IMG/VR virus record: IMGVR_UViG_3300048856_000141
Location: 1-35,785 of that record
Length of the DNA: 35,785 bases
Strand: one strand, 5' to 3'
Source: a virus
Taxonomy: Duplodnaviria; Caudoviricetes
The position numbers were made by a program, and so were the translations under genes. Below, piece after piece: positions 1-35,785 of this stretch (within the stretch, counting starts at the first letter, position 1; every line of letters starts with the position of its first letter). The notes beneath the pieces are model-generated. The model saw nothing but the letters and a program-made list of their open reading frames with translations. It did no database searches and was not told the origin of the DNA.

Positions 1-1434
1 ATGCAATTTGCGCTTTTTGATAAAGATAAACCGCACAAAAATTTCCTTACTCTGTTTCTCTTTACTGCCTTTTTCTGCTTCGTTGGCGGCCATTTGCGCC
101 AGCCCGCTGAGCTGTCGCTGTTTTGGCCGATAAATGCCTTATTGACCGCCATCTTTGTTCGCTTCCCCTGGCTCCACCGTCCGCGTTATTACCTGGTATG
201 TTACGGCGCCATGGTATTCAACGACACGCTCTTTTCCGGCTGGGCGATGCCGGCGTTTATTATTAACGGTGCCAATATCGTCTTTATGCTGGTCGCCGTT
301 TCAATGCTGATCCCGCGTGCCGGACTGATCAATGCCTCCGGCAGAGTAAAAAGCGCGCTAAGTATTTTTCCAGCCTGTTTGCTGGCGTCGGTGGCGTGCG
401 CCAGCTGGGGCGCGCTGGCGCAGGGGCTGCTCTTTAGCGAACATTTTCTGTCGGCCTGGAGCGAATGGTTAAGCGAACAGTTTTCCACTGGCGTGCTGCT
501 GTTGCCTTTTTTGCTGACGCTGCCGCGCCGCTCGACGCTGCTCTCCTCGCTGGCCCACGGGCAGCGCTTGCTGCCGGTTTTAACGTTGGGGATGTCGATT
601 GCCGCCGCCGTCATTATCGGCGGCGGCGGCAGTCTCTCTTTTCCCACTCCGGCGCTAATCTGGTGTGCGATTAGCTATCCGCTTTGGCTGACCAGCGGGC
701 TAACGCTGCTGACCGGCATTACCGAAATCATTCTGGTCGTTCATGGCGTCATGAATATTCAGGGCGACGACAGCCTGCTGGCGCTTAGCCATCTGGCCTC
801 GGCACGGCTGGGCGTGGCGACGGTCGCCATCAGCCCGCTGATCGTCGCCGTCAGTATGGATGCCATTCGGCAGCTTAATCATCAGCTGACGCTGCGCGCG
901 AACCACGATTTTCTTACCCGGCAGCTTTCGCGTTCCGGCCTGTACGATCGCCTGAATCAGCTGGATGGCGCGCAGGCGCTGCGCGGCCGCTGGGCGGGCG
1001 TACTGCTGATCGATATTGACCATTTTAAAGCCATTAATGACAACTACGGCCATGATGCGGGCGATGCGGTGCTGTTTGACGTTGCGCAGCGTATGCGGCA
1101 AACGGTGGATGAGGCGGGTCTGGTTTGCCGGTTCGGGGGCGAAGAGTTCTTAGTGCTGCTTTTCGATCTCGATGAAGCCCGACTGCTGGAGAAGGCGGAA
1201 GAAATCCGCCAGTGCATTATGCAGCAAAAATTTATGCTGCGCGGCAGTGCCGTTGCCGTCACCGTGAGCATCGGCGCAGCCAGCGGTAAGCTGGCAGGCG
1301 TTAACCTTAACGACGCATTTAACCAGCTGGTATCTGCGGCGGATAAACAGCTGTTTATCTCAAAACGCAGCGGGCGTAACCGAACGACGCCGATGCCGGA
1401 AAGCGCAAAGCCGACGGCGGATGCGCTGACGTAA
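1..1434 (+). CDS. Membrane diguanylate cyclase (MASE1-like multi-TM N-terminus plus GGDEF domain)
   Basis: Hydrophobic N-terminal ~290 aa with a SLFWPINA motif. C-terminal IDIDHFKAINDNYGHDAGD and RFGGEEF motifs. Confidence 0.9.
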   Translation: MQFALFDKDKPHKNFLTLFLFTAFFCFVGGHLRQPAELSLFWPINALLTAIFVRFPWLHRPRYYLVCYGAMVFNDTLFSGWAMPAFIINGANIVFMLVAVSMLIPRAGLINASGRVKSALSIFPACLLASVACASWGALAQGLLFSEHFLSAWSEWLSEQFSTGVLLLPFLLTLPRRSTLLSSLAHGQRLLPVLTLGMSIAAAVIIGGGGSLSFPTPALIWCAISYPLWLTSGLTLLTGITEIILVVHGVMNIQGDDSLLALSHLASARLGVATVAISPLIVAVSMDAIRQLNHQLTLRANHDFLTRQLSRSGLYDRLNQLDGAQALRGRWAGVLLIDIDHFKAINDNYGHDAGDAVLFDVAQRMRQTVDEAGLVCRFGGEEFLVLLFDLDEARLLEKAEEIRQCIMQQKFMLRGSAVAVTVSIGAASGKLAGVNLNDAFNQLVSAADKQLFISKRSGRNRTTPMPESAKPTADALT

Positions 1435-1448
1435 CGGCGACAGGGAAG

Positions 1449-1482
1449 AAAAAACCGCAGCAGCTAACCTGCACTGCTGCGG
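1449..1482 (-). terminator. Intrinsic terminator between convergent genes
   Basis: Stem CCGCAGCAG/CTGCTGCGG (1455-1482) with an A6 tract at 1449-1454, which is a U-tail on the minus strand. Confidence 0.6.
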
Positions 1483-1509
1483 GGTCAGAATTAAGATGAA
1501 GCGGGCCCG

Positions 1510-1722
1510 TTAAGAGCGAATATAGGTGCGGATGACATCGGCGATGGCTTTGTTCGCTTCGCGGGCATCACGATGTTCAACCTCGTGCGCGAGGTTTTCC
1601 AGATACTTATTTAGTTTGCCGCCGGTAGGCACGTTGCCAAACGTAATCAGCATCTGAACAATTTGACGCAGCGCCAGCAGCTCCAGCGACAGACGCTCAA
1701 CAACGGGATCTTTCTCAGACAT
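1510..1722 (-). CDS. Small hypothetical protein (70 aa)
   Basis: ATG at 1722 with a GGAG RBS upstream, followed by a terminator. Family not recognised. Confidence 0.6.
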   Translation of the reverse strand: MSEKDPVVERLSLELLALRQIVQMLITFGNVPTGGKLNKYLENLAHEVEHRDAREANKAIADVIRTYIRS

Positions 1723-1856
1723 ATTTACTCCGGCAGACACAGAACTTTTCTGAGAAACATCATACGCGGTTGGCCATTTTTCAATCGGCTAAACAGAGGC
1801 GATAAGCGAGGGTATTTTGCTGCGGCAATCGCGGGCGGGGTATCGCTGTGCATCTG

Positions 1857-1937
1857 CCTTCGTTGGATGCATTTACCTGTCGTCCCGTTCGGGCAAGGCC
1901 CGCAAATCCAGCCGCAGCCGGATTTACGGACAGCCGT
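1857..1937 (-). pseudogene. int: 5' relic of a 186-type integrase
   Basis: Overlaps the cI stop, with ACG where ATG is expected. Reads TAVRKSGCGWICGPCPNGTTGKCIQRR, versus the recalled 186 Int N-terminus MTVRKNPAGGWICELYPNGAKGKRIRKK. The rest of the gene is absent. Confidence 0.75.
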
Positions 1938-2512
1938 TAGCCTGGCTCGCTGTAAACGCCCGTCACGCGCCCCAGCGTTTTAATCTCATCGATCCCGCAT
2001 TCAAATACCACTTTGCCGCCGGCGACATGTAATTTTCTGCCCGGCAGCTTAGTCAGCTCGCGAATGCTGATTGCGCCTTCTATATCCACTAACCACACGC
2101 CATCGGCCAGCGAAGCATCCTGCTCAATAAAATAGAGTTTGCCCTCCGTCTGCACGCCGATCGGCCTGGCAAAAGGTTTGCTGAAAAACTTACCGGAGAT
2201 AGTGACCGTGCCCGTGCTGACCAGCGACTCTTCACTTAATGTGAATGTCTCGATTTTCTGGCGATCGTCGACGCCACTGGCCTCGAACGGTGAGCCGTTG
2301 CCAGTAAGCAGCCAGGCAATGCTGGCACCGGTTTCTAACGCGCAATGTACGATAAAGTCATAAGAAATCGAGTCGCGGCTGTATCTGTTCGCCAGTGAGC
2401 TTGACGCGATTTCAAAATGTCTGGCCAATTGAATTTTCTGAGTAAATCCGTAAGCCTCGCAGATTCTGTCCAGCACTTTTTCGTTGTTCAAACCCAGCTC
2501 TTCAATTCTCAT
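1937..2512 (-). CDS. cI: 186-type CI immunity repressor
   Basis: VLDRICEAYGFTQKIQLARHFEIASSSL and WLVDIEGAISIRELTKLPGRKLHVAGGKV closely match recalled phage 186 CI. Full length (191 aa). Confidence 0.93.
   Translation of the reverse strand: MRIEELGLNNEKVLDRICEAYGFTQKIQLARHFEIASSSLANRYSRDSISYDFIVHCALETGASIAWLLTGNGSPFEASGVDDRQKIETFTLSEESLVSTGTVTISGKFFSKPFARPIGVQTEGKLYFIEQDASLADGVWLVDIEGAISIRELTKLPGRKLHVAGGKVVFECGIDEIKTLGRVTGVYSEPG
2230..2246. promoter_or_regulatory. CI flanking operator (FL-like)
   Basis: CTTCAC-N5-GTGAAT inside cI, about 300 bp left of pR. Matches the 186 A-type site ATTCAC-N5-GTGAAT. Confidence 0.7.
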
Positions 2513-2526
2513 TTAGCTTTAACCTA

Positions 2527-2555
2527 TTTACAAACTCCATTTTGGGAGTTAACTT
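2527..2555 (+). promoter_or_regulatory. pR-like early lytic promoter
   Basis: TTTACA-N17-TAACTT between cI and apl, at the 186 pR position. Confidence 0.65.
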
Positions 2556-2631
2556 AAGCCTGAACCGAGCTAATCAATGTCGGATCTTGGCAAACTAATG
2601 TCTGTTAATTGCAATCACTAGCAAACAGGGA

Positions 2632-2660
2632 ATCATGCAACATGGCTTCTGAAATCGCAA
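2632..2660 (-). promoter_or_regulatory. pL-like lysogenic promoter for cI, face-to-face with pR
   Basis: Minus-strand TTGCGA-N17-CATGAT. The -35 lies inside the first codons of apl. Confidence 0.65.
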
Positions 2661-2900
2661 TCATCAAAGTGCCCGCGCCGCTGGTTACTTTGCCGCAGTT
2701 TGCAGAACGGGAAGATGTTTCTCAGCCTGTGGCTTACCGCGGAATAAGCGACGTTATCCCGCGGGCTCCCACTACGCCGTGGGGCGTCTGCAAGGGCAGG
2801 CAGCAGGCAGGTGGGCCAATTCACATCGGTTATGTCCGCTGAAAAGAAGCGTTGTTGCGTAAAGCGCGGGCATTCCTGTGTTCAGCTATACATGAATGAA
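2642..2900 (+). pseudogene. apl: apl (excisionase/repressor) pseudogene
   Basis: MASEIAIIKVPAPLVTL matches 186 Apl. The middle is diverged, TGA at 2840-2842 replaces the expected Trp, and homology continues after the stop (KEALLRKA, then frameshifted GHSCVQL). Confidence 0.8.
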
Positions 2901-2902
2901 GC

Positions 2903-2919
2903 ATTCACATTTTGTGAAT
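2903..2919. promoter_or_regulatory. CI flanking operator (FR-like)
   Basis: Perfect ATTCAC-ATTTT-GTGAAT at the end of the apl relic. Confidence 0.75.
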
Positions 2920-3106
2920 TTTAACACGGGGAGCTATCCAGTTTTCATCTTTTGTCCTTTTCAGCAGAAGGCATGATGAAAAAAGCGTAGCCAGCAGCGT
3001 TTACGCTGCACGCTCTGCAAGGCAGGCAGGCCAAAGAAAATAGATAAGGGGACAGATAAACGCGCCAGTAAGCAGGTAGAGCGATCGGCGTTTTATCGGA
3101 GGAAAT

Positions 3107-3490
3107 ATGGCTAACTCAGCGATAGCGGTAAAAACAAAATATGCACCGACACCTTTTACTGAGATTCGTCTGTTACACGCGCGCACCGATAAAATCGAAA
3201 AAATGACCTTTGATGAATTTCGGAAAGCGTGGCGTCAGATGCGCAGGAATAATCTCAATCCGGCGCTGAACTATTTTAATCGACAAAATGAGCAATTTAA
3301 ATTTTGCGTGCTGACGCTGGCTAATCGCGACGCTCCCGGCACATTTAAAAGAGATGAAGTCGGCAGGCCATTTGAATATTTCGACGAACGCCGCCGCGAA
3401 CTGATTATTCATGCGATGAATAAAATAGCGCGCTGGGGACAACTATTGCCGCGTCAGTTTTCAGTGGCCGACGCTTTTTTAACTGAATAA
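3107..3490 (+). CDS. P2/186-type early protein (DUF5347-like)
   Basis: GGAGG RBS, early-operon position, C-terminal DERRRELIIHAMN...LLPRQFS pattern. Confidence 0.6.
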   Translation: MANSAIAVKTKYAPTPFTEIRLLHARTDKIEKMTFDEFRKAWRQMRRNNLNPALNYFNRQNEQFKFCVLTLANRDAPGTFKRDEVGRPFEYFDERRRELIIHAMNKIARWGQLLPRQFSVADAFLTE

Positions 3491-3556
3491 ATAAAACCGT
3501 AATCAATGGCGTAAACCCGCCGGGCATGCTTTTGCCTGAAATCAGGAGATCAATAA

Positions 3557-3784
3557 ATGCGAAATAGCGAACGACATATCGAATGCATTGATGAATCAGC
3601 GTCGATCGCCGTGCTGAACGACGTCCGTAACCATGAACGCCGCCATCGCGCGCGGCAGGTATCGGGACGTCTGTCGGCGCTGGCGCTGCATATCCATACG
3701 CAGGGACTGAACGGCGTTGAGGCCGCCGAACTGCTGCGTCAGGAAGCTGAACGTTATGAAATTGAATCACAGGAACTGCATTAA
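3557..3784 (+). CDS. P2-like early protein (DUF2732-like)
   Basis: AGGAG RBS, LNGVEAAELLRQEAERYE...QELH motif, typical position. Confidence 0.75.
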   Translation: MRNSERHIECIDESASIAVLNDVRNHERRHRARQVSGRLSALALHIHTQGLNGVEAAELLRQEAERYEIESQELH

Positions 3785-4008
3785 TGGCCGACGCGATGGA
3801 TCGGGTACAGGAATGGGTACAGGAAGTGTTGGAACATCAGGTGGCTCAGGCCACCGCCCGTGGCGAGCAGGTCAGTGAGTTTTTCTGTATCGAGTGCGAC
3901 ACGGCGATCCCGGAAGCACGTCGCCGCGCCCTCTGCGGCGTCACGCGCTGCGTCGCCTGCCAGGAGCTGGCGGAGCTGAAAAGCCGCCACTATCGGAGCA
4001 GCCTGTAA
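3784..4008 (+). CDS. TraR/DksA-type C4 zinc-finger protein
   Basis: MADAMD start, CIECDTAIPEARRRALCGVTRCVACQ. Confidence 0.9.
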   Translation: MADAMDRVQEWVQEVLEHQVAQATARGEQVSEFFCIECDTAIPEARRRALCGVTRCVACQELAELKSRHYRSSL

Positions 4009-6068
4009 TGATGCCGCAGTATGCTTACCCGTGGAATGCGCCACGGGAAGCGATTCCCAGCCCGTACCCCACTTATGAAGAGCTATATCGCCGCGAGCAG
4101 CAGATTGCGGCGCTGCTCCATGCGCGCGCATTACTTGAAAAGCAGCCGACTATCGTACAGCTACACGTCAAAGGTTACGTCAACACCCTGGAAAAAACGC
4201 AGGGCGCAGGGCGCGCTAATGCGTACTTAGCGAAGACCTTCGTTGAGCGCATATTGCCGCGCGTTGAACGCGTCAATAAGCAGTATGGCGCGCGCGAGAT
4301 GAGCCGCAGCACCTTTCGCCTGCTGGCTGGCAATAACGGTGCGCAGCCGGGCGCGGCCAGAACGGCGGGCGCCTGGTGGGAGCTGATAAAGCGGTTTAAT
4401 CGTCTGGCGGATATGACGCGTGCGGACGGCGATCTGCTGGCGGAAGACATCGCTCACTTTATGCTGGCGGAGATCGCGCAGGCTCATATCCAGATGCGCG
4501 ATGAGACAGAATACCGCTACGTTCATCGCCTCTATATATTGGCCGCCAGCCTGACGCGCGAGCTGGGCCTGGCGCCGCCGCTGTGGGAAAAAGTGACTTC
4601 ACGCCTGTTCTCGCCGGACGAGGTCGTTCCGGCCATTATGCGGATGCAGAATGCGAAATGGTGGAAAGGGCGTCTGCGTCGCGTGGCGGCGGCGTGGCGC
4701 GAGCATCTGCATATCGCGCTGGCCAACGTCAGTAAAAAGCGCACGCCTTACGCCAGCCCAATGGCGGTGGCGGAATGGCGCGAGCAGAAGCGTCGCACGC
4801 GGGAATTTCTCAAAGGCATGGAGCTGGAGGATGAAGAGGGCAACCGCATCAGCCTGATTGATAAATACCACGGCAGCGTAGCGAATCCGGCGATACGCCG
4901 TGGCGAGCTGATGATCCGCATTCGCGGCTTTGAAAATATCTGCAATGAAATGGGCTTTGTGGGTGATTTTTATACCTTAACAGCGCCCGCCTGCTATCAC
5001 GCCACCCTTAACAACGGCCGCCCTAATCACAAGTGGAACGGCGCCAGCCCAGTGGAAACGCAGCGCTATTTTTGCCGCGTCTGGCAAAAAGCGCGTGCCA
5101 AACTCCATCGTGAAAACATCCGGCTGTTCGGCATTCGGGTTGCCGAGCCGCACCATGACGGGACGCCGCACTGGCATATGCTGATGTTTATGCGCCCGGA
5201 AGATGTGCAGCGGGTGCGCCAGGTGATCAGCGATTACGCCTGCCAGCAGGAAAGTGATGAGCTGATCCCGGCGGCCGCGCGAAAAGCCCGTTTTCATGCC
5301 GAAGCGATCGATGCGCGAAAGGGCAGCGCCACCGGCTATATCGCCAAGTACATCTCGAAAAATATTGATGGCTATGCGCTTGATAACGAACGGGATGATG
5401 AAAGCGGCAAAGCGCTGAAAGAGGCCGCGCCCGCCGTCTCCGCGTGGGCAGCGCGCTGGCATATTCGCCAGTTTCAGTTTGTCGGCGGCGCGCCGGTCAC
5501 GGTTTATCGCGAGCTGCGCCGTCTGGCCGATGGCGAAACGGCGCGCGGAGTGAGCGTCGCGTTCGCTGCCGTGCATGATGCCGCTGATGCGGGCGACTGG
5601 GCGAGCTACGTTAATGCTCAGGGCGGCCCGTTTGTAAAACGCGATCGGCTGGCGGTACGCAACTGGTATCAGGCGCGCGAAGCGCTTAACGAATATGGTG
5701 AAGCCATTGTTCGCATTCGCGGTGTTTACGCATCAGATGTTGGCCCCGATACGCCCGTGTTAACCCGTCTCATCCAGTGGAAAATCGTACCGAAGCGCGC
5801 CGTTGAGCCGGATGCTGCATTGCAGGACGCGGCCGCTTTCTCTTGGAGTTCTGTCAATAACTGTACGGAAAGCGAAGCTCCACCGCTGCGCGATTTCTCG
5901 AAACCGTTAAATAGAGCGGAACGGCGACGGTTAATTGCGCGTTTGCGTAAGGAGGGCAGAATGATCGGTGGAGCCCGGGAGGGGACGATCGACCGCGACA
6001 TGGCGCGCCAGGTCAGAAGATACTTAAGCGCCGGGCCAGCGTTGGCGAATAAAATAACGCAAGGATGA
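4008..6068 (+). CDS. A: Rolling-circle replication endonuclease gpA (686 aa, intact)
   Basis: ATG overlaps the upstream TAA. HUH motif EPHHDGTPHWHML, two catalytic tyrosines in GYIAKYISKNIDG, and WHIRQFQF. Confidence 0.93.
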   Translation: MMPQYAYPWNAPREAIPSPYPTYEELYRREQQIAALLHARALLEKQPTIVQLHVKGYVNTLEKTQGAGRANAYLAKTFVERILPRVERVNKQYGAREMSRSTFRLLAGNNGAQPGAARTAGAWWELIKRFNRLADMTRADGDLLAEDIAHFMLAEIAQAHIQMRDETEYRYVHRLYILAASLTRELGLAPPLWEKVTSRLFSPDEVVPAIMRMQNAKWWKGRLRRVAAAWREHLHIALANVSKKRTPYASPMAVAEWREQKRRTREFLKGMELEDEEGNRISLIDKYHGSVANPAIRRGELMIRIRGFENICNEMGFVGDFYTLTAPACYHATLNNGRPNHKWNGASPVETQRYFCRVWQKARAKLHRENIRLFGIRVAEPHHDGTPHWHMLMFMRPEDVQRVRQVISDYACQQESDELIPAAARKARFHAEAIDARKGSATGYIAKYISKNIDGYALDNERDDESGKALKEAAPAVSAWAARWHIRQFQFVGGAPVTVYRELRRLADGETARGVSVAFAAVHDAADAGDWASYVNAQGGPFVKRDRLAVRNWYQAREALNEYGEAIVRIRGVYASDVGPDTPVLTRLIQWKIVPKRAVEPDAALQDAAAFSWSSVNNCTESEAPPLRDFSKPLNRAERRRLIARLRKEGRMIGGAREGTIDRDMARQVRRYLSAGPALANKITQG
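5842..5866 (+). other. P2/186-type replication origin (gpA nick site) inside A
   Basis: CTTG^GAGTTCTGTCAATAACTGTAC resembles the recalled P2 ori CTCG^GAGTCCTGTCAATAACTGT and lies at the expected position within A. Confidence 0.75.
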
Positions 6069-6134
6069 CAAGGTATTTACAACAATAACTTTCTATATCA
6101 TGCACATAGATTGAAGGGCTTGCTCAATTTTTTC

Positions 6135-6178
6135 TTCACATTTTTTCTTATTACATGATACTGTATGTTTATACAGTA
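6135..6178 (+). promoter_or_regulatory. LexA-repressed promoter (186 p95-like) with SOS box at 6159-6178
   Basis: TACTGTATGTTTATACAGTA (CTGT-N8-ACAG) overlaps a -10 TACTGT. -35 TTCACA at 6135-6140. Confidence 0.88.
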
Positions 6179-6198
6179 TCTCAATTAGGGGAGGTCTT

Positions 6199-6396
6199 GT
6201 GGGTGACGAGTTGAAGGAAAGCGTTATGCTTGAAAGAGTTGAGATGATTGCGCGATTAACGACCGAGGGCGTTTGCCAGGAAAGAGATCGCGAAATCGCA
6301 TTAGCGTTAATAGCCGAAATTGCCAGAGGGAACCTGATAAAAAGTACTGCCTTTTCCGTTGCCTTTTCTGTTAACCCGCTCAAAAAAAATGATTAA
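6199..6396 (+). CDS. tum: Tum antirepressor, N-terminal domain only (65 aa)
   Basis: VMLERVEMIARLTTEGVCQERDREIALALIAEIARGNL matches the recalled 186 Tum N-terminus. GGAGG RBS, GTG start, directly downstream of the SOS box. Confidence 0.88.
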   Translation: MGDELKESVMLERVEMIARLTTEGVCQERDREIALALIAEIARGNLIKSTAFSVAFSVNPLKKND

Positions 6397-6425
6397 AAGA
6401 AGCCAGGGGTAACGCTCCCGATCAA

Positions 6426-6468
6426 ATAAAAAACAGCCCTATGTCACTAACATAGGGCTGTTTTTTAT
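6426..6468. terminator. Bidirectional intrinsic terminator
   Basis: Perfect 19-bp inverted repeat ATAAAAAACAGCCCTATGT-cacta-ACATAGGGCTGTTTTTTAT. Confidence 0.85.
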
Positions 6469-6496
6469 CTCTTTTATTCACATAACAAGGAATAGC

Positions 6497-6727
6497 ATGG
6501 ATAAGGTTATCGCCTTTTTATCACTCGCATCTTTCATCTTTTTCCTGGCCGGCCTGATTAATCCTTCGCTGGTGGGGATGCCTAACCGTAAGCGCGCCAG
6601 CGCTATCTATCTGGGCGGCTGCCTGGCGTTAGCCGTTCTCGGCGCAAATTTATATCCTGTCGAAGAAGAGGTTGAAAAATCATCTGGCTTATTAAATAAC
6701 AGAATTAACGGTGATAGCGCTCGATAA
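6497..6727 (+). CDS. Small two-TM membrane protein, probably a truncated orf97-position protein
   Basis: AAGGA RBS and two hydrophobic helices flanking MPNRKRAS. Resembles the N-terminus of a longer protein recalled downstream of tum in 186-like phages. Confidence 0.55.
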   Translation: MDKVIAFLSLASFIFFLAGLINPSLVGMPNRKRASAIYLGGCLALAVLGANLYPVEEEVEKSSGLLNNRINGDSAR

Positions 6728-6854
6728 TATTCCGCTAAACAGAATGCTGCATATCGATCCTCAAAAAAGCGCGCTAAGTAAAGTATCAATGGCAACATCT
6801 TAAAATGGGTAATGACAGCTTTTAATTAATGCCTTTTCCAGCCGGTATTATTTA

Positions 6855-7003
6855 ACCGTAAACGCTTCGGCATTTATTTATCCTCTTTGCTTATCCCTTT
6901 CTCGCCGCGAGTGCTTCTGCATTCCTCTCACCCTTTTTGCTTATTCATTTCTCGCCGTGAAGGCTTCTGCATTTATCTCTTCCTCTTTGCTTATTCATTT
7001 CTC
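6855..7003. repeat. About three copies of an imperfect 50-bp tandem repeat
   Basis: 6901-6950 and 6951-7000 are 42/50 identical (ctcgccg.ga..gcttctgcatt..tctc..cct.tttgcttattcattt). A more diverged copy lies at ~6855-6900. Confidence 0.85.
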
Positions 7004-7303
7004 AATAAACCGCCTTTGATTGAGGCAAACCGCTGCGCCAGAGAAACTGCTCCCATCAATATACGCAGCGCGACGAAGGCCAGGCCTTTTGTCGCGCCGT
7101 AAAACCGTTTTTTTCCGCGACCTGCCCCGAGGCCATGTAATGACTTCACGCTTAATCAATGCACCGCCGCCAACGGTAAGCCCCGTTGTCTGGCCAGCAA
7201 GCAGCCAGCGGGTTAACGCCGTCGCACGCTGTTGCGATGGCGCCAGCGACAGCAAGGACGAAGCCGCAAAAAGCGCGCACCTCAACAGCAACAAGGATCT
7301 ACC

Positions 7304-7510
7304 GTGATTAAAATTTATGCGCAGCAGGGAGATACCCTCGATGAAATCTGCTTTCGCTATTACGGGCGAACGCAGCAGGTGGTTGAACAGGTTTACGCCG
7401 CCAACCCTGGGCTGGCCGAACGCGGCCCGGTGCTGCCGCACGGCTGTGAAGTCGTGCTGCCGGAACTGTCGGCTGCCCCGACGAGTGAAACCATCAAGCT
7501 GTGGGATTAA
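7304..7510 (+). CDS. X: P2 gpX-like tail protein
   Basis: IYAQQGDTLDEICFRYYG...ANPGLA...LWD. AAGGA RBS and GTG start. Confidence 0.92.
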   Translation: MIKIYAQQGDTLDEICFRYYGRTQQVVEQVYAANPGLAERGPVLPHGCEVVLPELSAAPTSETIKLWD

Positions 7511-7512
7511 AC

Positions 7513-7728
7513 ATGACCACTGAACGAATCAGCGCGTTTATTACTTACTGCATCGCCGTGGCGATGGCGTATCTGGGCAAGATGGATTTGAAAGATATTG
7601 GCACCCTGGCCGGTATTGCGCTGGGCATACTGATGACGGGGATTAGCTGGTATTACAAACGCAAAACCTACCAGCTACTGAAGGCGGGCGCGATTACGCA
7701 GGGTGTCTATGAATCTGCCAATCGTTAA
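7513..7728 (+). CDS. Holin (HP1-family-like)
   Basis: Small hydrophobic protein with SWYYKRKTYQLL, directly before the lysozyme. Confidence 0.85.
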   Translation: MTTERISAFITYCIAVAMAYLGKMDLKDIGTLAGIALGILMTGISWYYKRKTYQLLKAGAITQGVYESANR

Positions 7729-8221
7729 ACGCTGTGCCGTGGGCGCGATACTGGTTCTGGCTGCTGCTGTACCAGAGTTTCAGAGCCTGCACACCTCGGT
7801 GGAGGGGCTGAAGCTGATCGCAGATTTTGAGGGCTGCCGGCTGCAACCTTATCAGTGCAGCGCCGGAACCTGGACCGACGGCATCGGCAATACGCACGGC
7901 GTGGTGCTGGGCCGCACCATCACCGAACGGCAGGCCGCGGGCATGTTTATCACCAATGTGCTGCGGGTGGAATCGGCGCTGGCGCGTTGCGTGACTGAAC
8001 CGCTGCCGCAGCCGGTTTATGACGCGACGGTGTCCTTCGCCTTTAACGTGGGAACCGGCAACGCCTGCGGCTCCACGCTGGTTAAGCTGCTGAATCAGCG
8101 GCGCTGGGCGGCGGCGTGCCGACAGCTACCGCGCTGGGTTTATGTGAAAGGCGTATTGAATCGGGGGCTGGAAAACCGCCGCGCCCGCGAAATGGCCTGG
8201 TGCCTGCGGGGCGCCGCCTGA
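7709..8221 (+). CDS. SAR-type endolysin (GH24 lysozyme)
   Basis: Weakly hydrophobic N-terminal anchor. EGCRLQPYQCSAGTWTDGIGNT catalytic E-C-T motif, SFAFNVG, GLENRR. Confidence 0.92.
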   Translation: MNLPIVKRCAVGAILVLAAAVPEFQSLHTSVEGLKLIADFEGCRLQPYQCSAGTWTDGIGNTHGVVLGRTITERQAAGMFITNVLRVESALARCVTEPLPQPVYDATVSFAFNVGTGNACGSTLVKLLNQRRWAAACRQLPRWVYVKGVLNRGLENRRAREMAWCLRGAA

Positions 8222-8658
8222 TGCGCCCGTTACTGAGCCTGGCCGCCGTAACACTGGCGGCGCTGGCCGGCTGGCGTCTCTGCGCAACCGAACGCGAGCT
8301 AACGCAGGCGCAGCGCGTTATCGGCACGCTGTCGGCCGGGCTCGAAAGCCGCGACAGGACGATAGATCGCTTAACCGCTGAGGCGCGCGAAGCCGCAAAA
8401 CGCGAGGCCGCGCTGCGCCTGCTACAGGGCCGCGCCAGTAGCGCCGCCCTTAACCGTGAACGGCAAATAGAGAGGGAAACCGATGCCAATCCGACGCTGC
8501 AGCGCTGGTCTGCCGCTGCTTTGCCTGCTGACGTTATCCGGCTGCACAGCCGTCCCGCCTTCAGCAACGCCCGCGATTATCTGGCCTGGCTGTCCGCGCG
8601 TGACCAGCTGCCCGCTGCCGGGCAACAACCTGCGAACGCAGGGCGATCTGGCCGCTGA
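8221..8658 (+). CDS. lysB: LysB / i-spanin
   Basis: N-terminal TM, coiled coil, WSAAALPADVIRLHSRP. Confidence 0.85.
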   Translation: MRPLLSLAAVTLAALAGWRLCATERELTQAQRVIGTLSAGLESRDRTIDRLTAEAREAAKREAALRLLQGRASSAALNRERQIERETDANPTLQRWSAAALPADVIRLHSRPAFSNARDYLAWLSARDQLPAAGQQPANAGRSGR

Positions 8659-8776
8659 TAACCGCCAGTTAGAGGCTGCGCTCGTGTCGTGCGGGCTGCA
8701 GATTGAAACCATTAAAGCGTGTCAGGAGCAACATGATGCTAAAGCCAACACAGCTGCGCGAGGCGTTGACCCATAG
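8483..8776 (+). CDS. lysC: LysC / o-spanin lipoprotein overlapping lysB
   Basis: Lipobox LSGC, CPRVTSCPLPG...GDLAAD. Confidence 0.8.
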   Translation: MPIRRCSAGLPLLCLLTLSGCTAVPPSATPAIIWPGCPRVTSCPLPGNNLRTQGDLAADNRQLEAALVSCGLQIETIKACQEQHDAKANTAARGVDP

Positions 8777-9212
8777 CGTTCCGTCGCTAACGCAGAACCC
8801 GGATAGCCTGAAGCTGTTTATTGAGAACGGGCGGGTGGTGTCCACGCAGGCCAGCTCGCTGTCATTTGAATATCAGTACGCGCTGAGCCTGGCTATCACC
8901 GATTATGCCGACGATCCCGATCTGATTATCGTGCCGACGCTGCTCTGGCTGCGTGAAAACCAGCCCGACATGATGGCCAGCAAAGAGCAACGCCTTACCG
9001 GCTTCACGTTCAACATCGATACGTTAAGCGGCTCACTCTGCAATATCAGTATGACTCTGCAGCTGACCGAGCGGGTAAAGGTGACGCAGGAAGACGACGC
9101 ACTGCATATCGCCTATCCGGGCGAGCCGCCGCAGCCGAAAAATGTGGATCGTCCATTGCAGCTTTACGTGCATGGCGAGCTGGTCAGCGAGCTGAGTCGG
9201 GAACCGATCTGA
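8733..9212 (+). CDS. R: Tail completion protein gpR
   Basis: MLKPTQLREAL...LSFEYQY...WLRENQPD...LQLTERV. Confidence 0.88.
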   Translation: MMLKPTQLREALTHSVPSLTQNPDSLKLFIENGRVVSTQASSLSFEYQYALSLAITDYADDPDLIIVPTLLWLRENQPDMMASKEQRLTGFTFNIDTLSGSLCNISMTLQLTERVKVTQEDDALHIAYPGEPPQPKNVDRPLQLYVHGELVSELSREPI

Positions 9213-9251
9213 GCGCTATCAACCACCAGCGCAAACCGTTTTTTCTCTTAT

Positions 9252-9318
9252 TTCTTACCGGTAGCTGAGTAAACAGGCACGAGTAGCGGCATAGCCCGCC
9301 TCTGCGCAAAATGACCTT
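9252..9318 (+). promoter_or_regulatory. Candidate Ogr/B-dependent late promoter pV with leaderless mRNA
   Basis: Dyad TTAC-N10-GTAA (9255-9272) centred 55 bp before the V ATG. -10-like CAAAAT at 9307-9312. No SD sequence. P2 V mRNA is known to be leaderless. Confidence 0.55.
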
Positions 9319-9909
9319 ATGAACGCACATATCCCTGAAATTTTGCGCCTGCTGCGCAACCTGATTCGCATTGGCACCGTGGCCGCCGTTAACCTGGAAA
9401 GCGGGCTCTGCCGCGTGAATACAGGCAACAACACCACCGACTGGCTGCACTGGCTGACCGCCCGCGCCGGACGCTCGCGCTCATGGTGCGCCCCCTCCGT
9501 CGGCGAGCAGGTGCTGGTTCTCTGCCTCGGCGGCGAACTGGAGACCGGCTTTGTGTTGCCCGGCGTCTTTTCCGACGCCAATCCGGCGCCGTCGGCGTCG
9601 GCAGATGCGCTGCACTGGTCATTTCCAGACGGCGCGGTCATCGAATATGAGCCGGCTACCGGCGCGCTGACCGCGACCGGCATCCAGAGCGCGCTGATTA
9701 AGGCGGCGGTAAAAATTACCCTGGATACGCCGCTGGTTGAATGTAGCCAGACGCTGAAGGCGGCCACCTTTGAACTCACCAACGGCGGCACCCTGAGCGG
9801 CAACGTACAGCACAGCGGCGGACAACTCAGCTCCAACGGCGTGGTGGTGGATCAGCATAGCCACGGCGGCGTTGAGCGCGGCAACAGCAGAACGGACGGC
9901 CCGCAATGA
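9319..9909 (+). CDS. V: Baseplate spike gpV
   Basis: LRNLIRIGTV, APSVGEQV, C-terminal HSH metal motif. Confidence 0.93.
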   Translation: MNAHIPEILRLLRNLIRIGTVAAVNLESGLCRVNTGNNTTDWLHWLTARAGRSRSWCAPSVGEQVLVLCLGGELETGFVLPGVFSDANPAPSASADALHWSFPDGAVIEYEPATGALTATGIQSALIKAAVKITLDTPLVECSQTLKAATFELTNGGTLSGNVQHSGGQLSSNGVVVDQHSHGGVERGNSRTDGPQ

Positions 9910-10256
9910 CCACCGCACAATATACCGGCATGAGCCGCGCAACCGGCGAGGCGCTGACAGACCTTGAACATATTCGCCAGTCGGTGCGCGACATTTTGAT
10001 TACCCCGATTGGCTCCCGAATCATGCGCCGTAACTACGGCTCGCTGTTATCCGCGCTGATTGACCAGCCGCAAAACGAGGCGCTGCGCCTGCAAATTATG
10101 TCGGCCTGCTATATGGCGATTTTGCAGTGGGAGCCGCGCATAAAGCTGACCTCCATCAGCTACGAGCCTGCGTTTGACGGCGGCATGGCGGTGGAAATCA
10201 CCGGCAGCCGCACCGATACCGCGCAGGATTTTTCCCTAACCATTCCCGTGAGCTGA
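9906..10256 (+). CDS. W: Baseplate gpW (gp25-like)
   Basis: HIRQSVRDILITPIGSRIMRRNYGS, WEPRI. Confidence 0.93.
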   Translation: MTTAQYTGMSRATGEALTDLEHIRQSVRDILITPIGSRIMRRNYGSLLSALIDQPQNEALRLQIMSACYMAILQWEPRIKLTSISYEPAFDGGMAVEITGSRTDTAQDFSLTIPVS

Positions 10257-10260
10257 AACT

Positions 10261-11169
10261 ATGGCAACCATTGACCTGAGCCAGCTGCCCGCGCCTGATG
10301 TGGTTGAGGCGCTGGAGTATGAAACGCTGCTGGCCGAGCGCAAGGCGACGCTGATTTCGCTTTATCCCTCGGAGCAGCAGGAGACCATCGCCCGTACGCT
10401 GGCGCTGGAGTCGGAGCCGATCGTAAAGCTGTTGCAGGAGAACGCTTACCGCGAGGTGATCCTGCGCCAGCGCGTTAACGAGGCGGCGAAAGCCAATATG
10501 GTGGCCTATGCCATCGGCGACGATCTTGACCAGCTCGGCGCCAATAACGGCGTGGCGCGCCTGACGCTGACGCCCGCTGACGACACCACGATCCCGCCGA
10601 CGCCCGCCGTGATGGAGAGCGATGACGATTTCCGCCTGCGCATAGCGGCCGCCTTTGAAGGATTAAGCGTGGCCGGGCCGACCGGCGCCTATGAATATCA
10701 CGCCAAAAGCGCCGACGGCCGCGTGGCGGATGCTTCCGCCATTAGTCCGTCGCCCGCCTGCGTGACCGTGACCGTACTGTCGCGCGAGGGCAACGGCGAC
10801 GCGCCCGCCGACTTGCTGGCGCGGGTTGAAGCCGCCCTGAACGATGAGGATGTGCGCCCGGTCGCCGATCGCGTCACGGTGCAGTCGGCGCATATCGTGG
10901 ATTACGCCATTGAGGCGGTGCTGTACCTCTATCCGGGGCCGGAGGCGGAACCTATCCGCGCGGCCGCAGAGAAAAAGCTCGCCGCCTTTGTCAGCGCGCA
11001 GTCCCGCCTGGGCCGCGATATTCGCAAGTCGGCGCTCTATGCCGCTCTGCATGTGGAAGGCGTCCAGCGCGTTGAGCTGGTGCAGCCGGCGACTGACGTC
11101 GTGCTGGATAAAACCCAGGCCGCTTACTGCTCTGGCTACAGCATAACGGTCGGGGGTTCCGATGAGTGA
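10261..11169 (+). CDS. J: Baseplate gpJ
   Basis: IDLSQLPAPDVVE, EGLSVAGPTGAYEYHA, RPVADRVTV. Confidence 0.95.
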   Translation: MATIDLSQLPAPDVVEALEYETLLAERKATLISLYPSEQQETIARTLALESEPIVKLLQENAYREVILRQRVNEAAKANMVAYAIGDDLDQLGANNGVARLTLTPADDTTIPPTPAVMESDDDFRLRIAAAFEGLSVAGPTGAYEYHAKSADGRVADASAISPSPACVTVTVLSREGNGDAPADLLARVEAALNDEDVRPVADRVTVQSAHIVDYAIEAVLYLYPGPEAEPIRAAAEKKLAAFVSAQSRLGRDIRKSALYAALHVEGVQRVELVQPATDVVLDKTQAAYCSGYSITVGGSDE

Positions 11170-11770
11170 TCGTCTGTTACCGACCGGTTCATCGGTGCTG
11201 GAAGTGGCGGCGGCGGAAGCCTGCGCGCAGATCGACGCCATTCCGGTGCCGCTGCGCAAGCTGTGGAATGCGCAGACCTGTCCGGTGGAGCTGCTGCCTT
11301 ATCTCGCCTGGGCGTGGTCGGTCGATCGCTGGGACGCCAGCTGGCCGGAAGCGACAAAGCGCAGCGTAGTTGCCGCGTCGGAATATGTTCACCGGCATAA
11401 AGGCACCATCGGCTCGCTGCGGCGGGTGGTTGAGCCGCTCGGCTATCTGATCCGCATTATCGAATGGTGGAAAAACGGCGAGACGCCCGGCACCTTTCGG
11501 CTCGATGTCGGCGTGCTGGATACCGGCATTACCGAAGAGATGTATAACGAGCTGGAGCGCCTGATTGCGGATGCAAAGCCCTGTAGCCGGCATCTGATCG
11601 GACTTTCCATCAACCTTGACACCAGCGGCTCGCTGCCAGTTGCCGCCGCCGCTTACAGCGGCGACGAGCTGACCGTTTATCCCTGGATTTCTGAAACCAT
11701 CACCGTGAACGGGCCGGGTTATACCGGCGCGGTACTGCATATTATTGACCAGACGGACGTATACGCATGA
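11162..11770 (+). CDS. I: Baseplate/tail protein gpI
   Basis: CPVELLPYLAWAWSVDRWD, HRHKGTIG, DAKPCSRHL. Confidence 0.95.
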   Translation: MSDRLLPTGSSVLEVAAAEACAQIDAIPVPLRKLWNAQTCPVELLPYLAWAWSVDRWDASWPEATKRSVVAASEYVHRHKGTIGSLRRVVEPLGYLIRIIEWWKNGETPGTFRLDVGVLDTGITEEMYNELERLIADAKPCSRHLIGLSINLDTSGSLPVAAAAYSGDELTVYPWISETITVNGPGYTGAVLHIIDQTDVYA

Positions 11771-12717
11771 CAACAAAATTTTATGCCCTGTTGACCAACC
11801 TGGGCGCGGCCAAGTTCGCTAACGCGGCGGCGCTCGGCACCAAAATAGAGATTACCGAAATGGCCGTTGGCGACGGCGGCGGCTCGCTGCCCACGCCCAA
11901 CGCTTCGCAAACGGCGCTGGTCGGCGAAAAGCGGCGCGCGGCGCTGAACTCGCTGAGCGTGGATAGCGTTAACAGCAGCCAGATTATTGCCGAGCAGATT
12001 ATCCCGGAAAATGAGGGCGGCTTCTGGATCCGCGAAATCGGCCTGTTCGACGCCGACGGCGATATGGTGGCGGTAGCGAACTGCGCCGAAACCTATAAGC
12101 CGCAGTTGCAGGAGGGCAGCGGCCGCACGCAGACCGTGCGCATGATTTTAATTGTGAACAGTACCGCCGCCGTGACGCTGAAAATCGATCCGAGCGTGGT
12201 GCTGGCAACGCGCAAGTATGTGGATGATAAAGCGATTGAGGTACGGGCATACGCTGACGAGGTGATGCAGACGCATCTGGCAGAGAAAAACCCGCACGAC
12301 CAGTATTTGCAGATCGCCAATGCGCTAGCGGAAGTTAAGGATGCCGGGTTGATCGCTGATGTTCTAAAAAACCTCGGTTTGGGGGAAGCAGCGAAAATGC
12401 CAGCAGCAACTGCATCATTAGCTTCCAGTGGATGGATTAAAATACCAGTAAACAATGGTGCTACCTTAATCGTTCAGTGGGGATTAGCAAGCGTATTGGG
12501 TAAATACGATTTAAATTTCCCGGTGGCTTTCCCTACTGGTTGCCTGGCATTTAATGCAACGGCTCATACAACAGAGGGTGCTGATGTTAGTGCCATTGGT
12601 ATTGTTAATGGTTACGCTAAAGATAAAGCATCTGCTTATTTAGTTTGTGCAACTGTATCGGGAGAAATTTTAAAGCTTCATAATAGAACGGTATATTGGA
12701 TAGCTATTGGATATTAA
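11767..12717 (+). CDS. H: Tail fibre gpH (207-aa constant part plus variable cassette A, 316 aa)
   Basis: P2 H-type N-terminus (EGGFWIREIGL, EGSGRTQTVRM, LKIDPSVVLATR). An AT-rich C-terminal module (SGWIKIP..LIVQWG..FPVAFP..YWIAIGY) begins at an inversion site. Confidence 0.93.
   Translation: MTTKFYALLTNLGAAKFANAAALGTKIEITEMAVGDGGGSLPTPNASQTALVGEKRRAALNSLSVDSVNSSQIIAEQIIPENEGGFWIREIGLFDADGDMVAVANCAETYKPQLQEGSGRTQTVRMILIVNSTAAVTLKIDPSVVLATRKYVDDKAIEVRAYADEVMQTHLAEKNPHDQYLQIANALAEVKDAGLIADVLKNLGLGEAAKMPAATASLASSGWIKIPVNNGATLIVQWGLASVLGKYDLNFPVAFPTGCLAFNATAHTTEGADVSAIGIVNGYAKDKASAYLVCATVSGEILKLHNRTVYWIAIGY
12362..12387 (+). repeat. Invertase crossover site L (gix/hix-like)
   Basis: TTCTAAAAAACC-TC-GGTTTGGGGGAA, in frame within H (KNLGLGE). 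Confidence 0.9.
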
Positions 12718-12744
12718 TAATAATTAATTATTCTTATAATCAAC

Positions 12745-12768
12745 AAAAAAGCCCTTGCGGGCTTTTTT
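12745..12768. terminator. Bidirectional terminator inside the invertible segment
   Basis: AAAAAAGCCC-TTGC-GGGCTTTTTT between convergent H and tfa. Confidence 0.85.
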
Positions 12769-13241
12769 TAATTAGGCCAATCAGAAGTGACATAGCCATT
12801 ATTAACTGCTTCGATTAAAATCCATAAAGGGATTTCTGGAAATTCAATATTTGGCCAGTTTTGCTGGCTCGGCCAAGTTTTAAAATTAGCACGTACTTTC
12901 AGTAACTCGTCCCGCTGCTCATCCGACAAAACAGTGTCATTAATTGTATAGTCTTCCAATAACATGCGATCTGTTGAAAGAATAAAATTATCCCGTAGCT
13001 TCCTTGCCTGCGCTTTTAATCCCTCAACCGACACCTCGGATACAGGTAAGTCAATCCAGCATGGCAAGCCATCTCTGGCAACCCCACGAGTTTTCCCTAC
13101 CGGAGGCACGCTGGAAAACTCTATAAAATCCATCTCATGGATATCAATTAAATCATCTGGAAGAGTCCCTGCTTTTATATATGCTGACTCGAGTGATTTA
13201 GGATAAAAAGCATTTTTTTTGGGACTAAAGTAATAATTCAT
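12768..13241 (-). CDS. Tail fibre assembly (chaperone) protein
   Basis: MNYYFSPKKNAFYP...GTLPDDLI...PPVGKTRG..DGLPCWIDLP, a typical Tfa N-terminus. GGAG RBS. Confidence 0.85.
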   Translation of the reverse strand: MNYYFSPKKNAFYPKSLESAYIKAGTLPDDLIDIHEMDFIEFSSVPPVGKTRGVARDGLPCWIDLPVSEVSVEGLKAQARKLRDNFILSTDRMLLEDYTINDTVLSDEQRDELLKVRANFKTWPSQQNWPNIEFPEIPLWILIEAVNNGYVTSDWPN

Positions 13242-13273
13242 TAATAATATCTCCGTCAGTTTAATAAGTTACG

Positions 13274-13333
13274 AGAATATTTTTATTAACACAAAAACAT
13301 AGTTAATCTTGTTGTCTGAAGCTTCAAACAACA
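13274..13333 (-). promoter_or_regulatory. Candidate Ogr-dependent promoter for tfa
   Basis: Near-perfect 24-bp palindrome TGTTGTCTGAAGCTTCAAACAACA (13310-13333) containing TGT-N12-ACA. Minus-strand -10 TATTCT at 13279-13274. Confidence 0.55.
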
Positions 13334-13432
13334 TAAAGGGATATATCCTATGGAAAGTTAAATCCTTCTAATAAATTTAACATGCAGATAAACTTATTAG
13401 CGAATGGTTTTCTGCGCAAAATAATTCTCACC

Positions 13433-13750
13433 TTAATAACCAATTGCGATATAAAACCCACTCACTCCAGTAGTACTTACTGACGAAAAAGCTCTAAACT
13501 GGCTATTGTTCTTTATCATAAATGATAATATTCCAGCGGAGGCTGGAGAATAACCAGAATGCGCAATAACCATTCTTTGAGCTACAGAGGGAAACGGAAT
13601 AGGGAAGGTATTTAAGATTCCGTTATCAGGTCCTGCACCTGCGCAGTTAGCAGCCCCCCACTGAATAATTAAATCCTTACCGCCATCGGTTGGAAAGCTG
13701 ATCCAACCATTCGCGCCCATTGAAGCGGAAGTTGCTGGCATTTTCGCCGC
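13433..13750 (-). other. Silent tail-fibre C-terminal cassette B
   Basis: AAKMPATSASMGANGWISFP..LIIQWG..FPIPFP..FYIAIGY, paralogous to the H C-terminus. Open from site M with no independent start or RBS. Confidence 0.9.
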
Positions 13751-13776
13751 GTCCCCCAAACCGACCTTTATTTCTT
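13751..13776 (-). repeat. Invertase crossover site M (outer half degenerate)
   Basis: Minus strand AAGAAATAAAGG-TC-GGTTTGGGGGAC. Same TC core and near-identical inner half as site L. Confidence 0.8.
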
Positions 13777-13780
13777 GCTT

Positions 13781-14122
13781 TTACCAACCTATTCCCCAAA
13801 CCGTAACTGTCGATGGTGATTTTGAATAGGATGAGGCCGCAATAAAGGTGGAGCGGTCCAAAATAGCTGCTGATGTGAAAGGCGTTCCACTGACTGCATA
13901 TATCGTTGAGTTCGTTAGAGACTGATTGATTGTTAAACATGCAGCCGGAAAGGGAATCGGCCAAGAAGATTCTGTTGTAACCATTTGATTATCAACAGCT
14001 TGAGGGACCGTAACTGATTTCCATTGGATAATAATATTTTTTGTATCTTTTCCGATCAGTGCTGGAATTGATAACCAACCCCATGAGCTGGTTATTGCAG
14101 AGGCAGCGGGCATTTTCGCCCC
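13781..14122 (-). other. Silent tail-fibre C-terminal cassette C
   Basis: GAKMPAASAITSSWGWLSIP..IIIQWK..WPIPFPAAC..VWGIGW, paralogous to the H C-terminus. Open from site R. Confidence 0.9.
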
Positions 14123-14148
14123 TTCCCCCAAACCGAGGTTTCCATGAA
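14123..14148 (-). repeat. Invertase crossover site R
   Basis: Minus strand TTCATGGAAACC-TC-GGTTTGGGGGAA, inverted relative to L. Confidence 0.9.
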
Positions 14149-14212
14149 CAAACCCCTGGCCCTGCCATCCTCCGGGCTGGCACACTCCGCGTCATTTAAC
14201 GGGAGGTTTAGC

Positions 14213-14830
14213 GTGCTGATTGGCTATGTCAGGGTGTCAACAAATGACCAAAACACCGATTTACAGCGCAATGCGCTGCAAAGCGCAAATTGTGAGCTGA
14301 TTTTTGAAGACAAAATAAGCGGCCGGACGGCAGAAAGGCCGGGGCTGAAAAAGGCGCTGCGCTGCCTACAGGAAGGCGACACGCTGGTGGTCTGGAAGCT
14401 CGATCGGCTGGGGCGAAGCATGCGCCACCTGGTAATGCTGACCGAAGAGCTGCGCGAACGGGGCGTGAACTTCCGCAGCCTGACCGACAGCATCGATACC
14501 AGCACGCCGATGGGCCGTTTCTTCTTTCATGTGATGGGCGCGCTGGCGGAAATGGAGCGCGAACTCATCGTCGAGCGAACGCGGGCCGGGCTGGCCGCCG
14601 CGCGGGAAAAAGGCCGCATCGGCGGCAGACGGCGGATCATGACGCCGGAAGTAGTCAGCCGCGCCGAAAGAATGCTGGCGAACGGCGCCTCGCTGCATCA
14701 GATCGCGCTGGTGCTTGAGGTCTCCGTAAAAACGCTCTATCGCTACATTCCTGCGAAAAAACAACAACATCTGCGGCATCTGTTTACTCACCGATCAGCG
14801 AACGCTGAAAGCATGCGCTTGCCCGACTGA
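14213..14830 (+). CDS. Hin/Gin/Pin-family serine DNA invertase
   Basis: GGGAGG RBS and GTG start. [48 protein letters not shown]-terminal HTH ending TLYRYIP. Confidence 0.95.
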
Positions 14831-14841
14831 ACTGACAAGCT
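14781..14841 (+). promoter_or_regulatory. Candidate late promoter pF
   Basis: TGTTTACTCACCGATCAGCGAACG box and -10-like CAAGCT at the same 52-bp offset as in the pV candidate. Confidence 0.5.
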
Positions 14842-14870
14842 GTCAGCACCCTAAACATGGAGTGCATCAG

Positions 14871-16040
14871 ATGGCTGATTATCATCACGGTGTCCGCGTC
14901 GTCGAAATTAACGACGGCACGCGCACTATTTCTACCGTATCTACCGCCATTGTCGGCATGGTCTGCACCGCAGACGATGCCGACGCCACGGCTTTTCCAC
15001 TGAATCAACCCGTGCTGGTTACCAACGTGCTCTCTGCTATCGGCAAAGCCGGTAGCCATGGCACGCTGGCCGCCGCGCTGCAGGCGATCGCTGACCAGGC
15101 GAAACCGGTCACCGTCGTGGTGCGCGTTGAGGAAGGCGAGGATGAAGCCGCCACGATTTCCAATATCATCGGCTCCGCCGACGAAAACGGCCGCTATACC
15201 GGCATGAAAGCGCTGCTGAGTGCCCAGACGCAGCTCGGCGTTAAGCCACGCATTCTCGGCGTGCCGGGTCTCGACTCGCTGGAAGTCGCTACCGCGCTGG
15301 CCAGCATTGCGCAGCAGCTGCGCGCCTTTGCTTACGTGTCGGCTTACGGCTGTAAAACGATCTCTGAGGCGATGGCGTACCGCGAAAACTTCAGCCAGCG
15401 CGAGCTGATGGTGATCTGGCCGGACTTTATCGCCTGGAACACCGCCGCTAACCAGTCTGAAACTGCTTACGCAACCGCGCGGGCGCTGGGCCTGCGCGCG
15501 AAGATCGATACCGAAACCGGCTGGCATAAAACCCTGTCCAACGTCGGCGTTAACGGCGTGACCGGCATCTCCTCTTCGGTCTTCTGGGATCTGCAGCAGG
15601 TCGGCACCGATGCGGATCTGCTCAACGAAGCCTGCGTCACCACGCTCATTCGTAAAGACGGCTTCCGCTTCTGGGGCAACCGTACCTGTAGCGACGATCC
15701 GCTGTTCGCCTTTGAAAACTATACCCGTACCGCGCAGGTGATTGCCGACACCATGGCCGAAGCGCATATGTGGGCCAACGACAAGCCGCTGACGCCGGTT
15801 CTGGTGCGCGACATTATTGCGGGCATCAACGCCAAATTCCGCGAAATGGTCAGCGCTGGTTACCTGCTGGGCGCGTCATGCTGGTATGACGAAACCGCTA
15901 ACGATAAAGAAACCCTGAAGGCGGGCAAACTCTTTATCGATTACGACTACACGCCGGTGCCGCCGCTGGAGGATTTAACCCTGCGTCAGCGGATCACCGA
16001 CACTTATCTGGCGAACTTCGCCGCATCGGTTAACAGCTAA
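14871..16040 (+). CDS. FI: Tail sheath gpFI
   Basis: [41 protein letters not shown]. Confidence 0.96.
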
Positions 16041-16052
16041 GGAGCCGGAGAG

Positions 16053-16565
16053 ATGGCATTACCTCGCAAACTGAAAGGGCTGAACCTTTTCAACGATTCA
16101 AACAGTTACCAGGGCGTTGTCTCGGCGGTCACGCTGCCGAAGCTGTCGCGCAAGCTGGACGCCTGGCGCGGCGGCGGCATGAACGGCGCGGCCTTTATCG
16201 ATAACGGGCTGGACGATGACGCGCTGGATATGGAGTGGACCATCGGCGGCATGGACGATCTGGTGCTGAAGCAGTGGGGCGCCAGCGCCGCCGTGCCGCT
16301 GCGCTTTACCGGCTCCTATCAGCGTGACGATACCGGCGAAGAGATCGCCGTGGAGATCGAAGTGCGCGGCAGGCATCAGGCCTTTGATTTCGGCGAAGCC
16401 AAACAGGGCGAAGAGACCGAAACCAAAATCACCACCAAAAACACCTACTTCAAGCTGACCTGGAACGGCCAGGCGCTGATGGAGATCGATACCGTTCACA
16501 TGATTGAAAAGGTGAACGGCGTCGATCTGCTGGAGCAGCGTCGTAAAAATCTCGGCCTGATTTAA
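16053..16565 (+). CDS. FII: Tail tube gpFII
   Basis: MALPRKLK, LPKLSRK, RGGGMNG, VEIEVRGR. Confidence 0.95.
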   Translation: MALPRKLKGLNLFNDSNSYQGVVSAVTLPKLSRKLDAWRGGGMNGAAFIDNGLDDDALDMEWTIGGMDDLVLKQWGASAAVPLRFTGSYQRDDTGEEIAVEIEVRGRHQAFDFGEAKQGEETETKITTKNTYFKLTWNGQALMEIDTVHMIEKVNGVDLLEQRRKNLGLI

Positions 16566-16570
16566 CCCGG

Positions 16571-16593
16571 ACGCCAGCGCCTGGCGCTGGCGT
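16571..16593 (+). other. Hairpin after the tube gene (partial terminator or mRNA stabiliser)
   Basis: ACGCCAGCGC-CTG-GCGCTGGCGT, 10-bp perfect stem. Confidence 0.5.
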
Positions 16594-16622
16594 TCAGCGA
16601 TTTTTAAAGAGTGAGAGACCAG

Positions 16623-16919
16623 ATGGAACAGAAAGAACATATCATCGAGCTGGAAACCCCGATTCAACGCGGCGAACTGCAGATTAAATCCGTCGAGGTG
16701 ATTAAGCCCAATTCCGGCGCGCTGCGCGGCACTCGCCTCTCGGATATTGCATCTTCAGATGTGGATGCGCTGTTAACGGTATTGCCGCGTATTACGCAGC
16801 CTGCGCTGACCAAAGCCGAATGCATGGCGCTGGAGCCCGCTGACCTGATCGCCTTTGCCGGTAAGGTGATCGGTTTTTTGTCGCCGAAGTCGGCCGACCT
16901 GACTGGCCACGAAGCCTGA
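16623..16919 (+). CDS. E: Tail assembly chaperone gpE
   Basis: LETPIQRG..KPNSGALRG..DVDAL..VLPRIT. Confidence 0.9.
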   Translation: MEQKEHIIELETPIQRGELQIKSVEVIKPNSGALRGTRLSDIASSDVDALLTVLPRITQPALTKAECMALEPADLIAFAGKVIGFLSPKSADLTGHEA

Positions 16920-17056
16920 CCGTTAATGACCTGATGGCCGATATAGCGATCATCTTTCACTGGCCTCCTTCTGAAATGTACGACATGCCGCTGGCCGAGC
17001 TGCTCGACTGGCGGCATAAAGCCCTGATACGCAGCGGAGCGAACCCGGATGAGTAA
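16874..17056 (+). CDS. gpE' extension reached by -1 frameshift
   Basis: TTTTTTG slippery site at 16874-16880. The -1 frame reads DLMADIAIIFHWPPSEM...WRHKALIRSG to TAA at 17054-17056. Confidence 0.85.
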   Translation, partial: FFVAEVGRPDWPRSLTVNDLMADIAIIFHWPPSEMYDMPLAELLDWRHKALIRSGANPDE

Positions 17057-19484
17057 ACAATTGCAGGCGCTGCTGAAATCGGTAGACCAGGCGACGCGGC
17101 CGTTTAAATCCCTTCAGAATGAAAGCGCAAGGCTGACCGCGAGCATCCGTGATACCCAGACCAGCATGAAAATGCTGCAGGCGCAGGCGGCCAGCATTGA
17201 CGGTTTCCGTAAAACCAGTGCCCAACTGGCCGCCACCCAGCGGCAATTAAAAGCGGCGAAAGCCGAAGCGGCGGCGCTGGCGCTACAGTTTAAAAACAGC
17301 GCCAGTCCTACCGCACAGCAGGCGAACGCCTTTGATAAGGCTCGCCAGAAGGCGTCGCAGCTGGAGGATCAAACCCTCAGCCTGCGCCAGTCCGTTCAAC
17401 AGCAGCGCGCCGCGCTGAATGACGCCGGCATTTCCACCAAAAAACTGAGCGATGAGCAGCAGCGTCTGAAAAATAATTCAGCGCAGGCGGGCGCAAATCT
17501 GGCGCAGCAAAAACAGGCGCTACAGCGCGTAGAGCAACAGCAGGATCGCCTTAACCGGATCAAAACGCGCGGCCAAAAAGGGCAGGCGCTGGCCCGTAAA
17601 GTGAGCAATGGCGTTGGCGCCGTCGTTGCCGGCGGCCGGGCCGCCGTGGAAACGCATCAGAAACTGATTGCGCCCGGCATGGCATTTACCGCGCAGCTGG
17701 CTGACACGCAGTCGCTGCTGCATGTCGGCAAAAACGATCCGCAGCTGGCCGCGCTTGGTCAGCAGGCGAAAGAGGTTGCTGCTGCGTCAGGCGTTGCGCC
17801 TACGGAGGTGGCGCGTACGCAAAGTATGCTCGCCCGTGCCGGCTATGACGCCGATGCCATCCTGGCGGCGACGGAGCCGACGATCAACCTGCAAATTGCC
17901 GCTGCATTAGACAGCGCGGAGGCAGCCGATATTGTTACCCGTCTCCAGGGCGCGTTTGATATTCCGCTGGCCGATGCGGAGCGCGTAGCCGATGTGATGA
18001 CCGCCGGAACCGCCCAGTCCACCACCAGCCTGCGGGCGCTGAATGAGGCGATGAAAGCGGTGGCGCCCGTAGCGCACGCCGCCGGTGCCACCCTGGAGGA
18101 GACCACGGCGGTGCTGGGCGTGATGGCTGATAACCAGCTAACAGGCGCCGCCGCGGGCAGCAGCGGCAGCGCTATTTTCAGCCGCTTGCAGGCGCCGGAC
18201 GCCCAGGCATCGGCGGCGTTGCAGGCGCTGGGCGTGAAAACGCACGACGACGACGGCAATATGCTGCCGATCCTGAGCATCCTTAAAAGTATCGATCGCG
18301 CCTTTAAAAGCAGAGATATTGATGCCGAACAGCAGGCTGGATACGCGAAAAGCCTGTTTGGCGCGGATGCGGCGGCGGGTTCTCTGAGCGTGATTAACGC
18401 GGCCGGTAACGGATCGCTGGCGGAAAAACAGGGTCGGCTGGCCAACGCAAAAGGCGCAACGGCCAGCCTGGCGGGCGTTCAGACTGATACGCTGGCGGGC
18501 GATATAAATAAACTGTCGTCCGCCTGGGATGGCCTGAAGATTGATCTTTTCACACCCCAGGAGGCCGCATTAAGAACGCTGACCGAAACGGCCAGCGGCT
18601 GGGTGCAAACCGTCCGGCAATGGCTACAGGAGAATCCGGCTTTAGCGGACTGGGCCGGCAAAATTACGGGCGTGCTGACGCTGTTGAATAGCGGCCTTGG
18701 CGGCATGGGCATGGATGCCGGCACCGCCGTCGGCGGCATTATGACGCTGATCAACGGCGCCAGGCTGCTTGGCCCGGTGTTCAGCGCGGTAGGCGGCGCG
18801 ATCGTGACGGCGCTTGGCACGTTAACCTGGCCGGTTGTGGCGCTCGTCGCGGCGCTCGTGGCGGGCGCGTTGATAATCCGTAAATACTGGGAGCCGATTA
18901 GCGCCTTTATCAGCGGCGTGGCGGAAGGTTTTACGGCGGCGATGGGGCCGATTAGCGAATCCTTTGGCACGCTTACGCCGGTCTTTAGCGAGCTCAGCGA
19001 AAAAATTAAGGCGCTGTGGGACTGGTTCAGCAAACTGCTGGAGCCGGTGAAATCGACCCAAGCGGAGCTGGATTCTGCCGGTGAGATGGGCAAGAAATTC
19101 GGCAATATGCTGGCGGAAGCGCTGAAGATCCCGACAACGGCGCTGAATCAGCTGCGCGGCGGTATCGACTGGGTGCTGGGCAAGCTGGGCATTATCGACA
19201 CCAAATCCAGCGACCTGAAAGATAAAGTGCCGTCTTCCGATGTGGCTTCGTCTGATGGCGCGCCTTATCTGCTGCCGAATACCGGCGTGCCCTACCGGCC
19301 GATGGTAACGCCAGCGGCGGCGATGGGATACCACGATCAGAGCCAGAACAGCTATCAGTACGACATTCATATGCTGCCTGGCATGACCAGAGAAGATGTG
19401 GTGGCGATGATCCGACAGCACCAGGAAAACGAGCGGCGTAACCAGCAGACGAGCGCGCGCAGCAATATGTATTTGCGAGGTTAA
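17049..19484 (+). CDS. T: Tape measure protein gpT (811 aa)
   Basis: LKSVDQATRPF start, Ala/Gln-rich helical protein, IRKYWEPISAF. Confidence 0.93.
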   Translation: MSKQLQALLKSVDQATRPFKSLQNESARLTASIRDTQTSMKMLQAQAASIDGFRKTSAQLAATQRQLKAAKAEAAALALQFKNSASPTAQQANAFDKARQKASQLEDQTLSLRQSVQQQRAALNDAGISTKKLSDEQQRLKNNSAQAGANLAQQKQALQRVEQQQDRLNRIKTRGQKGQALARKVSNGVGAVVAGGRAAVETHQKLIAPGMAFTAQLADTQSLLHVGKNDPQLAALGQQAKEVAAASGVAPTEVARTQSMLARAGYDADAILAATEPTINLQIAAALDSAEAADIVTRLQGAFDIPLADAERVADVMTAGTAQSTTSLRALNEAMKAVAPVAHAAGATLEETTAVLGVMADNQLTGAAAGSSGSAIFSRLQAPDAQASAALQALGVKTHDDDGNMLPILSILKSIDRAFKSRDIDAEQQAGYAKSLFGADAAAGSLSVINAAGNGSLAEKQGRLANAKGATASLAGVQTDTLAGDINKLSSAWDGLKIDLFTPQEAALRTLTETASGWVQTVRQWLQENPALADWAGKITGVLTLLNSGLGGMGMDAGTAVGGIMTLINGARLLGPVFSAVGGAIVTALGTLTWPVVALVAALVAGALIIRKYWEPISAFISGVAEGFTAAMGPISESFGTLTPVFSELSEKIKALWDWFSKLLEPVKSTQAELDSAGEMGKKFGNMLAEALKIPTTALNQLRGGIDWVLGKLGIIDTKSSDLKDKVPSSDVASSDGAPYLLPNTGVPYRPMVTPAAAMGYHDQSQNSYQYDIHMLPGMTREDVVAMIRQHQENERRNQQTSARSNMYLRG

Positions 19485-19487
19485 ACC

Positions 19488-19973
19488 ATGATGATGATCT
19501 ACGGCATGATGCCGTTTGTGCGTGAGACGCTGCCGTATAGCGAGCTGCAACAGAATGTCACCTATCGCTGGCCGGTGACCAACCGCGTTGGGCTACGGCC
19601 AGCAGCGCAGTTTATCGGCGTGGGCGATGAAAAAATCATGCTAACCGGTGAGCTACGGCCCGGCATTACCGGCGGCGTGAAGTCGGTACTGGCGTTTAAA
19701 ATGCTGGCGGATGAAGGTCGGGCCTGGCCGCTGATTAGCGGGAACGGCATTATTTACGGCATGTACGTTGTCGAAAGTTATGCGGCCACGCACAGCGAAC
19801 TCTATGCGGACGGCGGCGCGCGCAAAATCAAATTCACCCTCAACCTGAAGCGCGTGGATGAGTCGATCACCTCGCTCTACGGCGATGCCAAAAAGCAGGC
19901 CGCAGGGCTGTTTAGCGATCTTGGCCAGCGCGCGGGCGAGGCCATTAACGCTATTGGAGGGCTGGCATCATGA
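19488..19973 (+). CDS. U: Tail protein gpU
   Basis: YRWPVTNRVGLRPAAQFIG, LTGELRPGITGG, LKRVDES. Confidence 0.92.
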   Translation: MMMIYGMMPFVRETLPYSELQQNVTYRWPVTNRVGLRPAAQFIGVGDEKIMLTGELRPGITGGVKSVLAFKMLADEGRAWPLISGNGIIYGMYVVESYAATHSELYADGGARKIKFTLNLKRVDESITSLYGDAKKQAAGLFSDLGQRAGEAINAIGGLAS

Positions 19974-21124
19974 CCAGCCTGCCGGTAGCCACGCAGCTTA
20001 CCCCCGATTTTACCCTGAAGGTCAATGCGCAAGATGTGACCTTTGACATTCGCGATCGGCTGTTGTCCCTGACGCTGACCGATAATCGGGGTTTTGAAGT
20101 GGATGAACTGAAGATTGAGCTGGATGACGCTGACGGTCAGCTGGCGCTGCCGCCGCGCGGCGCCGTTCTGTCGCTCTCTCTTGGCTGGAAAGATTCGGCG
20201 CTGGAGGATAAGGGCGAATTTACGGTTGATGAAATCACGCATCATGGCGCGCCGGACCAGCTGACCATTATTGCGCGCAGCGCAGATCTTCGCGGCCCGC
20301 TGAACGTGCAGCGTGAAGCGTCTTATCATGACACGACGCTGGGTAACGTGGTGAAAGCGCTGGCCGCTCGCAATAAGCTGACGCCCGTGCTGGCTGAAGG
20401 TTTCGCTGAAATAGCAATCGCGCATATTGACCAGACGAAGGAGTCCGACGCCGCGTTTATGACGCGCCTTGCCTCGCGGTATGGCGCAGTGGCGGTGATT
20501 AAAGCGGGAAAGCTGCTGTTTATTCGGCCGGGCAACGGCGTAAACGCCAGCGGCAAGCCATTGCCGCCGCTGACGCTTACCCGTCAGGATGGCGACCAGC
20601 ACAGTTTCAATATTCCCGATCGTGACGCTTATACCGGCGTGAAGGCCAACTGGCTGCATACGAAAAAGGCAATGCCAAACTGCGTGACGCTGCAGCGCAC
20701 GGTAAAGCCAGCCTGTTCGCCTGCGCCGCAGCATCCTGCCGCGCAAAAGAAAAGCGGCGCGGCGGGTGCGTCAGAGTGTGAGCAGGGCGAATACCTGGCC
20801 GGCCGCAAAGACAACGTTCTTACGCTGCCGACCACCTATCCCACCGAGGCGGCCGCGATGCAGGCTGCTAAAGCGGAATGGGAGCGGCTACAGCGCACTG
20901 TCGTGACATTCAAACTGAAGCTGGCGCTGGGCAGAGCCGATCTGATGCCTGAGACCCCGGTAAGGGTAAGAGGATTTAAATCGGTGATTGACAGCCGCTT
21001 GTGGATTATCAGTAAGCTAACTCACACTGTGGACAGTGCGGGCTTTACTACGGCGCTTGAGTTTGAGCTTCCGTTGAAGGGAATGGAGTATAAGGCGGAT
21101 TATGAGAATGAAAACTCACAATAA
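19970..21124 (+). CDS. D: Baseplate hub gpD
   Basis: LTDNRGFEVDEL, DEITHHGAPD, HIDQTKESD, GRADLMPE. Confidence 0.92.
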   Translation: MTSLPVATQLTPDFTLKVNAQDVTFDIRDRLLSLTLTDNRGFEVDELKIELDDADGQLALPPRGAVLSLSLGWKDSALEDKGEFTVDEITHHGAPDQLTIIARSADLRGPLNVQREASYHDTTLGNVVKALAARNKLTPVLAEGFAEIAIAHIDQTKESDAAFMTRLASRYGAVAVIKAGKLLFIRPGNGVNASGKPLPPLTLTRQDGDQHSFNIPDRDAYTGVKANWLHTKKAMPNCVTLQRTVKPACSPAPQHPAAQKKSGAAGASECEQGEYLAGRKDNVLTLPTTYPTEAAAMQAAKAEWERLQRTVVTFKLKLALGRADLMPETPVRVRGFKSVIDSRLWIISKLTHTVDSAGFTTALEFELPLKGMEYKADYENENSQ

Positions 21125-21151
21125 GTGAATTCAGTTGCCCTTTTTGTGAGT
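21114..21151. promoter_or_regulatory. CI operators at the ogr/B promoter
   Basis: ACTCAC-N5-GTGAAT (21114-21130) and a weaker TTGCCC-N5-GTGAGT (21135-21151). 186 CI is known to repress pB directly. Confidence 0.65.
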
Positions 21152-21192
21152 TTGTTGTATTAATAAAGGGTCACTACAGGGAGATTCTTTTT

Positions 21193-21411
21193 ATGATGCA
21201 TTGTCCGCTTTGCCAGGCTGCGGCCCATACCAAAAGCAGCCGCTATATCTCACGTGAAACCAAGGAACGCTACAACCAGTGCCAAAACATCAACTGTAGC
21301 TGCACCTTTAAAACCCATGAAACCGTGGCCGGAATGATCGTCTCGCCTGGCGTGACGAATAAGGTGCCGGTGGTTAAAGGGGATAAAAAGCAGGCGTCAC
21401 AGGCTTGCTGA
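21193..21411 (+). CDS. ogr: Ogr/B late-gene activator (zinc finger)
   Basis: MHCPLCQAAAHTKSSRY..TKERYNQCQNINCSCTF. Confidence 0.93.
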   Translation: MMHCPLCQAAAHTKSSRYISRETKERYNQCQNINCSCTFKTHETVAGMIVSPGVTNKVPVVKGDKKQASQAC

Positions 21412-21510
21412 TAAAGGTGCCGTAGCGCCGAGCTCGGCTTCATTGCCCGTATGCGGTTTTATAGAGATTGGCGGAAGGGTTAAGCTCGGCAGCCTGCGCC
21501 GTTTGTCTTA

Positions 21511-21550
21511 ACAGAAGCGGGGAGTGTTTCAGGACATTCCCCGCTTCTGT
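21511..21550. repeat. 17-bp-stem hairpin at the junction of the two elements
   Basis: ACAGAAGCGGGGAGTGT-ttcagg-ACATTCCCCGCTTCTGT with one G-T pair. No U-tract on either strand. Confidence 0.7.
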
Positions 21551-21776
21551 CAGAGAGAAGCCGCGACGTAATGCTGCTGGCCTGGTATTTCCGATGCCAT
21601 CACAGTCTGGCAGCCCGGAAGTCGCTCTACTCTTATACGGCGATTCCTTACTGTGCAGGCGCAACTTATTACGCTCGATTCAGCGAATGCCATTTTAACG
21701 AATGGGAACCCACGATCCGAAAGTGGCGTTAGCCAGTGCGGTAAGCCCGCTTCAGGGTTCCCTGAATCCGCCTTAT

Positions 21777-22346
21777 TTAATCGTTTAAAATACGTTGCTT
21801 TTGCTGCTGGAATTCTTCTTCAGTCAATATTCCCGCCTCTTTCATTTCTGCCAGACGCGTCAGCTGTGCCATTTTATCATCAAAAGTTTTTGCGGCCGTG
21901 GACGGTTGCTGCTGCTGTGGCTGGCTGACCTGGCCGATATTTTTTCTTGTCTGGTTGATTAAGTTTGTAAAAGGAATCACGGTATCTTTTATCACGTTTT
22001 TTATCGTGTAATTTTGGCCGCTGGTCGAAATGGTAATTTCACCAAAGATTAATCCTGTTTTACCGCCGACGCTTACAATGCTGTTAAGGTTTACATCCGT
22101 TTGCCTGACACCATAAAGCATTCCCTTATCGAGGAAAATAATGCGTTCACTGGTGAGCGTAATGAGCCACGTATTGCCGTCCATCATTCCACTGGCGATA
22201 GCCAGCGGCTCTTCTCCATCGTTTAATATTTCGGGTAAATGGAAAAATTCTTTTTTGGTACCCACGGATATGTCTGATACCTTTGCTGCCAAACGCTTCA
22301 TTTCTGCTTTTAATTGATCTTTAGTTGCTGCTTTGTAATTTATCAT
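21777..22346 (-). CDS. Bacterial PH-domain protein with C-terminal SHOCT domain
   Basis: LITLTSERIIFLDKGMLYG...GEITI (PH-like), a Gln-rich linker, then LTRLAEMKEAGILTEEEFQQQKQRIL (SHOCT). Confidence 0.85.
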   Translation of the reverse strand: MINYKAATKDQLKAEMKRLAAKVSDISVGTKKEFFHLPEILNDGEEPLAIASGMMDGNTWLITLTSERIIFLDKGMLYGVRQTDVNLNSIVSVGGKTGLIFGEITISTSGQNYTIKNVIKDTVIPFTNLINQTRKNIGQVSQPQQQQPSTAAKTFDDKMAQLTRLAEMKEAGILTEEEFQQQKQRILND

Positions 22347-22439
22347 TTTGCACTCCGTTATTTAATAATTGCTTTATTATTTTAATATTGCCCTTTACAA
22401 ACCGATATTGCCGCATCGGTAAAAAACGGAGTTTGCCTT

Positions 22440-22640
22440 ATGCGCCCTGGTATTACAATTGCTGGCTCTGCATTTTAGCCGCCTTTAGATGCAGCTTGTC
22501 GCCGCAGCGGAACCCGCCGGTTGGCAGAGCAATGATTGCAACACGCCGGGCTAAAGGGAGGAAAAGGTGATAAACAGGATAAACCGTTGGTGGGAAAGGT
22601 ATTTCTGGCAGCGACGCCTCGTGGTGCTCTGAACGACCGG
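22440..22640 (+). pseudogene. cox: cox-like regulator/excisionase pseudogene
   Basis: GGAG RBS, then MRPGITIAGSAF*PPLDAACRRSGT...*..., versus recalled phage Cox MRPNITIVIPEPYLPLDEYCRRTGT. Two in-frame stops. Confidence 0.7.
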
Positions 22641-22666
22641 GTGAGGCGGCTATTCTTCAGGTAATG

Positions 22667-22685
22667 AAAACCCCAGATATGGGGT
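22667..22685 (-). terminator. Possible terminator after the second ogr
   Basis: ACCCCA-GATA-TGGGGT with an A tract at 22667-22670. Confidence 0.4.
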
Positions 22686-22948
22686 CAGGCGGACGTTTTC
22701 AGCAGCTCCATCAGCGTTTGCCGATCTTCGCCATTAATGGATGAAACCAGGTTTTTTAACATATTCTCTTTATTTTTAGCGCCAGGACTGATGGTGTGGG
22801 AAAACGTAACATTCATAACAAACGTGTGACCACATTCATAATCTGAACAGGCGCAATACAAATCTGATAACTCCCGGTGTTTGCGTACCGTTTTCTTTAT
22901 TATGGATTTTTCACCGCAAGCAGGACAGTCAATTCTCATTACGCGCAC
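22685..22948 (-). CDS. Second Ogr/Delta-like zinc-finger activator (HP1/K139-type)
   Basis: CPACG...LYCACSDYECGHTFVMNVTFSHTISP. GGAG RBS and GTG start. Confidence 0.9.
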   Translation of the reverse strand: MRVMRIDCPACGEKSIIKKTVRKHRELSDLYCACSDYECGHTFVMNVTFSHTISPGAKNKENMLKNLVSSINGEDRQTLMELLKTSA

Positions 22949-23159
22949 GTTTTTATCTCCAGCGGAATAGCATCGCTGTATTTTATCCGGTTACTCCCTG
23001 TTGTTCACTCTCCCCAAGGCCCGTTTTGATAAATCTTGTCTGCTGGTTGCTCCCTGCGACAGATAACAAATTAAATTAGCAGTCTGAGCAAGTTTTAGTT
23101 TCCCTGAACGCTTTTTATTGGCTGTGGAATAACTTTTGGCGAACTATTTTCGTTATTAA

Positions 23160-23220
23160 TCGGATAACTATTTATATCCGAAATAAGCCGGATGCGGCAG
23201 GGAAATAAATTAGCGATACT
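23160..23220 (+). promoter_or_regulatory. Candidate late promoter of element 2
   Basis: Dyad TCGGATA-N8-TATCCGA (23160-23181) and -10-like GATACT (23215-23220), placing the dyad near -56. Confidence 0.6.
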
Positions 23221-23324
23221 TTAAATGCAGCAAGGAATCCTGCTACAGAAAAAGGATTATCTGGAGCGGGCGCAGGGATGCGAATTTATAGTGACGCTGG
23301 CCCGATACTGAAATACAGGGACGC

Positions 23325-23465
23325 GCACTGATTGATGGACGGTTTACCCGCGTGGAGCGGCGTAAAAGCCATCCGGCGAGGGAAAAGAATGTAATGCGAT
23401 TAAGCCTGTTAACGAAATCTACCGTTATCGTCCAGCGTACTAAAGAGCCGGGAAACCTGATATGA
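23325..23465 (+). pseudogene. 3' relic of a head-completion (gpL-like) gene
   Basis: FTRVERRKSHPAREKNVMRLSLLTKSTVIVQRTK resembles recalled FATIGRRESHPGQES..RASLLAEASVVIRRMK. The stop overlaps the next ATG (ATGA). Confidence 0.6.
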
Positions 23466-23950
23466 GCCAGCTAAAAAGCCTGACGGCATTTATTACTGAA
23501 GCTGTTCCTCCCAGCGTGATGGCCGGATTTGACAGCCGCATGGACGAAATACAGCTCATTCCAGCGCACCGGGATAACGGGCTGGGGCAGTACCGGCTGG
23601 CCATTATTCGCTACAAAGCCGTATTAACCTGGGCCCGTTTTCCCTGTCAGGAATATGACCCCACATTTTTGATGGCGCTACTGCTCTCCTGGCTTAGTCA
23701 GGAAGAACGATCGGTATTTGAAGAAATCGGCATTGATTCAGAGCGGCCCGGTTTTGATATAGATCCCATCGACAGCGAAGCGGCAAAGGTCGCGCTTACG
23801 CTGCCGATGGCGGAGGAACTGAATTTGGTGCCAGATGAACAGGGGCCGATACCCTTTGACGGCCAGCGCTGGAAGCTGGCCGATCCGGACATCTGGACGG
23901 CAACGGAGGCTGACTTCCTGCCGGTGGCTGCAAATGTTGATTCAGTTTAG
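23462..23950 (+). CDS. Tail completion protein (gpR-like, HP1-type)
   Basis: MSQLKSLTAF..GLGQYRLA..RYKAVL.W.RFP..GPIPFDGQRW.L..P.IW.A. Position before the sheath. Confidence 0.8.
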   Translation: MSQLKSLTAFITEAVPPSVMAGFDSRMDEIQLIPAHRDNGLGQYRLAIIRYKAVLTWARFPCQEYDPTFLMALLLSWLSQEERSVFEEIGIDSERPGFDIDPIDSEAAKVALTLPMAEELNLVPDEQGPIPFDGQRWKLADPDIWTATEADFLPVAANVDSV

Positions 23951-23994
23951 AGAAATTCAACGGCTAACGCCGGTGAAAACAACGGGTTGTTCAC

Positions 23995-24155
23995 CGTTTG
24001 CTGAAAGGAAAGCCCGCCAGAAACTTATGGCAGATTAACTTACCCGTACGGGATTTCCGGGATCGGGCAGGTCGATTTTGTCAAAGCGCTGGCCCGCCAG
24101 TTTTGGGCTGTCGGGTATGGCTGGGATGTTAATGCGCAAATATAAAGGGAAAATT
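23995..24155 (+). pseudogene. 3' relic of a virion-morphogenesis (gpS-like) gene
   Basis: RLLKGKPARNLWQINLPVRDF, then after a frameshift GIGQVDFVKALARQFWAVGYGWDVNAQ. Matches the recalled C-terminus ..SWTVDLPARVFLG..FDKALARQLQAIGFGW.V.AQ. Confidence 0.7.
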
Positions 24156-25304
24156 ATGACGTGGCCAATAGTACAGATTAATCAGATTAATCAGCTACAG
24201 GGCGAAACAAACGAAATTGAGCGCGTGCTGCTATTCGTCGGCACCGGCAGTAAACACACGGGGCAAACGCTGTCCGTGAATACGCAGACCGATTTTGACG
24301 CGCTGCTGGGCGAAGACGACAGTCCGCTAAAAAGCATGCTGAATGCGGCAATGCTGAACGCGGGTCAGAACTGGTCCGCCTGGGTGCGCGTTCTCGCGCC
24401 GGTTAACAGCGAAGACGAAGAGGCGCCGGAGGCAGAAACGTGGCAGCAGGCCGTTCGGGCGGCGCAAAGTGTCGCATCGGTTGAAGGTGTGGTACTGACC
24501 GACGCGATTGCAGATAAGCCTGTTATTAATCAGGCGGCAGCGCTGCGAAATGAACTGATCGCGAAATGGGGCCGCCAGGTCTGGTTTATGCTGGCCGTGC
24601 AGGCGCCGCAGGCAGACGAAACCTGGGCGGATTACGTTGAGCGGCTGACGACGTTGCAGGATGGTATTGCGGCATCCGGCGTTCAGCTCGTGCCGTGCAT
24701 TTTTGGTAATGAGCCGGGCGTACTGGCTGGCCGCCTCTGTAACCGTGCGGTGACGATTGCGGACAGTCCGTGTCGCGTCGTCACCGGCGCATTACTGGCG
24801 CTGGGACGTGACGATCTGCCGGTTGATGCCGAAGGCGTAACGCTGGAGTTAGCGACATTGCAGGCGCTGGAGGCGGAGCGCTACAGCGTGCCGATGTGGT
24901 ATCCCGATTATGACGGTTACTACTGGTCTGACGGACGCACGCTGGATGTGGAAGGCGGCGATTTTCAGGCGATCGAATATGTGCGCATTGCCGATAAAGT
25001 CGCGCGTCGTATCAGGCTGCAGGCCATTGCAAAAATCGGTGACCGTTCGCTGAACAGTACGCCGGGCAGTATCGAGGCGCATCGGTCGCTGTTTGCCAAA
25101 ACGCTGCGTGAGATGGCCCGTTCAGTACGGATTAACGGCACGCTGTTCCCTGGCGAAGTAAAGCCACCTCAGGATGATGACGTCACGATTGAATGGGAAA
25201 CGTCGGTAAAGGTGGGAATTTATATGGTTATCCGCCCCTATGAGTGCCCGAAAGGCATTACCGTCAGTCTGATGCTGGATAAAAGCCTTACGGAGAATGA
25301 ATAA
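24156..25304 (+). CDS. Tail sheath (HP1-type, DUF2586-like)
   Basis: MTWPIVQINQINQLQGETNEIER, GVLAGRLCNR, YSVPMWYPDYDGYYWSDG, RSLNSTPGS. Confidence 0.9.
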   Translation: MTWPIVQINQINQLQGETNEIERVLLFVGTGSKHTGQTLSVNTQTDFDALLGEDDSPLKSMLNAAMLNAGQNWSAWVRVLAPVNSEDEEAPEAETWQQAVRAAQSVASVEGVVLTDAIADKPVINQAAALRNELIAKWGRQVWFMLAVQAPQADETWADYVERLTTLQDGIAASGVQLVPCIFGNEPGVLAGRLCNRAVTIADSPCRVVTGALLALGRDDLPVDAEGVTLELATLQALEAERYSVPMWYPDYDGYYWSDGRTLDVEGGDFQAIEYVRIADKVARRIRLQAIAKIGDRSLNSTPGSIEAHRSLFAKTLREMARSVRINGTLFPGEVKPPQDDDVTIEWETSVKVGIYMVIRPYECPKGITVSLMLDKSLTENE

Positions 25305-25306
25305 CG

Positions 25307-25765
25307 ATGAGCAAACGTATTTCTGGTCAGTCGATTGACGTCCGTTTCGATGGCGACCTGATCCATATGGAAAAAATCTCGCTTGATATTACAGACAACA
25401 CCGCTGCCGCCCAGACTCGCGGCGTGCCGGATGGCTGGGTATCGGGGGATGTTGCCGCCGAGGGCGAGGTTGAGCTGAGTAGCAAAGCCTTTCAGCAGCT
25501 GGCAGCGGTTGCCCGCCGTGCCGGTAGCTGGCGCGGAATTGAGCCAGTAGACATTATGTTTTACGGCAAAGCGGGCAGTGAGGAGCTGAAAATTGAGGCG
25601 TTCGGCTGCAAATTTTCGGTCAGCAACCTGCTGGATGACGATCCGAAAGGGGGTTCAGTGCTGACGCATAAAATTAAATATGTCGTCACCAGCCCGGATT
25701 TTGTCCGCATCAACGGCATTCCGTATCTCTCTGCTGACGATGTCCGTGACTTAATCGGCTATTAA
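25307..25765 (+). CDS. Tail tube (HP1-type, DUF2597-like)
   Basis: KRISG, TRGVPDGWVSGDVAAEGE, VTSPDFVRINGIPYL. Confidence 0.9.
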   Translation: MSKRISGQSIDVRFDGDLIHMEKISLDITDNTAAAQTRGVPDGWVSGDVAAEGEVELSSKAFQQLAAVARRAGSWRGIEPVDIMFYGKAGSEELKIEAFGCKFSVSNLLDDDPKGGSVLTHKIKYVVTSPDFVRINGIPYLSADDVRDLIGY

Positions 25766-25784
25766 AAATATCCGGCTGGTGGTG

Positions 25785-26072
25785 TTGAAAATATCCTGCC
25801 AAAGAAGCCCGATACGAAAATGATTAAGCCTGTATTGGCTACGGCCTGTGTCTGAATAATTTGTCAGGATATATAACGCCACCGCCGGAATAGCGAATCA
25901 ACCCTGTCAGGGAAGAGCGGAAAGAAGACATCCGATAAAATATCGGCGCGTTAATAGCGTAACCGATAACAATGTGGCTGAAGCGCTAACTAACGGAATT
26001 AACCTTTATTCTGACTGCGCCGCGCGTCGTCACGCGCTGGCTGATGCAATTAATAAATTCGAGGAGATATAA
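25785..26072 (+). pseudogene. Eroded spanin relics where the lysis cassette stood
   Basis: Frameshifted fragments MIKPVLATAC / FVRIYNATAG / TLSGK (i-spanin-like) and NVAEALTNGINLYSDCAARRHALADAINK (o-spanin-like). No holin or endolysin ORF fits in the 308-bp gap. Confidence 0.65.
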
Positions 26073-26073
26073 A

Positions 26074-26340
26074 ATGAGTAAAGCAGTACAAATCAAAATG
26101 GTAGTAGGCGATACGGAACTGGTATTTGAACCGAACACCACGGCGTTTAATAAGTTTATTAATGAAATGACGATGGAGAATAAAATCGCCCCGGCGAATA
26201 ACTATCTGCGCCGTATTATTTCGGCGGAAAGTAAAGAGTCGCTGGATAAATTGTTGGATGTGCCGGGGGCTGCATTGCAGCTTGTGGAAGCGGTTAATTC
26301 ACAATATGCCCCGAAGCTGGAAATTGATCTAAAAAACTAA
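26074..26340 (+). CDS. Tail assembly chaperone (HP1-type)
   Basis: GAGGAG RBS, FEPNTTAFNKFINEM..NKIAPANNYLRRI..PGAALQL..LEIDLKN. Confidence 0.85.
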   Translation: MSKAVQIKMVVGDTELVFEPNTTAFNKFINEMTMENKIAPANNYLRRIISAESKESLDKLLDVPGAALQLVEAVNSQYAPKLEIDLKN

Positions 26341-26528
26341 CGGCGCGGGTACGCGCTATCGAAAATAACGGGCTGGAGCAGTATTTAATTTTACGGCGTC
26401 ATTATTTACCGCATGAAAATGATGACCCAGAAAATCTGGCCCGCGCCGTATGGCTTGATAATCGTTACTGGGAAAATAACCGCATTGCCGTGGCAAACGG
26501 CATCGCGCTGGCATTAAAAGGCGAATAA
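26331..26528 (+). CDS. Chaperone extension reached by -1 frameshift (not in the ORF track)
   Basis: A-AAA-AAC heptamer at 26331-26337. The -1 frame reads KLTARVRAIENNGLEQYLILRRHYLP..LARAVWLD..VANGIALALKGE* with TAA overlapping the tape-measure ATG. Confidence 0.8.
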   Translation, partial: KKLTARVRAIENNGLEQYLILRRHYLPHENDDPENLARAVWLDNRYWENNRIAVANGIALALKGE

Positions 26529-28507
26529 TGAGTCAAATTGATTTTACGCTCAGCCTGATTAAAAAAATAACAGGCCCGTTAAAGCAGGCGAAGGACGCAA
26601 TGAAAAATTTCGCTGACGCCAGTACTCAGGCGTTTGAAAGAATAAATGCTGGCGTCGGTAACCTGTCCGATACGGGCAGCGCGCTCCAGGGCGCGCTGGC
26701 GCCCGCCATCCAGATGTTTAATGCAATGCAGGAGGCTTCCTCACGCGGCATCAGTAGTGATGCATTGGACCGCATCACTAAGCAGGCGATGGATTTTTCA
26801 ATGCAGTACGGCACCGCCGCCGATGAGTATGTCAAATCATCGGCCGCCATTCACGCATCCATCGGCGGCCTGGCCGATGGCGAACTAACGCGCATAACCC
26901 ATATCGCGAATACCGTCGCCAAAGCGGTGGGCGCCACGGCGGAAGAATCTTCAGCGTTTTATGGGCTGATGTTCAATGAGTTTCGCACCACCGCTGATGA
27001 AATGGGGCGCGTGCAGTTTGCGGAGCAGCTGGCCGGACAGATGGCCTGGCTAAGCAATACCTTCAACACAGGAATGGCCGAGATTCAGAGCCTGATGGCC
27101 GGTACGCACGGCGCCGGCGCGCACTACGGCGTTGCGCTTAATGAACAGCTGGCCGTGCTGGGCGAACTGAACAAAACGTTAGGCAGCGAGGCCAGTAGCG
27201 CTTATGCCAGCTTTCTCAGTAATGCGGTCAGCGGCGCGGAAAAGCTGGGCCTGTCGTTTACCGATACCAACGGCAAATTGCTGGCCATGCCGGATATTCT
27301 GCAAAAGCTACAGGGCAAATACGGGGCGTCAATTAACGGTAATTTAACGGCCCAGGCGGAGCTTGATGCGGCTTTCGGCGACAGTGCGGTCGTGATTAAA
27401 CAGCTATATGGCAACGTTGGCACGCTTCAGCGGTATATCACTGATCTGGGGAGAAACGACGGACTGAACCGCGTACAGGAAATGGCCGCGAATATGACGT
27501 CTCCCTGGGAGCGACTGATCGCCGTCTGGAATGTTATTCGCGCGGCGGTGGGCCTGACGCTGCTGCCGGTGCTGTATCCGCTACTGGACACCATTGCTGA
27601 CGGCGGCCAGCAGTTTGCGATATGGATGGAGATGTTTCCAAACATCGCCCGCGTGGTGGGCTATGCGGTGCTGGCGGTGCTGTCATTCTCGACGGCGGGC
27701 GCGGCGGCAAATGTCGTAATAGGCGTCAGTCAGTTGATGATGATCGGCATCAACGCTCTGTGGAAGGGGCTGACCGCCGTCACGAAAATTTATACCGCAG
27801 CACTGTGGGTGGCACGCACTGCGGTGGTCGCATGGAATGCCGTGCTGACCGTGCTGCGCGGCGTGCTGCTGGCGGTACGTATCGCGGCTGTGCTGGCCGG
27901 CGTTTCCATCAATTTTATGAGCTGGCCAATTCTGTTAATTATCGGTGCTATCGCACTGCTGGCGGCGGGCTGTTATCTGCTGATTACGCACTGGGATGAG
28001 GTTAAAGCCGCGGTGATGAACACCGCCGCGTTTCAGGTCCTGGTGAGCTATATCAACTATGTGGCGGGCGTATTCAGCGCTATCTGGAACGGCATCGCCG
28101 CAGGCTGGAACTGGGTGTGTGAGCAGTTTGAAGGCGTTTCGCCGCTGGAAGGGCTGGCGAACGTCGGCGCAGGCATCGGCAACGTGTTCGGCAATCTCTG
28201 GAACTGGCTGAAAGGCGCATTTTCAGAAACCTACAGCTGGATTGTGGACAAGCTGAACATGCTGCCGGGCATCAACATCAAAGCGTCAGCGATTTCCGAC
28301 GGCGGCAGCAGTAAACCGACAATTACGCCGGAGGCGCTGCTGGGGGGCAAGGTGCGCGGCATCGGGCGCGGCGGGCTGGCCGGTGACATCAGCAACAGCC
28401 GCTCGGCGGTGACCGACAACAGCAGAACCATCGGCAGCGTGACGATTAATACTGGCGACGGCATGACGCCGGGCAGGCTAATGGAATGGCAGGAATTAAT
28501 GGTATGA
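26528..28507 (+). CDS. Tape measure protein (659 aa)
   Basis: IDFTLSLI..ITGPLKQ start, EQLAVLG, DKLNMLPGINI, ends EWQEL. Confidence 0.9.
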   Translation: MSQIDFTLSLIKKITGPLKQAKDAMKNFADASTQAFERINAGVGNLSDTGSALQGALAPAIQMFNAMQEASSRGISSDALDRITKQAMDFSMQYGTAADEYVKSSAAIHASIGGLADGELTRITHIANTVAKAVGATAEESSAFYGLMFNEFRTTADEMGRVQFAEQLAGQMAWLSNTFNTGMAEIQSLMAGTHGAGAHYGVALNEQLAVLGELNKTLGSEASSAYASFLSNAVSGAEKLGLSFTDTNGKLLAMPDILQKLQGKYGASINGNLTAQAELDAAFGDSAVVIKQLYGNVGTLQRYITDLGRNDGLNRVQEMAANMTSPWERLIAVWNVIRAAVGLTLLPVLYPLLDTIADGGQQFAIWMEMFPNIARVVGYAVLAVLSFSTAGAAANVVIGVSQLMMIGINALWKGLTAVTKIYTAALWVARTAVVAWNAVLTVLRGVLLAVRIAAVLAGVSINFMSWPILLIIGAIALLAAGCYLLITHWDEVKAAVMNTAAFQVLVSYINYVAGVFSAIWNGIAAGWNWVCEQFEGVSPLEGLANVGAGIGNVFGNLWNWLKGAFSETYSWIVDKLNMLPGINIKASAISDGGSSKPTITPEALLGGKVRGIGRGGLAGDISNSRSAVTDNSRTIGSVTINTGDGMTPGRLMEWQELMV

Positions 28508-28833
28508 CGGAACCCCTCTATATCGATTTGTTAATCACCGAGCGTGATTTCACGCTGAACGCGGGCGCTGAGCCGGAACTGTGCAACAACCGCGTGAGCG
28601 TGGGGCAGGACATTGTCCACGCGATTATTGAAAGCGGCCTGACCACGCGCCTGGTCGCTGAACGCAGCCCGGTGTTACGCGCGGATATTATCACGCAGAT
28701 GGTGCTGCTGATTGAAGATGATGATCGCATCATTCCCGGCACCGTCACCATCAGGGAGGAATCCGCCACAAGGCTGTGGATGACTGCCGAAACCTATGAT
28801 TTTGGGCGCATTTCAATGGGAGCTGACGTATGA
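28504..28833 (+). CDS. Baseplate wedge gp25-like protein (DUF2590-like)
   Basis: YIDLLI..DF.L..G.EP..QDIVHAIIESGL..L.AERSP..ED.RIIPG..AETYDFG. Confidence 0.82.
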   Translation: MTEPLYIDLLITERDFTLNAGAEPELCNNRVSVGQDIVHAIIESGLTTRLVAERSPVLRADIITQMVLLIEDDDRIIPGTVTIREESATRLWMTAETYDFGRISMGADV

Positions 28834-30014
28834 CGGAACGTCCGGTAGTGGATTTTGAAAAGGTACTTTCCGACAGTGGAATGCCGATCGCTGAAGAGGC
28901 GATCAAAGCGGAATTTCAGTCCATCGTAAAGGCGGAAGGGCTGATTACCAACACCTCGCGCATGTCACCTTTCTGGCGTCTGATTACGGCCATCGTTATC
29001 GCGCCGGTCATGCGAATTAAAGAGGTGCTGGTCACCGGCGTGTTGGCGAATATGTTCGTCGCCACCGCCAGCGGACAGATGCTGCGGCTGCTGGCGTGGG
29101 GCGTCAATCTCACGGCGAAGCCCGCAGCGAAAGCGGGCGGCGTAATCCGTTTTTTCAAGACGGACACAAAACAGACGGTAACGGTTAACGCCGGAACGGT
29201 GATTCAGACGGAACGCATTAACGGCATGGTGTACGCGCTGAACGTCACGGCAGATACGACGATTGCGGCGGGCGATGCGGATGCGCTGGTGCCGGTAGAA
29301 GCGGTGGACGCGGGCGGTGCGTACAACCTTGCGCCCGGCTATTACCGCATTCTGCCGGTTGCCGTGGCCGGTATTTCACACGCGGTGAATGAAGATGACT
29401 GGCTGCTGTCGCCGGGCGCGGATGAGGAGTCCGACGATGAGCTACGCGAGCGTATCCGTAATCAATTTAACCTGACCGGCAACTATCACACAGATGCGGC
29501 GTACCGTTCGATGATTGCGGCGGTGGCCGGGCTGAGCATTGACCGTATCTACTTTGAGCATGATGCGCCACGGGGCCCAGGTACGGCGAATGCGTATCTT
29601 CTGCTGGACAGCGGCGAGGCGTCACAGCCGTTCGTCGACGCGGTAAACCGCTACATCAACGATGAAGGCCACCACGGCCACGGTGACGATATGCAGTGCT
29701 TTGCGATGCCGGAAACGCAGCATGAGCTGACCGTCACGGCGTATATCGTTAACCCCGATAACCTGAGCGACGAAGCCCGCGCCGCGCTGCGGAGTGGTAT
29801 AGAAAATCTGGTACGCAGCGCGTTTCGGGAGAACACGGATTATGACGTCATGCGCACCTGGCCGCACAGTCGTTTTTCCTTTTCACGCCTGGGCCAGGAG
29901 CTGCACGCCACGTTTCCGGATATTGATTCGCTGGCCTTTTCGCTGGACGACATCGTCAGTGAACTGAGCGTGCCGCGTCTGAAGTCCTTAACGGTGGAGA
30001 TTGAAAGTGCCTGA
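28830..30014 (+). CDS. Baseplate J/gp47 family protein
   Basis: NTSRMSPFWRLI, PGADEESDDELRER, APRGPGTAN, GHHGHGDD. Confidence 0.9.
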   Translation: MTERPVVDFEKVLSDSGMPIAEEAIKAEFQSIVKAEGLITNTSRMSPFWRLITAIVIAPVMRIKEVLVTGVLANMFVATASGQMLRLLAWGVNLTAKPAAKAGGVIRFFKTDTKQTVTVNAGTVIQTERINGMVYALNVTADTTIAAGDADALVPVEAVDAGGAYNLAPGYYRILPVAVAGISHAVNEDDWLLSPGADEESDDELRERIRNQFNLTGNYHTDAAYRSMIAAVAGLSIDRIYFEHDAPRGPGTANAYLLLDSGEASQPFVDAVNRYINDEGHHGHGDDMQCFAMPETQHELTVTAYIVNPDNLSDEARAALRSGIENLVRSAFRENTDYDVMRTWPHSRFSFSRLGQELHATFPDIDSLAFSLDDIVSELSVPRLKSLTVEIESA

Positions 30015-30579
30015 TTTTGAAAAAATTAAGCTGCCGTCGTGGATGGATCAGGGCGAACCGGCCCGTCTGCTACGCGCCTGCCGGGTGTTCTGGCGCAACG
30101 TGCTGGCGTGGGTGAACTGGCCGCTGCAGCAGCTGGACCCGCTCACCTGCGCGGAACCGCTGCTGAACCTGCTGGCGTATGAGCGCGACATTACCCGCTT
30201 TAACGGCGAGCCGCTGAGCCTGTTTCGTAAACGCGTGGCCTATGCGTTTGTTAATGCGCGGGACGCCGGTTCCGTAGCGGGATTTATCAGCATTTTTGAG
30301 CGGCTGGGCATTGGTTATGCGGAGCTGCTGGAGCGGCAGGAGGGCATTGACTGGGACGTGATCCTGGTGCGCGTCACGGATAGTCAGATTTCCTCAAACG
30401 CGCAGCTGCTGCTGGAGATTATCCGGCAGTACGGACGCACCTGCCGCCGCTATCAGTTCGAAGTGATGACGGTCAACGGGCTGGCGCTGCGGGCGGGCTG
30501 GGATCAGGGCGAATATATCTGCTACCCGGCGCGGTTGGCAGGAACGGAACATAACGCGATGTTTGGTGCAAAAATTTAA
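30007..30579 (+). CDS. Tail protein I-like
   Basis: KLPSWMDQGE, QLDPLTC..LL.LLAYERDI, NARDAGS, YGRTCRRY. The start could also be TTG 30001. Confidence 0.85.
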   Translation: MPDFEKIKLPSWMDQGEPARLLRACRVFWRNVLAWVNWPLQQLDPLTCAEPLLNLLAYERDITRFNGEPLSLFRKRVAYAFVNARDAGSVAGFISIFERLGIGYAELLERQEGIDWDVILVRVTDSQISSNAQLLLEIIRQYGRTCRRYQFEVMTVNGLALRAGWDQGEYICYPARLAGTEHNAMFGAKI

Positions 30580-30588
30580 GGACAAGGA

Positions 30589-32340
30589 ATGAGTCAGACA
30601 GTAATTACAGCCGAATTTGAGCAGTGGAAAGCGCAGCAGGCCGTGAGCGGCGAGGCCATCACACTGGATGAGTTTGTTTTTGCGAACGTGCCGGATCTCG
30701 ATACCGATGCGCCGATTGACCGCGCCGAAGGGCTGCCGGACGCCGCGCTGATTGTGCATCGCCAGGCTGTGAGCCGCACGGGCGTAGTGAATGAAAATGG
30801 TGTGGTCTATTCCGTGGTGCTGGGTGCGGATACCGGGGATTTTGCCTTTAACTGGATTGGCCTGGTGAATAAAGCCAGCGGCACCGTGGCGATGATTGTT
30901 CATGCGCCGCTCCAGCAGAAAATCAAAACCACGGCCGGCCAGCAGGGTAACGTGCTGACGCGCTCGTTTCTGCTGGAATTCAACGGCGCCCAGGCGGAAA
31001 CGGCTATCAATACGCCAGCAGAGACCTGGCAGATTGATTTCACCGCGCGCATGGCGGGGATGGATGAGCGTCAGCGGCTGGAGAATATCGACATTTACGG
31101 TGCCGGAGCGTTTTTTGATAAAGGCTGGCTGGTCGTTAAAAGCGGCGCTCAGTATTCCGTCACCAAAGGCGTGGGCTATGTGGCCGGGCTGCGGGCTGCG
31201 CTGGCAGAAAATCAGGATATTACGGTAACGAAAAAGCCGGTAACGGTCTGGCTGGATGTCTGTTGGCGCGGCACGCTGACCAGCCGCTGGGCGGTGGAAA
31301 GCAAAATAACCGTTGCTGACAGCCTGGCGGATTATGAAAAAGATGGCGTTAAGCATTATGTTTTTGCGCTGGCGAGTATTGATGCGGACGGGAACGTTAC
31401 CGATTTGCGCCCGAAAGGGGCGCTGAGCGAGCAGCAGGCCGCAAGTGATTATCTGCGGAAAGATAAAAATCTGGCTGATGTGTCTGATCCGGCTAAAGCC
31501 TTGGCTAATATTGGCGGAGTTTCAAAATCGACCACGATTAACGGCTACCCGCTATCCGGCAATGTAGCCGTGACCCCTGCGGATGTGTTCGGTGGCACCG
31601 TCCAGATCCGGCCTTCAACTGATTTAAATACACTCACAACGCCTGGCCTGTATTTTCAGCCCGCGAACGCTGACGCGGCTAGCGGGAAAAACTATCCTGA
31701 AGCGAGCGCCGGTTCGTTAATCGTGACCAAACACGCGGGAATGTCGCAAATCTACATTATCTATCTCACTGGCGTTATTTATAGTCGCGGTTTATATAAC
31801 GGGGCATGGTCGGGCTGGCGGCGCATGGCAAGCACAACTGGTGATACTTTCAACGGCGAAATTAAGCTGAATGGAATGAATTGCCTACGCCTATACAACG
31901 GCGATTATGGTCTTATTATGCGCCGTTCGGAAAATAATTTTTATATGATTCCAACGCCGCAGGGCCAGGCCGCTAATGGCGATATTAGCGGGTCGCTGCG
32001 ACCATTTATGATCGAGCTGGCTAATGGCAAAGTCACGATGAACAATGGGGTAACCGTTGGTCAATTCTTGATCGTAAACGGCAATGTGAACATTAATGGC
32101 CAAATTATACCCAGCAATTGGAGCAACTTGGATGCCCGCTACCAATTAAAAACCGGCACAGTTCAACAAGTACGCCTGGGGGCCGCAAAAGACGTATCAA
32201 ATGGTAACGGTAATTTGGCAGACCAGTCCGGCTATGTAGTGACAATGGGCGGGGATTTTGGCTCGGATAACGGTTATTACAGACTGCGCCCTATTCAATA
32301 TCTAATTAACGGAACGTGGCACAATGCCGTTTCTGCGTAA
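30589..32340 (+). CDS. Tail fibre of element 2 (583 aa)
   Basis: Collar-fibre N-terminus (LDEFVFANVP, GDFAFNWIGL, TWQIDFTAR). DLNTLTTPGLYFQ..NYPEA.AGSL knob repeat. Ends RPIQYLINGTWHN. Confidence 0.9.
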   Translation: MSQTVITAEFEQWKAQQAVSGEAITLDEFVFANVPDLDTDAPIDRAEGLPDAALIVHRQAVSRTGVVNENGVVYSVVLGADTGDFAFNWIGLVNKASGTVAMIVHAPLQQKIKTTAGQQGNVLTRSFLLEFNGAQAETAINTPAETWQIDFTARMAGMDERQRLENIDIYGAGAFFDKGWLVVKSGAQYSVTKGVGYVAGLRAALAENQDITVTKKPVTVWLDVCWRGTLTSRWAVESKITVADSLADYEKDGVKHYVFALASIDADGNVTDLRPKGALSEQQAASDYLRKDKNLADVSDPAKALANIGGVSKSTTINGYPLSGNVAVTPADVFGGTVQIRPSTDLNTLTTPGLYFQPANADAASGKNYPEASAGSLIVTKHAGMSQIYIIYLTGVIYSRGLYNGAWSGWRRMASTTGDTFNGEIKLNGMNCLRLYNGDYGLIMRRSENNFYMIPTPQGQAANGDISGSLRPFMIELANGKVTMNNGVTVGQFLIVNGNVNINGQIIPSNWSNLDARYQLKTGTVQQVRLGAAKDVSNGNGNLADQSGYVVTMGGDFGSDNGYYRLRPIQYLINGTWHNAVSA

Positions 32341-32350
32341 AGGGAATTAT

Positions 32351-32893
32351 ATGAGTATTTATAAAAATTTTTCTTTATATACTCCTGATGATGAAGAAAG
32401 AGCCGCTTTATCCGCACAAGGATACACTTTTTATAAAGATGAATGTGGGGGGGATTGGTACGACATTCAAAAAGAGTTTTCAGAGGACACGCTGAAAATA
32501 GCTTACGCGGCCGACGGGCGGATTGACTCAGCATCTTTTGATGTGACGGCTCTTGTGCCTGTAGGGTTATCAGTTGCTGAGATCGAAAAAGATACCATTC
32601 CTGATGGGTTTTGGGATGGCGGACGCTGGGTCTTTGATGGTACGAATATTGTGGCGTATCAGCTTACGCCGAATGAAGTCATTGCGGCAGCAGGCGCGAC
32701 TAAATCGTCGCTGATGGCAGTAGCAAATGAAGCTATTACACCGCTGCAGGATGCAGTTGATTTAGAGATAGCGACCGATAACGAAATCGTATTACTGGCA
32801 GAGTGGAAAAGGTACCGTGTTTTACTGAATCGCGTTGATGTCACTGCCGCGCCGAATATTACCTGGCCGGAGTTGCCTGACGATGTGGCGTAA
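32351..32893 (+). CDS. Tail fibre assembly protein
   Basis: DECGGDWY, TLKIAY, ITPLQDAVDL.IAT..E...L.EWKRYRVLLNRVD...P.I.WPE.P. Confidence 0.9.
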   Translation: MSIYKNFSLYTPDDEERAALSAQGYTFYKDECGGDWYDIQKEFSEDTLKIAYAADGRIDSASFDVTALVPVGLSVAEIEKDTIPDGFWDGGRWVFDGTNIVAYQLTPNEVIAAAGATKSSLMAVANEAITPLQDAVDLEIATDNEIVLLAEWKRYRVLLNRVDVTAAPNITWPELPDDVA

Positions 32894-33605
32894 AGCGCGA
32901 CTGGCGTTTGCTGACGGCGTGGCCGCGCTGCGCTGTTCAGTCGTTCCCGCGCATCCGTGGATTTACGGGCTGGGGCAGCCTGCTGAAACCGGCGTTTATC
33001 TCAGCCCGCAAAACGCCGTGAATTATCTGGCCGGAAAGCTGTCCGGTCAGGCAGACTCCGCTGACGTGGTGGTTTTTATGGTCAGCGCCGATACGCACCC
33101 GGAATTTATGCAGAGCCTGGACGCGATGGCGTCCGTTTTCCCGGTTCCGGCGTTCACGCAGGTACGGCGCCAGGCACAGGCGGCGGCAGAGCTGGCGGTG
33201 ACGCGAATGCAGATCCCGGCAAAAGCGGCAAACGCGCTGCCCGCCGCGCAGCCGCTGTCAGTATCAACCAGCCGTCAGGCCCTTAACGCTGCACGCATTG
33301 CGGCGGCAAAAGCGGAAGCGGGCGCCGGGGCGAGCCTTTCCGGCATGGCTGACGCACTGGCCAGCTTCAGCAAGGCGCGGGAGTCAGCGCTGGCGGGCAT
33401 TAACGATGCGCTGAACGGCCTGAAAGGCAAAAACGCGGACGCGTGGGTATTTACCGGCTCCGGCAGTCTCAACACGCTGGCCACGGCAATGCTGCGGGAT
33501 ATTCCTGCGGCATCGTCTGTTTACTGCGTGGCGGTGATGTTTGTGGGCGAGCTGGCTTCATTAAGGACGATGATTCATGACACAGATAATTACCCTGGCG
33601 CTTGA
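32883..33605 (+). CDS. Conserved HP1-type tail/baseplate protein
   Basis: VVPAHPWIYGLG..G.YLSP.NA..YLA.KL. First of the three terminal genes of HP1-like tail modules. Confidence 0.7.
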   Translation: MWRKARLAFADGVAALRCSVVPAHPWIYGLGQPAETGVYLSPQNAVNYLAGKLSGQADSADVVVFMVSADTHPEFMQSLDAMASVFPVPAFTQVRRQAQAAAELAVTRMQIPAKAANALPAAQPLSVSTSRQALNAARIAAAKAEAGAGASLSGMADALASFSKARESALAGINDALNGLKGKNADAWVFTGSGSLNTLATAMLRDIPAASSVYCVAVMFVGELASLRTMIHDTDNYPGA

Positions 33606-34152
33606 TGGTGAAGCGGTGCCGCTAAAGGATATGAAAGTCTCTGTCACCATGCAGTATCAGGAGAAGGACCAGAGCGGCCAGTCATCCAGTACCGCAAATG
33701 CAGAGCAGGGCATCAAGGCCAAAGAAATGCGCGTGTCCGGTCTGATCCCGTTCAGCAAACCGGAGATTTTACGCCGCCTGTTTGAGCTGGGTTCTGCCAC
33801 CGGCGATAACGGAAACCTGAAGATTTACCGCGTGGCCAACATGACTGCATCAGCAGTAAATTTCCGTGAGGCGACATTTACCGGGCAGATTGATGCGCCG
33901 CAGCAGGACGGGAAAATGGCCTGGCTGGTCTCGTTTACGCTGCGTGAATACGTCAGCGTGCCGGAGAAAAAACAGGCCCGCGCCGACAGTAAAATCACCG
34001 CAAAAGCGCAGGAGCAAAACGGCACAGCGAAAGCGGCTGGCGCAACCAGCGATGAGGAAAACCAGCGCATGTCATGGTTTGAGCGCAACGTGCTGAAGCC
34101 GACTGACGCCGCACTGGGTAAAGTCTTCGGGGGTGACAATGCGGCCAGTTAA
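33577..34152 (+). CDS. HP1-type baseplate protein
   Basis: LALDGE, KDQSGQSSST..AEQGIKAKE, AWLVSFTLRE..SVPEK. Confidence 0.72.
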   Translation: MTQIITLALDGEAVPLKDMKVSVTMQYQEKDQSGQSSSTANAEQGIKAKEMRVSGLIPFSKPEILRRLFELGSATGDNGNLKIYRVANMTASAVNFREATFTGQIDAPQQDGKMAWLVSFTLREYVSVPEKKQARADSKITAKAQEQNGTAKAAGATSDEENQRMSWFERNVLKPTDAALGKVFGGDNAAS

Positions 34153-35785
34153 ACGCCTGTATTTATCCTCTGATGAAATCCATATGGCCGATATGCAGCT
34201 GGTGCTTGAGCTGAGTGCCTGCGGGCGCGGGTTTATTACCGCGCAGACGGAAACGGACTATACCGGCAAAGTGGTCCGTATCGATGCCGGATATTCTGAC
34301 CAACTTTACCGCTGGTTTACCGGCTACGTGGAGCGTTCACAGCCTGCGGAAAACGGCTGCCAGCGCCTGTTTGTGCGTGAGCTGGTCGGCATATTTGATA
34401 AGCCGTGGCCGTGCAGCTTTCAGCATCCCACGCTACGCACCATCACGGACTGGCTGACGGAAAACAGCGGCCTGACGTTTATTCTGGCGGACGGTGCTGC
34501 CTATACCGATAAGCCGATCCCCCATTTCATGCACAGCGGCAGCGGCTTTCAGCTGCTGGCCGCGCTGGGCGCCGCGTTCGGCATTGATGACTATATCTGG
34601 TATCAGCTGCCGGGCGGGGATGTGTTTGTGGGCAGTGCAGCGCATGGCATGTTTGCCGGTAAACCTGTCACCATCCCCGACGAATTCAGCCAGAGCGTGG
34701 CGGCGGGGGATTCCGTGAAGCTGGCGCCGGTACCGTCCCTGCGTCCGGGCGTGGTCGTAAATGAAAAGCGCGTAAGCACTGTCCGCCTGCATAACGACGA
34801 AATGACGCTGACCTGGGCCGCGTCCAGCGGCGTGACGGCGGCAAAAAGCCCGCTGGTCCGGCAGATGGAAAGGGCGTACCCGGAGCTGGCCGGCGGACAA
34901 CATCTGCCGAAATTTGCCCGCGTGGAGGCACCGGCGGAGAACGTGGCCTGCGGTGATATTGCCGATCCCTTTCGCCCGCGCTATGCCGTGGATCTGCAGC
35001 TGCTGGACGCGGACGGCAGGCCCGCCGCCGGTACGCCGGTTTATCCCGCCGTGCCGCTACCGGTGCCGATGGCCGGTAATGAGTCCGGCATGTTTCAGTT
35101 CCCGCCGCCGGGTACGCTGGTCGAAGTGGCGTTCACGGATGGTCGCCCGGACAAGCCGTTTATCCGCCAGACGCTGGCGCAGGGCAACAGCCTGCCGGAC
35201 GTTAAGCCCGGCGAGCAGCTGCAACAGCAGCGCGAGGGCGTGTCACAACGCGTGACAGTGGCAGGAGACTGGGAGCGCCAGACCGACCAGACGATCCGTG
35301 AAACATCCATGAGCCGGATTATCGTCGCTGACGACGAAACCCGCACGCTGGTTGCGCGTGAAACCACGATTCAGGCGACGGATAAAACCACGGTGCTGGG
35401 AACGGCCAGCCTGATGGCCGGAGCCGTTCAGCAGGTGACCAGTGGCGATTACGCGCTGGCGAGCGGCGGTAATCTGGTGACCAGCGTGGCTAATGATGCC
35501 AGTTTGCAGGCGGGTGGCAGCCTGACGGAAAAAATTGCGCAGCTGCGGCAGAGCATCGCCGGGGCGCGGCAGGAAATCATTGCGCCGGTAGTGTGGGTGG
35601 GGAGTCAGTCCATCAACGTGATGCAGCTGATGCTGGAGACGCTGGACGTGGTGCAGCAGCTGGCGGCGCAGACGGCCAGCCATACGCACAGCGGCACGGG
35701 CGCGCCGCAGAACGCCAGCGCTATCAGCGCAACCGGCAGCAGCGCCGCAGGACTCCAGACAAAATATAAACCGGTCATCGGATAG
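34139..35785 (+). CDS. HP1-type baseplate hub/spike protein
   Basis: L.LSACGRGF, DPFRPRYAVDLQLLD, PPPGTLVEVAF..GRPDKPF, C-terminal HTH (His-x-His) spike-tip motif. The stop is the last codon of the window. Confidence 0.75.
   Translation: MRPVKRLYLSSDEIHMADMQLVLELSACGRGFITAQTETDYTGKVVRIDAGYSDQLYRWFTGYVERSQPAENGCQRLFVRELVGIFDKPWPCSFQHPTLRTITDWLTENSGLTFILADGAAYTDKPIPHFMHSGSGFQLLAALGAAFGIDDYIWYQLPGGDVFVGSAAHGMFAGKPVTIPDEFSQSVAAGDSVKLAPVPSLRPGVVVNEKRVSTVRLHNDEMTLTWAASSGVTAAKSPLVRQMERAYPELAGGQHLPKFARVEAPAENVACGDIADPFRPRYAVDLQLLDADGRPAAGTPVYPAVPLPVPMAGNESGMFQFPPPGTLVEVAFTDGRPDKPFIRQTLAQGNSLPDVKPGEQLQQQREGVSQRVTVAGDWERQTDQTIRETSMSRIIVADDETRTLVARETTIQATDKTTVLGTASLMAGAVQQVTSGDYALASGGNLVTSVANDASLQAGGSLTEKIAQLRQSIAGARQEIIAPVVWVGSQSINVMQLMLETLDVVQQLAAQTASHTHSGTGAPQNASAISATGSSAAGLQTKYKPVIG

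Follow-up and report, generated by a model that had tools for sequence, protein, structure and literature searches.

Two head-less contractile tails of different phage lineages beside one lysis cassette: a likely double R-type tailocin

When two phage tails without heads lie side by side, do they form one composite weapon, or is one of them a fading remnant? This question is raised by a viral record of 35,785 nucleotides, the whole of which is called the window here. PHROG and Pfam scans of its 59 ORFs detected two complete contractile tail sets, as the first-pass annotation had described: a P2/186-type set (7307-21124) with X, R, V, W, J, I, H, FI, FII, E, T, U and D, and an HP1-type set (23462-35785) with R, a DUF2586 sheath (24156), the HP1_Orf24 tube, TAC, tape measure, DUF2590, J, I, fibre, chaperone and orf33-35. 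The elements that carry them are referred to as E1 (1865-21411) and E2 (21777-35785). Their descent from two different lineages, also claimed earlier, is supported by the sheaths, that of E1 being 93% identical to Erwinia phage ENT90 and that of E2 68% identical to phage ESSI2_ev239. Both sets are intact, as expected of R-type tailocins. Among the 59 ORFs, the scans detected no gene for portal, large terminase, scaffold, capsid or integrase, in agreement with the earlier description of both modules as head-less; of L and S, just relics are left in E2. A weak match (E = 3e-4) between the C-terminus of the E1 invertase and a small-terminase family corresponds to the HTH of the invertase.

The head-gene gaps (6727-7307 and 22949-23461) are both inside the window, so the missing genes are not an effect of its ends. 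A chimeric assembly is also unsupported: in an independent assembly, although from the likely source run, a single contig crosses the E1-E2 junction and covers positions 16000-35785 with zero differences. The 90% cluster of the GGDEF protein on the left flank includes Mixta sp. proteins, and the host, a soil bacterium, is likely a Mixta species. This flank recurs in related genomes, and relatives sharing it place the locus between fadH and tRNA-Met/rpoD; the att core and the tRNA were not found within the window.

Table 1. Features of the locus (positions in the window).
Feature	Position	Strand	Basis
Host GGDEF diguanylate cyclase, left flank of tRNA-Met integration hotspot, outside the elements	1..1434	+	Pfam PF00990
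E1 integrase relic, about 25 codons	1865..1937	-	DNA match to int start, complete prophage of G230
E1 CI repressor, 186-type	1937..2512	-	PF07022 + PF16452
CI-operator-like palindrome	2231..2245, also 2904-2918 and 21115-21129	.	sequence matches
E1 apl relic with stop	2630..2866	+	49% to G230 Apl
E1 small early genes (unknown, DUF2732, DksA-like)	3107..4008	+	PHROG/Pfam scans
E1 RepA (gpA), intact	4008..6068	+	PF05840
E1 LexA box (6161-6176) and Tum antirepressor (6199-6396)	6161..6396	+	motif, protein match
E1 gpX, holin, endolysin, two spanins	7307..8776	+	PHROG/Pfam scans
E1 tail terminator R (S absent), baseplate V, W, J, I, fibre H	8736..12717	+	PHROG/Pfam scans
E1 invertible fibre segment	12374..14830	.	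sites near 12374, 13760, 14130
E1 sheath FI, tube FII, chaperone E, tape measure T (811 aa), U, D	14871..21124	+	PHROG/Pfam scans
E1 Ogr/B late activator	21193..21411	+	PF04606; palindrome upstream
E2 PH/SHOCT-domain moron, intact	21777..22346	-	Pfam scan
E2 cox relic, two in-frame stops	22407..22637	+	sequence comparison
E2 Ogr activator (22685-22948) with own conserved upstream promoter-like motif	22685..23007	-	PF04606
E2 divergent late-promoter island (terminase-scaffold spacer, between two deletions)	23132..23238	.	profile match
E2 relic of head-tail adaptor L	23322..23444	+	sequence comparison
E2 tail terminator R	23462..23950	+	PF06891
E2 relic of gene S (neck), frameshifted	23977..24139	+	sequence comparison
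E2 sheath (DUF2586) and tube (HP1 Orf24)	24156..25765	+	Pfam scan
E2 spanin relic, frameshift and stop	25784..25940	+	sequence comparison
E2 tail chaperone with second frame, tape measure (659 aa), DUF2590, J, I	26074..35785	+	PHROG/Pfam scans
E2 fibre (583 aa), fibre chaperone, orf33, orf34, orf35 (same stretch, continued)	26074..35785	+	PHROG/Pfam scans

E1 is a head-less tail locus of 186/ENT90 type with CI, LexA-boxed Tum, RepA, lysis genes, an invertible fibre and Ogr. The earlier statement that it keeps repressor, antirepressor, replication and lysis was correct (cI, tum, repA, holin, endolysin and two spanins are present), as was the statement that its lysis cassette is the only one in the locus; besides head genes, it has lost int, cII and S. 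Its LexA box is the sole exact one of the window, and Tum shows 76% identity to proteins annotated as SOS operon TUM. The palindrome, which by analogy with phage 186 we take to be the CI operator, has five matches in the window (0.61 expected), and exact matches are found at corresponding places in genomes G230, G478, G480 and G002. RepA contains both catalytic motifs (HUH and YxxKY), and a 27-mer within its gene (5842-5868), identical in G001 and G481, is presumably the replication origin. Alignments of the E1 late promoters were too divergent for motif definition. The fibre segment combines three related sites, two alternative tips, one chaperone and the invertase (14213-14830); contig breaks fall at 12374 and 13781 within it.

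A dN/dS check across related genomes, suggested at the outset, could be made for E1. A second record with the same deletions (DNA identity 88-91%) gave values of 0.05-0.23 for tail genes at dS of 0.08-0.49; further values are 0.095 for CI (against G002), 0.145 for RepA, and 0.11-0.49 for X, holin, endolysin and the larger spanin. Judged by these comparisons, E1 is chromosomally fixed, with purifying selection on its tail genes. A review, in the part available, describes R-type tailocins as having no replication genes (PMC12090994), which agrees with E2; E1 departs from it by its intact repA under purifying selection.

In site and design, E1 resembles the pantailocins of Pantoea ananatis and P. 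stewartii. According to the accessible part of their description (bioRxiv 10.1101/2023.05.07.539753), these are head-less P2-type tail loci between fadH and tRNA-Met/rpoD, near phage ENT90 and often with an invertase; other prophages occur at the site, and killing has been demonstrated for its head-less elements in Pantoea. E1 shares the head-less P2-type design, site, closeness to ENT90, invertase and neighbouring prophages, and the flanks at its site (fadH-like, tRNA-Met, rpoD, dnaG) are those reported there. It differs in retaining repA, which pantailocins are reported there to lack, and in having an HP1-type partner, none being described in that part of the source. Head-less elements of E1-like design were detected at the same site in eight genomes of the genus of G001 and two of that of G342. 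In a quick V-W-J-I tree (28 rows, leaving out published pantailocin sequences), E1 grouped with G230, G478 and G480 (99), apart from a six-genome clade (100) that is likely the pantailocin, and formed no single clade with the Pantoea loci. The tree gave no support to E1 as a direct pantailocin orthologue. Since the nearest group of E1 consists of complete prophages and two head-less elements, all from the genus of its host, it likely represents a parallel domestication at the pantailocin site.

E2 derives from a prophage of HP1/ESSI-2 type that has undergone seven deletions. Its gene order and families, including the DUF2586 sheath, Orf24 tube and orf33-35 after the fibre, are those of the HP1/K139/ESSI-2 branch of Peduoviridae (Cronobacter phage ESSI-2, Escherichia phage ESSI2_ev239), and its sheath is 67-68% identical to phages of the ESSI-2 branch; unlike these phages, it is without int, cI, replication, head genes, S and lysis. 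With the complete prophages of G001 and G482 as reference, the deletions affect int, cI, the early/replication region, portal-terminase, capsid-adaptor, S and lysis. Terminases, portal, scaffold, capsid, L, integrase and the lysis genes between tube and chaperone, all present in both references, are absent or relic in E2. Neither cI, tum, LexA box, repA, holin nor endolysin was detected in E2, and one spanin persists as a relic where complete prophages have holin, endolysin and spanins. For comparison, a capsid gene accompanies 160 of the 170 HP1-type sheath loci for which the upstream DNA is sufficient. In the sister clade (Pantoea sp. FN0307/FN0305), which is apparently S-less, judged by consecutive accessions, the lysis genes are apparently retained.

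The first-pass annotation reduced E2 to an activator and a tail. Its loss of repressor, antirepressor, replication and lysis is correct, but E2 also retains an intact moron, a late-promoter island and decayed remains of four genes (cox, L, S and a spanin gene). The moron is 73% identical to a gene between int and cI in the complete HP1-type prophage of G001. Ogr is 77% identical to that of G481, and its upstream motif is common to G481, G482 and G001. The island matches a profile of 110 distinct spacers from complete prophages (E = 6.8e-12) and is 85% identical to G481; its position suggests that it may function as a promoter. The tube shows 93-99% identity to seven relatives; against known phage fibres, the fibre tip reaches just 34-48%.

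The seven deletions leave Ogr, the late promoter and every one of the 14 tail ORFs untouched. The chance that random deletions of such sizes would spare these parts is roughly 3e-4, a figure that ignores the preferential loss of harmful genes in any decaying prophage. In addition, we found five lesions in 224 relic codons and none in 3,984 tail codons, where about 89 would be expected at the relic rate. Together with the E1 dN/dS values, this supports the earlier proposal that decay of dispensable genes beside intact tail genes points to selection on the tails. Scans of GTDB, IMG/VR and JGI returned no second intact E2 with readable DNA; the evidence for selection on E2 after its deletions is therefore indirect, from the relic contrast and protein comparisons. 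The dN/dS values of 0.05-0.30 between E2 and complete phages are not evidence of selection because they span phage-era evolution.

LexA box, tum and lysis genes are all located in E1 and none of them in E2. The idea that both tails share one trigger found no support: the ogr and late promoters of E2 contain neither a LexA box nor an E1-type palindrome (two matches within E2 fall inside coding genes), which speaks against direct control by E1 CI or LexA. As E2 also has a conserved ogr promoter of its own, E1 could act on it at most indirectly. With neither a repressor nor an SOS box in E2, such an indirect link is the most likely form of coupling. On balance, we lean towards the locus being a double R-type tailocin, two head-less tail sets of different lineages with one lysis cassette, in which DNA damage would switch on E1 and E1 lysis would release both. 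Sharing of lysis by both tails is likely.

A reasonable course of events begins with the published LexA-Tum mechanism of phage 186. LexA cleavage would free tum, whose box and gene are present, and Tum would inactivate CI, freeing early genes and ogr, where the palindromes are present. Ogr would switch on the E1 tail and lysis operons; without int, E1 would stay in place, and without portal, capsid, L and S, only tails would form. In E2, the retained Ogr, ogr promoter and late promoter could run as a self-amplifying loop, and E1 RepA might nick its retained origin and copy downstream through E2, raising gene dosage. Late expression in P2-type phages depends on replication, and the direction of replication is taken from these phages. 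Holin, endolysin and spanins of E1 would finally lyse the cell. The particles would differ in length (tape measures of 811 vs 659 aa) and in fibres, perhaps widening the range of kin killed. In the P2 structure, R is a homologue of the tailocin cap and binds head adaptor L; retention of R after loss of portal and L fits this homology.

The double tailocin has to be weighed against a working E1 beside a silent or fading E2, either a remnant whose harmful genes were deleted first or a former tailocin under relaxed selection. We regard this as rather unlikely. Intact E2 was found in none of nine genomes of G342's genus and none of 75 of G001's genus, the record of the close relative G002 holds E1 and no E2, and prophages, some complete and some decayed, are gained and lost at this hotspot; yet the relics show their age through stops, frameshifts and, in cox and spanin, identities of 38-49%, beside a lesion-free tail. 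G480 has just a 3' piece of orf35 at the site, which we set aside as proof of an old E2 because orf35 of G481 is equally close (89%). A branch of 0.16 for the E2 sheath (0.007-0.057 for the three nearest tips in a quick tree), departures of R from 28 of 115 conserved columns and 52 private changes in orf35 may reflect relaxed selection on E2, at which no trigger is visible, but the tube has a single private change. Genuine decay also looks different: in G481, where a complete-type prophage has decayed, head genes survive and most of the tail is gone, and the cassette of G505 is shattered, with three stops in the sheath match.

The E2-like design (no head, S or lysis genes) was also found in 10 of 36 Xenorhabdus genomes, several being culture-collection (DSM) strains, with dN/dS of 0.02-0.17, indicating purifying selection, in eight loci. 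These cassettes arose independently of E2. In the loci read, their neighbours are host genes and the fetched flanks contain no further phage element, so such a cassette need not adjoin a lysis-bearing one. This would suit an E2 that works under its own control, through a leaky or host-regulated ogr promoter independent of the E1 switch, and borrows any lysis, from E1 or another prophage, as would the conserved ogr promoter motif with no repressor left. We consider it improbable, given that E2 lost lysis genes apparently kept by its sister clade, which fits reliance on a neighbour, and that constant tail synthesis without release would be costly. Least probable is that the tails serve as parts for others, as tail or fibre donors to heads of another prophage or satellite or as decoys disturbing assembly of related phages: R is retained in both elements, complete relatives circulate at the site and head genes could lie elsewhere in the host genome, beyond the window, but S, L and portal are gone from both, R changes faster than other tail genes in head-less lineages, and intact fibres, invertase and SOS-linked lysis fit the release of free tails, as does the killing reported in the accessible pantailocin text.

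How new is a double tailocin? Double R-tailocin clusters with distinct phage origins and one lysis cassette are described, in the available portions of the sources, for Pseudomonas chlororaphis and P. protegens CHA0 (PMC12090994, PMC7815802, PMC4684702). The present locus shares this plan, two R-type tails of distinct origin in one locus with one lysis cassette. As far as those portions tell, the Pseudomonas clusters are governed by a PrtR-type regulator, and their tails are fused, with shared regulatory and lysis genes on either side; here, in contrast, each tail has its own Ogr, the lysis genes belong to E1, and one lineage is 186-type, the other HP1/ESSI-2-type. The composite, initially thought possibly novel, is therefore new only in its HP1/ESSI-2-type tail, head-less elements at the site being known as well; our literature search found no HP1-type tailocin. 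If the double tailocin is real, HP1/ESSI-2 phages join the sources of R-tailocins and the double design extends from Pseudomonas to Enterobacterales. A second, unrelated scaffold with its own fibres would be useful for narrow-spectrum antibacterials. The E2 relics also chart domestication stepwise, as seven deletions round a retained promoter.

Tentatively, and with considerable doubt, repeated domestication of HP1/ESSI-2-type prophages (in Mixta, in Xenorhabdus and perhaps in Pantoea sp. FN0307) might have produced passenger tailocins that keep Ogr and a tail without repressor, SOS box or lysis and are made and released when another element fires, here being switched on by RepA/origin replication of the neighbour in place. 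On this view, a second tailocin would have been overlooked in about one in four Xenorhabdus species. The known xenorhabdicin (xnp1/xbp1) is, in the available text, a single P2-type remnant that is collinear with the pantailocin locus and carries CI, Ogr, a DinI-like gene and variable fibres (PMC13280938). E1 shares its P2-type origin, CI, Ogr and variable fibres; the HP1-type cassette of Xenorhabdus is another locus, which that text does not mention, and its presence could alter the reading of killing spectra in the genus.

The 59 ORFs of the window were scanned for gene content (see table). E1, the 186/ENT90-type locus, whose sheath is 93% identical to that of Erwinia phage ENT90, is very likely a tailocin, and E2, the HP1/ESSI-2-type locus, is, across two readings, likely a second one. 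With the complete prophage G230 at the same site as reference, E1 lacks int, cII, portal through L, and S, and its apl is a relic carrying a stop. The first-pass annotation had described two tail sets without head genes; this holds for both elements, E2 lacking portal to most of L. G002, a second record, has the same head-less layout as E1 with 88–91% DNA identity. In this comparison, which leaves out the fibre and the smaller spanin, dN/dS was 0.05–0.23 across the 12 tail genes compared, 0.095 for cI, 0.145 for repA, and 0.13–0.49 for the three lysis genes compared. The selection on E1 tail genes proposed earlier is borne out by the tail values, and E1 is conserved and under selection.

Features of the two elements and of related loci
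Feature	Position	Content
E1	1865-21411
E1 int relic	1865-1937
E1 front part		cI, three small early genes, repA, tum
E1 repA	4008-6068	kept over ~620 residues or more, as in G009, G011, G012, G031, G051, G057, G478, G480
E1 lysis part		X, holin, endolysin, two spanins
E1 tail		R, V, W, J, I, H, invertible fibre segment and invertase, FI, FII, E, T, U, D, then ogr
E1 fibre segment	12374-14150	three inversion sites, two spare fibre tips, one chaperone on strand opposite current fibre
E2	21777-35785
E2 PH/SHOCT-domain moron	21777-22346 (-)	intact; homologues adjoin int in G001, G230
E2 gaps 1-4		int; cI; cII to rep; portal and terminase
E2 gaps 5-7		scaffold to most of L; most of S; holin to most of spanins
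E2 relics		cox (two stops), L, S (frameshift), spanin (frameshift and stop)
G001 prophage, left		int, PH moron, cI, cox, cII, dam, rep, ogr
G001 prophage, right		portal, terminase, scaffold, capsid, small terminase, L, R, S, sheath, tube, lysis genes, chaperone, rest of tail
Host gene	1510-1740 (-)	76 residues, adjoining GGDEF gene; 85-99% conserved in G342's genus
orf35 piece	G480:C7:76572-77243	3' part, 89% to E2, between head-less element and tRNA-Met
Metagenome-assembled locus	L064:2891-20652	no head genes or S; keeps cI, cox, rep, a spanin, lysis-region genes, promoter spacer
Xenorhabdus head-less cassettes	L020:8651-21101	also L021, L022, L023, L027, L032, L061, L072
Further Xenorhabdus cassettes	G491:C1:581800-594516	also G514
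Xenorhabdus ogr region	L020:8450-8650 and matching stretches	ogr flipped relative to phage; no LexA box
Shattered Xenorhabdus copy	G505:C1:3993793-3998320	deletions and stops

The only exact LexA box in the whole window lies ahead of E1 tum, whose product shares 76% identity with proteins annotated as Tum; in phage 186, according to the available text of two reports, tum is under LexA control and CI is inactivated by Tum (PMC7708051, PMC3121763). A palindrome matches the window five times against 0.61 expected, two of the matches being within E2 coding genes. Those in E1, which by analogy with phage 186 are presumably CI operators, lie in cI, in the apl/cII relic, and ahead of ogr, and occupy the same places in relatives. 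E1 cannot excise, its RepA keeps the catalytic motifs, and a 27-mer with an identical copy in other prophages is presumably the replication origin. All the repA-keeping elements listed in the table are located at the same site and are head-less and integrase-less, although replication genes are generally described as missing from tailocins (PMC12090994, in the part available). As for the fibre segment, contigs of the probable source run end at two inversion sites with lower depth between them, the complete prophage of G230 shows the same opposite orientation, and the G002 invertase is frameshifted.

The E1 site is a hotspot between a GGDEF gene and tRNA-Met. Within the nine genomes of G342's genus, G478 and G480 are head-less there, G230 holds its complete prophage, and G476, G477, G342, and G475 have remnants or an empty site; the G479 contig stops inside cI, and the fetched G419 stretch gave no phage match. 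All eight genomes checked in G001's genus (G006, G009, G011, G012, G015, G031, G051, and G057) are head-less at this site, having been preselected for that look, so that they give no frequency estimate. The flanks of G031 and G480 contain a fadH-like gene, rpoD, and dnaG, the position also reported for pantailocins, the head-less P2-type tail loci of Pantoea, in the accessible part of 10.1101/2023.05.07.539753. E1 thus resembles pantailocins in site and design. However, a quick V-W-J-I tree (28 rows) groups it with G230, G478, and G480, outside the six-genome clade that likely holds them, and E1 is therefore likely a pantailocin-like element that arose by parallel domestication or has recombined. 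The orf35 piece in G480 possibly derives from an E2 copy, or else from some related prophage.

E2 corresponds, minus seven stretches, to the gene order of the complete HP1-type prophage that G001 carries at the site of the window elements. The terminase-scaffold spacer is kept between two deletions (E 6.8e-12, profile of 110 distinct spacers); the motif upstream of ogr is retained too. Decay of dispensable genes beside intact tails, another earlier claim, was confirmed: five lesions were found in 224 relic codons versus none in 14 tail ORFs (3,984 codons), in which the relic rate predicts ~89 and the lower bound of that rate 29. If deletions of such sizes fell at random, the tail genes, ogr, and spacer would all be spared with a chance of ~3/10,000, a rough figure that takes no account of selection against harmful genes. 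The E2 moron is possibly a defence or exclusion gene.

A shared trigger and lysis cassette had also been proposed. Lysis is likely shared, because E2 lacks lysis genes and those of E1 are intact, and any coupling of the trigger would be indirect: the window scan found neither a LexA box in E2 nor the palindrome at E2 promoters. In the complete relatives G481 and G482, a LexA box lies between rep and ogr, a region deleted from E2. The Ogr proteins of E1 and E2 share 31% identity. The favoured link would be in-place replication driven by E1 RepA, which would run from the presumed origin downstream through E2; late expression of P2-type phages depends on replication. The P2 neck includes portal, L, and R, R being a homologue of the tailocin cap (10.64898/2026.09.14.750843, available portion), which fits retention of R alone.

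With regard to novelty, the double design is known from Pseudomonas: the text available for P. chlororaphis (PMC12090994) and P. protegens CHA0 (PMC7815802) describes pairs of R-tailocins that differ in origin and have a single lysis cassette, which E1 and E2 resemble at the level of genes, and fused R-tailocin clusters are discussed in the accessible part of PMC4684702. What stands is the lineage, since no tailocin of HP1/K139/ESSI-2 type, or from Mixta, was found in the paper listings surveyed, which cover few subscription papers.

Eight proteins of 78–86% identity join the E2 sheath in one group with support of 96. In Pantoea sp. FN0307 and FN0305, accession numbers are consecutive for R, sheath, and tube, and four lie between tube and chaperone; an Atlantibacter record has equal total sheath-to-chaperone spacing. 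This numbering suggests that the E2 clade lost S before its lysis genes, although an accession-less pseudogene could mislead. The proteins of these strains (P0042, P0160, P0231, and P0236) mark an E2 sister element, apparently without S and with four genes in the lysis position. This element could be an HP1-type tailocin in its own right, and the longest contig given for it is not the one reported for the strain's P2-type tube. For both P0036 (E1-type Ogr) and P0207 (E2-type R, 82–83%), the longest contig is given as 11,549 bases. Because a complete prophage between such genes would span >17 kb (G001), this hints that another strain carries both elements in tandem, if both proteins share one contig. 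Several observations speak against this: different DNA follows ogr in G002, and a search of nine genomes of G342's genus and 75 of G001's genus gave no intact E2. In addition, change in the E2 sheath, R, and orf35 has been faster than in most of their sisters, although only a single private change is seen in the tube.

Among fetched HP1-type loci, 193 of 195 have both sheath and tube, and a capsid gene is present in 160 of the 170 loci whose upstream DNA reaches 4.5 kb or more, many of them near-duplicates. The ten capsid-less loci comprise eight from Xenorhabdus, L320 (a viral contig with int upstream), and L064, a possible intermediate or decaying copy in which int and J are frameshifted. 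The eight keep ogr, promoter spacer, R, sheath, tube, and chaperone, lack S and lysis genes, and in most cases share a conserved motif ~120 bases upstream of ogr. Their best matches are stop-free, with median dN/dS of 0.02–0.17 (dS 0.6–1.1); two flanking host genes gave 0.07–0.08 (dS 1.2–1.4). The cassette occupies one chromosomal place, adjoining an MFS transporter and near a fadH-like gene. Among the matches listed, 10 of 36 Xenorhabdus genomes match continuously over the lysis gap, nine of the ten with the same transporter gene on the cassette contig. Being under purifying selection, it is a candidate second tailocin of the genus; the locus described so far is xnp1 in the available text of PMC13280938, PMC11566119, and 10.1101/2025.04.19.648921, and Fig. 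S1 of the first, with 16 prophage clades, may include this cassette. The cassette is also lost in some genomes, since the G505 copy is shattered, showing how this design decays neutrally, and G495 and G499 (the latter near a contig end) have ogr alone in the fetched stretches. A quick sheath tree (66 rows) places these loci next to Xenorhabdus/Photorhabdus prophages, far from E2, which argues for a separate origin.

The window's proteins are encoded on a JGI contig of 124,572 bases. The window host is likely a Mixta species, because its GGDEF protein shares a 90% cluster with Mixta sp. proteins. One contig assembled from a soil metagenome run, possibly the window's source, covers 16000-35785 without differences. 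The small host gene beside the GGDEF gene has no NCBIfam match, and its dN/dS is 0.04 versus G002.
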